From NCBI GenBank assembly GCA_964016885.1, contig OZ024743.1, positions 177,010,001 to 177,074,000 of the forward strand: 64,000 nt of DNA, given 5' to 3'. Both the position numbers and the translations under genes were made by a program. Under the pieces are notes generated by a model. That model made no database searches. It saw nothing but the letters and a program-made list of their open reading frames with translations, and was not told where the DNA came from. This stretch comes from Eledone cirrhosa. Lineage: Eukaryota. Positions 1-64,000 of this stretch are shown here, one piece after another (position 1 is the first letter of the stretch; every line of letters begins with the position of its first letter).

Positions 1-3000
1 TGGAGAGTCTGTCACTCTCTACCACAACTGAGATATACCACCTAGACTGGGGTGTAGAGTCTGTCACTCTCTACCACAGCTGAGATATACCACCTAGACT
101 GGGGTGTAGAGTCTGTTACTCTCTACCACAGCTGAGATATACCACCTAGACTGGGGTGTTGAGTCTGTCACTCCCTACCAGAGCTGAGATATACCACCTA
201 GACTGGGGTGTTGAGTTTGTCACTCCCTACTTCAGCTGAGATATACCACCTAGACTGGGGTGTTGAGTCTGTCACTCCCTACCACACCTGAGATATACCA
301 CCTAGACTGGGGTGTTGAGTCTGTCACTCCCTACCACAGCTGAGATATACCACCTGGACTGGGGTGTTGAGTCTGTCACTCCCTACCACAGCTGAGATAT
401 ACCACCTAGACTGGGGTGTAGAGTCTGTCACTCTCTACCACAGCTGAGATATACCACCTAGATGGGGTGTTGAGTCTGTCACTTACAGCTGAGATATACC
501 ACCTTGACTGGGGTGTTGAATCTGTCACTCCCTACCACAGCTGAGATATACCACCTAGACTGGGATGTAGAGTCTGTCACTCCCTACCACAACTGAGATA
601 TACCACCTAGACTGGGGTGTTGAGTCTGTCACTCTCTACCACAGCTGAGATATACCACCTAGACTGGGGTGTAGAGTCTGTCACTCCCTACCAGTGCTGA
701 GATATACCACCTAGACTGGGGTGTTGAGTCTGTCACTCCCTACCACAGCTGAGATATACCACCTAGACAGGGGTGTAGAGTCTGTCACTCCCTACCACAA
801 CTGAGATATACCACTTAGACTGGGGTGTTGAGTCTGTCACTTACAGCTGAGATATACCACCTAGACTGGGGTGTAGAGTCTTTCGCTCCCTACCACAGAT
901 GAGATATACCACCTAGACTGGGGTGTTGAGTCTGTCACTCCCTACCACAGCTGAGATATACCACCTAGACTGGGATGTAGAGTCTGTCACTCCCTACCAC
1001 AACTGAGATATACCACCTAGACTGGGGTGTTGAGTCTGTCACTCTCTACCACAGCTGAGATATACCACCTAGACTGGGGTGTTGAGTCTGTCACTCTCTA
1101 CCACAGCTGAGATATACCACCTGGACTGGGGTGTAGAGTCTGTCACTCCCTACCACAGCTGAGATATACCACCTAGACTGGGCTGTAGAGTCTGTCACTC
1201 CCTACCACAGCTGAGATATACCACCTAGACTGGGGTGTTGAGTTTGTCACTCCTTACCACAGCTGAGATATACCACCTAGACTGGGGTGTAGAGTCTGTC
1301 ACTCTCTACCACAGCTGAGATATACCACCTAGACTGGGGTGTTGAGTCTGTCACTCCCTACCACAGCTGAGATATACCACCTAGACTGGGGTGTAGAGTC
1401 TGTCACTCACTACCACAGCTGAGATATACCAACTAGACTGGGGTGTTGAGTCTGTCACTTTCTACCACAGCTGAGATATACCACCTAGACTGGGGTGTAG
1501 AGTCTGTCACTCTCTACCACAGCTGAGATATACCACCTAGACTGGGGTGTTGAGTTTGTCACTCCTTACCACAGCTGAGATATACCACCTAGACTGGGGT
1601 GTAGAGTCTGTCACTCTCTACCACAGCTGAGATATACCACCTAGACTGGGGTGTTGAGTCTGTCACTCCCTACCACAGCTGAGATATACCACCTAAACTG
1701 GGGTGTTGAGTCTGTCACTTTCTACCACAGCTGAGATATACCACCTAGACTGGGGTGTTGAATCTGTCACTCCCTACCACAGCTGAGATATACCACCTAG
1801 ACTGGGGTGTAGAGTCTGTCACTCTCTACCACAGCTGAGATATACCACCTAGACTGGGGTGTTTAGTCTGTCACTCTCTACCACAGCTGAGATATACCAC
1901 CTAGACTGGGGTGTAGAGTCTGTTACTCTCTACCACAGCTGAGATATACCACCTAGACTGGGGTTTTGAGTCTGTCACTCCCTACCAGAGCTGAGATATA
2001 CCACCTAGACTGGGGTGTTGAGTTTGTCACTCCCTACTTCAGCTGAGATATACCACCTAGACTGGGGTGTTGAGTCTGTCACTCCCTACCACACCTGAGA
2101 TATACCACCTAGACTGGGGTGTTGAGTCTGTCACTCCCTACCACAGCTGAGATATACCACCTGGACTGGGGTGTTGAATCTGTCACTCTCTACCACAGCT
2201 GAGATATACCACCTAGACAGGGGTGTAGAGTCTGTCACTCCCTACCACAACTGAGATATACCACTTAGACTTTGGTGTTGAGTCTGTCACTTACAGCTGA
2301 GATATACCACCCTGACTGGGGTGTTGAATCTGTCACTCCCTACCACAGCTGAGATATACCACCTAGACTGGGGTGTTGAGTCTGTCACTCCCTACCACAG
2401 CTGAGATATACCACCTGGACTGGGGTGTTGAGTCTGTCACTCCCTACCACAGCTGAGATATACCACCTAGACTGGGGTGTAGAGTCTGTCACTCTCTACC
2501 ACAGCTGAGATATACCACCTAGATGGGGTGTTGAGTCTGTCACTTACAGCTGAGATATACCACCTTGACTGGGGTGTTGAATCTGTCACTCCCTACCACA
2601 GCTGAGATATACCACCTAGACTGGGATGTAGAGTCTGTCACTCCCTACCACAACTGAGATATACCACCTAGACTGGGGTGTTGAGTCTGTCACTCTCTAC
2701 CACAGCTGAGATATACCACCTAGACTGGGGTGTAGAGTCTGTCACTCCCTACCAGTGCTGAGATATACCACCTAGACTGGGGTGTTGAGTCTGTCACTCC
2801 CTACCACAGCTGAGATATACCACCTAGACTGGGGTGTTGAGTCTGTCACTCTCTACCACAGCTGAGATATACCACCTAGACAGGGGTGTAGAGTCTGTCA
2901 CTCCCTACCACAACTGAGATATACCACTTAGACTGGGGTGTTGAGTCTGTCACTTACAGCTGAGATATACCACCTAGACTGGGGTGTAGAGTCTTTCGCT

Positions 3001-6000
3001 CCCTACCACAGATGAGATATACCACCTAGACTGGGGTGTTGAGTCTGTCACTCCCTACCACAGCTGAGATATACCACCTAGACTGGGATGTAGAGTCTGT
3101 CACTCCCTACCACAACTGAGATATACCACCTAGACTGGGGTGTTGAGTCTGTCACTCTCTACCACAGCTGAGATATACCACCTAGACTGGGGTGTTGAGT
3201 CTGTCACTCTCTACCACAGCTGAGATATACCACCTGGACTGGGGTGTAGAGTCTGTCACTCCCTACCACAGCTGAGATATACCACCTAGACTGGGCTGTA
3301 GAGTCTGTCACTCCCTACCACAGCTGAGATATACCACCTAGACTGGGGTGTTGAGTTTGTCACTCCTTACCACAGCTGAGATATACCACCTAGACTGGGG
3401 TGTAGAGTCTGTCACTCTCTACCACAGCTGAGATATACCACCTAGACTGGGGTGTTGAGTCTGTCACTCCCTACCACAGCTGAGATATACCACCTAGACT
3501 GGGGTGTAGAGTCTGTCACTCACTACCACAGCTGAGATATACCAACTAGACTGGGGTGTTGAGTCTGTCACTTTCTACCACAGCTGAGATATACCACCTA
3601 GACTGGGGTGTAGAGTCTGTCACTCTCTACCACAGCTGAGATATACCACCTAGACTGGGGTGTTGAGTTTGTCACTCCTTACCACAGCTGAGATATACCA
3701 CCTAGACTGGGGTGTAGAGTCTGTCACTCTCTACCACAGCTGAGATATACCACCTAGACTGGGGTGTTGAGTCTGTCACTCCCTACCACAGCTGAGATAT
3801 ACCACCTAAACTGGGGTGTTGAGTCTGTCACTTTCTACCACAGCTGAGATATACCACCTAGACTGGGGTGTTGAATCTGTCACTCCCTACCACAGCTGAG
3901 ATATACCACCTAGACTGGGGTGTAGAGTCTGTCACTCTCTACCACAGCTGAGATATACCACCTAGACTGGGGTGTTTAGTCTGTCACTCTCTACCACAGC
4001 TGAGATATACCACCTAGACTGGGGTGTAGAGTCTGTTACTCTCTACCACAGCTGAGATATACCACCTAGACTGGGGTTTTGAGTCTGTCACTCCCTACCA
4101 GAGCTGAGATATACCACCTAGACTGGGGTGTTGAGTTTGTCACTCCCTACTTCAGCTGAGATATACCACCTAGACTGGGGTGTTGAGTCTGTCACTCCCT
4201 ACCACACCTGAGATATACCACCTAGACTGGGGTGTTGAGTCTGTCACTCCCTACCACAGCTGAGATATACCACCTGGACTGGGGTGTTGAATCTGTCACT
4301 CTCTACCACAGCTGAGATATACCACCTAGACAGGGGTGTAGAGTCTGTCACTCCCTACCACAACTGAGATATACCACTTAGACTTTGGTGTTGAGTCTGT
4401 CACTTACAGCTGAGATATACCACCCTGACTGGGGTGTTGAATCTGTCACTCCCTACCACAGCTGAGATATACCACCTAGACTGGGATGTAGAGTCTGTCA
4501 CTCCCTACCACAACTGAGATATACCACCTAGACTGGGGTGTTGAGTCTATAACTCTCTACCACAGCTGAGATATACCACCTAGACTGGGGTGTTGAGTCT
4601 GTCACTCTCTACCACAGCTGAGATATGCCACCTGGACTGGGGTGTAGAGTCTGTCACTCCCTACCACAGCTGAGATATACCACCTAGACTGGGCTGTAGA
4701 GTCTGTTACTCCCTACCACAGCTGAGATATACCACCTAGATGGGGTGTTGAGTCTGTCACTCCCTACCACAGCTGAGATATACCACCTAGACTGGGGTGT
4801 TGAGTCTGTACCTTTCTACCACAGCTGAGATATACCACCTAGACTGGGGTGTAGAGTCTGTCACTCACCACCACAGCTGAGATATACCACCTAGACTGGG
4901 GTGTTGAGTTTGTCACTCCTTACCACAGCTGAGATATACCACCTAGACTGGGGTGTAGAGTCTGTCACTCTCTACCACAGCTGAGATATACCACCTAGAC
5001 TGGGGTGTTGAGTCTGTCACTCCCTACCACAGCTGAGATATACCACCTAAACTGGGGTGTTGAGTCTGTCACTTTCTACCACAGCTGAGATATACCACCT
5101 AGACTGGGGTGTTGAATCTGTCACTCCCTACCACAGCTGCGATATACCACTTAGACAGGGGTGTAGAGTCTGTCACTCTCTACCACAGCTGAGATATACC
5201 ACCTAGACTGGGGTGTTTAGTCTGTCACTCTCTACCACAGCTGAGATATACCACCTAGACTGGGGTGTAGAGTCTGTTACTCTCTACCACAGCTGAGATA
5301 TACCACCTAGACTGGGGTGTTGAGTTTGTCACTCCCTACCACAGCTGAGATATACCACCTAGACTGGGGTGTTGAGTCTGTCACTTTCTACCACAGCTGA
5401 GATATACCACCTAGACTGGGGTGTTGAATCTGTCACTCCCTACCACAGCTGAGATATACCACCTAGACTGGGATGTAGAGTCTGTCACTCCCTACCACAA
5501 CTGAGATATACCACCTAGACTGGGGTGTTGAGTCTGTCACTCTCTACCACAGCTGAGATATACCACCTAGACTGGGGTGTAGAGTCTGTCACTCCCTACC
5601 AGTGCTGAGATATACCACCTAGACTGGGGTGTTGAGTCTGTCACTCCCTACCACAGCTGAGATATACCACCTAGACTGGGGTGTTGAGTCTGTCACTCTC
5701 TACCACAGCTGAGATATACCACCTAGACAGGGGTGTAGAGTCTGTCACTCCCTACCACAACTGAGATATACCACTTAGACTGGGGTGTTGAGTCTGTCAC
5801 TTACAGCTGAGATATACCACCTAGACTGGGGTGTAGAGTCTTTCGCTCCCTACCACAGATGAGATATACCACCTAGACTGGGGTGTTGAGTCTGTCACTC
5901 CCTACCACAGCTGAGATATACCACCTAGACTGGGATGTAGAGTCTGTCACTCCCTACCACAACTGAGATATACCACCTAGACTGGGGTGTTGAGTCTGTC

Positions 6001-9000
6001 ACTCTCTACCACAGCTGAGATATACCACCTAGACTGGGGTGTTGAGTCTGTCACTCTCTACCACAGCTGAGATATACCACCTGGACTGGGGTGTAGAGTC
6101 TGTCACTCCCTACCACAGCTGAGATATACCACCTAGACTGGGCTGTAGAGTCTGTCACTCCCTACCACAGCTGAGATATACCACCTAGACTGGGGTGTTG
6201 AGTTTGTCACTCCTTACCACAGCTGAGATATACCACCTAGACTGGGGTGTAGAGTCTGTCACTCTCTACCACAGCTGAGATATACCACCTAGACTGGGGT
6301 GTTGAGTCTGTCACTCCCTACCACAGCTGAGATATACCACCTAGACTGGGGTGTAGAGTCTGTCACTCACTACCACAGCTGAGATATACCAACTAGACTG
6401 GGGTGTTGAGTCTGTCACTTTCTACCACAGCTGAGATATACCACCTAGACTGGGGTGTAGAGTCTGTCACTCTCTACCACAGCTGAGATATACCACCTAG
6501 ACTGGGGTGTTGAGTTTGTCACTCCTTACCACAGCTGAGATATACCACCTAGACTGGGGTGTAGAGTCTGTCACTCTCTACCACAGCTGAGATATACCAC
6601 CTAGACTGGGGTGTTGAGTCTGTCACTCCCTACCACAGCTGAGATTATACCACCTAAACTGGGGTGTTGAGTCTGTCACTTTCTACCACAGCTGAGATAT
6701 ACCACCTAGACTGGGGTGTTGAATCTGTCACTCCCTACCACAGCTGAGATATACCACCTAGACTGGGGTGTAGAGTCTGTCACTCTCTACCACAGCTGAG
6801 ATATACCACCTAGACTGGGGTGTTTAGTCTGTCACTCTCTACCACAGCTGAGATATACCACCTAGACTGGGGTGTAGAGTCTGTTACTCTCTACCACAGC
6901 TGAGATATACCACCTAGACTGGGGTTTTGAGTCTGTCACTCCCTACCATAGCTGAGATATACCACCTAGACTGGGGTGTTGAGTTTGTCACTCCCTACTT
7001 CAGCTGAGATATACCACCTAGACTGGGGTGTTGAGTCTGTCACTCCCTACCACACCTGAGATATACCACCTAGACTGGGGTGTTGAGTCTGTCACTCCCT
7101 ACCACAGCTGAGATATACCACCTGGACTGGGGTGTTGAATCTGTCACTCTCTACCACAGCTGAGATATACCACCTAGACAGGGGTGTAGAGTCTGTCACT
7201 CCCTACCACAACTGAGATATACCACTTAGACATTGGTGTTGAGTCTGTCACTTACAGCTGAGATATACCACCCTGACTGGGGTGTTGAATCTGTCACTCC
7301 CTACCACAGCTGAGATATACCACCTAGACTGGGATGTAGAGTCTGTCACTCCCTACCACAACTGAGATATACCACCTAGACTGGGGTGTTGAGTCTATAA
7401 CTCTCTACCACAGCTGAGATATACCACCTAGACTGGGGTGTTGAGTCTGTCACTCTCTACCACAGCTGAGATATGCCACCTGGACTGGGGTGTAGAGTCT
7501 GTCACTCCCTACCACAGCTGAGATATACCACCTAGACTGGGCTGTAGAGTCTGTTACTCCCTACCACAGCTGAGATATACCACCTAGATGGGGTGTTGAG
7601 TCTGTCACTCCCTACCACAGCTGAGATATACCACCTAGACTGGGGTGTTGAGTCTGTACCTTTCTACCACAGCTGAGATATACCACCTAGACTGGGGTGT
7701 AGAGTCTGTCACTCACCACCACAGCTGAGATATACCACCTAGACTGGGGTGTTGAGTTTGTCACTCCTTACCACAGCTGAGATATACCACCTAGACTGGG
7801 GTGTAGAGTCTGTCACTCTCTACCACAGCTGAGATATACCACCTAGACTGGGGTGTTGAGTCTGTCACTCCCTACCACAGCTGAGATATACCACCTAAAC
7901 TGGGGTGTTGAGTCTGTCACTTTCTACCACAGCTGAGATATACCACCTAGACTGGGGTGTTGAATCTGTCACTCCCTACCACAGCTGCGATATACCACTT
8001 AGACAGGGGTGTAGAGTCTGTCACTCTCTACCACAGCTGAGATATACCACCTAGACTGGGGTGTTTAGTCTGTCACTCTCTACCACAGCTGAGATATACC
8101 ACCTAGACTGGGGTGTAGAGTCTGTTACTCTCTACCACAGCTGAGATATACCACCTAGACTGGGGTGTTGAGTTTGTCACTCCCTACCACAGCTGAGATA
8201 TACCACCTAGACTGGGGTGTTGAGTCTGTCACTTTCTACCACAGCTGAGATATACCACCTAGACTGGTGTGTTGAGTCTGTCACTCCCTACCACAGCTGA
8301 GATATACCACCTAGACTGGGGTGTAGAGTCTGTCACTCTCTACCACAGCTGAGATATACCACCTAGACTGGGGTGTTGAGTCTGTCACTCCCTACCACAG
8401 CTGAGATATACCACCTAGACTGGGGTGTTGAGTCTGTCACTTTCTACCACAGCTGAGATATACCACCTAGACTTGGGTGTAGAGTCTGTCACTCTCTACC
8501 ACAGCTGAGATATACCACCTAGACTGGGGTGTTGAGTCTGTCACTTTCTACCACAGCTGAGATATACCACCTAGACTGGGGTGTTGTGTCTGTCACTCCC
8601 TACCAGAGCTGAGATATACCACCTAGACTGGGGCGTTGAGTCTGTCACTCCCTACCACAGCTGAGATATACCACCTAGACTGGGGTGTTGAGTCTGTCAC
8701 TTTCTACCACAGCTGAGATATACCACCTAGACTGGGGTGTTGAATCTGTCACTCTCTACCACAGCTGAGATATACCACCTAGACTGGGGTGTAGAGTCTG
8801 TCACTCCCTACCACCTAGACTGGGGTGTTGAGTCTGTCACTCCCTACCACAGCTGAGATATACCACCTAGACTGGGGTGTTGAGTCTGTCACTCCCTACC
8901 ACAGCTGAGATATACCACCTAGACTGGGGTGGAGAGTCTGTCACTCTCTACCACAGCTGAGATATACCACCTAGACTGCGGTGTTGAGTCTGTCACTCCC

Positions 9001-9606
9001 TACCACAGCTGAGATATACCACCTAGACTGGGGTGGAGAGTCTGTCACTCTCTACCACAACTGAGATATACTACCTAGACAGGGGTGTAGAGTCTGTCAC
9101 TCCCTACCACAAATGAGATATACCACCTAGACTGGGGTGTTGAGTCTGTCACTTACAGCTGAGATATACCACCTAGACTGGGGTGTAGAGTCTGTCACTT
9201 CCTACCACAGCTGAGATATACCACCTAGACTGGGGTGTAGAGTCTTTCACTCCCTACCACAGCTGAGATATACCACCTAGACTGGGGTGTTGAGTCTGTC
9301 ACTCCCTACCACAACTGAGATATACCACCTAGACTGGGGTGTTGAGTCTGTCACTCCCTACCACAGCTGAGATATACCACCTAGACTGGGGTGTTGAGTC
9401 TGTCACTCCCTACCACAGCTGAGATATACCACCTAGACTGGGGTGTTGAGTCTGTCACTCCCTACCAGAGCTGAGATATATCACCTAGACTGGGGTGTTG
9501 AGTCTGTCACTCCCTACCACAGCTGAGATATACCACCTAGACTGGGGTGTAGAGTCTGTCACTCCCTACCACAGCTGAGATGTACCACCTAGACTGGGAT
9601 GTAGAG
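1..9606. repeat. 52-bp tandem satellite (~185 monomers, open at the window start) with higher-order repeat blocks
   Basis: Consensus AGCTGAGATATACCACCTAGACTGGGGTGT(T/A)GAGTCTGTCACTC(C/T)CTACCAC. AGATATA recurs at 31 and 83 (period 52). Occasional 46-bp deletion monomers (GTCACTTACAGCTG). Confidence 0.98.
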
Positions 9607-10958
9607 ATGGGAACTCCTATACACAATTGATCTAATGCTCATAGCTGAATCAATGGCTGAACTAGAGAAGAAATTCCAAACATGGAAGCATGGCCTAGAA
9701 TCAAAAAGCCTTAAAATTAACCTGTCTAAGACTAAAGTTCTAGTTTGTAGGAAGGAAAATAGGGCACCGGTCCCATCTGGGAAATAGCCATGCTCAGTGT
9801 GTAGGAAAGGAGTAGGCAGAAACTCCATTTTATGTCCCAAATGCAAAGTATGGGTGCATAAAAGATGTAGTGGGATCACAAGTAAGCTAACTAAGAATAT
9901 AGATTTTATATGTGGCCGGTGCTCAGGTGCAATAAGTAGCAGCAAGTGCCCACAGAATACTAGCTCATTCCATTGCACAGATGGTTCTATAGAAATAGTG
10001 GACACCTTCCGTTAACTGGGTGACAAAATCAGCAGTGGTGGAGGGTGCTCTGAAAGTACAGTAGCTAGAGTCAGAACGGCATGGAAAAAGTTCAGAGAGC
10101 TTATACCACTATTGGCCGCTAAAGGGTTCTCTCTAAAAATGAAAAGCAGGCTGTATGATGCCTGCATACGAACAGCAATGTTACATGGCAGTGAGACCTG
10201 GGCATTGTGTGCAGAGGATATACGCAGACTGGAGAGGAACGAAGCTTGCATGCTCCGCTGGATGTGTAATAGTAATATACGTGAACAGCAAAGCATAAAC
10301 GAACTAAGGGAGAAATTAGGAATAAGAGGGATCGGATGTTGTTTACTCGAGAGAAGACTACGTTGGTATGGTCACGTGATGCGCATGAAAGACGACAGCT
10401 GTATAAAAAAGTGCAGAGCGATAAAATAGATGGTAACCACGGAGTAGGCAGACCCAGCGAAACCTGGGACGACTTGATAAATTCCGACCTCACACACTTA
10501 CACCTCTCCAAGACAATATCACTGGACCGAGATATTTGGCACTACACAGTAATACAGAAGACCTGCCTTGCCTAAGTACAAAGCGAAACCTACAGTCAGT
10601 AGGCACCTCTAACAAAAATACACCCCCGTCCCACTACCCCCACCCCATCCACACCACCCCGTTCAATGTAAAGTTATGTTGGTACCACAACATCCAGGCC
10701 GAAACAAATGAGGTTGTGTAGGTGTCACGACAAAAAAAAAACACAGTCCACGCTGTAATGTGGCCGTGTACGTAACATGGTAAAAACCTCCTAGTCCACA
10801 CTGTAAACGTGGTTGGTGTTAGGAAGGGCATCTAGCCGTAGAAAACCTGCCAGACAGTCCTATACGAGCAAGACAACCACTCTTGCCTCAAGTGGGAAAA
10901 TTTCCGTCCAAACCCATGCAAGCGTGGAAGATGGAGGTTAAACGATGATGATGATGAT
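9607..10958 (+). mobile_element. 5'-truncated, decayed RTE-clade non-LTR retrotransposon (RT C-terminus, 3' UTR, (GAT)n tail)
   Basis: Homologous to the copy at 37132-40912. In-frame stops at ~9786 and ~10013 and a frameshift at ~10427. Ends GTTAAAC(GAT)n next to (TA)n. Confidence 0.93.
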
Positions 10959-11100
10959 ATATATATATATAGAGAGAGAGAGAGACAGATAGATGGTCGA
11001 CTGAATAAGCACGTGTTTATTTACCCCCAATTATATTTCTCTTTTTTCCCCCATTCCTTCCTCTTATCAATCTTTACTTTCTATTCATCTTCTATTTCTT

Positions 11101-11140
11101 ACTATCTTCTGATGAAGGACTAGTGTCTGAAACGTTAACA
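11101..11140 (+). ncRNA. Minimal hammerhead-like motif in a probable Penelope pLTR remnant (~10995-11235)
   Basis: CTGATGA-aGGAC-tagt-GTCT-GAAA-CG-TTA. Stem I is weak. Confidence 0.55.
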
Positions 11141-11252
11141 CTCTCTTTCTGCTATTTCAAGTATTAAACTAATATATTTCTTCCATGTACTGCACTACTT
11201 GTTTTGTTATTTTCGTTTTTTCTGTTTATCCTTTACATACATACATATATAA

Positions 11253-11317
<65 letters not shown>

Positions 11318-11321
<4 letters not shown>

Positions 11322-12642
11322 AAGGCACCGGTCCCTTCCGGGAAATGGCCATGCTCAGTGTGTAGGAAAGGCGTAGGTAGAAACTCCATTTTATGTCCCA
11401 AATGCGAAGTATGGGTGCACAAAAGATGTAGTGGGATCACAGGTAAGCTAACTAAGAACACAGATTTTACATGTGGCCGGTGCTCTGCTGCAATAAGTAG
11501 CAGCAAGTGCCCACTAAATACTAGCTCTTTCAACTGCGCAGAGGGTTCTATAGAAATAGTGGACAGCTTCCGTTACCTGGGCGACAAAATCAGCAGTGGG
11601 GGAGGGTGCTCCGAAAGTACAGTAGCTAGAGTCAGAACTGGATGGAAAAAGTTCAGAGAGCTTATACCACTATTAGCCGCTAAAGGGTTCTCCCTAAAAG
11701 TGAAAGGCAGGTTGTATGATGCCTGCATACGAACAGCAATGTTGCATGGCAGTGAGACCTGGGCATTGTGTGCAGAGGATATACGCAGACTAGAGAGGAA
11801 CGAAGCTTGCATGCTCCGCTGGATGTATAATAGTAATATACGCAAACGGCAAAGCATAAACGAACTAAGGAAAAAATTAGAAATAAGAGGGATCAGATGT
11901 TGTTTACTCGAGAGAAGGCTACGTTGGTATGGTCACGTGATGCGCATGAAAGACGACAGCTGTATAACAAAGTGCAGGGCAATAAAGATAGATGGTAGCC
12001 ACGGAGTAGGCAGACCCAGAAAAACCTGGGACGAGCTGATAAATTCCGACCTCACACACTTACACCTCTCCAAGACAATGTCACTGGACCGAGACCTTTG
12101 GCGGTACTCAGTAACAGAGAAGACCCGCGTTACCTAAATACAAAGTAAAACCTACTACAGTCAGTAGGCATCTCTATCAAAACACACCCCCGTCCCACCA
12201 CCCCCACCCCATCCACACCGCCCCTTTCAATGTAAAGTTATGTTGGTGCCACAAAATCCAGCCGAAACAAATGAGATCGTGTAGGTGTCACGAAAAAAAA
12301 ACACACAGTCCACGCTGTAATGTGACCGTGTAGGCAACACGGTAAAAACGTCCCAGTCCCACACTGTAAATGTGGTTGGTGTTAGGAAGGGCATCCAGCT
12401 GTAGAAAACCTGCCAGACAGTCCACGCTGTAATGTGGCCGTGTAGGCAACACGGTAAAAACCTCCCAGCCCCACACTGTAAATGTGGTTGGTGTTAGGAA
12501 GGGCATCCAACTGTAGAAAACCCGCCAGACAGTCCTATGCGAGCAAGACAACCACTCTTGCCTCAAGTGGGAAAACTCCCGTCCAAACCCATGCAAGCAT
12601 GGAACACGGACGTTAAACGATGATGATGATGATGATGATGAT
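11318..12642 (+). mobile_element. 5'-truncated RTE copy with an open C-terminal ORF (11358-12137) and a 112-bp tandem duplication in the 3' UTR
   Basis: Translation FRYLGDKISSGGGC...RRLRWYGHVMRM...GRPRKTW. (GAT)n tail. (TA)n on both flanks. Confidence 0.94.
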
Positions 12643-15208
12643 ATATATATGTATATATATAATAGATTATTTAGCCTGTTGACATAACATAGCAGCAAGA
12701 TCTTTACTATATTATCAGCTGCTGCCTATAACTGAAAGCAACAGACAATCTTCTCCATGCAGTCATTACAATGACAATATATAATATCCTGATCATCATA
12801 TACAATATATATATATATCATCATTATATAATATACAATGCCATCATTATATAATATAGGATTTATAATAGTATATATCATCATCATATAATATACATCA
12901 TCATCATCATCTTTATATAATATATAATATACATATTATCATCACCGTTACATAATATGCACGGTGTCATCATTAGTATATAATGTACAATGTATATGTC
13001 ATCATTATATAATCATTATATAATATAAGATGTATAATGGTATATATCATCATCATATAATACACAATAAGATCATCATCATTTAACATCTGCTTTCCCT
13101 GCTAGCAAGGGTTGGACCCTTTACATAATATATAACCGTCTAACCTATGCTAGCATAGAAGATGGACTTAAACGATGATGATGATGATAATAATATTTCC
13201 ATGTGGTGCTATTAAATTAGACATGGCCTGGGCCAATACTGGCCAAAACCTATCAAAGTAATCACAGTTTATCATCATCATATTGGCTTCGTCTTCACCC
13301 ATTTATTCCTCAGATGGTTGTGGGTGCTGAGTCCTCACTTGCCAGAGGTTCCTATTAGAAGCAACCATCCCCAAATGATCCAGATGGATCCCTAAGACCA
13401 ACCAAGCTCGGCAGCATCGGGTCTGAGTATGCCTGAAGTCTCACACCATTACCAACTAATAAAAAAAGGGTTAATCAGTAGCCCTATAAACCCTAGGAGG
13501 AGTTTTATTAAAGGATTAAACTGACAAGTTAAGTATAGGCCACAACTAATTAATAACTGCAAGACATTTCCCTTTGTTTATAAATTATAACCAAGAAAAT
13601 CTCCAAAGATACTAAATCTACATTTACACACGATTTTGACAGCAAACCAATGAGTGTGTCAGACAGCCATTAAAATACAAAATGAAACTTATGGAAAACA
13701 TTTTTTTAATAAGTTCTGAGTAGATGAGAGTAGATGGCATGGTACCATTAATCAAAGACTAAATCATTTTCAAACAAATTCTTTTTGATCTGTTTGTCAT
13801 TATGATTACTGTCATTGTTGTGGTTATTGTGGTGATTGTGATAGTTGTGACTGTTGCAGTTATGGTTGTCTATATTGCTGCTGTTATTGTCATTGTAATT
13901 GTTTTGTTTGTATATTTTATTCAAGTGTTCACTACTTGAACCTGTCAGTTTGACAGGCAGTAACTAAATTAAAGTACTGAAAGAAGAAATAAATAATAAT
14001 AATAACAACAACAATTGTCTTTAATGGACATTGCTATATTTGTAGACCATAACATTGCCCAAAATAGTATTTTGATAAAATTGATAAGTAATCGGAAATT
14101 AGTTCAAAACTCTCAAGAATGTCGATGAAACAGGACAAGTGTGATATTATTGTCATTCATCATTATCATTTCTACCACCACTTTCCCATGCTTCCATGGG
14201 TTTGACATCTCAACAGTTCCAACATCTCTTTATTTCTCACAGATTCTTGTCATCTCGTTTGTGAGTTTCAGACTCTTCAGATCAACTTTCAGCACTTTTC
14301 TTTTTCCTCTATGTCATCCTCAGGTATCAACACTTTCCTCTCTTCTCACCACCCAATATCTTCTTCAGTCTTTTTCCATTACTACCCTCTGCTTGGATTA
14401 GATGGCACCACTTCTTTACCTAGCTGTCATCCTCATATGTATGTATCACATATCATATGTAGCAACACATTCTTCATTCATGTACACTATATCTAACAGC
14501 TCTTATACCCAGTTTTTCACTTAACTCATTGTTTTTTATCATCCTTATCATCATTGTTTAACATATATCTTCTACACTAGCATGGGTTAGACGAATTTGT
14601 CCCATTTGAGGCAAGTTGGGTCAGGTGACCATGTCTCACTCATATAGGACTGTTTACAATATCCTCTTATACCCAGTTTTTTTCTCATCTCACTTGTTCT
14701 CTCCACACACTATCTGCAGTCACAGCCCATGTTTCACTACCATGCAGCATTGCACTTCACCCACAGGCACCATATTTGCTTTTTGTATGTCGGGAGAAAC
14801 CTTTTGAGGTCAACATATATATATGGATATATTCTGAACAGAGGTGTTAGCAGGGTACATTTAGTTTTGTCAGGGACAACATCTTCAGTGCTCATGGAAT
14901 GATAAAATGTACTCGGGCCACACACAGATTAATTTGAACTAGCAACCTGTGTTTCTGAACTGAGAGTTAAATACTCTTATTTACTAGACCACTGATCCAT
15001 ATCCCCAACACCACCACTGCCGTCGCCAGAACCATAATCATCTTTATTGGTCCTTACTTCTGTCTTTTTCTTCCAAATTCAGAATAAGAAAAAACAAAAA
15101 CAGAATAATTGCTCCTTATTGTCATTGAATGAAATTGGTGACCACTTATGGCTGTTTTATAGTCTTTTAGGATTATAAAGTGCTTTTATATTTAATGTAA
15201 ACACTAAC

Positions 15209-15267
<59 letters not shown>

Positions 15268-15287
15268 TCAGGTTTTTTAACGTTTCT

Positions 15288-16090
15288 TCATAAAAGACTC
15301 TCTTTAACTAAACCCCGCAACCCAAAACCTTAAAAAAGTTTTTTTAAATGTTTAATTTTCAATTTTCTGTTTGTTCAATTCTCAATCTTCTTACTCTTTA
15401 ATTTTATAATGTTATTCTGAATTCTTTCAACTTCATCCTATAAATTTAAACAATATTTTAACGTTCCAACTTTCTGTCGGACTGTTGGGTTGGTTTTCCT
15501 GGCGGCGGGACCGGCCCTCTGACGCATAGGCCTACCTTGAGTGCTTGGAAAAATAAATTTCCCCTTCTTTCGGTAAATGAAACTACTCGGAGTGGCTTGA
15601 TTCGCCCCAGGGGCCCGGCGCGCAGCCGATTTTTTTATCCGCCATATAGTACCTTTAAATTACAGATCAAATCAGAACTATTAGATAAATCACGCCTCCC
15701 TCTACTTAAGCAAACCCCCCCTCCTGGGTAAAGGAATAGTACTGGTTTTGTACAAGAATGGCCTAATGATGCGGGATGACTTCATGCTGGCGCAACTGAA
15801 GCCTGTTATACATTCCTAGAGTGCTCGGAAAAATCGATTTCCATATCTTTCGCTAGGCGATATCACTCGGAGTGATGGGCTGCCCTAGCTTGTAGTCGCC
15901 GCATGCTGTTTGACGGTTAAACAAAGACATAATCTTTACTCTATAATAAAAGACTCATAAAAGACTCTTTCTTTGCTTAAACCTCGCGACCTTAAAAATG
16001 TTAAATTTTCTAATTTCTTTAATATTAAATATTAATTTTTTAACTTCATCCTATAAATCTAAACAAAAATGTAACGTTCCAATCTTCTGT
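15288..16090 (+). mobile_element. ~667-bp terminally redundant element with a decayed hammerhead-like core (possible old retrozyme or PLE derivative)
   Basis: TCATAAAAGACTC...CTTCATCCTATAAAT...AACGTTCCAA..TTCTGT occurs at 15288-15477 and again, diverged, at 15955-16090. CTAATGA (15763) ... GAAA-AATCGATT-TC (15828). Confidence 0.45.
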
Positions 16091-16740
16091 TCACACATTA
16101 TAACACACTGAACCCCACTATATTTACCTCTGCTAAGATACGGGTCCCTGTGAAAATTTTTTTCACGCCATTCCTGGCCTGACTGTAGTCTGACATTAAT
16201 ATCGACCTTTCTTCCTCTTTCTTTCTATCTTTCTTCTTGTAGCCATCAACCCTGACTTTTCTACTTCTTCCTTTTCTTCCTTCTCTTCTCCCTTCTTTCT
16301 GTCTTCCTCCCGCTGACTTATCTTCCTTCCCCTTTTTGTTTGCCTATATTTGACCAGTAGTAGTTGTTAAGATATGGGTCCCTTAGAATAAAAAAAATTT
16401 TTTGCGACAATCCTGGCCTGACTGTAATACCGACCGTTCCTCCTCTTTCTTTCTGTCTTTCTTCTTATAGCTGACATTAACCCTGGCTTCTCTTCTTCCT
16501 TACCCCTTCTTCTCTCTTCTTTCTTTCTTTCTTTCTTTTTTCTTGTGGCATGATATTAACGCTAACTTATGTTCCTATCCCTTTCTGTTTTCCTTTATTT
16601 GACTGGTAGTAGCACACTGTAAGCTTTAGCCACGTCACTCGAGGGTGACTGGCAAAGGTAGAAGATGCTGGATGGTGGTCGCCCTCGAGTCTTTGATTTT
16701 CAGCCCCATGGATTTTATCTATAACATTCACTTATTATAT

Positions 16741-16800
16741 TTTGAATACCTGATGATATCACCGGATTCATACGGAACCCGGTCATTGAAATGATCATAG
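16741..16800 (+). ncRNA. Hammerhead-like motif at the end of a probable PLE 3' fragment (~16133-16850)
   Basis: CTGATGA (16750) - ATcACCGG...CCGGTcAT stem II - GAAA (16788) - TGA-TC. Confidence 0.55.
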
Positions 16801-16849
16801 TATAATAAACCTTTCAAGGATTTACACAAATCCAGCCTCCTGTCATTTC

Positions 16850-16891
<42 letters not shown>

Positions 16892-17780
16892 TGTATATAC
16901 CTATATATATATGTGTGTGTGCATGTGTGTGTATACAAACACACACAAAATATATAAGACTAAAAAACTAGCCCATCAAGACCAAGTTCGAATAAATAAT
17001 GTGCATGGATGGCAAATTTGAAAATTAATAGTAGTAATAGTGGTGGTAGTGGTGGCAGTAGTAGTAGCAACAACAGTAACAGCAGCGGTGGTGGTAATAG
17101 CAGGAGTAGTAGCAGCAGCAATAATGGTAGTAGTAGTGGTAATGGTGGTAGTAGTAACAGCAGTAATAGCTTATAGGCTCAAGTTATAAAACATGTGATT
17201 GCTCCAATATTTCAAAGAAGCATTTCTAAAACAGAAGTAACCACTCACTCTAGTGTGTTTGGGTATGTATGTATATATATATATATGGAGAGATGACCCC
17301 TTAGCCTTTGTCAAGACAGAATTCTAGGAGAAGGAAAACTCTGATATAACACCTGCAACCCTGATGGTATCCAATGATGTTGACTTGTTCTTCTTTTTGG
17401 TACATATCATCTTGGTTAAGAGAGTGGGACTGGCTTTGTGCAGTGCCTTTGCTCACTATAAAAGCTTCACGGCACAGGTATTACTTTATATCTGGAGATC
17501 TCTCTGCACTTGTCGTCACATGGTACCATGGGCCCAGCACTATGTGTCAATAATTGTCACAAGTGTAGTGTTTGTGCCAGAGTTTTCAAGTCGCTGGCTG
17601 GACTAAAAAATCACACTCGCTCAGCGCATCGGTAGGGGTTCTCCTACATGGATATAAAGTAGTGGCCGTACTCGAAAACGAGTTGGCAGCCACCATATAT
17701 TTATATATAAATATAAATTCACCGAGAATCGCATTTCGGCGGGTAGAAAAGGCGAAACGTAACGCAAATTCAGAGTCATT

Positions 17781-17816
<36 letters not shown>

Positions 17817-17870
17817 CAATGGGTAGTGTCTCCAATGCTTCCAATCTACATAAACCAACACACCCACACC

Positions 17871-17926
<56 letters not shown>

Positions 17927-18752
17927 CACACGCACATACACATATATATGTTCATACGCATATATATGGCAGGACTAAAGAGCCCCCACTATCTCCCTCA
18001 ATTCTCAATCTAAACCTACCATCTTTAAACAAGAAAAGACATGTTAGACTAATGTAGTCCTGAATACAGAATATCTTAAATAAAAGATAGCCTGACTTAG
18101 AGCTAAATAACATCTGACTCCTGTAAAAACATGGTATAGATATCTATTATATTAAAGTTGTGTATTTCTTGTAAAATAACTGTCTTGGTGGACGATGGTG
18201 AGAATGCGTGTATCTATGAGAGGGAGATGGAAAAAGAGAGAGAGAGAGAGAGCGAGAGAGTAGTGGTAGTAGCGCCGATTCCAAATTTTGTTTTTATATC
18301 TCAGACAATTATATTATTTAACAACCAAAGAACCACCACTTCTCTACATAGTCAGTTGTTCTGCTATAAAGAGCACCCTAATTTTTTTTAAATTGTAGTT
18401 TATCTTCTGAGGAAAATAAATAAACAAATTAAGACACATTATCTATACCAGACAACCTTTATCTAGTAGTGGGCCACAGAAGATATGGCTATTCATAAGG
18501 GAGGCTGCACTACTAAAAAATTTAAGGCTATTTTCATATTGGCCATGCCATTCAGAAAGCCAAATGGGCCACATGTGTCTTATGGGCTACAGTTTGCCCA
18601 TGATTGGTCTAGATAGTCATGGTTGGAACACCTTTGACAATATATCTGCTTGAACATGGCTGACCTGAGATTACACAACAGCAACAATAACAACATCTAA
18701 AGAAATAGCACAGTTTAGAAGAGTATCCAGAGGAAATATGAAGTACTATTAC

Positions 18753-18920
18753 CTTTAAACAGCGTTCTGAGACCATAGTTGGTTTACGACTGTTATTGCC
18801 TTCTGGAGCGTTGAGTTGGTGTGGAGGGTAAAAGACTGAGTTCTTTAAGGGTACAGCCAACTGCATATCAACCACCCATATCAGTAGAGCAGGCAGGAGT
18901 TCACCAATGCACTGCAGTAC
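18753..18920 (-). CDS. CCDC138: Probable internal coding exon (168 bp, phase 0/0) of a CCDC138-like host gene: VLQCIGELLPALLIWVVDMQLAVPLKNSVFYPPHQLNAPEGNNSRKPTMVSERCLK
   Basis: Acceptor ttaacttacAG and donor AAG|GTaata. Only phase 0 is open. The ELL..L..W..D..L...ERCLK pattern resembles, from memory, vertebrate CCDC138 (ELLTVFMDWISDHHL...EKCVK). Gene identity is unverified. Confidence 0.6.
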
Positions 18921-19348
18921 CTGTAAGTTAAAATATGGACAAAAAAAAAATCAATATTCAGTAAAAACATCACCAACAATATCAACATCACCAAGGCGAC
19001 CAGGTCATTAATTTCATTATAACAATAACAACCACAAAAACAAGTGTTTTTAAGGACATTTTCCCTGTTAAAGCAGAGTGTTACTTTGCAAGCCTCACAA
19101 TAGGCTTCATGCTCATGCTTTTAACAGACAGATACTTTTCCTGTTGTGAAGCCATTTAGTCAGCAACTTAACACCTTTGTTACTAACCTAACCAAAATGG
19201 TTTATTTGATAGAATCCTTAGAGTATTGGATATTTGTTCTATGTCCTGATTTCAAATACTACCAGGGTCATTCTTTCAAGGGTTGATAAAGAAAGCACCA
19301 ACACAATGGTGGTACAACCCTCTCTATTCTTCCAACTGTCACATCCCG

Positions 19349-19467
19349 AATGTTTCACTGGATCAAAGCAGTGTGGGAGGATCATGAGAGTGTTATGACT
19401 GCTTATGACTAATGTTTCACTAGATCAAAGCAGTGTTGGAGGGTCATAAGAGTGTTATGTCTACTTA
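19349..19467. repeat. 62-bp tandem duplication
   Basis: AATGTTTCACT(G/A)GATCAAAGCAGTGT...GAGTGTTATG twice. Confidence 0.85.
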
Positions 19468-20344
19468 CCACTGCATAGACAACAGAAACTCTTAGCGAAA
19501 GCATGGTGCATACTACCATATCTTGCCCATTGAAACACCCATTTTAAAAGATTATTATTTAAATTAACACACCATAATGTTATATAGGAACCTTTTGTTA
19601 AGGTTTGTTAGAAATACTACCTTCAAAGTACAATTTTAGCAATTAATTAATTGAAATACAGTCGAGGGTTTTTATTTAAATTATAAACTTCCAACAATTT
19701 TATACCAGAACCACGAAATAGTTAAACATTTTATACCAGAACCATGAAATAATTAATAATAATATACCAGAACCATGAAATAATTAATAATCTTAGTGAA
19801 TCCCTAAAAAATGACTTCATTAATTAATCTAAAATAGGGTGTATATCATAAAAATATGGTCATGATAGGATTTACACTTTTGATACCAACCCAGCCAAAA
19901 CAAGCTCTGGTTCTGTGAAATAAAATCACCCATTTTAAAAGGTTCCTATATAAATCAAAATCTTCCAACAATATCATCAGAGCCATATGTTAAGTTACTA
20001 TCTTAGTAACAAAATAATCAATAATTTTGGTAAATTCCTAAAAGCTTTTTCAATAATTAATTGAAATAGAATGTATTTCATAAGAAATTGAATCACGAAA
20101 GAGTTTAAATTGAAACTTTCTAGTATAATTTTATATAAGAACCATATGATAAGTTACTATTTTAGTAATCAAATTATAATTTTTTGAAAAATCTCTCAAA
20201 AATTCTTCATTAATTAATTAAAATAAACTGTATTTCATAAGAAACAGTCATGAAAGGGTTAATCAAATTTGAAAAAATTAATTCAAATCAACTCCTAAGT
20301 TATAACAATGAACAACAAAACAAATAACAAGTAACATAAACAGC

Positions 20345-21365
20345 AAGTGAGAGGGAGAAGAAGGAGTAGAGAAAGTAAGAGAGAGGGTGGAGATAGAGAG
20401 AGGTAGGGAAAGATAGAGAGAAAAAGAGAGAGACGAGGGGAAAGAGAGAGAAAGAAAGAGAGAGCAGAGAAAAAGGGATAGAGGTAGAGATAGACAGAGA
20501 GAGAAATAGACAAAGAGAGGGAAATAGAGGGAGGAGAAAGAGGTAGAGGAATAGAGGGAGGAGAGAGAGAGAGGTAGAAATAGACAAGGAGACATAAGTA
20601 GAGGGAGGAGAGGGAGAGGTAGAAGTAGACAAGGAAAGAGAAGTAGAGACATAGAGGGAGGAGAGAGAGACAGACATCCAGAGAAAAAGAGAAAGAGAAT
20701 TAGGCAAAGAAAGAGAGAGAGAGAGAAGGGGGGGGGGTAAATAGGCAGAGAGAGAGGAGGAGGAGGAGAGGGACAGGTAGAGAAAGAGATAAGGCTACAT
20801 AAGCAGCTGAACCATTTCATGTTGACCAGACCATACACCATAACTGGTTTCCTTAATGTTTCATGGCTTGAACTATAGGAAGTTAATACTGATAAGGTCC
20901 TGTGTCTGTGTTGCTTGGTGTGTGATGTGTGATGTGTTTGTGTGTGTATGTGTGCAGGTGCTGTGTGTGTGATGTGTTTGTGTGTGTATGTGTGTGTATG
21001 TGTGCAGGTGCTGGGTGTGTGATGTGTTTGTGTGTGTATGTGTGTTTCCATGTTGCTGGGTGTGTGTGATGTGTTTGTATGTGTGTGCCCATGTTGCTGG
21101 GTGTGTGATGTGTTTGTGTGTGTATGTGCATGTTGCTGGGTGTGTGGTGTGTTTGTGTGTGTGCATGTTGCTGGGTATGTTTTATGTGTGTGTGTGTATA
21201 TGTATGATGGTGTGTGTGTATATATGCATGATTGTGTGTGTGTGTGTATGTATGATTGAGTGTGTATGTGTGTATATATGTATGATTGTGTATGTGTGTG
21301 TGTGAGTATATATGTATGATTGTGTGTGTGTGTATATATATATATATGTATGAGTGTGTGTGTGC
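20345..21365. repeat. GA-rich low-complexity tract followed by a TG-rich ~40-bp minisatellite and (TG/TA)n
   Basis: Visible directly: recurring GTGTGATGTGTTTGTGTGTGTATG...GCTGG units. Confidence 0.85.
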
Positions 21366-21896
21366 AACAATTGTTTTAAGACCAAAACTAAAATATATAA
21401 AATAAATATAAGACAGCTACGACAAGCAATATTTTCCAATAATGTTAGATACAGTCAACCTTTTTAGCCAGTCACTTGCATGAATTGATGTGGCGACAAC
21501 TACACAATATGACACGTATGTGTGTGTCAATGTGTGTGTGTTTATATATGTGAGTGTATGTGTAAGTGTGTGTATATATGGATGTTAATGTTGGCTTGTA
21601 GAACTCCTGGTATAACAATAACAAACTGATGAGGGTGACTCCATGCATGTAGTAAAGTTGTATTTATTATATATTGCAATGTATTTCAGTTGACTTTTAC
21701 TTGGGTTACTCTGAGCCAACATCTAATAAATGTTTATCATCATCATCATCATATCATCATCACTGTTTAATGTCCATTTTTCCATGCAAGCATGGGTTAG
21801 ACATGTTGTCCAGAAATGAACCAAGCCAGAGCAGGTGACCATCTGTAGCTCCCACTGAACTGATTTTGGTTTTGTTTCTATGACTGGATGCCCTTC

Positions 21897-21927
<31 letters not shown>

Positions 21928-21954
21928 AGGGATAACAAAATATTGTTATAGGTA

Positions 21955-23912
21955 ATCCAGTTACAGGTTGTGAATACTTCGTATTATGGATAGTTTTAGC
22001 GTACGGTGTTGTTTGACTCAACAAGGGGTTTACGTAAGTGGCGAGTTTATGAGTTCTCTTGTATTCCTATGTAAGTTTATCTTGGAGTAATAATATTGAA
22101 AGTGTGAAGAATAACATGGTCAACAGTACAAAAAAGAGTTTTATTTACAGTCTGACAATTGTTTCACTGATTAAGTTGTCTAAAAATTGCTGAACACTTG
22201 AAGCAGAGCCACTCAATTTTAAATATGTTGTTAGCTTAACCAGATCATTGGAGAAAGCTGTTATATGTTCAGTATTTTTACAAATTCAAATTACAGCATC
22301 CTTAATAATATTAATAATAAAGATAGAGAGAGAAAAAAAAGAAGAGAGATAGAGAGAAGAAAGAAAAAAGAGAAAGATATAGAGAAAAAAGACAGAGAGA
22401 AAAGAGGATAGAAAGAGAAGAGAAAAGGATAAAGAAGAAATAAAAGGTAAATAAAAATAAAAATAAAGGGAAAAATAATGATATCAACAATAAATGAATA
22501 AATGCTAATAAATAAGTGCTAATAAATAAGTTACATCGAGGGTGATACAAAATAATACAAAATATGAAAATAAATAAATAAAAAATGTTTATATGTGCGA
22601 AGAAAAGTAAACAGTAAGATTATTGAGAGTAGTTGTGGTGTTGGTGGTTAAAACAGAGATACGAAGGTATAAACATGAAAATGTTAAATATATTTATGTG
22701 TGTATTGGTTATTTAATAAATTAATTATATAATTAATTAATTATTTGATTAATTAATTGTAAGTTATATTAGAAGTGAAAATAATACGATAAGATAAAAT
22801 GTAAGAGATGAAATAAATTTAGGGAGAGAAATAGAAAGATAGAAAGTGAAAGAGAGATATATAAAATATAAAATATAAAATATAAAATATAAAATATAAA
22901 AGGTTATGATGTTGGTTCATTGACAGATGATGACAATTATAAAAATAATTATGATAATAGGATATTATAATAGATTTAAGTGGTACAATTTGAGTTATGG
23001 AATAGATGGGATGAATTAAGTTGGTCTAAAGTTATCAAATTTGGTTGCCGTTTTATGCCTACAGAAAATAGTTCTTTCAATGTTGCTGTTAAGTAGCATT
23101 TTGTTGTATTTTAAAATTTGGAATAGCTCCATATTACAAAGACCACAGTAGGACATGCCAATTCTATAGACTATTGCCGTTGATAACTTCATCCAGCTGA
23201 TTCTGTATTCCTGGTTTGCATCTTTGAGCTGCCAGATTTTATTGGCGAGCGTTGTTGTATTCATAAGCTTCTTGTTATTTATAGAGTGTCTGTGGACATA
23301 CCACCTTTTCTAGAACTCCCCCGCTGTGGAACCTATGTAGTGCCATGCTAAGTTGCCTGAATTTATAGTACATAGGTACACTCTAGGCATCTATTTTGTA
23401 ATGGGCATTTATCAGGTAGATGACAGTAACATTTTGATGCCTTCCTATATGCCGGTTCCTCGATATGGTTTTGTATGTTGTTATGTATGGGCTGAGAATT
23501 GGGTTTGTTGATGTATTGTGGTGATGTGCTCTGACGTGTGTTTGGGTGTGATGATGTTACGTGTTTGTGTTTTATATTTGATGTTATGGTACTTGTTTGC
23601 GGGCTACTTGTATTAGAAATTCTCTTATAGTTAATTTTATATATGTGCGATTCTATGTTGTTGTTCTTTTTTCTCTCTCTATCTTTATTATTAATATTAT
23701 TAATGATGCAGTAATTTGAATTCGTAAAAATATTGAACATATAACAGCTTTCTCCGATATTCTGGTTAAGCTAACAACGTATTTAAAATTGAGTGGCCCT
23801 GCTTCAAGTGTTCAGCAACTTTTAGACAACTTAATCAGTGAAACAATTGTCAGGCTGTAAATAAAACCCTTTTTTTGTACTGTTGACCATGTTATTCTTC
23901 ACTCTTTCAATA
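21955..23912 (-). mobile_element. Decayed 5'-truncated Penelope-like element (Zn-linker + GIY-YIG, AT-rich 3' UTR, pLTR) with an inverted pLTR copy
   Basis: Minus strand gives CYCHLPDKCPLQNRC...YIGSTAG...TTLANKIWQLKD...YCGLCNMELFQI...LLNS...CRHK. 22094-22335 is the reverse complement of ~23665-23912. Each copy has a decayed hammerhead (22147-22261 minus; 23744-23858 plus). Confidence 0.85.
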
Positions 23913-23938
23913 TATATTTATAAAAATTTGGAATAGCT

Positions 23939-23970
<32 letters not shown>

Positions 23971-23979
<9 letters not shown>

Positions 23980-24813
23980 TAAACAAATAATGAATAAACA
24001 ATGAGACAGTTCCTTATATTAAACAAAAAAAGTTCATTATTTAACGATCGTTTCTAGGATATATATGTGTTAGAATTGGCATGCATATTCAACAGATCTA
24101 TGTACAAAATTATACAAAATTATACAAACTATCAAGATTAAATATACATACCAACACATATATACGCCGTCTTCAGAAATAATGAAGTATATTTATTGAT
24201 AATAACAACAATTCAAAATTTCAGGTCCGTTTGGGAACAAAATTGACCAATGAAAATACAAAAGGTTTAATGCAGTTCGGTCTGTGTATATACATGTAAA
24301 ACCCTTACACATATTTTACAAAAATGTATGCATAACTTGTATACGCATACTAAAAGGATGGATGCAAATACAAAATTTCAAGGTTAATGTCTCTGTAAGT
24401 TTATAATGCACAGATAAGATGCGTATAGACACACAAATATGAAATAAGTGTATAGATATATTTTCATACTCACACATATCCGTACAATCACACATACACG
24501 CGCGTATATGCATAAATATACACATAACCACGAACATACAAACACACACACACCCCCACTCACATATATATATGTGGATATAAAATCATAAGCACATGGA
24601 TATTAATTCACTCACATAAACACTGGCACACACATTTAGATCAAGATACAGAAATTAGGTGGGAGGGGGGGGAGAGGTCAGTATTCAACGGTCTGGGCAG
24701 ACTGCTTAATATAGATGTATCTATAAACTAAGAAAATAAAAAATAATAAATAATAAATAAACATTAAAGAGGAAAGAATAGAAAAAGAAAAGAGAAAAAA
24801 GAAATATATCAAG

Positions 24814-24887
<74 letters not shown>

Positions 24888-25033
24888 CACACACACACAC
24901 ACATACATATATATACACATATACAAACACATACATACATATACACACATCCACACTAAGAACATACATACACACACATATATAAACATATACATATACA
25001 CACATACATACATATACACACATACATATAAAT

Positions 25034-25084
<51 letters not shown>

Positions 25085-25603
25085 CATACACACATACATA
25101 CACATATAATCACACATACTATATAGACACACATATATATACACACATACACGCACATATACATACACTTACATACTTATATACATACAGATATACACAT
25201 ACATAGCTATATATACACACAAATACATACAGACATACATACATACATACAGACAAATACTTACGCATCTATATATCGGTATATACATACAAACACCACT
25301 ACACTATCACACAACTCAGACATACAAAGAAAAAGGTATATACCTATACACACATACATATACAAATAGAAAAACATATAGATATATATATAAATATATA
25401 CACATATATATATACATATATATATACATATATATATATATATACATATACACATACACACACATACACATACATACACATACATACATGTACACACACA
25501 TAGAAATATATACGCATACACACATACACACATACATATAAAGTCATACACACACATACACCTACACGAACATACACATACACATATATAAAGATATATA
25601 TAC

Positions 25604-25636
<33 letters not shown>

Positions 25637-25659
25637 TATATATAAAAAATAAATAATAA

Positions 25660-25710
<51 letters not shown>

Positions 25711-26044
25711 CATATACATACACACATACATAGACATATATGTACATACATACACATACATAGATACATACACACACATACATACATATATATATACACA
25801 CATAGACATATACATACATACACACACAACTTACATACACACATATATATTCATACATAGAATTAGATATATAATCATACATACATATGCACTTACATAT
25901 ACTCATATATACAAATACATACGCATCCATATATGCGTATATACATAGAAACACCACTACAACCTCACCCAACTCAGACATACAAATAAAAATAAAAAGG
26001 CATATGCATATACATATATACACGCATTAATAGAGATATATATA

Positions 26045-26078
<34 letters not shown>

Positions 26079-26311
26079 TACACACATACACTTATATATA
26101 TATATACATACCCACACACACATACCACCATAAATACACATACAAACACCCACATATACATATATATACACACATATATATATATATACACACACATAAA
26201 AAACAGACATGCACATATATATTTTTTTACACATATATATACACATATTATATACATATACACTCCCTCACATATACACACATACACATAAGTTATATTA
26301 TAATAATAAAT

Positions 26312-26378
<67 letters not shown>

Positions 26379-26408
26379 GAATATAGACATATATACACAC
26401 ATAGACAC

Positions 26409-26446
<38 letters not shown>

Positions 26447-26650
26447 ATATACACAGACACATATACACACTCACATATATATGTGTGTGCACACACACAT
26501 ATATACACATACACACATATACACATAAACACATATATGTGTATACATGCACACACACACATATATCCACATAGATACGAAGATAGACATATAAATAGAG
26601 AGACATACATATATATACACACACACATATACATACATACATACACACAC

Positions 26651-26711
<61 letters not shown>

Positions 26712-28972
26712 CACACATACACATACACACACATATACACATGCATATATACACATATACACATACATACACACACACATATATACTCACACAATCTTAC
26801 ATTCATATTTGTATGCGCATATATGTATTTTTATATTCAGATATAAATACCCAAACATATATACACCTACCTACATATATATTCATACATACACGCTTAC
26901 AAACACAGATGATAATAGTATGGGGGAAAGGGGGGGGTTGGAGAAGGGGATTATAGTAAATATATGTTTCAAGAAGCATAGAATATTATCCGTATCTGGA
27001 TCCAATGTATGTTTTTACATAGTTTCAGTGTTAGGAAATACAATAAACAAGAAATAAGGCAAAATTTATGCATTTCAAAATAAATAAGTATACCATTAAT
27101 TATATGTTAACTAAACTAAAGATAGTTAACATATTGATTTCTAAGGTGTAAATTAGTTAGGTTTATAATATTTGAAGCAGAATTTTGAAGTTAAATAGTA
27201 GTAGAGTATTAATTATAGTATAACTAAATTAAAGTTAATAACGTTATGGTATCAATATTAGGAAATGAATTTAGTAATAGGGAAAAAACAAATAAAGTAT
27301 TACATCGGTAGTAGAATATAAATTATAGGTTAACTAAATTAAAAATTATATATTTATTTCTATAGTATATGTTAATTAGGTATATAATAAATAAAACAGA
27401 TATTGTATTTTATCAATAGCAGAATATAATTATATGCAAATAGAAATCAAAATTAATACATATACATATACATATACATACACATACATATATACATATA
27501 TATACACATATATATATACATATATACACATATACACACACACACACATACACATACACATATACATATACATATTTTTTTCAAAAAATTGCATAGAATA
27601 TATTAACTAGGTATATATCCAAAACACATCCCATTCTATGATTACATGACATTCTGCAATTCGTCTGTATAAGGATACTAATTTTAAGCAAATTAAATTA
27701 AATTTTTAGGTTGATTAAAATTAAAACCAAATTATAAATATATTTCTAAAATGTATATTAATTAGGTCTATAATACTAAAAATTATTTCTCTGTCATTGG
27801 ATACACGATATTATTTTGTTATATTTTATCTGTAAAAGAATTATAATAAAAGGTTTAAATAAATTAAAATTAATCTATAAATTAAATTACTAAGTATATA
27901 TTAGTAATATTTAAAGGTTTTTCACAATTTATGATTACATAATATTTTATATTCTCATCTGTAATAAAATTTTAATTAAATTAAATTTATAGGTTAACCA
28001 ACATTTAAATTAAATTAATTTCTAAAATAATCTTATTAATTAGGTTTATAATATTTAAATGTTTTTTTTAGTTTATGATTACACGATATAATTAATTCCT
28101 GTCGTTTATTTAATAAGATATCCTTAGATTTCATTATTTCAAATAGTTCTTGGGAACATAATCTACATTCATTTCTATTATTTTGATAAGGGGTGGCTCT
28201 TTTGAGCACACTCCAGGTCAAATCATATTCTATATTCTTATTTTTATAACTATTGATTTTTTCTGCTAGAGATGTTGTATTAGCCAGTGCGGCATTTTTA
28301 AAACTATGCTTGTGGGTATTAAACCTTGTCTTAAAATTGTTAGAGGTAGCTCCTATATATGAGCAAATAGAATCTTTAGTTTTAACATTACATTTATAGA
28401 CTATGTTGTTAACAAGACAATTCCCTTTTAATGGGCAGTTTGCTTTGTTTCTACAGTTACATCCTTTCGTTAATTCTGTATTTGAGGAGATATTATGGTT
28501 AATTTGATGTACTGGTGGTATACTTATGGTTTTCTTACATTTATATGCATTATAGGCACTTATATTTTGTTTTATGTTATTTGTTGTAGAGTATGAGAAT
28601 TTAACTGTAGACCTATTTAAGATTTGATGGTATTTGTGGTTTGGCGGGAAGTTTTTCTCTAGGATATAAAAAATTTTTTTAGCAATATTATCCTTAATTT
28701 GTAAATTAAATGGAGCATTATACCAAGTAACCCGTCTATTACGGTTTCTATGTTGTTTATTATTTTTATTATTTTTATAGGTTGTATCGTGATTTTTACT
28801 AGGAGGATTAATGTTAATGATCTCACCACAACCATTTTTAGTTATATTTGTAGATTTAGGTGTTTTATCTTTTTTATTAGGAGTTTTATTATTAATATTT
28901 ATTAGAGTTGTATGATGAGTAGTTTTTTGAGAGTTACTATACTTTATATTAGAAGATTTGGTATTTTGGGGT
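23971..28972 (-). mobile_element. Left arm of the Penelope-like palindrome: 5'-truncated Neptune-type PLE (open linker/GIY-YIG frame 28972-28036, ~4-kb 3' region, hammerhead)
   Basis: Reverse complement of 29351-34368 at about 99% identity outside microsatellite-length differences. The GIY-YIG frame ends ...ECRLCSQELFEI...LLNKRQELIISCNHK. Confidence 0.93.
24033..24186 (-). ncRNA. Type I hammerhead ribozyme (mirror copy of 34153-34306)
   Basis: Reverse complement reads TTCATTATTT-CTGAAGA...GAAA-C-GATC-G-TT-AAATAATGAA. Confidence 0.85.
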
Positions 28973-31613
28973 TTATAATCTTAATATTACTTTTGAAAAA
29001 ACAAGTAAAGTAGTAAATTTCCTAGATATAACTTTAGATTTAGCTACGGGTATCTACCAACCTTACCATAAACCTAACCAAAACTTACATTACATACACT
29101 CACAATCTAATCACCCTAAATCTATCCTTAAAAACCTTGCATATAATATATCACTTAGAATTTCTAACCTTTCTTCTAACCAAGATGTATTTGATAAAAA
29201 TGCGACCTTCTATAACGAAGCTCTAGATAGAAGTGGCCACAAAAATAGATTAGAATATATACCTTCTACTAAAAATACTGAAAGCATACAACCTAATATT
29301 ACCAACAAACACCAAATGAAAAGTACACACCTAAATGCCACCCACACTATACCCCAAAATACCAAATCTTCTAATATAAAGTATAGTAACTCTCAAAAAA
29401 CTACTCATCATACAACTCTAATAAATATTAATAATAAAACTCCTAATAAAAAGGATAAAACACCTAAATCTACAAATATAACTAAAAATGGTTGTGGTGA
29501 GATCATTAACATTAATCCTCCTAGTAAAAATCACGATACAACCTATAAAAATAATAAAAATAATAAACAACATAGAAACCGTAATAGACGGGTTACTTGG
29601 TATAATGCTCCATTTAATTTACAAATTAAGGATAATATTGCTAAAAAAATTTTTTATATCCTAGAGAAAAACTTCCCGCCAAACCACAAATACCATCAAA
29701 TCTTAAATAGGTCTACAGTTAAATTCTCATACTCTACAACAAATAACATAAAACAAAATATAAGTGCCTATAATGCATATAAATGTAAGAAAACCATAAG
29801 TATACCACCAGTACATCAAATTAACCATAATATCTCCTCAAATACAGAATTAACGAAAGGATGTAACTGTAGAAACAAAGCAAACTGCCCATTAAAAGGG
29901 AATTGTCTTGTTAACAACATAGTCTATAAATGTAATGTTAAAACTAAAGATTCTATTTGCTCATATATAGGAGCTACCTCTAACAATTTTAAGACAAGGT
30001 TTAATACCCACAAGCATAGTTTTTAAAATGCCGCACTGGTTAATACAACATCTCTAGCAGAAAAAATCAATAGTTATAAAAATAAGAATATAGAATATGA
30101 TTTGACCTGGAGTGTGCTCAAAAGAGCCACCCCTTATCAAAATAATAGAAATGAATGTAGATTATGTTCCCAAGAACTATTTGAAATAATGAAATCTAAG
30201 GATATCTTATTAAATAAACGACAGGAATTAATTATATCGTGTAATCATAAACTAAAAAAAAACATTTAAATATTATAAACTTAATTAATAAGATTATTTT
30301 AGAAATTAATTTAATTTAAATGTTGGTTAACCTATAAATTTAATTTAATTAAAATTTTATTACAGATGAGAATATAAAATATTATGTATTCATAAATTGT
30401 GAAAAACCTTTAAATATTACTAATATATACTTAGTAATTTAATTTATAGATTAATTTTAATTTATTTAAACCTTTTATTATAATTCTTTTACAGATAAAA
30501 TATAACAAAATAATATCGTGTATCCAATGACAGAGAAATAATTTTTAGTATTATAGACCTAATTAATATACATTTTAGAAATATATTTATAATTTGGTTT
30601 TAATTTTAATCAACCTAAAAATTTAATTTAATTTGCTTAAAATTAGTATCCTTATACAGACGAATTGCAGAATGTCATGTAATCATAGAATGGGATGTGT
30701 TTTGGATATATACCTAGTTAATATATTCTATGCAATTTTTTGAAAAAAATATGTATATGTATATGTGTATGTGTATGTGTGTGTGTGTGTATATGTGTAT
30801 ATATGTATATATATATGTGTATATATATGTATATATGTATGTGTATGTATATGTATATGTATATGTATTAATTTTGATTTCTATTTGCATATAATTATAT
30901 TCTGCTATTGATAAAATACAATATCTGTTTTATTTATTATATACCTAATTAACATATACTATAGAAATAAATATATAATTTTTAATTTAGTTAACCTATA
31001 ATTTATATTCTACTACCGATGTAATACTTTATTTGTTTTTTCCCTATTACTAAATTCATTTCCTAATATTGATACCATAACGTTATTAACTTTAATTTAG
31101 TTATACTATAATTAATACTCTACTACTATTTAACTTCAAAATTCTGCTTCAAATATTATAAACCTAACTAATTTACACCTTAGAAATCAATATGTTAACT
31201 ATCTTTAGTTTAGTTAACATATAATTAATGGTATACTTATTTATTTTGAAATGCATAAATTTTGCCTTATTTCTTGTTTATTGTATTTCCTAACACTGAA
31301 ACTATGTAAAAACATACATTGGATCCAGATACGGATAATATTCTATGCTTCTTGAAACATATATTTACTATAATCCCCTTCTCCACCCCCCCCCCTTTCC
31401 CCCATACTATTATCATCTGTGTTTGTAAGCGTGTATGTATGAATATATATGTAGGTAGGTGTATATATGTTTGGGTATTTATATCTGAATATAAAAATAC
31501 ATATATGCGCATACAAATATGAATGTAAGATTGTGTGAGTATATATGTGTGTGTGTATGTATGTGTATATGTGTATATATGCATGTGTATATGTGTGTGT
31601 ATGTGTATGTGTG

Positions 31614-31698
<85 letters not shown>

Positions 31699-31902
31699 GT
31701 GTGTGTATGTATGTATGTATATGTGTGTGTGTATATATATGTATGTCTCTCTATTTATATGTCTATCTTCGTATCTATGTGGATATATGTGTGTGTGTGC
31801 ATGTATACACATATATGTGTTTATGTGTATATGTGTGTATGTGTATATATGTGTGTGTGCACACACATATATATGTGAGTGTGTATATGTGTCTGTGTAT
31901 AT

Positions 31903-31937
<35 letters not shown>

Positions 31938-31968
31938 GGTGTCTATGTGTGTATATATGTCTATATTC

Positions 31969-32045
<77 letters not shown>

Positions 32046-32267
32046 ATTTATTATTATAATATAACTTATGTGTATGTGTGTATATGTGAGGGAGTGTATA
32101 TGTATATAATATGTGTATATATATGTGTAAAAAAATATATATGTGCATGTCTGTTTTTTATGTGTGTGTATATATATATATATGTGTGTATATATATGTA
32201 TATGTGGGTGTTTGTATGTGTATTTATGGTGGTATGTGTGTGTGGGTATGTATATATATATATAAGT

Positions 32268-32311
<44 letters not shown>

Positions 32312-32644
32312 ATATATATCTCTATTAATGCGTGTATATATGTATATGCATATGCCTTTTTATTTTTATTTGTATGTCTGAGTTGGGTGAGGTTGTAGTG
32401 GTGTTTCTATGTATATACGCATATATGGATGCGTATGTATTTGTATATATGAGTATATGTAAGTGCATATGTATGTATGATTATATATCTAATTCTATGT
32501 ATGAATATATATGTGTGTATGTAAGTTGTGTGTGTATGTATGTATATGTCTATGTGTGTATATATATATGTATGTATGTGTGTGTATGTATCTATGTATG
32601 TGTATGTATGTACATATATGTCTATGTATGTGTGTATGTATATG

Positions 32645-32693
<49 letters not shown>

Positions 32694-32944
32694 TTATTAT
32701 TTATTTTTTATATATATGTGTGTGTGTGTATGTGTGTGTGTGTGTGTGTGTATATATATCTTTATATATGTGTATGTGTATGTTCGTGTAGGTGTATGTG
32801 TGTGTATGACTTTATATGTATGTGTGTATGTGTGTATGCGTATATATTTCTATGTGTGTGTACATGTATGTATGTGTATGTATGTGTATGTGTGTGTATG
32901 TGTATATGTATATATATATATATATGTATATATATATGTATATA

Positions 32945-32975
<31 letters not shown>

Positions 32976-33270
32976 CTATATGTTTTTCTATTTGTATATG
33001 TATGTGTGTATAGGTATATACCTTTTTCTTTGTATGTCTGAGTTGTGTGATAGTGTAGTGGTGTTTGTATGTATATACCGATATATAGATGCGTAAGTAT
33101 TTGTCTGTATGTATGTATGTATGTCTGTATGTATTTGTGTGTATATATAGCTATGTATGTGTATATCTGTATGTATATAAGTATGTAAGTGTATGTATAT
33201 GTGCGTGTATGTGTGTATATATATGTGTCTATATAGTATGTGTGATTATATGTGTATGTATGTGTGTATG

Positions 33271-33323
<53 letters not shown>

Positions 33324-33469
33324 ATTTATATGTATGTGTGTATATGTATGTATGTGTGTATATGTATATGTTTATATATGTGTGTGTATGTATGTTCTTA
33401 GTGTGGATGTGTGTATATGTATGTATGTGTTTGTATATGTGTATATATATGTATGTGTGTGTGTGTGTG

Positions 33470-33523
<54 letters not shown>

Positions 33524-34500
33524 CTTGATATATTTCTTTTTTCTCTTTTCTTTTTCTATTCTTTCCTCTTTAATGTTTATTTATTATTTATTATTTTTTA
33601 TTTTCTTAGTTTATAGATACATCTATATTAAGCAGTCTGCCCAGACCGTTGAATACTGACCTCTCCCCCCCCCCTCCCACCTAATTTCTGTATCTTGATC
33701 TAAATGTGTGTGCCAGTGTTTATGTGAGTGAATTAATATCCATGTGCTTATGATTTTATATCCACATATATATATGTGAGTGGGGGTGTGTGTGTGTTTG
33801 TATGTTCGTGGTTATGTGTATATTTATGCATATACGCGCGTGTATGTGTGATTGTACGGATATGTGTGAGTATGAAAATATATCTATACACTTATTTCAT
33901 ATTTGTGTGTCTATACGCATCTTATCTGTGCATTATAAACTTACAGAGACATTAACCTTGAAATTTTGTATTTGCATCCATCCTTTTAGTATGCGTATAC
34001 AAGTTATGCATACATTTTTGTAAAATATGTGTAAGGGTTTTACATGTATATACACACACCGAACTGCATTAAACCTTTTGTATTTTCATTGGTCAATTTT
34101 GTTCCCAAACGGACCTGAAATTTTGAATTGTTGTTATTATCAATAAATATACTTCATTATTTCTGAAGACGGCGTATATATGTGTTGGTATGTATATTTA
34201 ATCTTGATAGTTTGTATAATTTTGTATAATTTTGTACATAGATCTGTTGAATATGCATGCCAATTCTAACACATATATATCCTAGAAACGATCGTTAAAT
34301 AATGAACTTTTTTTGTTTAATATAAGGAACTGTCTCATTGTTTATTCATTATTTGTTTAATATTTTATCTTGACTCTGTATACCGTTTATCTTTCACCGA
34401 AAGTGATTTTTCATTACATCTCTTCTTTCCATGATATCCGGAATACATTGAGTTCTTCATACGGATTGGACACTACCGTAAACTCTTGGTAGATTTATCT
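28973..34500 (+). mobile_element. Right arm plus spacer: 5'-truncated Neptune-type PLE (RT thumb, Zn-linker, GIY-YIG; nonsense codon at 30024-30026), long 3' region and pLTR
   Basis: Spacer translates VVNFLDITLDLATGIYQPYHKPNQNLHYIHSQSNHPKSILKNL, continuing into RVTWYNAPF, CNCRNKANCPLKGNC and IVYKC...SYIGATSNNFKTRFNTHK. Confidence 0.93.
34153..34306 (+). ncRNA. Type I hammerhead ribozyme with a 115-nt extended stem II; predicted cleavage after GUU at 34296
   Basis: Perfect 10-bp stem I TTCATTATTT/AAATAATGAA; core CTGAAGA; stem II TATATATGTGTTGG/CTAACACATATATA; GAAA; stem III AC-GATC-GT. Confidence 0.88.
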
Positions 34501-35085
34501 ACATATATATATATATATATATATATATACTACCTCTCCTCCTCCTTCAAGTTTGACCTGTGTGTAATTCTTTTCTCGCGCGGTCTTGACCAAGCTGGTA
34601 TGGAATTTTTTTCTCTCTCTTTCGTCTGCGACTTCACAAAACTTACGTTTACCGAATTCGTAGACCAGACCCCTTTATCTTCTTCTTCTTCTTCTTCTTC
34701 TTCTTCTTCTTCCTCCTCTTCTCTCCTTTCTATCTCTCCCCCCCCCCCCATCAAACTTGGGTGAAATTCTTTCCTTGCTCACATTTCAACCAGGTTTGAT
34801 GGTCTTTTGTCTCTTGTTCACGATTTCACCGAGTTTATATTCATAGAGATCTGGGACTTGTCTATTTCTTCTCACTTTCCGTTGCTTAAACTTTTTTGTT
34901 GTTACCCTGGCGTCCCCTTTGTTTACGTGTCCCAACGACTTTTTTTAGCCGTTGTTCGCACCAACCTGAGGCATATGGCCCTTAAAGCGATGAAATGCCT
35001 AGGACGGTTGGAGGGTCACTGATGAAGGACTCACTTTTTCATATGTATCCCATTTGCAACGCCGCAGCTCCATTATTATCATATT

Positions 35086-35128
<43 letters not shown>

Positions 35129-36089
35129 TATATATATATATATACTATATATATATATATATATATACTATATATATCATCACCGATTAATGTCTATTTT
35201 CTGTGTATCTTCATTTAACGTCTATTTTTTTCAGCATGCATGGGTTAGACATGTTGTCATGTTATGAGACAAGTCAGGCCTGAAGACCACATGATGTTCA
35301 TATGGATCTGTAGTTTGGCTTGGTTTCTACAGCTTCGTGGATGCCCTTTATATATATATATATATATATACATACCCACACACACACACATATATATATG
35401 AGAATTGACGTGCAGACTGTTCAAAATATGTTTATTAATGTTTTCTTTGACAATTATACCAACTTAACTCACATGTGAAGGTGAAAAACTTGGCAGGAAG
35501 AGGATAATTGAATAAATCAACTCCTATACTTGACTGGTACTAATATATTATACAGAATTATGACAGCAATACCTATATTGCAATATAATACTAAGACTAA
35601 TACAATACAATGTTAACCACACAAACATGTACATGTCATAAACACATGACATGCTATGTAAGTCAAATTTTGAATTTCAAAAAGTCATTACAATGCTGAC
35701 AGAAATAAATGAGTGCATAACATTTCATGAAATACACAGGTCTACAATACACAAGACAGTGAAAATTAACCAACAACACCCCACATAAAGTACACAGGTA
35801 TACAATACACAAGGCAGTAAAAATAAGTCAACAACACTCCACATCCTAATGATGGGACTGTGAAAGTCTATAAACGTCAATAAAATTATGCATTTAAGAA
35901 CTGTATTGTTCCAAAGGAGCTGCAAAGGACTTAAGCATCATCATCATTCAACATCTGCTTTCACAGCTAACAAGAGTTAGACAAGCCGTCAACAGACTGG
36001 GTTAGTACTCAAGCAGAGCTACTAACCACTCAGATGGGCTGGGACCCTGCATCTTGCTTTCAGTTTCTTTCTGATGAATTGTTCCATGA

Positions 36090-37095
36090 CCTTACTGATA
36101 TGTAGTTTTTGGCCCCCGCTCTGCTTCCTCCTTTATGGATAGGACATATTGTGCCTTCTTTTAGCTCTCTGGGTAGTTTATTGCTAGCCAAAGAACTTCT
36201 GAAGAGGATCTTCAGTGGTCTTGGTAAGGCATGCTTACATGTTTTTAGGAGGACTGCTGGGAATCGATCAGGTCCAGCAGCTGAGTTTGTTCTCATTTCT
36301 TTTATGGTGGATATCATATCTTCCTCCGTTATGTCTATGTGGTTGATGGTCGCCAATTCTTCGCAGACTATTGTGGCATTAAAGAAATCCTCTGGCTTTA
36401 TCTGCATGCACCTCAATAGGGTTGTGAACACACTTTTGTATTGTTCATTCAGTATTTCACTTATCCCTTGGGGATCCTTGGTTAATGAACCATTTTTATG
36501 GAAGAGTGGCCCAATCTTGCAGTGTACCGAGGCAGTTTCTTTTGCAAATTTAAAGAAGGCTTTAGTATTTGTTTTAATATTTTATATGGTCCTGGCTTCT
36601 CTCTCTGCCCTTTCCTTCTCATGGGAAAGTTTGAGTGCAGTTTCAATTTCAAGTATTGCCTGTTTCAGATAGAGTTCCTTCTTGTTTTTCTGTTGTGCAT
36701 ATAACTGGTTTGAGAGCTTAGTTCTACATCTAATAAGAATTTTCCTGTCTCTGGGAATAATATTTTTGTGTCTGTTGGCCTTTTTCTCCGAGACAAACTT
36801 ATGGCATATAGTTTGTATTGTTGTCATTAAATTTTGAAAATATGTGTTGGTGTCTTGTGTGGTGGTGATGTTGCTCCAGTTTTGCTTCCAGATCTCTTTC
36901 GTTTTCCAATTAGCGTTGTGAAAGTTTAGACTGGATAAATTCCCAGTGCTTCTTAATGGCTGCATCTCTGCTGACTCTCTCAGACCATATATCTACTAAG
37001 TTATGACCCAAGAAAATTGTTGGTGTCATCTTTACATTGTGGGTGTGCACTGTGTTATTTGTAAAGCAGAGATCCAGAGCATTATCACCTCTTGT
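36090..37095 (-). mobile_element. Decayed CR1/L2-group LINE fragment (APE C-terminus to RT N-terminus)
   Basis: TRGDNALDLCFTNN and SAAGPDRFPAVLLKTC...ICPIHKGGSRAGAKNY, split by frameshifts and stops. Confidence 0.82.
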
Positions 37096-37098
37096 TGT

Positions 37099-37134
<36 letters not shown>

Positions 37135-37526
37135 TCATCATCATCAACGTTTAACGTCCGTGTTCCACGCTTGCATGGGTTTGGACGGGGGTAGTCCCAC
37201 TTGAGGCAAGAGTGATTGTCTTGCTCGCATAGGACTGTCTGGCAGGTTTTCTACAGTTGGATGCCCTTCCTAACACCAACCACATATACAGTGTGGGTCT
37301 GGGAGGTTTTTACCGTGTTGCCTACACGGCCACATTACAGCGTGGACTGTGTGTTTTTTTGTCGTGACACCTACACGATCTCATTTGTTTCGGCCTGGAT
37401 GGCGCGGCACCAACATAACTTTACATAGAACGGGGTGGTGTGGATGGGGTGGGGGTGGTGGTGGTGGTGGGACGGGGTGTATTTTGTTAGAGATGCCTAC
37501 TGGCTGGAGTAGGTTTTACTATATAT

Positions 37527-40500
37527 TTAGGTAAGGCGGGTCTTCTCTGTTACTGAGTACCGCCAAAGGTCTCGGTCCAGTGACATTGTCTTGGAGAGGT
37601 GTAAGTGTGTGATGTCGGAGTTTATCAGCTCGTCCCAGGTTTTTCTAGGTCTGCCTATTCCGTGACTACCGTCTATCTTTATTGCCCTGCACTTTGTTAT
37701 ACAGCTATCGACTTTCATGCGCATCACGTGTCCATACCAACGTAGCCTTCTCTCGAGTAAACAACATCTGATCCCTCTTATCTCTAATTTTTTCCTTAGT
37801 TCGTTTATGCTTTGCCGTTCACGTATATTACTGTTACACATCCAGCGGAGCATGCAAGCTTCGTTCCTCTCTAGTCTGCGTATATCCTCTGCACACAATG
37901 CCCAGGTCTCACTGCCATGCAGCATTGCTGTTCGTATGCAGGCATCGTACAACCTGCCTTTCATTTTTAGTGAGAACCCTTTAGCAGCTAATAGTGGTAT
38001 AAGCTCTCTGAACTTTTTCCAACCAGTTCTGACTCTAGCTACAGTACTTTCAGAGCACCCTCCCCCACTGCTGATTTTATCGCCCAGGTAACGGAAGCTG
38101 TCCACTATTTCTATAGAACCCTCTGCGCAATTGAAAGAGCTAGTATTTTGTGGGCACTTGCTGCTACTTATTGCACCAGAGCACCGGCCACATGTAAAAT
38201 CTATGTTCTTAGTTAGCTTACCTGTGATCCCACTACATCTTTTATGCACCCATACTTTGCATTTAGGACATAAAATGGAGTTTCTACCTACGCCTTTCCT
38301 ACACACCGAGCACGACCATTTCCCAGAAGGGACCGCCGCCTTGTTTTCTTTCCTACAAACTAGTACTTTGGTCTTAGCCAGGTTAATTTTAAGTCCTTTT
38401 GACTCTAGGCCGTGCTTCCATGTTTGGAATTTCTTCTCTAGCTCGGCCATTGATTCCGCTATGAGTGTCAGGTCGTCTGCGTATAGGAGTTCCCATGGGC
38501 AGCCTGTCTTGAACTCCTCTGTTATAGCCTGAAGGGTAATAATAAATAGTAGTGGGCTGAGAACAGAGCCCTGATGGACGCCAACTTTTACGCTAAACTC
38601 TTCACTATATTCGTTGTTAATTCTAACCTTGCTGACTGTTTCTTTATACATGGCTTGTATAGCCCTCACAAGCCATTCGTCAACGCCTAGTTTTCTAAGA
38701 GCCCACCAGATAATGGAGCGGGGGACTCTGTCGAAGGCTTTCTCCAAGTCGACAAAAGCTAAGTAGAGGGGTTTACCTTTAGCTAGGTACTTCTCCTGTA
38801 GTTGTCGTACTATGAAAAGAGCGTCTGTGGTACTTTTGCCTGACACAAACCCGAACTGTATTTCATCTAGGTCAATTCTCTCTCTGATTAGTTGCGCTAT
38901 TACTTTTTCCGTGACCTTCATGACCTGGTCGATTAATTTAATGCCTCTATAGTTACTCCTATCTAGGGCGTCTCCTTTACCCTTATAACAGTTAACGATG
39001 ATGCTGCTATGCCAGTCCTTCGGAACAACCCCATTCTGTACGACTTGGTTAACTATGCGGGTGACCATGGTGTGTCCCACCGTGCCAGATGCCTTCAGCA
39101 TCTCAGCAACTATTTCCGAAGGCCCAGCCGCCTTACCCGTCTTCATATCCTTGATTGCCTTACTTATTATACTCCCCTCGACTAACACTGCTGGTCCCTC
39201 TATTGGGTCGATATGGGGGAGACTGTCTTTCTCCCATTTATTCTCCTCATTTAGTAGCCTTTCATAGTGACACTTCCAAGCTACCTTCTTATCAGCGTCG
39301 GTGATGGCAAGTGTGCCATCGTCGTTTAGTACACACTTCTCCCCGACAATATCACGGTTTTCCTTGACGCATTGCCTAGCAATCCTGAACACCTCACGTT
39401 TTTGGTCATCGCGTTGTAGAACATGCTTGAACTTTCTTTCCTCAGCTTCCCTTCTTGCTAAGTACACTTGTCTCCTAGCTTCCCTCCTGGCCACTTGATA
39501 GTCTTCTCTACTTCCCCCATCCCGTCATACTTTCCAAGCCTGCTTTTTGGCCTTAATTGACCCCTCCACCTTACTGTTCCACCACCATGTTACTCTCCTC
39601 CTGCCTACAGGCCTGCTCCAGCCACAGACTTCGTCTGTCGCCAACAGCAGGTTTGCTTTCAGAAATTCCCACTCTCCCTCTATATTGTCCGACTCTAAAT
39701 GTTCTTCCTTACTGTCGAAAGCATCAAGTAATATGCTTTGAAATTTATTCCTGGCTGTGGGGTCCTTTAGCTTCCATATTTTTCTTCTGAGGATAGTCCT
39801 CTTCTGCTGTCGAGTACGTCTCGTCCTGACTATGAGGTCGCTAATTATCAGTCTATGTTGGGAGGTGCATTCTTCATGGGGGAGGGATTTAGTGTTTACA
39901 ACAGACACTCTGTCACGTCTTCTGGTAAGGATATAATCTACCTGGCTTGTGTGTTCCCCGGATCTATAGGTGATCAGGTGATTGTCACGTTTTTTGAAGT
40001 TAGTGTTACAGATAGTTAGGTTATTTGCATCACAGAATTCCAGGATTCTGGAGCCTTCCTCATTTCTAGTACCAAACCCATAGCCTCCATGGATTTCGTC
40101 GTAGCCGTCACAATGTTGTCCAACGTGACCATTTAGGTCGCCTGCGATAATTATATAGTCACTGTCGGATATTTGGGAGGTAGTTAGCATCAGTGTCTCA
40201 TAGAATCTGTCTTTTATAGTGCCGGGCAGTCCGGATTGGGGTGCGTACGCAGATATTATTGTCACCGTAGTTCTATTGAGGACAAGTCGTATTTTAATTA
40301 TTCTGTCGTTCACTCTATTTACGTCTATTATCTTATCTGCCCACTTTTCTGCTACCATGATTCCTACTCCACCCAGCCCATCGTCGTTTCCCACCCAGAA
40401 AAGCTTATAACATCGTTTTTTACCCTCAATGAACCTAGCAGACCCACCCCTCCACCTGGTCTCTTGAATACAACAAACATCGACCTCCTTACGTTCAAGC

Positions 40501-40565
40501 ATTTCTACAACCTCGTTAGCGCGACCCTTTAGGGTGCCTACATTTATGGTACCAACTCTGAAGTT
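37527..40565 (-). pseudogene. RTE ORF2 (AP endonuclease, reverse transcriptase with embedded PHD finger) interrupted by one in-frame TGA at 39525-39527
   Basis: FRVGTINVGTL...CCIQETRW...AYAPQ...GDLNGHVG...VDYIL...SQHRLI (APE); AWKV*RDGGSREDYQVARRE; NYRGIKL...FVDLEKAFDRV...GVHQGSVLSPLLF...LLYADD...FRYLG (RT). Track ORFs 39525..40502 and 37527..39494 share a frame, 30 nt apart. Confidence 0.95.
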
Positions 40566-40684
40566 TTGGATTGCGTTTGGGGGTTGGGGGCGGTGGGCGA
40601 TGGGGTTATGTTAGCCGTCCGCGGTCGAAACAATGAGTGCTCGCATTCTCGTCCAAGAGGTGAATTTGTCTTTATCTTTGGCAT
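40544..40684 (-). CDS. Putative short RTE ORF1 (46 aa) overlapping the ORF2 start
   Basis: ATG at 40684 gives MPKIKTNSPLGRECEHSLFRPRTANITPSPTAPNPQTQSKTSELVP*. ORF2 has no ATG before its first APE motif. Short overlapping ORF1s are known in RTE elements. Confidence 0.45.
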   Translation of the reverse strand: MPKIKTNSPLGRECEHSLFRPRTANITPSPTAPNPQTQSKTSELVP

Positions 40685-40912
40685 TGTCGCTTGAGCGTCC
40701 AGATTTTTCTCTCTCTCTCCTCCACTCTCCAGGATTCCGCAGTCCATCCATCCATCATATGTCGAAAGGCAACCAGGCAAGCGATAGTATAGGCCTCTGG
40801 CTTCTGATTGGTCCGCGTAATAATACTGGTGATGCGTGGGGGCTCTGTTTTATGATTGGTCCACGTAATAGCAATGGTGGTGCGTGGGGGTGGGAGGGAG
40901 GGGTGTTGGGTA

Positions 40913-41664
40913 GCTAGATAGAAGGTAATGATTGAATGGGGTCCTTGCATTTAACAAGCGATTAACAAAAATACAAAATTTGTTCTGTTCAATACGACCA
41001 AAAACTTTCGTATTTAACAATTAATAAAAACAAAAAATGTAGTTTGTTTTAGCGATAGATTGGCTATTTGGACTTGATACGAAATATGGATTGTTTTGAA
41101 AATACGCTAGAATTAGAATTAAAATACGCTAGAATTAGGATTTGTGGAGGAAGAGAAATGAAATCTGTACATTACGTTACATGAATATCGTGGGGTAGAG
41201 ACAGCAAGCAATGAAATTTGGCGAAGTGAATTCCTATCATATATATATATAGAGAGAGAGAGAGAGGGGGGGGGTGGCCGCATGATGGTTGTGTGTGTTA
41301 GGCGTTTGACCGCCCCATGCCTTCGAAGAAGGAAGAAGGAAAGGATTTTGTTTTTTTTGTTTTGAAGATACGCTAGAATTAGGGATTGAGGTTTGAAAAT
41401 ACGTTAGGAATTAAGGTTTGAAAATACGCTAGATAGAAGGTAATGATTGAATGGGGTCCTTGCATTTAACAAGCGATTAACAAAAATACAAAATTTGTTC
41501 TGTTCAATACGACCAAAAACTTTCGTATTTAACAATTAATAAAAACAAAAAATGTAGTTTGTTTTAGCGATAGATTGGCTATTTGGACTTGATACGAAAT
41601 ATGGATTGTTTTGAAAATACGCTAGAATTAGAATTAAAATACGCTAGAATTAGGATTTGTGGAG
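40913..41664. repeat. Two identical-looking 237-bp direct repeats (40913-41149 and 41428-41664) with a recurring AATACGCTAGAATTAG motif
   Basis: GCTAGATAGAAGGTAATG...GGATTTGTGGAG twice, 515 bp apart. Confidence 0.92.
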
Positions 41665-42007
41665 ATATATATGTATAAATATATATATTCCATTATTTTT
41701 TCCACTGCCTTTGCCCTGTGTCCCACCATTTTGGATATATATATATATATCCAAAATATACATACACACACACACATCGCAGTGAGATTATTTATTCAGA
41801 ACTTGAAATTCAATAGCTGTCAATGCCATATATCTAAAAGTTCAATAGTTGAGAAATTCAGTTATAATATTGATCTCACACACATACATATACACACACA
41901 CACATATACATATATACACACACACACACACACACATATATACACACACACACATACACATATATACACACACACACACACATATATATACACACACACA
42001 CACATAT

Positions 42008-42062
<55 letters not shown>

Positions 42063-43244
42063 TGGGTGAGGTAAGCAAGGAAAAATACTATTTTGTTTTT
42101 CTTTGTTTACATTTTGTGTTGTTTTTGTTTTTGTTTATTTGTATGTTTGTTAATTTGCTGCTGTTGTTTAGTTCTCCAACAGCTGCAATTACTCATCAAA
42201 TGCAAACCATTAATATTGGGTTTTTAAACGAAAACAATCTCGACAGAGAAGTCTAAGTATAATTATATACAAGAAATGAATATCACATTCTCTGTATGGT
42301 GTTATGTAGTAGATGTTGTTGTTTAGCCCTAGATCAACCCTGATTGAACAAATGTGAGATTAATTCTTAATACTAGGTGAATGAATGCCAGGTGATGCTA
42401 ATGGAAGGAAGCTGCAGTAGAGGAAAACCAAGAAAAACTTGAGCAGAATTGATTAGTTAGAGCTGCTCACAAAATACTGAACCACCCTCACAGGGGAAAG
42501 AACAAAGGATCTCTACAAATGAAGGAAATATGTGCTGGAAAGGACATGCCCAACTCATGAAAGCTGGCATATGATGGTGATGATTCTGTAATAATCTATC
42601 AGAAAACAGGTTTGTTAATTCAAATGTTTATAGTATCTTTATTAGTGAATAGATCATTTTGGAAATATTCAGTATTACACTACAGACATTAATTCTTAAT
42701 GTGATGCACTCATATCTCTGTTTTGTACTTGTCAAGGATGTCAGCTAATCTCTACTATGGAGTACTCATTTTTACAGCCATCTATATTCAACAGATATAT
42801 ATGAATGATTACAAGATAGGGTGTTATTTTTTTATATTGTAATGAATTCAATATATTAATATATACATATCATCATCATTGTTTAAAATCTATTTTTCCA
42901 TGCTAGCGTGGGCTAGACGAGTCGTCCTGTTGTGAGGCAGGCTAGATCAAGTGATTGTATCTTGCTCATACAGAACTGATTTCAGCTTGGTTTCTACGGC
43001 TGGATGCCCTTCCTAATGCCAATCACATTTACAGTGTGTACTGGGTACTTTTTGTCGTGACACTTACACAACCACTTTATAGTGTCGACTGGGTGCTTTT
43101 TTATCGTGACACCTACACAAACATTTTACAGTGTGGACTGGGTACTTTTTGTTGTGACACCTACTGGGCTAGGTGCTTATCGTCGTGAGACCTACACAAC
43201 TATATATGGTCTGGGTACTCTCTCTCTATATATATATATCATCA

Positions 43245-43840
43245 TCATCACCGTTTTACGTCCGTTCTTCCACGCTAGCATGGGTTAGACGGGTTGTCCT
43301 GATGTGGGCAGTGTCTGGTCGGCTGACCTTGTCTTGCTCATGCGGGAACTGATTCTGGCTTGATTTCTACAGCTGGATGCCCTTCCTAACACCAACCTCA
43401 TTTACAGTGAGTGCTGGGTGCTTTTTTTCCATGGCGCCTACACGTCCACTTTACAGTGTGGGCTGGGTGCTTTTTTGCCGTGGCACCTCCACGACCACTT
43501 TGCAGTGGGAGGGTGTGGGGGCATATTGTCTATATGCTTCAGCTTCTGCTTGTTGTACCCGTGGGGGGTTGGGTCTTCTGTATTACTGCGTGATGCCAGA
43601 GATCACGGTCGTGTATCATCGCCTTTCAGAGGTATAATTGGGTAAGGTCGGCTTTTATCACCTCATCCCAGGTCTTCTTGGGTCTCCCCACTCCGCGGTT
43701 TCTATCAACTTCTAGTGCTCTGCACCTTTTTATTCAACTGTCATTCTTCATACGCATCACATGTCCATACCAACGCAACCGCTTCTTCTGCACACAGCAT
43801 TTGATTCCTCTTATCAATTCATTTATTCTTTGCCGTTCGG
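43245..43840 (-). mobile_element. 3' fragment of a second RTE subfamily
   Basis: RLRWYGHVMRMKNDS...GVGRPKKTW on the minus strand, (GAT)n tail. Homologous to 57170-57748. Confidence 0.85.
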
Positions 43841-44130
43841 CAAATATATATATAAACGTTTGTATATGTATAATAAAGCCAAAACAATGCAGGTATGGAC
43901 ATAGAATAAAGAATGCAAATGCAAAAGATATTGTTGACAATTAGTCTTTTACCTTAGATTTATTTAAATGTCCTTAATTTTCGAGATAATATCTCTTCTT
44001 CGGAGGGAAGTAAAGCGGTTAAACCAGTGTTCTAAATAGCTTGCCAAGTCATGCTGACAGGGAATGGTATAGAGTATCTGTTCTATCTCTAATGTCAAAG
44101 AGTTAAGGTTAGGTGGATAAAGAGTAGTCT

Positions 44131-44398
44131 CTTGATTTCTACAGCTGGATGCCCTTCCTAACATCAACCTCATTTACAGTGAGTGCTGGGTGCTTTTTTG
44201 CCGTGGCACCTCCACGACCACTTTGCAGTGGAATGATAGGGACCCCAGTCCCTATCATCTCATTTCTACAGCTGAGTAAACTGGAGCAATGTGAAATAAA
44301 GTGTCTTGCTCAAGGAAACAACACATCACCCGGTCTGAGAATTGAAATCACAACCTTTCGATTGCAAGGCCAATGCTCTAACCACTAAACCATGTGCC
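44131..44398 (-). mobile_element. tRNA-derived SINE (family A), 3'-incomplete
   Basis: Reverse-complement match to 52214-52558. Confidence 0.85.
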
Positions 44399-44411
44399 TC
44401 CATGTGCCTCT

Positions 44412-46860
44412 ATCTTAACTGTTATTGTTTTGTCGGTGATTTTGCATTTAACTAGGTGTTTCTTAAATGAGGAAGCGATAGTATTGAGGTGTTCTTTTAT
44501 TCTTATGTGGAGTGGTCTGGTGGTGCCACCTACGTTGCTGCATTTGTCGCACTCTAGTCTGTATACGACGTAAGCCTGGTGGCATAGGTCTGTGTCGTTG
44601 ATGGGGCAGTTGGCTAGCCTGCAGCGGTTGTCATGTCTGGTGAAGTGTCTTTTGGTTAGCTGGCCACGTAGAGAAGGACCTGAGTGGGCCAGTTGGATAT
44701 CTAGTCCCTCTCGTTTGATAGCTCTGCGGATGGCTGTTGTTGTTTCGTCACTGAAGTGTGGGAGCCTCGGATGTGGTGTCCTCTGTTCTTTCTGGTACGG
44801 TTTGTGGTGGATGTCGTGTATCCATTCAGTTTGAGTACTTCCAGGAAATGTGTGGTGTGTGTGTCTCGGTCTCTAGCGTCGGTGCATTTGTTCCGGATAC
44901 ATGTTAGTTCATTCCTTATGTATCCAAACTTAGTGCCGGCTGGGAAGGCCGATCTGAAATGTACGAACAGGTCCCTGCTGGCGGCTTTTTTATAGAAGCA
45001 GGTGTGGATGTTGCCTTCCTCTGTTACCCTGAGTTGGAAGTCCAGTAGGGATAGGGATCCGCGGTCATCGGGGTGTTCCATGCTGAACTTTATACTGGCG
45101 TCCATGCTGGAGAATGTTGTGTATATTTTATCCGCCTCCTCACTGGATGATGTAAGGATAAGTATGTCATCTACATATCGGGTGAAGAAGGTATGGGAAT
45201 GGCAGGTGTTGAGGGCTTCTCATTCTAGCTGGTTCATATAGGTGATGGCCAGCAGGCCCGATAGGCTGGAAACCATGGGTAATCCTGTTGTCTGTCTGTA
45301 TGTGTGGTGGTGGAAGGTGAAGTACGTGTTGTCCACTGTGAAGGACAAAAGCTGGTGTATGTCCGTCGGATGGATGCCGTAGCAGTGGATGTCCTCTGCA
45401 ACCAAGCAGTCCGTCAATAAATCGACAGCTGGATGAGCGGGGACTGTAGTGTAGAGGGAGACAACGTGGAGGCTAAAGGCGTATCTATTTAGTTTAAGTT
45501 GTTCTGGCTGCAGTTGGTGCAGTCTACGTATGACTTCGTCGGAGCTACTGACATGCCCGGGAAAGGTGGAGAGTAGAGGCTTGAGGACCTGGGAGAGGAG
45601 CCAGGAAATTTTGTATAGGGGTCCTTCTATGCTAGAGACGATGGGTCTTATTTGTGTCTTAGTACTATTCTTGTGGGTCTTGATGAGGTGGTAGAAAGTG
45701 GGCAGTCTGCTATTTCTAGTGGTGTAGTTGAGCTTAACTTTATTTGGGAGTTGTCTTCTCCTACAGATGTCGAACCAGATGGAGTTGGTCTGTTTTTCGG
45801 TCTGGGCTGCAGTCATGTCCGGGATCTCTGTATATAGTACATTGTCGCTTAGGTGTTCAAAGGCTAGGTTGTTGTATGTGGCTTGAGAGATAACGCAAAA
45901 CTCTTTACCTTTGTCGGATGGTAAGTATATAAGTTCCCTATTCCGTAGGTTCTTCAGGGTGAGTTGTGTCCTAGAGAGGTTTGGGGCTATCTTCTTCTGT
46001 TTCCGTAAGATGTTAAATACGGAATGTTTTAGCCTCGAGAGTTTTTCTTCAAGCTCGCGGTTGGCAGGCGGTGGACAGAGTGGGCGATCCAGTTGGTATA
46101 TCGGGAATCTAGGTTTGTTAGATTCCGTGGTGTTGTTGCCGAGAGTCGATATCCATTTTAGTTGGTAGGCAGCCCGACAGAAATTCGAGCCATAATTTGT
46201 CGTCCAGTCTCTGTTTCAATATGAACTTGGGACCCAGGCTGAGGAGGTCTAATTCCTCTCGGGAGAGGGATCCTGTCAAGTCTGTGACAAGGTGTTTTGC
46301 GTCAGGTGTGTTGTTGGTCGGGGCGCCGCTAGGTTCGGTGTTGGTACCGTCTTGTTCGCATCTGTTGGTGCTTAGAGTTGGGATGTTGTTAAGACGGTTA
46401 GCTGTGTTGAGTTTGAGAAATTTTTGCGTTAGGGGTATTTTCTCGTAGTCTCGGCGATGGTGGTATGTCCTGTCTATAGCGGCGGAGATAACTCTGGACA
46501 GAGGTTCTGGGGTTTCAGCGAGTTGTGGTACAAGGCTGGAAATAGTCCGTATGTGTTGTTGTAGCGTGCAGTGTAGGTGTTGTATGAGTTTTCTTAGGCA
46601 GAATTTTTGTATGTAGCTAAGTGATCGTTTGAGGCCTGGTGATTTGAAGCATGTTGGTAGGTGCAAGATTTTGATGAATATATAAATATTTAATATAGAA
46701 AAGGCTTCTACAGGACTAGAACTGTTTCATTCGGGAGAAATCGTCAGGAATATTTATACTCTGCTTTGTATTGAGTACTTTACTTACTGTGGTTACCCCC
46801 GATTGAACCCGGGATAAACTTATATATCTACCTGGCGAATTCTTTCAAATCCGGATTTGG
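44412..46860 (-). mobile_element. Decayed Penelope-like element (N-terminus, RT, GIY-YIG) with an upstream hammerhead
   Basis: LSREELDLLSLGPKF; PTFYHLIKTHK...IRPIVSS...SLHVVSLYTTVP...YRQTTGLPM...RYVDDILI; VVYRLEC...GGTTRPLHIRIKEH. Frameshifts and stops present. Confidence 0.9.
46706..46750 (-). ncRNA. Hammerhead ribozyme 5' of the PLE ORF
   Basis: TTC-CTGACGA-tTTC-tccc-GAAt-GAAA-CAG...CTG-TA-GAA on the minus strand. Confidence 0.65.
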
Positions 46861-46869
46861 GCACCATGG

Positions 46870-47655
46870 CCCACTCAAGTAGAGAGTTATTGTTTACAGA
46901 GGCATATCTGGGTGTAGGAGGCTTATCCAGGATTTCTTGAAGGAATTTGTCCAAAGATTTCTTGAACTTGATGGGGTCTGTTTCTGTTTTTATATGTTTT
47001 GGTGTAATGTTAAAGAGAGCGGGGCCAATTGAGGTGAAATAATTGTGCCGTATTGTTGTTATGAGATGCGAGTGAAATTTTTGTCATGGGCGGATAGCAC
47101 GGGGCCCAAGCCTTGAGTGTACCTTAAAGGTGATGCCAACATCATTTGGGCAAAGCTGATGGAATATTTTTCACATCATGCAGATAATGTAGCGCTCATG
47201 GTGACGTTGGAGAGAATAAAGGTTGAGCTTTTCTAATCGACTCCAACAGTCAAGGCCTGTCATGCCATCTATCTTTTTATAATTGATCTTTGCGGTGTTT
47301 CAACTTTCATGATACTTTGTTTCATGTGAATAGACCACAGTGGACAATGGTATTCAAGGTGGGGTTGGGCAAAAGTGGAGAAGAGAAGGATAACAGTGTG
47401 GATATCTCTCGACTGGAAAGTTTTGAGAATCCAGGAACAAATTCTGCGAGCCATGTTAACTTTGCTGTTTATATCAGTGGCCCAGCTTATGTTGTTGTCC
47501 ACAATTACTTCCAAGTCTCTGATGTTGTCGGATGCCACAAGAGTTTCACCTGAAGGAAGAGAGTATGGGAGTTTCAGGGCATCCTCTTTTCCAAAGTAGA
47601 TTAACTCAAAGTTATCCTCATTCAGCAGCATATTGTTCTTTTCTGCCCATAGACA
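46870..47655 (-). mobile_element. Decayed CR1/L2-group LINE RT C-terminal fragment
   Basis: WAEKNNMLLNEDNFELIYFG...IRDLEVIVDNNISW...PHLEYHCPLWS. Confidence 0.8.
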
Positions 47656-48148
47656 CACATTATCATCATTTTAAACCTGCTTTTCCCTGCTTGCAAGGGT
47701 TGGACGGGTCCTATTCTGCACAGCATCTCTCCACTTGTCACGGTCCTTCGTCATTTCCATATTACGTCCACACAGTCACACACGCATACACACAATTCCA
47801 TATATGCCCACATGTGGATACACACACGCGGACACAGGGTCAAAAGTCACCTCTAGAGGTGGGGAGAGAGGTAAGTAGTAATAATAGGCACGTCCTATTT
47901 ACATGCGGTATTTAGCACTGACTCATATATATATACATGTGTGTATATAAATATATACATTGTGTGTATATATATATGAAAATTTTAGTAAGTTAATTTT
48001 TAATTTTTTTTTTTATTTTCTTATTTTACGTCTTTCATATAATTGTTCTGCATCCTCCTGCATTGAACCACCTAGGTACTATGACATAACTTATGTATTT
48101 GCTAGCATTAGTGTGCATCTGTACGCATATGTTGGTAGATATACTAAT

Positions 48149-48200
<52 letters not shown>

Positions 48201-48212
48201 TATATTACATAT

Positions 48213-48250
<38 letters not shown>

Positions 48251-48280
48251 CATATAGATATATATATATATATTACATAT

Positions 48281-48332
<52 letters not shown>

Positions 48333-48611
48333 CATATAGATATATATATATATATACACATATATAACGAAGGAAGTCTGGTAAGGAACCAGGTGGACCA
48401 TAACGCACCAGAGTACTCGATACTTTGGGTAGTAGAGTGGGTAATAGGAAAAAAGTGACGACCCCGACGGCAGAGCCCAAGCCGCTATGACGCCATTTCA
48501 GGACTAAATTTTAATTTAGTCCAAAAATAGCCACCAAAATGGCCTGAGCTCCACCGTCGGGGTCCTGACTCTCTCTTTTCCTATACATATATATTATGTA
48601 CATATATATCT

Positions 48612-48881
48612 TCATCATTTCATTTTACGTCCGCTTTTTCCCTGGTTGCAAGGGGATGGGAACTGATTCTGGCTTGATTTCTACAGCTGGATGCCCTTCC
48701 TAACACCAATCTCATTTACAGTGAGTGCTGGGTGCTTTGTTGCCGTGGTAGCTCCACGACCACTTTGCAGTGGAATGATAGGGACCCCAGTCCCTATCAT
48801 CTCATTTCTACAGCTGAGTAAACTGGAGCAATGTGAAATAAAGTGTCTTGCTCAAGGAAACAACACAGCACCCGGTCTGAG

Positions 48882-48882
<1 letters not shown>
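48612..48882 (-). mobile_element. SINE family A, 5'-truncated
   Basis: Reverse-complement match to the body and tail of 52214-52558. Confidence 0.85.
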
Positions 48883-48931
<49 letters not shown>

Positions 48932-49114
48932 TAGGATTAGCCTAGATGCAGTAATGGTTAATTACTACACTGGGTAGAGTTGACGTACGGTGAGAGGTTG
49001 CTCAATGAGTTATGGAAGAATTGTTGAAGGAACGTAGTTCCTGATCCTTCTGTATTCCGGAGTGTAGATAAAGAATGAATAATAACAGGTAATAAAAAGG
49101 TAATTTATTCTGTG

Positions 49115-49226
49115 TGCTTACAAATGTTTCCACGGTGGTTATACAGCCTAGTTATGCTATGTGCAAATTTATAACTATTTGCAAAACTCAATTATCAAAT
49201 GCTGTGACCACTGTATCATCAGAGCA
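49115..49226 (-). ncRNA. Type I hammerhead in a probable pLTR remnant (~48930-49326)
   Basis: TGCT-CTGATGA-tACAGTGGT...ACCACCGTg-GAAA-C-ATTT-G-TA-AGCA. Confidence 0.75.
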
Positions 49227-49320
49227 GAATGGTTAAAATGTAAAATGGAAATACCCTTAAGTGAGGTTATTGGGGAAGATAGAGTAGAAAAGGAATGATG
49301 TCTACCTGTTATTATTCATT

Positions 49321-49365
<45 letters not shown>

Positions 49366-50214
49366 CATACATATATATATATATACATATAAATTTTGAG
49401 TATATGTCGGTTGTTTATCGACACCTCAGTATGCAGATTGGAGCACTCAACGAAGTATCCAGGTTGGTTTGTTTACTCCAGAGTAATGTAAAATAATTAA
49501 GTCAAATATGTAAAATTTGGCTTCGTTTATTATAAATTATAGATATACTGCTATATATATTTCGGTGACAGCCATCATTGGCTGTGACCTCTTCAGGCAG
49601 TCAGAATTGGTGTTGAAAAGACAGGTACACATGTTATTGAAGTGTGTTTTACTCCATCAATACATCGATATGTCCAGCTCATGGTTGTGTTGTTATTCCT
49701 CTGAGGAACTAGAATCATATGGTTCCAGTGTGTGTGTAGTAGTGATATATGTATGTATTTAAGTGTGTATGTGTGTGTGTGTGTGGTAGTGATATATGTA
49801 TGTATTTAAGCGTGTGTCTTGTGTGGTAGTTGAAACGGTTGGAGCTCAACTGTCGGTGCGTTCTGGTCTGCCTGGTTTCCCACCATACCCTCTCTGTTAT
49901 ATGTACATATATATATGTGTATGTATATATATGATAAATCATGTCTTTAGAATCATCAGGTAAAATATATACTATTTCTTCTTCTAATTAGCATAATTAA
50001 CCATATAAAAAATCAATTAGAACAAGCTATAAGAATAAATGCTCTTATGGAGAAATCTCCGACAAATAACCGAACGTAGCCTCTTCGCGGTGGCCTCAAT
50101 TGAGTATTTATCCAACATTTCGACAGCATGTAGAAACTGACTAAATATACCATCAACCATACACAATTAGGTGTAAAATTAAACTTAGAAGAAATGCGCA
50201 CATACCGTAATTAT

Positions 50215-50292
50215 ATCTCTACCATGGTTTCTTCCTTATTTTTAGACATCCAAATAATAGGAATGTCCTGAGTTAGGATTCATCAGGAGACA
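50215..50292 (-). ncRNA. Type I hammerhead (mirror copy of 50768-50844)
   Basis: Reverse complement reads GTCTC-CTGATGA-aTCCT...AGGAa-GAAA-C-CATG-G-TA-GAGAT. Confidence 0.78.
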
Positions 50293-50767
50293 AACTCAAA
50301 ATCACACATCTAGTTTTTCAATCCGATCCCGCCAAAAATAGATTCAAAAATGGCTAAGAATCGCTATGTGGCTGTGGTCAAGCCAGAAAGAATGTGATTG
50401 GTTGCTTACGGCGGGTAGGCTTGCTGCTAGAAAGCGCAGCCAAATATCGCCAAATTTAATCTCAACCTATCGGTAGATTATTAAATATAAAGGTTAACAT
50501 ATACATAGAGCTTAAAAGTGACCAGTTGCAACATGTATATATCTATAACTTTATGTATATGTTAACCTTTATATTTAATAATCTCCCGATAGGTTGAAAT
50601 TAAATTTGGCGATATTTGGCTGCGCTTTCTAGCAGCAAGCCTACCCGCCGTAAGCAACCAATCACATTCTTTCTGGCTTGACCACAGCCACATAGCGATT
50701 CTTAGCCATTTTTGAATCTATTTTTGGCGGGATCGGATTGAAAAACTAGATGTCTGATTTTGAGTTT

Positions 50768-50844
50768 GTCTCCTGATGAATCCCAACTCAGGACATTCTT
50801 ATTATTTGGATGTCTAAAAATAAGGAAGAAACCATGGTAGAGAT
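50768..50844 (+). ncRNA. Type I hammerhead; predicted cleavage after GUA at 50839
   Basis: GTCTC/GAGAT stem I, CTGATGA at 50773, GACATTC/GGATGTC stem II extension, GAAA at 50828, palindromic CCATGG stem III. Confidence 0.75.
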
Positions 50845-51248
50845 ATAATTACGGTATGTGCGCATTTCTTCTAAGTTTAATTTTACACCTAATTGTGTAT
50901 GGTTGATGGTATATTTAATCAGTTTCTGCATGCTGTCGAAATGTTGGATAAATACTCAATTGAGGCCGCCGCGAAGAGGCTACGTTTGGTTATTTGTCGG
51001 AGATTTCTCCATAAGAGCATTTATTCTTATAGCTTGTTCTAATTGATTTTTTATATGGTTAATTATGCTAATTAGAAGAAATAGTATATATTTTATCTGA
51101 TGATTCTAAAGACATGATTTATGATATATTGCTCTGATTTTTTAATTTATTAATTCTTCATAGAGCTTAAAAGTGACCAGTTGCAACATGTATATATCTA
51201 TAACTTTATGTATATGTTAACCTTTATATATATATATATATATATATA

Positions 51249-51690
51249 CTAGCAACAGTACCCAGCGTTGCCTGGGTAGGTAAAATAATATCTGCTTTGA
51301 TGAAAAGGTGTTGATCTTAGCGACTGCGACTTCTTGAAAATCGGTTGTAAGGTGTAGCAAATGGCGAAATGTTGAGTGAAATTGTATGGAATATGTGGGA
51401 GGTGGAAAACAATTCTATTTTGAAGAATTAAACGGCTGCCACGCCATCCCTGAACGAAAAATGCAAAGTGTAAAGCTACTATAAGATGTGCAATGATAGG
51501 TTCTATCATAGTATAAAAGTTGAACCAAATAAATTGATTTAAGTGTGAGGTGGAGCCGAAGTTTCGAATTTGAATGAAATCGGTTGAAAAATAGAGCCGA
51601 AAAGGTGGAAATTTGAGCGAAAAGGTGGTATTTTCGAATATTTAAGCGGCTGCCATGCCAAAAAATCCCCAAAATCCAAAATATGTATAT
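51249..51690 (-). mobile_element. Probable non-autonomous Helitron
   Basis: The minus-strand end has hairpin ACCCAG-gcaacg-CTGGGT followed 7 nt later by CTAG|T, the classical Helitron 3' terminus. The 5' boundary is uncertain. Confidence 0.6.
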
Positions 51691-51744
51691 ATATATATAG
51701 ATATATATATATATATACATATATACATATACACATTCAAACAC

Positions 51745-52112
51745 ATCATCATCATCATCCTTTTACGTCTGCTTTTCCCTGCTTGCATGGGTTGGACGGG
51801 TCCTATTCAGCACAGCATCCCTCCACTTGTCACGGTCCTTTTGTCATCTCCTCGGTGAGATTCAGCGATCTGAGGTCAGCCCTCACCACCTCCGCCCATG
51901 TTTCACGCAGTCTAACTCTACTGCGTCTTCCTTCTACTGGGATTTTTCGGCACTTCTTTACCCAGCGGTCATCCTCCATGCGCATCACATGTCCATACCA
52001 TCTCAGCCTTCTCTCCTGCACACCACAACTTATCTCTCTTATACCCAGTTTTTTTCTCAACTCTTCTATGCTTGGTCATTAATGCACATTGGCATTGCAC
52101 ATCCAATGGAGC
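51745..52112 (-). mobile_element. 3' fragment of a third RTE subfamily (its tail also occurs at ~47662-47753)
   Basis: KKLGIREISCGVQERRLRWYGHVMRMEDDRWVKKC and a (GAT)n tail. Confidence 0.85.
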
Positions 52113-52213
52113 ACACATATACATATATATATACACACACATATAGATACACATATGTTGATATACGTGTGTATATATATATATATATACATGTGTGTGT
52201 GTAATTATATATA

Positions 52214-52558
52214 GGCACATGGCTTAGTGGTTAGAGCATTGGCCTTGCAATTGAAAGGTTGTGAGTTCAATTCTCAGACCGGGTGATGTGTTGTTTCCTT
52301 GAGCAAGACACTTTATTTCACATTGCTCCAGTTTACTCAGCTGTAGAAATGAGATGATAGGGACTGGGGTCCCTATCATTCCACTATAAAGTGGTCGTGG
52401 AGGTGCCACGGCAAAAAAAGCACCCAGCACTCACTGTAAATGAGGTTGGTGTTAGGAAGGGCATCCAGCTGTAGAAATCAAGCCAGAATCAGTTCCCGTC
52501 CCACCCTTGCAAGCAGGGAAAAAGCGGACGTAAAATGAAATGATGAAATCATGATGAT
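52214..52558 (+). mobile_element. Full-length tRNA-derived SINE (family A) with an RTE-like 3' tail
   Basis: A box TGGCTTAGTGG, B box GAGTTCAATTC, central TCCTTGAGCAAGACACTT, and tail GTTGGTGTTAGGAAGGGCATCCAGCTGTAGAAA...GGACGTAAAA(TGA)n shared with the RTE 3' UTRs. Confidence 0.9.
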
Positions 52559-52572
52559 ATATATATATATAT

Positions 52573-54460
52573 ATATATTTAGAAACACACAGATACACGC
52601 GGACACACACATATATACATGAGTGCATCCGCACCCAACTGTGAGTTAAGGGTGCCAACTTCACCGATGTTGCTCAATGAATGACTGGGACAGACCAATT
52701 CAGTTTGAACCAGACTGAACCAGTATCAGAGTTAAAAATACATTATGAAGAGAGAAGAAACATTTAGATATAATTAGTAATAAAATGTATCATACCTAAA
52801 CTGTTCCTAAATTCCTCGACTACGTAGTTTCGTGGCATAAACAAAAACAATATATCAAAGATATAGAGTCCTTGCGAGGTCTGCCAACTTATCAAGAGGA
52901 TACCTCATTTTACTAGTCTCAAGAACGCGTCTACACGGCGTGAGAAAGAATCCCAAAAGGCGGAGGGGGAGATAGTCACGCGATATAACGGTCGAGAAAC
53001 AGAGCTAAGCCTCTTATAACCACGAAGAAAATACCACGGAGGCGGAGGGGGTATTCATATCGAGGCCGCAGAAGAGGTAGTGAAGAAGGCGAGAAGTATG
53101 AGTAATGGAAGCTTTCCAGTTGTCCCCACACTTCAAAGATTGCTCGACCAGAGGGAGTTATTAATATATTTAGAAACACAGATACACGCGGACACACACA
53201 TATATACATGAGTGCATCCGCACCCAACTGTGAGTTAAGGGTGCCAACTTCACCGATGTTGCTCAATGAATGACTGGGACAGACCAATTCAGTTTGAACC
53301 AGACTGAACCAGTATCAGAGTTAAAAATACATTATGAAGAGAGAAGAAACATTTAGATATAATTAGTAATAAAATGTATCATACCTAAACTGTTCCTAAA
53401 TTCCTCGACTACGTAGTTTCGTGGCATAAACAAAAACAATATATCAAAGATATAGAGTCCTTGCGAGGTCTGCCAACTTATCAAGAGGATACCTCATTTT
53501 ACTAGTCTCAAGAACGCGTCTACACGGCGTGAGAAAGAATCCCAAAAGGCGGAGGGGGAGATAGTCACGCGATATAACGGTCGAGAAACAGAGCTAAGCC
53601 TCTTATAACCACGAAGAAAATACCACGGAGGCGGAGGGGGTATTCATATCGAGGCCGCAGAAGAGGTAGTGAAGAAGGCGAGAAGTATGAGTAATGGAAG
53701 CTTTCCAGTTGTCCCCACACTTCAAAGATTGCTCGACCAGAGGGAGTTATTAATATATTTAGAAACACACAGATACACGCGGACACACACATATATACAT
53801 GAGTGCATCCGCACCCAACTGTGAGTTAAGGGTGCCAACTTCACCGATGTTGCTCAATGAATGACTGGGACAGACCAATTCAGTTTGAACCAGACTGAAC
53901 CAGTATCAGAGTTAAAAATACATTATGAAGAGAGAAGAAACATTTAGATATAATTAGTAATAAAATGTATCATACCTAAACTGTTCCTAAATTCCTCGAC
54001 TACGTAGTTTCGTGGCATAAACAAAAACAATATATCAAAGATATAGAGTCCTTGCGAGGTCTGCCAACTTATCAAGAGGATACCTCATTTTACTAGTCTC
54101 AAGAACGCGTCTACACGGCGTGAGAAAGAATCCCAAAAGGCGGAGGGGGAGATAGTCACGCGATATAACGGTCGAGAAACAGAGCTAAGCCTCTTATAAC
54201 CACGAAGAAAATACCACGGAGGCGGAGGGGGTATTCATATCGAGACCGCAGAAGAGGTAGTGAAGAAGGCGAGAAGTATGAGTAATGGAAGCTTTCCAGT
54301 TGTCCCCACACTTCAAAGATTGCTCGACCAGAGGGAGTTATTAATATATTTAGAAACACACAGATACACGCGGACACACACATATATACATGAGTGCATC
54401 CGCACCCAACTGTGAGTTAAGGGTGCCAACTTCACCGATGTTGCTCAATGAATGACTGGG
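52573..54460 (-). repeat. Retrozyme-like 591-bp tandem array, left block (~3.2 units; hammerheads at 52813-52900, 53402-53489, 53993-54080)
   Basis: Period 589/591. Reverse complement of the right block. Confidence 0.95.
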
Positions 54461-57120
54461 TATTTTCTTCGTGGTTATAAGAGGCTTAGCTCTGTTTCTC
54501 GACCGTTATATCGCGTGACTATCTCCCCCTCCGCCTTTTGGGATTCTTTCTCACGCCGTGTAGACGCGTTCTTGAGACTAGTAAAATGAGGTATCCTCTT
54601 GATAAGTTGGCAGACCTCGCAAGGACTCTATATCTTTGATATATTGTTTTTGTTTATGCCACGAAACTACGTAGTCGAGGAATTTAGGAACAGTTTAGGT
54701 ATGATACATTTTATTACTAATTATATCTAAATGTTTCTTCTCTCTTCATAATGTATTTTTAACTCTGATACTGGTTCAGTCTGGTTCAAACTGAATTGGT
54801 CTGTCCCAGTCATTCATTGAGCAACATCGGTGAAGTTGGCACCCTTAACTCACAGTTGGGTGCGGATGCACTCATATATATATGTGTGTGTCCGCGTGTA
54901 TCTGTGTGTTTCTAAATATATTAATAACTCCCTCTGGTCGAGCAATCTTTGAAGTGTGGGGACAACTGGAAAGCTTCCATTACTCATACTTCTCGCCTTC
55001 TTCACTACCTCTTCTGCGGCCTCGATATGAATACCCCTTCCGCCTCCGTGGTATTTTCTTCGTGGTTATAAGAGGCTTAGCTCTGTTTCTCGACCGTTAT
55101 ATCGCGTGACTATCTCCCCCTCCGCCTTTTGGGATTCTTTCTCACGCCGTGTAGACGCGTTCTTGAGACTAGTAAAATGAGGTATCCTCTTGATAAGTTG
55201 GCAGACCTCGCAAGGACTCTATATCTTTGATATATTGTTTTTGTTTATGCCACGAAACTACGTAGTCGAGGAATTTAGGAACAGTTTAGGTATGATACAT
55301 TTTATTACTAATTATATCTAAATGTTTCTTCTCTCTTCATAATGTATTTTTAACTCTGATACTGGTTCAGTCTGGTTCAAACTGAATTGGTCTGTCCCAG
55401 TCATTCATTGAGCAACATCGGTGAAGTTGGCACCCTTAACTCACAGTTGGGTGCGGATGCACTCATGTATATATGTGTGTGTCCGCGTGTATCTGTGTGT
55501 TTCTAAATATATTAATAACTCCCTCTGGTCGAGCAATCTTTGAAGTGTGGGGACAACTGGAAAGCTTCCATTACTCATACTTCTCGCCTTCTTCACTACC
55601 TCTTCTGCGGCCTCGATATGAATACCCCCTCCGCCTCCGTGGTATTTTCTTCGTGGTTATAAGAGGCTTAGCTCTGTTTCTCGACCGTTATATCGCGTGA
55701 CTATCTCCCCCTCCGCCTTTTGGGATTCTTTCTCACGCCGTGTAGACGCGTTCTTGAGACTAGTAAAATGAGGTATCCTCTTGATAAGTTGGCAGACCTC
55801 GCAAGGACTCTATATCTTTGATATATTGTTTTTGTTTATGCCACGAAACTACGTAGTCGAGGAATTTAGGAACAGTTTAGGTATGATACATTTTATTACT
55901 AATTATATCTAAATGTTTCTTCTCTCTTCATAATGTATTTTTAACTCTGATACTGGTTCAGTCTGGTTCAAACTGAATTGGTCTGTCCCAGTCATTCATT
56001 GAGCAACATCGGTGAAGTTGGCACCCTTAACTCACAGTTGGGTGCGGATGCACTCATGTATATATGTGTGTGTCCGCGTGTATCTGTGTGTTTCTAAATA
56101 TATTAATAACTCCCTCTGGTCGAGCAATCTTTGAAGTGTGGGGACAACTGGAAAGCTTCCATTACTCATACTTCTCGCCTTCTTCACTACCTCTTCTGCG
56201 GCCTCGATATGAATACCCCCTCCGCCTCCGTGGTATTTTCTTCGTGGTTATAAGAGGCTTAGCTCTGTTTCTCGACCGTTATATCGCGTGACTATCTCCC
56301 CCTCCGCCTTTTGGGATTCTTTCTCACGCCGTGTAGACGCGTTCTTGAGACTAGTAAAATGAGGTATCCTCTTGATAAGTTGGCAGACCTCGCAAGGACT
56401 CTATATCTTTGATATATTGTTTTTGTTTATGCCACGAAACTACGTAGTCGAGGAATTTAGGAACAGTTTAGGTATGATACATTTTATTACTAATTATATC
56501 TAAATGTTTCTTCTCTCTTCATAATGTATTTTTAACTCTGATACTGGTTCAGTCTGGTTCAAACTGAATTGGTCTGTCCCAGTCATTCATTGAGCAACAT
56601 CGGTGAAGTTGGCACCCTTAACTCACAGTTGGGTGCGGATGCACTCATGTATATATGTGTGTGTCCGCGTGTATCTGTGTGTTTCTAAATATATTAATAA
56701 CTCCCTCTGGTCGAGCAATCTTTGAAGTATGGGGACAACTGGAAAGCTTCCATTACTCATACTTCTCGCCTTCTTCACTACCTCTTCTGCGGCCTCGATA
56801 TGAATACCCCCTCCGCCTCCGTGGTATTTTCTTCGTGGTTATAAGAGGCTTAGCTCTGTTTCTCGACCGTTATATCGCGTGACTATCTCCCCCTCCGCCT
56901 TTTGGGATTCTTTCTCACGCCGTGTAGACGCGTTCTTGAGACTAGTAAAATGAGGTATCCTCTTGATAAGTTGGCAGACCTCGCAAGGACTCTATATCTT
57001 TGATATATTGTTTTTGTTTATGCCACGAAACTACGTAGTCGAGGAATTTAGGAACAGTTTAGGTATGATACATTTTATTACTAATTATATCTAAATGTCT
57101 CTTCTCTCTTCATAATGTAT
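54459..57120 (+). repeat. Retrozyme-like 591-bp tandem array, right block (~4.5 units; hammerheads at 54594, 55185, 55776, 56367, 56958)
   Basis: Exact 591-bp period with only a few substitutions between units. Confidence 0.95.
54594..54681 (+). ncRNA. Type I hammerhead ribozyme with a U3-A8 variant core (one of 8 identical copies); predicted cleavage after GUC at 54676
   Basis: TCCTC-TTGATAA-G-t-TGGCA...TGCCA-C-GAAA-CTACGTAG-TC-GAGGA. All three stems close and the C3-G8 pair is replaced by U3-A8. Confidence 0.88.
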
Positions 57121-57169
57121 ATATATATATATATAGATATACATGTGTGTGTGTATGTATATATATAAG

Positions 57170-57748
57170 ACTGAGCATAAGAGGAATCAAATGCTGTGTG
57201 TAGGTGAGGCGGTTGCTTTGGTATGGACATGTGATGCATATGAAGGATGACAGCTGCATAAAAAGGTGCAGAGCAGTAGAAGTCGATGGAAACCGCGGAG
57301 TGGGGAGACCCAAGAAGACCTGGGATGAGGTGATAAAAGCCGACCTTACCCAATTACACCTCTCAAAGGCGAAGACACACAACCGTGACCTCTGGCATCA
57401 CGCAGTAATACAGAAGACCCGACCCCTCCATGGGTACAAGCTGAGCATATAGACTATATGCCCCCACATCCCTCCCACTGCAAAGAAGCCGTGGAGGTGC
57501 CACAGCAAAAAAGCACCCAGCCTACACTGTAAAGTGGACATGTAGGCGCCATGGAAAAAAAGCACCCAGCACTCACTGTAAATGAGGTTGGTGTTAGGAA
57601 GGGCATCCAGCTGTAGATATCAAGCCAGAATCAGTTCCCGTATGAGCAAGACAAGTTCAGCCGACCGGACACTGCCCACAACAGGACAACCCGTCTAACC
57701 CATGCTAGCGTGGAAGAACGGACGTAAAACGGTGATGATGATGATGAT
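57170..57748 (+). mobile_element. 3' fragment of the second RTE subfamily
   Basis: WYGHVMHMKDDSCIKRCRAVEVDGNRGVGRPKKTWDEVIKADL and a (GAT)n tail. Confidence 0.87.
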
Positions 57749-57753
57749 ACACT

Positions 57754-58032
57754 ATGGTTACTAATCGCTCGACTCACTGAGCACACAACTCAAAATTGCA
57801 CACACTCAAGTCATAGCATAAACCTCGACTCACGAGAAGAGAATCTTACGTATGATAATACATCGAAATTCAACTAGAGAAGGTTCGACAATAGCTATTT
57901 AACACATGATAATCAACCCATGGTTACTTAATCGCTCGACTCACTGAGCACGCAACTCAAAATTGCACACACTCATGTCATAGCGTAAACCTTGACTCAC
58001 TGAAGAGAATCTTACATATGATGATACATCGA
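57754..58032. repeat. Diverged ~112-bp direct repeat, period ~166 bp
   Basis: ATGGTTACT(T)AATCGCTCGACTCACTGAGCAC...TACATCGA at ~57754 and ~57920. Confidence 0.85.
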
Positions 58033-58493
58033 GAGAAATAGTCCTCTGTGTTGTCATATCGTAATCCGATACCGTAACCCATCCATCCATACACATCAGT
58101 TCGAATACATGATCACAACTTTGTATTTTTACAGTTTCTTCTAAATGTTACACACACATGCATACAGTTATACGATATATACATTTTTTTTTTCTCTCTC
58201 CAAATTTCTCTACACTCGAAGTGCGGGCGCATTACCCACATTTTGTGTGTTTTGGGACACGCTCCTAGGAATCAGATTCTGCTACCCCTTTTATAATCGT
58301 TGCTCCTGCATAGATCTGGGTAGGGAACTAATGTAGCGAAATCTGTCCATGCCTTGAACCTTGGGTGGCACCTAAAGGTCAAATTCTAGGTCACCACCCT
58401 TTTGGTGTCAACAGGTTGATGCGTTGGCTATCCCCTCAAGGTGGGAGACATAGCGATAGGTATATAAAGCCTATATTTTCCCACCTTAGACAC

Positions 58494-58730
58494 AGACATC
58501 GGAGCGCTAGGATACACAACAAATTATGTAAAGATTAATCGCTAACTTCAGACTCCAGAGGTCTACAGAAACATCGGAGCATTACGCTAGCAACTAACTA
58601 TGTAAGGATTCACTGTTATCAACAGACCCCAGTGGTCTACTGAAATAGAGATATCAGAGCACCCCACTACAGAACTAGCTATGTGAAAGATTCACCACTA
58701 TCAACAGACTCCATGAGGTCTACAGATACA
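58494..58730. repeat. About three diverged 75-80-bp tandem units downstream of a TATA-like motif (possible LTR remnant)
   Basis: Repeated ATCGGAGC...TATGTAAAGATT...CAGACTCCA..GGTCTAC units. GTATATAAAG at ~58460. Confidence 0.55.
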
Positions 58731-59411
58731 CACAGAGAGACTGGAACCATACTACTACAGACCGTGTACAAGCCACAGTGGTCTACAACCAATTACAGAC
58801 CATTCAGAGGTATACAAACCATTACTCTCTCTCACTCACTATGGTCTCAACTATTACCACGGACTCCAACAACAACATAATCTGTTTGCTCGCTGTTTTC
58901 ACATCAACAACAATAACAACATTAACAACTCTTGGTAACTGTTTTATATGTACTTTTTAATTGATTCACGTGAAGTAAACCATATATAGACCAAATCATT
59001 TATTGTTTATATTCCTGTTATTACACCTATTCTTATTATTCATGTTATTTCCTCTAACAACTTTGTTATCATATCAACTAATAACCACATATAACCATTC
59101 TATATAAATTACTTATATCATACCCTTCATTAAATATGTATATACATGTGTATATATATATATATAGAGAGAAGCATTCCCTGTGCTCCGATGATTCCAG
59201 ACGTCCCTCTGGAGGAAGCAATTGTCGGCAAGTGAATGTATTAAACTGAGATTTGGTTGTTTTAATATTTTGTATCTCGGCTCTGTAATACAGTTGATAA
59301 TTTACATTGAGCCTTTTATCCTACTGGTAACCGGCTAGTACTTAGTACTACCCTCTATATTTATAATTGTATATTAAACATATATAAGTATAAATATTAT
59401 TATTATTACTA

Positions 59412-59600
59412 TGTGGATTGGCAGTATCGGTAGAGTGTCGGACGCCATGCTTTCTAGCATAGTTACGTCCCTTTACGATCTGAGTTCAAATCCCGCCGAG
59501 GTTGACTTTGCCTTTCATCCTTACGGGGTCGATAAAATAAAGTACCAGTAATGCACTGGGTAATTGCTGGCCTTGTGCCTAAAGTAGAAACAATTATTAC
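59412..59600 (+). mobile_element. tRNA-derived SINE (family B, CORE-like body)
   Basis: A box TGGCAGTATCGG, B box GAGTTCAAATC, body TTTGCCTTTCATCCTTACGGGGTCGATAAAATAAAGTACCAGT. Confidence 0.85.
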
Positions 59601-59606
59601 TATATA

Positions 59607-59648
<42 letters not shown>

Positions 59649-59700
59649 ATTATATATATATTATATATATAGTTATGTAATAAACAACATAAGATAATTA

Positions 59701-59773
59701 TTTCCTTTACCAAAGGTTTCACGAAGACAGACGAGCCTGACACAGACGTCTGAAATCGTTCGTCAGAATGAAA
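59701..59773 (-). ncRNA. Type I hammerhead, canonical core
   Basis: TTTCATT-CTGACGA-ACGA...CAGACG...CGTCTG...TCGT-GAAA-CC-TTT-GG-TA-AAGGAAA. Confidence 0.8.
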
Positions 59774-60019
59774 ATTTATTTAAAACGGATCTGAGATATG
59801 GATTTCGAAACAGAGTCTAGAACAATTGAAAGCGAGGCTGAAATAAAATAACGGACGTAATGTAAAGGGGAAAATAATAAATGTATATGTATATATATAA
59901 AAATATACACATACATATATAAGCACATACCCACACACTTAAACATACATACACATACACATATATACAAATACATATACACGTACACTTGGAATATGAC
60001 GTCACTTTCACACATACAA

Positions 60020-60850
60020 GGAATATGACGTCACTTTCAGCCTATATCTGGAGTCTAAAAGACAACCACACCCAATATAGGTTATAGTGGGAGATCCTAG
60101 CTAAAAAGCTAGATCGTATAACGGAAATAAATTACCATGCGATCTTTGCGCCGCTGAAGCCCTGGAAATACTCTATGCCAATGATCACATCTTAAACAAA
60201 AATTCTGAGGCAACTTCAGCTTGTAAACATAAATTGAATAAACCAAACGGAGAGTACAAACAATACACAGATAATTTACGTCTTGATGTGGTAGCTAAGT
60301 ATATTTTATGTTTATACCACTACTTATTTGTATAGGTATGTTTACCCATGTTTTGTGAAGGTACGTATACTTTCTCGTACGTACATATGCTTGTATTTGT
60401 TATAGGTGTATATATTATATATACTTGTATTATGTGTATTTTGTGTTTGCGTGTATGCGTGTTTGCACGTATGTAAGGTGTGTATATGTGTACATTGTAT
60501 TTTGGTTTACGTATGTTTGGTGAACACATGTAGGTATGTTTGTGCGCGCGTTATATACGTATTTATGTGTATATTTATATATGTCTATATAACTATATGT
60601 ATACACACACACATATATTTTTTTTATGTGTATTTGGTGTATACGTTCGTATGTGTGTGTGTGCATGTGTTTATGTGTACATGCATGTATATGCATGCAT
60701 CGCGGGTGTTTTTGCGTATGCACGTGTATGTATGTATATAGATGCGTATATACATTTATTACTATTACCTTTATGATTTTAATAACCTGTCATTTTTGTT
60801 CTACTAATTTATTTACATTATTCTTAACTCTGAAGCCGAGAATCATTCGG
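60020..60850 (+). mobile_element. Decayed PLE 3' fragment (GIY-YIG C-terminus and microsatellite-like 3' UTR)
   Basis: TSLSAYIWSLKDNHTQYRL*WEILAK...CDLCAAEALEILYANDHILNKNSEATSACKHK. Confidence 0.75.
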
Positions 60851-61239
60851 CTTCCTAAATAGAATATTTGTCTATGACTCCATTTATACCATTAACGTGG
60901 TTTTGTCTTTGCGTGTAATTGTTCTCTTCACTCCAAATAACATATCTTCGATTTTTTCCATTAATTGCCAGCGAACGTCTTCACGAACCAAAGTATTGTC
61001 TTCCTGTTTTCCTTCGGTTGCAACGTTTTTCGAAATATTTACTTCTGCGTTCACAGATTGATTTTTTTAGTTTCAGAAGATCCCGTTAAGGGTGAAAGCA
61101 GTGACTCTTTGCTTAAACTTTAATCTGTTATTTTAATAAATATTTGCTCTAGGGTTCTTATATATTTGATATATATTTATCCTTATCGAGCCCTCTTTCG
61201 ATTTTAGTCTTTACATTTATTATTATTACTATATGTATA

Positions 61240-61430
61240 TGGCGGTGGATTGGCAGTATCGGTAGAGGGTCGGACATGCTTTCCAGCATAGTTACGTCCC
61301 TTAACGATCTGAGTTCAAATCCCGCCGAGGTTAACTTTGCCTTCCATCCTTACGGGGTCGATAAAATAAAGTACCAGTAATGTACTGGATAATTGCTGGC
61401 CTTGTGCTAAAAGTAGAAACAATTATTACT
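61240..61430 (+). mobile_element. SINE family B, second copy
   Basis: Close match to 59412-59600. Confidence 0.85.
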
Positions 61431-61439
61431 ATATGTATA

Positions 61440-63088
61440 GAGAAGTTCCTAGCTAAAGGTAAACCCCTCTACTTAGCTTTTGTCGACTTGGAGAAAGCCT
61501 TCGACAGAGTCCCCCGCTCCATTATCTGGTGGGCTCTTAGAAAACTAGGCGTTGACGAATGGCTTGTGAGGGCTATACAAGCCATGTATAAAGAAACAGT
61601 CAGCAAGGTTAGAATTAACAACGAATATAGTGAAGAGTTTAGCGTAAAAGTTGGCGTCCATCAGGGCTCTGTTCTCAGCCCCCTACTATTTATTATTGCC
61701 CTTCAGGCTATAACAGAGGAGTTCAAGACAGGCTGCCCATGGGAACTCCTATACGCAGACGACCTGACACTCATAGCGGAATCAATGGCCGAGCTAGAGA
61801 AGAAATTCCAAACATGGAAGCACGGCCTAGAGTCAAAAGGACTTAAAATTAACCTGGCTAAGACCAAAGTTCTAGTTTGTAGGAAAGAAAACAAGGCGGC
61901 GGTCCCTTCTGGGAAATGGTCGTGCTCGGTGTGTAGGAAAGGCGTAGGTAGAAACTCCATTTTATGTCCTAAATGCAAAGTATGGGTGCATAAAAGATGT
62001 AGTGGGATCACAGGTAAGCTAACTAAGAACATAGATTTTACATGTGGCCGGTGTTCTGGTGCAATAAGTAGCAGCAAGTGCCCACAAAATACTAGTTCTT
62101 TCAATTGCGCAGAGGGTTCTATAGAAATAGTGGACAGCTTCCGTTACCTGGGCGATAAAATCAGCAGTGGGGGAGGGTGCTCTGAAAGTACTGTAGCTAG
62201 AGTCAGAACTGGTTGGAAAAAGTTCAGAGAGCTTATACCACTATTAGCTGCTAAAGGGTTCTCCCTAAAAATGAAAGGCAGGTTGTACGATGCCTGCATA
62301 CGAACAGCAATGTTGCATGGCAGTGAGACCTGGGCATTGTGTGCAGAGGATATACGCAGACTAGAGAGGAACGAAGCTTGCATGCTCCGCTGGATGTGTA
62401 ACAGTAATATACGTGAACGGCAAAGCATAAACGAACTAAGGAAAAAATTAGAGATAAGAGGGATCAGATGTTGTTTACTCGAGAGAAGGCTACGTTGGTA
62501 TGGACACGTGATGCGCATGAAAGTCGATAGCTGTATAACAAAGTGCAGGGCAATAAAGATAGACGGTAGTCACGGAATAGGCAGACCTAGAAAAACCTGG
62601 GACGAGCTGATAAACTCCGACATCACACACTTACACCTCTCCAAGACAATATCACTGGACCGAGACCTTTGGCGGTACTCAGTAACAGAGAAGACCCGCC
62701 TTACCTAAATATATAGTAAAACCTACTCCAGCCAGTAGGCATCTCTAACAAAATACACCCCGTCCCACCACCCCCACCCCATTCTATGTAAAGTTATGTT
62801 GGTGCCGTGCCATCCAGGCCGAAACAAATGAGATCGTGTAGGTGTCACGACAAAAAAACACACAGTCCACGCTGTAATGTGGCCGTGTAGGCAACACGGT
62901 AAAAACCTCCCAGCCCCACACTGTAAATGTGGTTGGTGTTAGGAAGGGCATCCAACTGTAGAAAACCTGCCAGACAGTCCTATGCGAGCAAGACAATCAC
63001 TCTTGCCTCAAGTGGGACTACCCCCGTCCAAACCCATGCAAGCGTGGAACACGGACGTTAAACGTTGATGATGATGATGATGATGATG
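61440..63088 (+). mobile_element. 5'-truncated RTE copy with an uninterrupted RT/PHD/C-terminal frame, nearly identical to 37132-38795
   Basis: EKFLAKGKPLYLAFVDLEKAFDRV...YADD...TEKTRLT* and a (GAT)n tail. The first ~20 aa of track ORF 61380 come from the SINE and flank. Confidence 0.96.
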
Positions 63089-63801
63089 TATATATATGAC
63101 TGCATTATAAAGTTGATTTTTACAACATGCAGGGTTATGGTTTAGAATAAGGACACCGTATCCCTGGATGTCTAAGAAGTGACTAATAAGGTTGGAGTTA
63201 AGAAGGGCATTCAGCTGTCAAACAATTCCTTAAAAGCCCATGCCAACATGGAATAGTGGACAGAATTACAAAGATGATGATAAGATAGATAGAATTATCA
63301 TTATTTTTATGTCCACTTTTCCATTCCGGCATGAGTTGGATATAATAATTGTTTCTACATTTGGCACAAGGCCAGCAATTTACCAGTACATTACTGGTAC
63401 TTTATTTTATAATAATGATAATGAAAATTTTTATGTACAATGCTCAGGTACACTACAATTCATCAACGATGTATGTATAATACATAGAATAATGTACAAA
63501 AGTCAGGAAAGTGAACATGAGCCATGATATATACACAGACACACATGCGTGTGTGTGTGTGTATGGAGCGGGAATATCAGGTATAGTGTTGGTGAATTTC
63601 GAGAAGCATGGAAGTTTTGAAGCTAATAACTAGTGCAGGTAATTTGTTCCATGTTTCAGCAACTCTGAGTGTAAAAAAATGAGGCTAAGCTGCAGCCCAG
63701 TGAGATGAAACCCAGAACCAGGTGATATCAAAGTGAAATTCTAAATCACACAGCAATGATTGACTCCAAAATGTACTTTTTAGAATGAAAGGCATATTCA
63801 C

Positions 63802-63933
63802 CTTGGAGGTTTTAACTGATTTCCGGTGGGATTTTTCTATGGCAGTTTTGGCACTCTTGGAACTGGTTATCTCTTGTTTTACATCATAAGCCAAAGTGGG
63901 TAGTATTTGTTTCTGATTCTGCTCATGAAGACG
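63802..63933 (-). CDS. CCDC138: Probable internal coding exon (132 bp, phase 0/0) of the same host gene: RLHEQNQKQILPTLAYDVKQEITSSKSAKTAIEKSHRKSVKTSK
   Basis: atattttAG|CGT...TCCAAG|GTgaat, open in phase 0. Joining it to the 18920 exon gives ...KTSK|VLQ..., recalling CCDC138 RL...SKTYK|VPL. Identity is from memory and unverified. Confidence 0.5.
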
Positions 63934-64000
63934 CTAAAATATATATATACATATATGCATCATCATCTTCATCACAATTTTATATATATATATATAGAGA

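Follow-up and report, generated by a model that had tools for sequence, protein, structure and literature searches.

Coding Penelope-like elements and non-coding hammerhead arrays of Eledone cirrhosa share head-to-head insertions with two fixed 3' ends

Penelope-like elements (PLEs) of the Hydra clade carry a C-terminal endonuclease (EN+) and are defined, in the accessible text of Craig et al. (2021, PMC8557442), by RWK, DKT, CxCx5C, CxxC and CxH motifs around a conserved E and N. The same account describes tandem and inverted 5'-truncated copies with a one-sided tail for PLEs. In vitro, PAc, a Poseidon PLE of Anolis, nicks and extends both strands, is predicted to act as a dimer and starts reverse transcription (RT) internally, its tail being the stretch between two RT start sites and its target being AT-rich (Frangieh et al. 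2024, PMC11167929); head-to-head pairs and non-coding RNAs were not analysed in that study. For Penelope of Adineta vaga, the accessible part of Arkhipova et al. (2013, PMC3846280) gives head-to-head as the commonest arrangement, with the tail on one of the inverted pLTRs, and reports movement in trans of pLTR-flanked cargo. Thus head-to-head PLEs and the tail bounded by two starts are already known, and so is the link between PLEs and retrozymes, PLEs having been proposed as their mobiliser on the grounds of co-occurrence and pLTR phylogeny, as far as the accessible texts go (Cervera and de la Pena 2020, PMC7229834; Li, Clavereau and Pollet 2026, bioRxiv 10.64898/2026.07.22.740005). The latter also suggest that retrozyme arrays grow locally. 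Insertion ends and orientation are not described in the accessible parts of these two retrozyme papers, whereas here we report thousands of dispersed arrays with fixed PLE-type ends.

The window analysed is a stretch of 64,000 nucleotides from the genome of the octopod Eledone cirrhosa (contig OZ024743.1, positions 177,010,001 to 177,074,000). An earlier note on this DNA had described four unrelated hammerhead elements, each made of two copies fused head-to-head. Masked self-comparison of the window recovered all four inverted pairs in place, here termed A to D (Table 1), with some corrections to their limits. The two arms of A, ≈93% alike, meet at 23663/23664 (≈23660 in the earlier note), and the head-to-head shape stands, but the long arm reaches 30 nt further out than the previously given limits of A (21955-23912), to 21925. 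The junction of B at 28972/28973, blunt and with zero microhomology, is as first given; its right arm continues for 135 nt after the palindrome stops at 34367 and so reaches the (TA)n at 34503. The microhomologies already reported at the junctions of C (CATA) and D (GG) were found again by junction analysis.

Table 1. Features of the four head-to-head insertions (positions in the window).
Feature	Position	Strand	Description
A long arm	21925..23663	-	5'-truncated PLE assigned to the Hydra clade; decayed EN region, 3' UTR, hammerhead-like motif; stops at site L beside (TA)n
A short arm	23664..23918	+	stops at site S; cleavage predicted after 23851; decayed core
22-nt stretch copied from inside A	23923..23944	-	between the S end of A and the (TA)n common to A and B
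B short arm	23971..28972	-	unit positions 1659-6537; stops at site S beside (TA)n
B long arm	28973..34503	+	unit 1281-6674: RT thumb, CxCx5C linker, GIY-YIG-type EN, microsatellite-rich 3' UTR; stops at site L
B type I hammerhead motif	34150..34306	+	CTGAAGA at 34163, GAAA at 34285, palindromic stem III, predicted cleavage after 34296; read from sequence
B 'tail'	34368..34503	+	135-137 nt between sites S and L; on one arm only
C short arm	49927..50507	-	655-bp non-coding unit; stops at site S (unit 552)
C long arm	50504..51232	+	1.1 units; stops at site L (unit 655); CATA overlap at junction
C type I hammerhead motif	50767..50845	+	CTGATGA at 50773, GAAA at 50828, predicted cleavage after 50839; read from sequence
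D long arm	52573..54460	-	3.2 units of 591 bp, 3 hammerhead motifs; stops at site L (unit 463)
D short arm	54459..57120	+	4.5 units, 5 hammerhead motifs (U3-A8 variant); stops at site S (unit 298); GG overlap

The tandem unit of B measures 6672 bp, and a copy elsewhere in the genome holds a single intact ORF of 813 aa, predicted by alignment with homologues to code for an RT with RDD motif followed by a C-terminal GIY-YIG EN with SYIG motif; the ORF showed no significant match in Pfam and PDB. Its RWR (of the RWK type), DKT, CNCRNKANC (CxCx5C), CRLC (CxxC) and CNH (CxH) agree with the definition of the Hydra clade, to which B is assigned by these motifs, and the hammerhead and the insertion into (TA)n are further points of likeness. 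On the contrary, the B unit is 6.7 kb long, against usually <3 kb in the accessible account of the clade (PMC8557442), because of its microsatellite-rich 3' UTR of 4 kb, and the tails of A and B (137-168 nt) exceed the 30-40 nt given there. In A, of whose family only 3' parts were examined, the broken frames still show CYCHLPDKC (the CxCx5C linker), CGLC (CxxC) and CRH (CxH), with EN present. By these motifs A is classed as the decayed 3' part of a Hydra-clade PLE related to B, with 39% protein identity over the EN; A and B are therefore not unrelated, as had been supposed, except in that their relatedness is not detectable as DNA.

C and D do not resemble coding elements: their longest ATG frames are of 47 and 75 aa, with no match to PLE protein. 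They form tandem arrays of up to ≈9 units with one type I hammerhead motif per unit, as do the metazoan non-LTR retrozymes, with which both fit on sequence grounds. The D family is young and abundant, with 7142 exact genomic matches to a D 35-mer and, by exact patterns, at least 2517 S ends and at least 1064 L ends fused to (TA)n, the L pattern missing variant ends. D 5' ends seemed over-represented near unit position 1, but this was discounted as an effect of query selection.

All four families carry a type I hammerhead motif whose stem III is palindromic, a feature of PLE hammerheads according to the accessible text of PMC4209133. An Rfam scan of the window returned zero hammerhead family matches, and a regular expression found the D motif (8 times in the window) and missed those of A, B and C, which were identified by eye in the window and in the majority sequence of each family. 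The A core, read in the same way, is U4C in the family and decayed further in the window copy. C and D have variant cores, and their single-strand folds are not unusually stable (z -0.95 and 0.50), self-cleavage being a prediction. The ORFs of A and B, together with the motif in all four families, fix the sense strand, so that 5' ends are fused and 3' ends point outward. As we read it, the hammerhead is a mark of PLE kinship and not the cause of the head-to-head shape, since Naiad PLEs, in the accessible text of PMC8557442, also make inverted copies without a hammerhead and PAc inserts without hammerhead cleavage (PMC11167929).

The arrangement is the same across the genome in samples made of the best 29-40 of 564-4263 candidates per family, and in a further set of D loci collected by exact sequence patterns. 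The 39 best-hit loci of D comprise 25 head-to-head pairs and 15 solo arms, the 28 of C comprise 16 pairs (overlapping or duplicated loci L082, L091-L097 and L162 left out), and the 29 of B comprise 20 simple pairs, 8 loci with one end visible and 1 mirrored locus (five matches on unplaced contigs left out). In A, an inverted 5' partner lies within 1.5 kb in 10 of 29 loci. Tail-to-tail pairs were zero in the D, C and A best-hit samples, and no fused tail-to-tail junction was seen in the sample of any of the four families. When the first 100 pattern matches of D were taken in order of position, they fell in 46 clusters with 18 minus/plus switches and 1 plus/minus switch, the latter at a duplicated locus; reading 33 of these loci yielded 19 pairs, 18 of them unique (cluster 15 was left out, being already in the best-hit set).

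Two fixed 3' end sites, S and L, characterise every family; they lie apart by 168 nt in A, 137 in B, 100 in C and 165 in D, and 63 of 65 arms in the D best-hit sample stop at one or the other. The description of the outer ends in the earlier note, as stopping at TA-like tracts, was too loose, since there are two sites per family and longer TA runs within the D unit do not serve as 3' ends. The stretch between S and L is the 'tail' of PLEs. Site S follows the predicted cleavage site by 61-80 nt in A, B and D and by 290 nt in C; a five-way alignment of the 3' regions did not reveal a common motif, and RNA folding did not bring S and L together in one shared structure.

The two arms of a locus almost always use different ends. 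D pairs are L+S in 40 of 43 cases, with no S/S and no L/L: 23 of the 25 best-hit pairs (the other two with an odd end) and 17 of the 18 unique position-ordered pairs (the remaining one with an odd end). The combination also holds for 11 of 16 best-hit C pairs, the other five having an odd or rearranged end, and, in the 29-locus best-hit samples, for 20 of 21 two-armed B loci, while 6 of the 10 inverted partners of A stop at S and the rest are cut or rearranged. The sole L/L case is B locus L154, a mirrored L/L plus S/S palindrome; as the L end formed part of the queries used for A and B, S/S pairs are hardly findable in these two families, whereas L/L pairs are. Within the first 104.7 Mb of contig C1, a set overlapping the positional D sample, 100 S and 44 L ends were listed, and all 25 opposite-strand neighbours within 10 kb are head-to-head S+L. 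This pairing is not forced by the availability of ends, since the solo arms of D in the best-hit sample use both about equally (8 S, 7 L), and by chance it would be expected in about half of the pairs. Such strict pairing was not found in the accessible account of Craig et al. (PMC8557442), and it is left unexplained by the PAc study, which saw no difference in start site between the two strands in vitro, no homology to the target and no strand-specific start (PMC11167929).

Within a locus, both arms carry the same haplotype. Mismatches within and between loci numbered 12/10669 (0.11%) and 1942/264070 (0.74%) in the D best-hit sample, 56/5573 (1.0%) and 2434/89730 (2.7%) in the position-sampled D, 47/19021 (0.25%) and 4417/352053 (1.25%) in B, and 184/5909 (3.1%) and 4498/96803 (4.6%) in C. 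In 22 D best-hit loci, 45 variant calls are uniform locus-wide, which fits a monomer circle or a homogeneous source array. These data bear on a first alternative, namely that each end of a single break received its own RNA-protein particle, both particles deriving from one source locus. Arms of independent length in head-to-head order would follow from it, and the shared haplotype could result if a single transcript dominated in each cell, but it offers no reason why the ends always differ (40 L+S, 0 S/S and 0 L/L in D), and several D haplotypes circulate, yet the arms almost always match; we regard it as unlikely.

A second alternative is fold-back or self-priming: a single cDNA would turn back and serve as its own template or, as Arkhipova et al. 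(2013) proposed, an antisense template would prime its own copying, the second end being resolved afterwards at a set distance from the first. It accounts for the single haplotype per locus, and near-perfect palindromic junctions occur in B (L147, L154) and A (L113, L122); D locus L033 carries two unit-specific variants in register in both arms. Fold-back needs one arm to lie inside the other, and this geometry is compatible with all four elements of the window, with 22 of 23 best-hit D pairs (containment failing in only one) and with all 9 C pairs tested, so that the case against it rests on loci outside the window. There, containment fails in both directions in 10 of the 17 position-sampled D pairs, 8 of the 20 B pairs and A locus L117; at D locus L260, one of those ten, two arms of 95 nt have no sequence in common. 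Fold-back is excluded at those loci and refuted as a general route, which as an explanation of the whole pattern is very unlikely, though it may account for a minority of loci. Head-to-head copies, a one-sided tail and movement in trans are shared with Adineta vaga, whereas the antisense-template self-priming proposed in the accessible text of PMC3846280 is contradicted by the arm geometry at many loci here.

The junctions look like end joining. Microhomology of ≥2 nt is present at 13 of 25, 7 of 18 and 6 of 16 junctions in three sets, against an expected fraction of 0.15-0.18, and short inserts were found at 4, 6 and 8 junctions of the same sets. No empty allele was seen in four sequencing runs, where matches were dominated by repeats.

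A third alternative is that C and D are moved by a different enzyme (the RT of an RTE or other LINE, or host repair at fragile (TA)n), their likeness to PLEs being convergence. Young copies of an RTE LINE are present, also in TA-rich DNA, and no coding PLE resembling C or D at the DNA level was found: 8 of 10 pairwise comparisons, including B-C, B-D and D-E, scored within the shuffle range, while A-C and A-E were above all 300 crude shuffles, the A-C score of 42 against 25 ± 3.5 being a weak match in a comparison with A, B and E as the PLE side. However, the RTE and its SINE stop at a 3' repeat tail without fused inversions, while the two-site rule is common to C, D and the coding PLEs A and B, and we consider convergence very improbable indeed. 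By strict counting (a looser count was discarded as inflated by TA fragments and old SINE tails), a fused inversion was found in 0 of 20 RTE loci, four having opposite-strand copies 636-2714 nt away, and among 29 SINE loci there was 1 doubtful case, an adjacent opposite-strand piece of 63 nt, plus six opposite-strand neighbours ≥200 nt away (four tail-to-tail, two head-to-head). For the SINE and for A, 10 of 40 candidates fell outside the sample, as did about half of the RTE loci, and the controls are suggestive only, since the SINE matches are full-length by selection and the RTE matches older. The earlier note had named tail-to-tail junctions as common as head-to-head ones, or the same inversion rate in non-hammerhead repeats, as what would tell against its reading; neither was found. 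Finally, long palindromes can be mis-assembled, the L154 flanks are mirrored and two examined loci are duplicated with their flanks, but an origin of the palindromes in assembly error, or in a later inversion of the DNA accompanied by gene conversion, is scarcely credible: the arms differ by 3-7% in A and C, they stop at different fixed sites, and the pattern is specific to certain families.

The inverted 5'-truncated copy, the one-sided tail and the (TA)n target of A to D constitute the PLE insertion structure. We consider it likely that the four insertions were made by a Penelope-type RT/endonuclease complex priming one RNA twice, on both nicked strands, with C and D moved in trans. The complex, probably a dimer, would bind the RNA downstream of the hammerhead and nick the two strands of a (TA)n tract; reverse transcription would start at S from one 3' OH and at L, 100-168 nt further 3', from the other, each start perhaps helped by the pairing of a few bases with a UAU-type motif. 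Both enzymes would then copy the same RNA toward its 5' end, stopping at random, and on a tandem or circular template copying could run through several units. The two cDNA ends would be joined by end joining, with 0-6 nt of microhomology or a short insert, and an arm surviving alone would be left as a solo S- or L-ended copy. LINE-1 twin priming also yields a head-to-head 5' inversion from two primings on one RNA, its second primer annealing at variable internal sites and bounding the first arm; here, unlike in LINE-1, the two starts lie at fixed sites and arm overlap is unconstrained. Nicking and extension of both strands, internal RT starts bounding the tail and an AT-rich target, as observed for PAc, match the proposed footprint.

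Of the single integration mechanism put forward in the earlier note, the footprint shared genome-wide holds and priming from both nicked strands fits, whereas the fold-back template switch offered beside it is excluded at many loci. From the shared footprint we infer that C and D borrow the PLE machinery in trans. A more specific and tentative version, which we hold as possible but somewhat short of even, is an asymmetric twin target-primed reverse transcription, in which each half of an enzyme dimer on one RNA has its own fixed start; on a circular RNA, two multimeric arms would be written at once, and both retrozymes and arrays of several full-length 6.7-kb PLE units would be inserted ready-made.

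In our literature search, most subscription journals and supplements being outside its scope, we found no paper reporting the S+L rule or head-to-head or inverted retrozymes, and as far as that search reached, the rule and its presence in retrozymes are new. The accessible literature treats as open both how tandem and inverted PLE insertions arise and which enzyme mobilises animal retrozymes, and the window adds two coding PLEs, as positive controls, beside two retrozyme families under the same rule. With exact RNA start sites named for four families and an intact natural Hydra-clade ORF, the question becomes testable in vitro. The pattern argues against antisense self-priming and, in this genome, against local growth of retrozyme arrays.

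Two loci were noted for the coding Penelope-like element (PLE) B, whose arms usually join one short (S) and one long (L) fixed 3' end head to head. In a single B insertion of about 29 kb, spanning loci L150-L152 and L274, the L arm measured 3.9 kb, and almost four units of 6.7 kb made up the S arm. At L154/L275 the flanks are mirrored and one L/L pair and one perfect S/S palindrome were found, a structure that probably represents either an inverted duplication at the DNA level or an assembly error.

The repeats and PLE remnants of the window are listed below, including the RTE-type LINE copies which, together with a SINE having the same 3' end, served as controls for fused inversions.

Repeats, PLE remnants and further hammerhead elements in the window
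Feature	Position	Strand	Remarks
52-bp satellite	1-9606		about 185 copies; 92-93% matches
RTE-type LINE copies	37118-40610, 61440-63097, 9607-12650		PHD-like finger
Templated 22-nt piece from the interior of A (coding PLE)	23923-23944		at (TA)n common to A and B
Decayed RT and GIY-YIG-like element, another PLE type	44378-46726	(-)	3' end cut by SINE
Element E, fifth hammerhead element	48934-49320	(-)	Hydra-like PLE of a further family, 3' end
Element F	49394-49926	(-)	canonical-looking type I hammerhead at 49547-49601
Further endonuclease (EN) fragment	60105-60260	(+)	40% identity to EN of B

Element E was accompanied by an inverted partner with the short end at two fetched loci, L284 and L306, and many E copies extended in the upstream direction, reaching EN coding sequence. 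Computed folding of the F hammerhead gave a z of -2.28, and the upstream end of F coincides with the insertion point of the non-coding 655-bp array C. Within C (51083-51232), a second CTGATGA was observed 25 nt upstream of site S, in a stretch aligning weakly to the hammerhead region of A; it is possibly a vestigial second motif.

As regards the non-coding 591-bp array D, its stretches at 55224-55844 and 56105-56681 were compared with X5 and X6, two runs labelled as other organisms, each of which yielded one unit-length D contig, with 5 differences; these contigs may denote relatives or transfer. At locus L033, both D arms carry the same two unit-specific variants, in register, hinting at a multimeric template or at conversion.

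What the first reader, a model, noticed from the sequence alone, without database searches (positions are those of the whole stretch)
54594..54681. Hammerhead core reads UUGAUAA: compensatory U3-A8 replacing C3-G8, plus a palindromic stem III
Seen: TTGATAA instead of CTGATGA in all 8 copies, with intact stems I-III, GAAA and GUC. Known: positions 3 and 8 form a Watson-Crick tertiary pair, and U3-A8 variants can keep activity. Inference: two covarying changes imply selection for catalysis, and a CTGANGA pattern search would miss this family. Self-complementary CTACGTAG in stem III would let adjacent units form a double hammerhead, as known for avocado sunblotch viroid and newt satellite 2.
Basis: partly seen in the sequence, partly recalled or inferred. 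Interest (0 to 1): 0.75.

Follow-up and report, generated by a model that had tools for sequence, protein, structure and literature searches.

The report
Paired-up hammerhead in Penelope-copied repeat
A 591-base non-coding repeat with thousands of copies in this animal genome carries a predicted self-cutting RNA whose unusual U-A core pair is already in print; the new part is that its short mirror-image helix stayed self-complementary while its sequence changed over time, which suggests that two copies likely pair up to cut.

Summary
Observation confirmed: eight identical type I hammerhead motifs with core UUGAUAA and a 10-nt palindromic helix III, one per 591-nt unit, in two inverted arms inserted in (TA)n. 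The family has 7,000-8,000 copies and fits a non-LTR retrozyme with Penelope-like-element (PLE) footprints: in 49 of 50 inverted insertions one arm ends 80 nt and the other 245 nt past the cut site.

U3-A8 is not new: about 1,300 schistosome PLE hammerheads have it. It is fixed here (no C3-G8 copy found), so the 3/8 covariation itself cannot be seen in this lineage, and an unrelated PLE family amplified with C3·A8.

The dimer idea gains real support: across subfamilies down to about 62% identity, stem I changes by two compensated pairs and the helix III centre reads GUAC, GCGC or ACGU, always palindromic, including a central pair no monomer can form. Variants shared by all units of an array point to a monomeric, probably circular, template. 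Cleavage, expression and the partner PLE are not shown.

The scan noted U3-A8 cores and two-armed PLE footprints before on other repeats of this genome.

The parts
52573..57120 (.). Whole insertion: two divergent arms of a 591-nt non-coding tandem unit (42% GC), 8 hammerheads, both ends in (TA)n
52573..54460 (-). Left arm, 3.2 laps; starts at unit position 129, ends at position 245 after the cut site
54459..57120 (+). Right arm, 4.5 laps; starts at unit position 374, ends at position 80 after the cut site
54459..54460 (.). Inversion junction, 2-base overlap between the arms
54594..54681 (+). Type I hammerhead motif of the finding (stem I 54594-54598 with 54677-54681; predicted cut between 54676 and 54677)
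54599..54605 (+). Core U3-U4-G5-A6-U7-A8-A9 (U3-A8 variant)
54606..54662 (+). Long stem II (57 nt) closed by G10.1-C11.1; the bulge after the second pair is U in 768 matches and C in most other copies
54666..54675 (+). Palindromic helix III ACUACGUAGU; centre reads GCGC or GUAC in more diverged subfamilies
54677..55267 (+). One cut-site-to-cut-site monomer (591 nt), the predicted circular RNA
   Evidence: circle inferred
54686..54756 (+). Predicted hairpin (unit 10-62) followed by fixed 3' end A at unit position 80; inferred start site of reverse transcription
54847..54921 (+). Predicted hairpin (unit 171-234) followed by fixed 3' end B at unit position 245; inferred second start site
55185..55272 (+). 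Hammerhead copy
55776..55863 (+). Hammerhead copy
56367..56454 (+). Hammerhead copy
56958..57045 (+). Hammerhead copy
53993..54080 (-). Hammerhead copy
53402..53489 (-). Hammerhead copy
52813..52900 (-). Hammerhead copy
52557..52578 (.). (TA)n target remnant, left (overlaps the arm end)
57118..57135 (.). (TA)n target remnant, right (overlaps the arm end)

Best explanation
This is one insertion of a high-copy non-coding tandem repeat (a non-LTR retrozyme) whose U3-A8 hammerhead motif is predicted to cut its own RNA mainly when two copies pair through the palindromic helix III, releasing 591-nt monomers that would be circularised and are likely copied back into (TA)n DNA by the enzyme of a Penelope-like element. 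Step 1 (inferred): arrays are transcribed on the hammerhead strand as multimers. Step 2 (predicted): two neighbouring motifs fold as a double hammerhead with a 10-bp helix III and cut after GUC. A lone motif has only a 3-bp helix III and rarely adopts the active fold, which would spare the monomer. Step 3 (inferred by analogy with mussel and axolotl retrozymes): a host ligase closes the monomer. Step 4 (anatomy shown, enzyme inferred): a PLE protein nicks both strands of a (TA)n tract and starts reverse transcription at two fixed internal sites, 80 and 245 nt past the cut, one per strand. Each cDNA runs up to about five laps, and the two join at a short overlap, giving two inverted arms. U3-A8 is a fixed family trait older than the most diverged subfamily found, not a recent compensatory event.
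For: Structure under selection: in 47 hammerheads of all subfamilies, 97.5% of cells pair against 31-55% for slid controls; two stem I pairs and both central helix III pairs change on both sides; the 3-8 pair is U-A in 46 of 47. Palindrome centre: 7,991 matches start with A, 97 of the first 100 ACGT; of the first 100 of 211 others, 39 are GTAC and 33 GCGC (counted by hand), and these sort into subfamilies on a tree built with those four columns masked. Chance that two further states are both palindromic is about 0.003. Folding: double hammerhead -205.4 against two monomer-active folds -192.7 kcal/mol in a two-motif transcript; helix III hairpin +1.5 against duplex -12.9; active fold about 0.4% of the monomer ensemble. 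PLE footprint: 151 of 162 arms in 100 loci end at about 80 or about 245; 49 of 50 classifiable inverted pairs have one of each (p 5e-14). Two autonomous PLE families here show the same rule with their own sites, and the pattern is described in PMC8557442 and PMC11167929. Monomer template: median 0 differences within arrays against 7 between; in L144 seven variants are present in all 7-8 covering units, six of them locus-private and seen in both arms. Single-unit changes are strand-biased (T>C 17, A>G 2; p 0.008), as separate reverse-transcription passes would give.
Against: No cleavage, ligation or expression data: no listed holder was on record as RNA. 5' truncations do not pile up at the cut site (2 of 151 within 3 nt, 1.8 expected), so there is no genomic trace of cut linear RNA; this fits a circle and an uncut multimer equally. 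In vitro a PLE inserted uncut RNA and did not need its hammerhead (PMC11167929). An unrelated Hydra-type family amplified with C3·A8, and the window's own PLE family mostly carries a U4C core (51 of 68 motif hits, overlapping loci counted). Even the double-hammerhead fold lies 4.8 kcal/mol above the unconstrained minimum. The compensated changes are about four events on one lineage, not 57 independent ones, and shuffles matched the number of changed pairs in 199 of 500 runs. The CG/TA centre change could arise from CpG decay if it ran CG to TA; the tree is unrooted. No partner PLE sharing sequence with the unit was found. Full-length PLEs also form multi-copy tandems, so tandem arms alone do not prove a circle.
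Confidence: 0.62

Rival explanations
1. The repeat is copied by a PLE enzyme from uncut multimeric transcripts, with template jumping making extra laps; the U3-A8 hammerhead is weak and only marginally useful.
For: Uncut RNA was the main substrate of a PLE in vitro (PMC11167929). Minimal PLE hammerheads cut poorly (PMC4209133). Eight of nine frog retrozyme dimers did not cut (bioRxiv 10.64898/2026.07.22.740005). No truncations at the cut site. C3·A8 amplified in another family.
Against: Core, GAAA, GUC, stem I and the palindrome were kept through about 35% divergence while free position 7 and loop II changed. Private variants fill whole arrays, which needs a one-unit bottleneck.
Confidence: 0.22
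2. The motif cuts well enough as a monomer (3-bp helix III with a four-base loop, long stem II), and the palindrome is incidental or serves something else.
For: The monomer-active fold is only 1.6 kcal/mol above the minimum-energy fold. Most invertebrate retrozyme hammerheads are reported to cut efficiently, with dimer dependence mainly in amphibians (PMC7229834 abstract passage). The CG/TA change has a possible CpG route.
Against: All three amplified centre states are palindromic, and non-palindromic states are scattered copies. The central pair cannot form within one hairpin.
Confidence: 0.12
3. An ordinary satellite built by DNA-level duplication, carrying a decayed hammerhead relic in which U3 and A8 are two chance mutations.
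For: Rfam finds no hammerhead; the eight copies are one event.
Against: Thousands of dispersed short arrays with fixed 3' ends, variable 5' ends and inverted arms in (TA)n; compensated stems; single mutants at positions 3 and 8 are rare and scattered (12 and 15).
Confidence: 0.02

Closest known systems
Metazoan non-LTR retrozymes (Cervera and de la Pena 2020, PMC7229834, passages and Discussion read; Li, Clavereau and Pollet 2026, bioRxiv 10.64898/2026.07.22.740005, parts 1-3 of 5 read)
   Same: Non-coding, low-GC tandem units with one type I hammerhead each; thousands of copies; proposed circular intermediate and PLE mobilisation; dimer-dependent cutting in axolotl.
   Different: Unit of 591 nt (about 170-400 in the 2020 paper, within 51-972 in the preprint); U3-A8 core and 57-nt stem II; inverted arms with two fixed 3' ends, not described for retrozymes in the parts read; RNA not shown here.
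U3-A8 minimal hammerheads of Schistosoma mansoni Cercyon PLEs (Cervera and de la Pena 2014, PMC4209133, parts 1-2 of 4 read)
   Same: Same U3-A8 core (about 1,300 hits there), type I, palindromic helix III region proposed to work as a dimer, motifs found close together on opposite strands.
   Different: Those have almost no helix III, are heterogeneous and mostly single. This one has a 10-nt palindrome, a very long stem II, sits in every unit of a protein-free tandem array, and shows compensatory change of the palindrome.
Natural U3-A8 hammerheads of Perreault et al. 2011 (PMC3088659, passages read)
   Same: States that C3-G8 covaries to U3-A8 in several natural examples and that such ribozymes had been shown active in vitro.
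   Different: Which topology or hosts those examples have was not in the passages read; no link to a retroelement there.
Penelope-like elements with tail and inverted arm: Hydra, Neptune, Naiad (Craig et al. 2021, PMC8557442, passages, section 11 and supplement rows read) and PAc of anole (Frangieh et al. 2024, PMC11167929, parts 1-2 of 4 read)
   Same: (TA)n or AT-rich target, 5'-truncated inverted arm, tail at one end only, two internal start sites of reverse transcription downstream of a hammerhead.
   Different: No protein; tail of 165 nt rather than 30-40 nt (40 and 83 nt for two PLE families in this genome); no sequence shared with the two PLE families tested.
Double hammerheads of avocado sunblotch viroid and newt satellite 2 (Forster et al. 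1988; title seen in a reference list; model as summarised in PMC4209133; details recalled)
   Same: Unstable monomeric helix III replaced by a longer helix between two motifs; proposed to let multimers cut while sparing monomeric circles.
   Different: Canonical C3-G8 cores (recalled); here the support is phylogenetic and computed, not kinetic.

Membership tests
Type I hammerhead ribozyme | Core 3-9 with a Watson-Crick 3-8 pair, G12-A13-A14, A15.1-U16.1, NUH cut site | tested here: met
   UUGAUAA, GAAA, GUC; U3-A8 in 46 of 47 aligned copies
Type I hammerhead ribozyme | Three helices around the core, stem I open, supported by compensatory change | tested here: met
   97.5% cells paired; stem I pairs UA/CG/UG at two positions; stem II base pairs conserved without change on both sides
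Type I hammerhead ribozyme | Match to an Rfam hammerhead model | tested here: not met
   No hammerhead family at E up to 1 over the window or up to 10 locally; variant core and long stem II are the likely reason
Type I hammerhead ribozyme | Site-specific self-cleavage | not testable with these tools
   No kinetics; no RNA run listed; no truncation pile at the cut site
Type I hammerhead ribozyme | Loop 1-loop 2 tertiary contact of canonical motifs | not tested
   Stem II is 57 nt with internal loops; no contact was modelled
Double (dimeric) hammerhead | Weak monomeric helix III with a palindrome able to form a helix between two motifs | tested here: met
   Hairpin +1.5, duplex -12.9 to -16.9 kcal/mol for the three amplified states; centre covaries
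Double (dimeric) hammerhead | Faster cutting as dimer than as monomer | not testable with these tools
   Needs transcription assays
Non-LTR retrozyme | Tandem repeats with a type I hammerhead in each unit | tested here: met
Non-LTR retrozyme | No protein-coding capacity, GC below 50% | tested here: met
   Only one stop-free frame of 100 codons or more (112, minus strand of one copy); no blastp hit of six-frame translations to the PLE proteins at hand; GC 249 of 591
Non-LTR retrozyme | Expressed as linear and circular monomeric RNA | not testable with these tools
   No RNA holder listed; circle inferred from array homogeneity
Non-autonomous Penelope-like element | 5'-truncated inverted arm and a tail at one end only | tested here: met
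   58 inverted pairs in 100 loci; 49 of 50 classifiable have one end at about 80 and one at about 245; the tail is longer than the published 30-40 nt
Non-autonomous Penelope-like element | (TA)n target preference | tested here: met
   3' ends run into (TA)n in nearly all printed flanks; not counted formally
Non-autonomous Penelope-like element | Sequence kinship with the terminal repeat of an autonomous PLE | tested here: inconclusive
   Only low-complexity matches to two PLE families; the other families among 12,554 and 60,722 first-look candidates were not examined

The most novel reading that the evidence does not exclude
The weak U3-A8 core plus the covarying 10-nt palindrome make a multimer-only switch: the ribozyme cuts tandem transcripts as a double hammerhead but leaves the monomeric circle intact, and a dimeric Penelope enzyme then runs round that one circle from two start sites 165 nt apart. 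The ladder of subfamilies (GUAC, GCGC, ACGU) would be a natural record that double hammerheads are under selection in a living animal, and gives ready-made natural variants to test it.
Probability: 0.4. Interest if true: 0.65.

Novelty: new member of a known kind. Interest (0 to 1): 0.42.

Why it matters
Whether the hammerheads of animal retrozymes and Penelope-like elements cut in vivo, and whether they must do so as dimers, is open: published activities are low or context dependent, and one PLE did not need its ribozyme in vitro. This family offers comparative evidence, not found in my eight paper searches, that a palindromic helix III is kept self-complementary through sequence change, together with insertion footprints of how such RNAs are copied. 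It also shows that hammerhead censuses tied to CUGANGA or Rfam miss families of thousands of copies. The U3-A8 core by itself is ordinary.

Tried and rejected
Rfam: no hammerhead hit; only microsatellite-driven miRNA-type matches below gathering scores and one weak tRNA-like match.

Search for a C3-G8 relative: none with the family's flanks. A long-stem-II C3-G8 pattern gave 3 matches from other families with no sequence likeness to the unit. Searches gave 0 only because they fixed the minority bulge base.

Fossil cut marks at 5' truncations: absent. A cluster of 7 starts at unit positions 576-588 was noted and not tested.

GCGT as a wobble intermediate: rejected, because the four GCGT rows fall within the ACGT clade. 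GTGC is unresolved.

A>G excess among array-fixed private variants (11 against 3 T>C) as RNA-editing scars: only 5 against 3 loci, so a hint only.

Partner PLE: the window's PLE family and a young Hydra-type family share the two-end rule but no sequence. My scan missed that family's minimal motif; corrected.

Public runs: no RNA holder listed. Contigs of four runs of unknown kind were laid on the motif; they listed no other letter at core positions 3 or 8 and say nothing on expression.

The pair count used a misregistered structure and is discarded; it was redone.

An assembly artefact for the inversion is rejected, since junctions differ between loci while the 3' ends are fixed.

Lunse et al. 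(PMC5785218) and Przybilski and Hammann 2007 (PMC1986816) could not be read; only their titles were seen in reference lists. Supplements of PMC4209133, PMC7229834 and the bioRxiv preprint were not seen and may list this kind of motif or host.

Full report
OBSERVATION. The stretch 54594-54681 is a complete type I hammerhead motif: stem I TCCTC/GAGGA, core TTGATAA, a 57-nt stem II region closed by G-C with a bulge after the second pair, GAAA, the palindrome ACTACGTAGT and a GUC cut triplet. Eight copies, identical over 120 nt, lie 591 nt apart (one 589), five on + and three on -. They are one insertion, 52573-57120, made of two divergent arms that overlap by 2 bases and end in (TA)n. Rfam gives no hammerhead match. 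The genome is 3.0 Gb; its repeats recall a cephalopod, a recalled resemblance that I did not test.

FAMILY SIZE AND THE 3-8 PAIR. Exact patterns give 7,216 matches on the 5' side, 6,975 across stem II and 7,991 plus 211 on the 3' side; reversed controls give 0 or 1. The window's subfamily, with U at the stem II bulge, has 768 matches. With family flanks fixed, 12 copies have another base at position 3, all with A8, and 15 have U3 with another base at position 8; none is C3-G8. These are scattered copies, as decay after insertion would give. In more diverged subfamilies found through helix III or through position 7, down to about 62% identity with the unit, the core stays U3-A8 while free position 7 changes; 46 of 47 aligned copies are U-A and one is C·A. 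Those 47 exclude copies truncated before the core and were partly found with core-containing patterns. So U3-A8 is a fixed, old trait, and the change from C3-G8 is not visible in this lineage. Long-stem-II motifs with C3-G8 exist in other families but share no sequence with the unit. Against a strict need for the pair, a young Hydra-type PLE family in this genome has 80 U3-A8 and 20 C3·A8 among its first 100 of 3,828 matches (counted by hand; ORF link).

WHAT IS IN PRINT. Perreault et al. report natural U3-A8 in several examples, active in vitro (PMC3088659, passages). Cervera and de la Pena report about 1,300 U3-A8 minimal hammerheads linked to Cercyon PLEs of S. mansoni, describe the dimer model, and found low activity (PMC4209133). 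A pairwise mutagenesis study found that only the G-C swap rescued this pair in its construct (PMC9901934, passages), so activity of U3-A8 depends on context. Non-LTR retrozymes are expressed as circles in coral, mussel and axolotl, with PLEs proposed as movers (PMC7229834; bioRxiv 10.64898/2026.07.22.740005). Eight searches listed no paper on cephalopod retrozymes or on compensatory change of a palindromic helix III. Two key papers were not held, and supplements I did not see may bear on this.

SELECTION ON THE FOLD AND THE DIMER. On 47 copies, 97.5% of cells pair against 31-55% for slid controls. Stem I walks through TTCCC/GGGAA, TTCTC/GAGAA, TTCTC/GAGGA (U·G) and TCCTC/GAGGA. The four central bases of helix III are ACGT in 97 of the first 100 of 7,991 matches. 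Among the first 100 of 211 others they are GTAC 39, GCGC 33, GCGT 13, GTGC 5, other 10. On a tree built without those columns, GCGC and GTAC mark their own subfamilies and the GCGT rows fall among ACGT copies. All three amplified states are palindromes (chance about 0.003 for two further states). The central two bases cannot pair within one hairpin, so their CG/UA change points to a helix between two motifs. Folding agrees: hairpin +1.5, duplex -12.9 kcal/mol; in a two-motif transcript the double hammerhead is 12.7 kcal/mol more stable than two monomer-active folds, though 4.8 above the free minimum; the monomer's active fold is about 0.4% of its ensemble. Limits: these are about four events on one lineage; shuffles matched the count of changed pairs in 199 of 500 runs; the tree is unrooted; CG to TA could come from CpG decay if the change ran that way; the energies omit tertiary contacts.

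HOW IT MOVES. I mapped 100 loci: mostly the first ones listed on the two largest contigs, 12 picked for a mutation at position 3, and the window; one duplicate locus and edge-cut arms were dropped. Of 162 arms, 76 end at about unit position 80, 75 at about 245 and 11 elsewhere. Of 58 inverted arm pairs, 50 have both ends classifiable, and 49 have one of each (p 5e-14). Junctions overlap by 1-11 bases in 40, are blunt in 9 and gapped in 9. 82 arms exceed one lap, up to 4.9. Both ends follow predicted hairpins that the more diverged units also form. This is the inverted arm with a tail at one end described for PLEs (PMC8557442) and traced to two internal start sites of reverse transcription (PMC11167929). 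Two autonomous PLE families here follow the same rule with tails of 40 and 83 nt, but neither shares sequence with the unit, so the partner is not identified.

TEMPLATE. In 20 arrays with two or more full units, units differ by a median of 0 bases within and 7 between arrays; 11 arrays carry a locus-private variant in every unit, 3 of them across both arms. In L144 seven variants, five of them A>G, are in all 7-8 covering units. Changes confined to one unit favour T>C over A>G by 17 to 2, in 13 against 2 loci (p 0.008), which fits separate passes of a reverse transcriptase rather than DNA duplication (inference). A one-unit bottleneck followed by many laps is simplest on a circle, but repeated template jumping on a linear RNA is not excluded. 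5' ends do not pile up at the cut site (2 of 151, 1.8 expected), so cut linear monomers are not the usual template.

EARLIER NOTES. My analysis of ends preceded the look-up. The scan had already noted two-armed Penelope footprints on 310-, 422- and 467-nt repeats of this genome, and U3-A8 cores in other families here and elsewhere. A look-up by this sequence found nothing. These notes gave me the Hydra lead and the C3·A8 caution, which I checked.

VERDICT. A real, selected hammerhead fold in a new family of a known kind of element. The headline feature, U3-A8, is known. Cleavage and circles remain inferred. Interest 0.42.

Noticed in passing
window 49528-49602 (-): A second, unrelated type I hammerhead motif with canonical C3-G8 core (CTGAAGA), palindromic ATATATAT helix III and AUA triplet; a close relative lies in L261.
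   Followed up: partly
window 43969-46726 (-): Broken Penelope-like element (RT and GIY-YIG-type pieces) of a family with many intact ~900-aa copies; two fixed 3' ends 40 nt apart in (TA)n; a minimal hammerhead-like motif at 43969-44009 with U4C core in 51 of 68 motif hits and canonical core in most others (overlapping loci counted).
   Followed up: partly
L280-L289 (G000:C1:437199000-437216500 and others): Very young Hydra-type PLE (784-codon frame, 3,531-nt unit, at least four full-length tandem copies at one locus) with a long-stem U3-A8 hammerhead and an 83-nt tail; a subfamily amplified with C3·A8.
   Followed up: partly
L265, L266, L267, L227: Further long-stem-II hammerhead families with C3-G8 cores and near-palindromic helix III; a fragment resembling the L265 flank lies at window about 50100-50290 (-).
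   Followed up: no
window 23970-34370: Near-perfect 10.4-kb palindrome (two 5-kb arms, 98.4% identical) of AT-rich microsatellite-like DNA; could be another inverted-arm insertion or an assembly feature.
   Followed up: no
window 5-9606: Satellite of 52-bp units, about 185 copies.
   Followed up: no
window 37527-40610 (-) and 61365-62708 (+): Two near-identical copies of a LINE-type element with RT and PHD-like finger frames; the first also has an endonuclease frame.
   Followed up: partly
unit positions 576-588 (L033, L040, L051, L088, L096, L135, L139): Seven 5' truncations fall on GAAA and the palindrome rather than at the cut site; 5' ends also cluster at positions 326-425. Not tested statistically.
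   Followed up: no
window 54586-54598: GAGG just upstream can pair with the 5' strand of stem I (GAGG-UAU-CCUC), a possible competing hairpin; the upstream GAGGT is kept in most subfamily copies.
   Followed up: no
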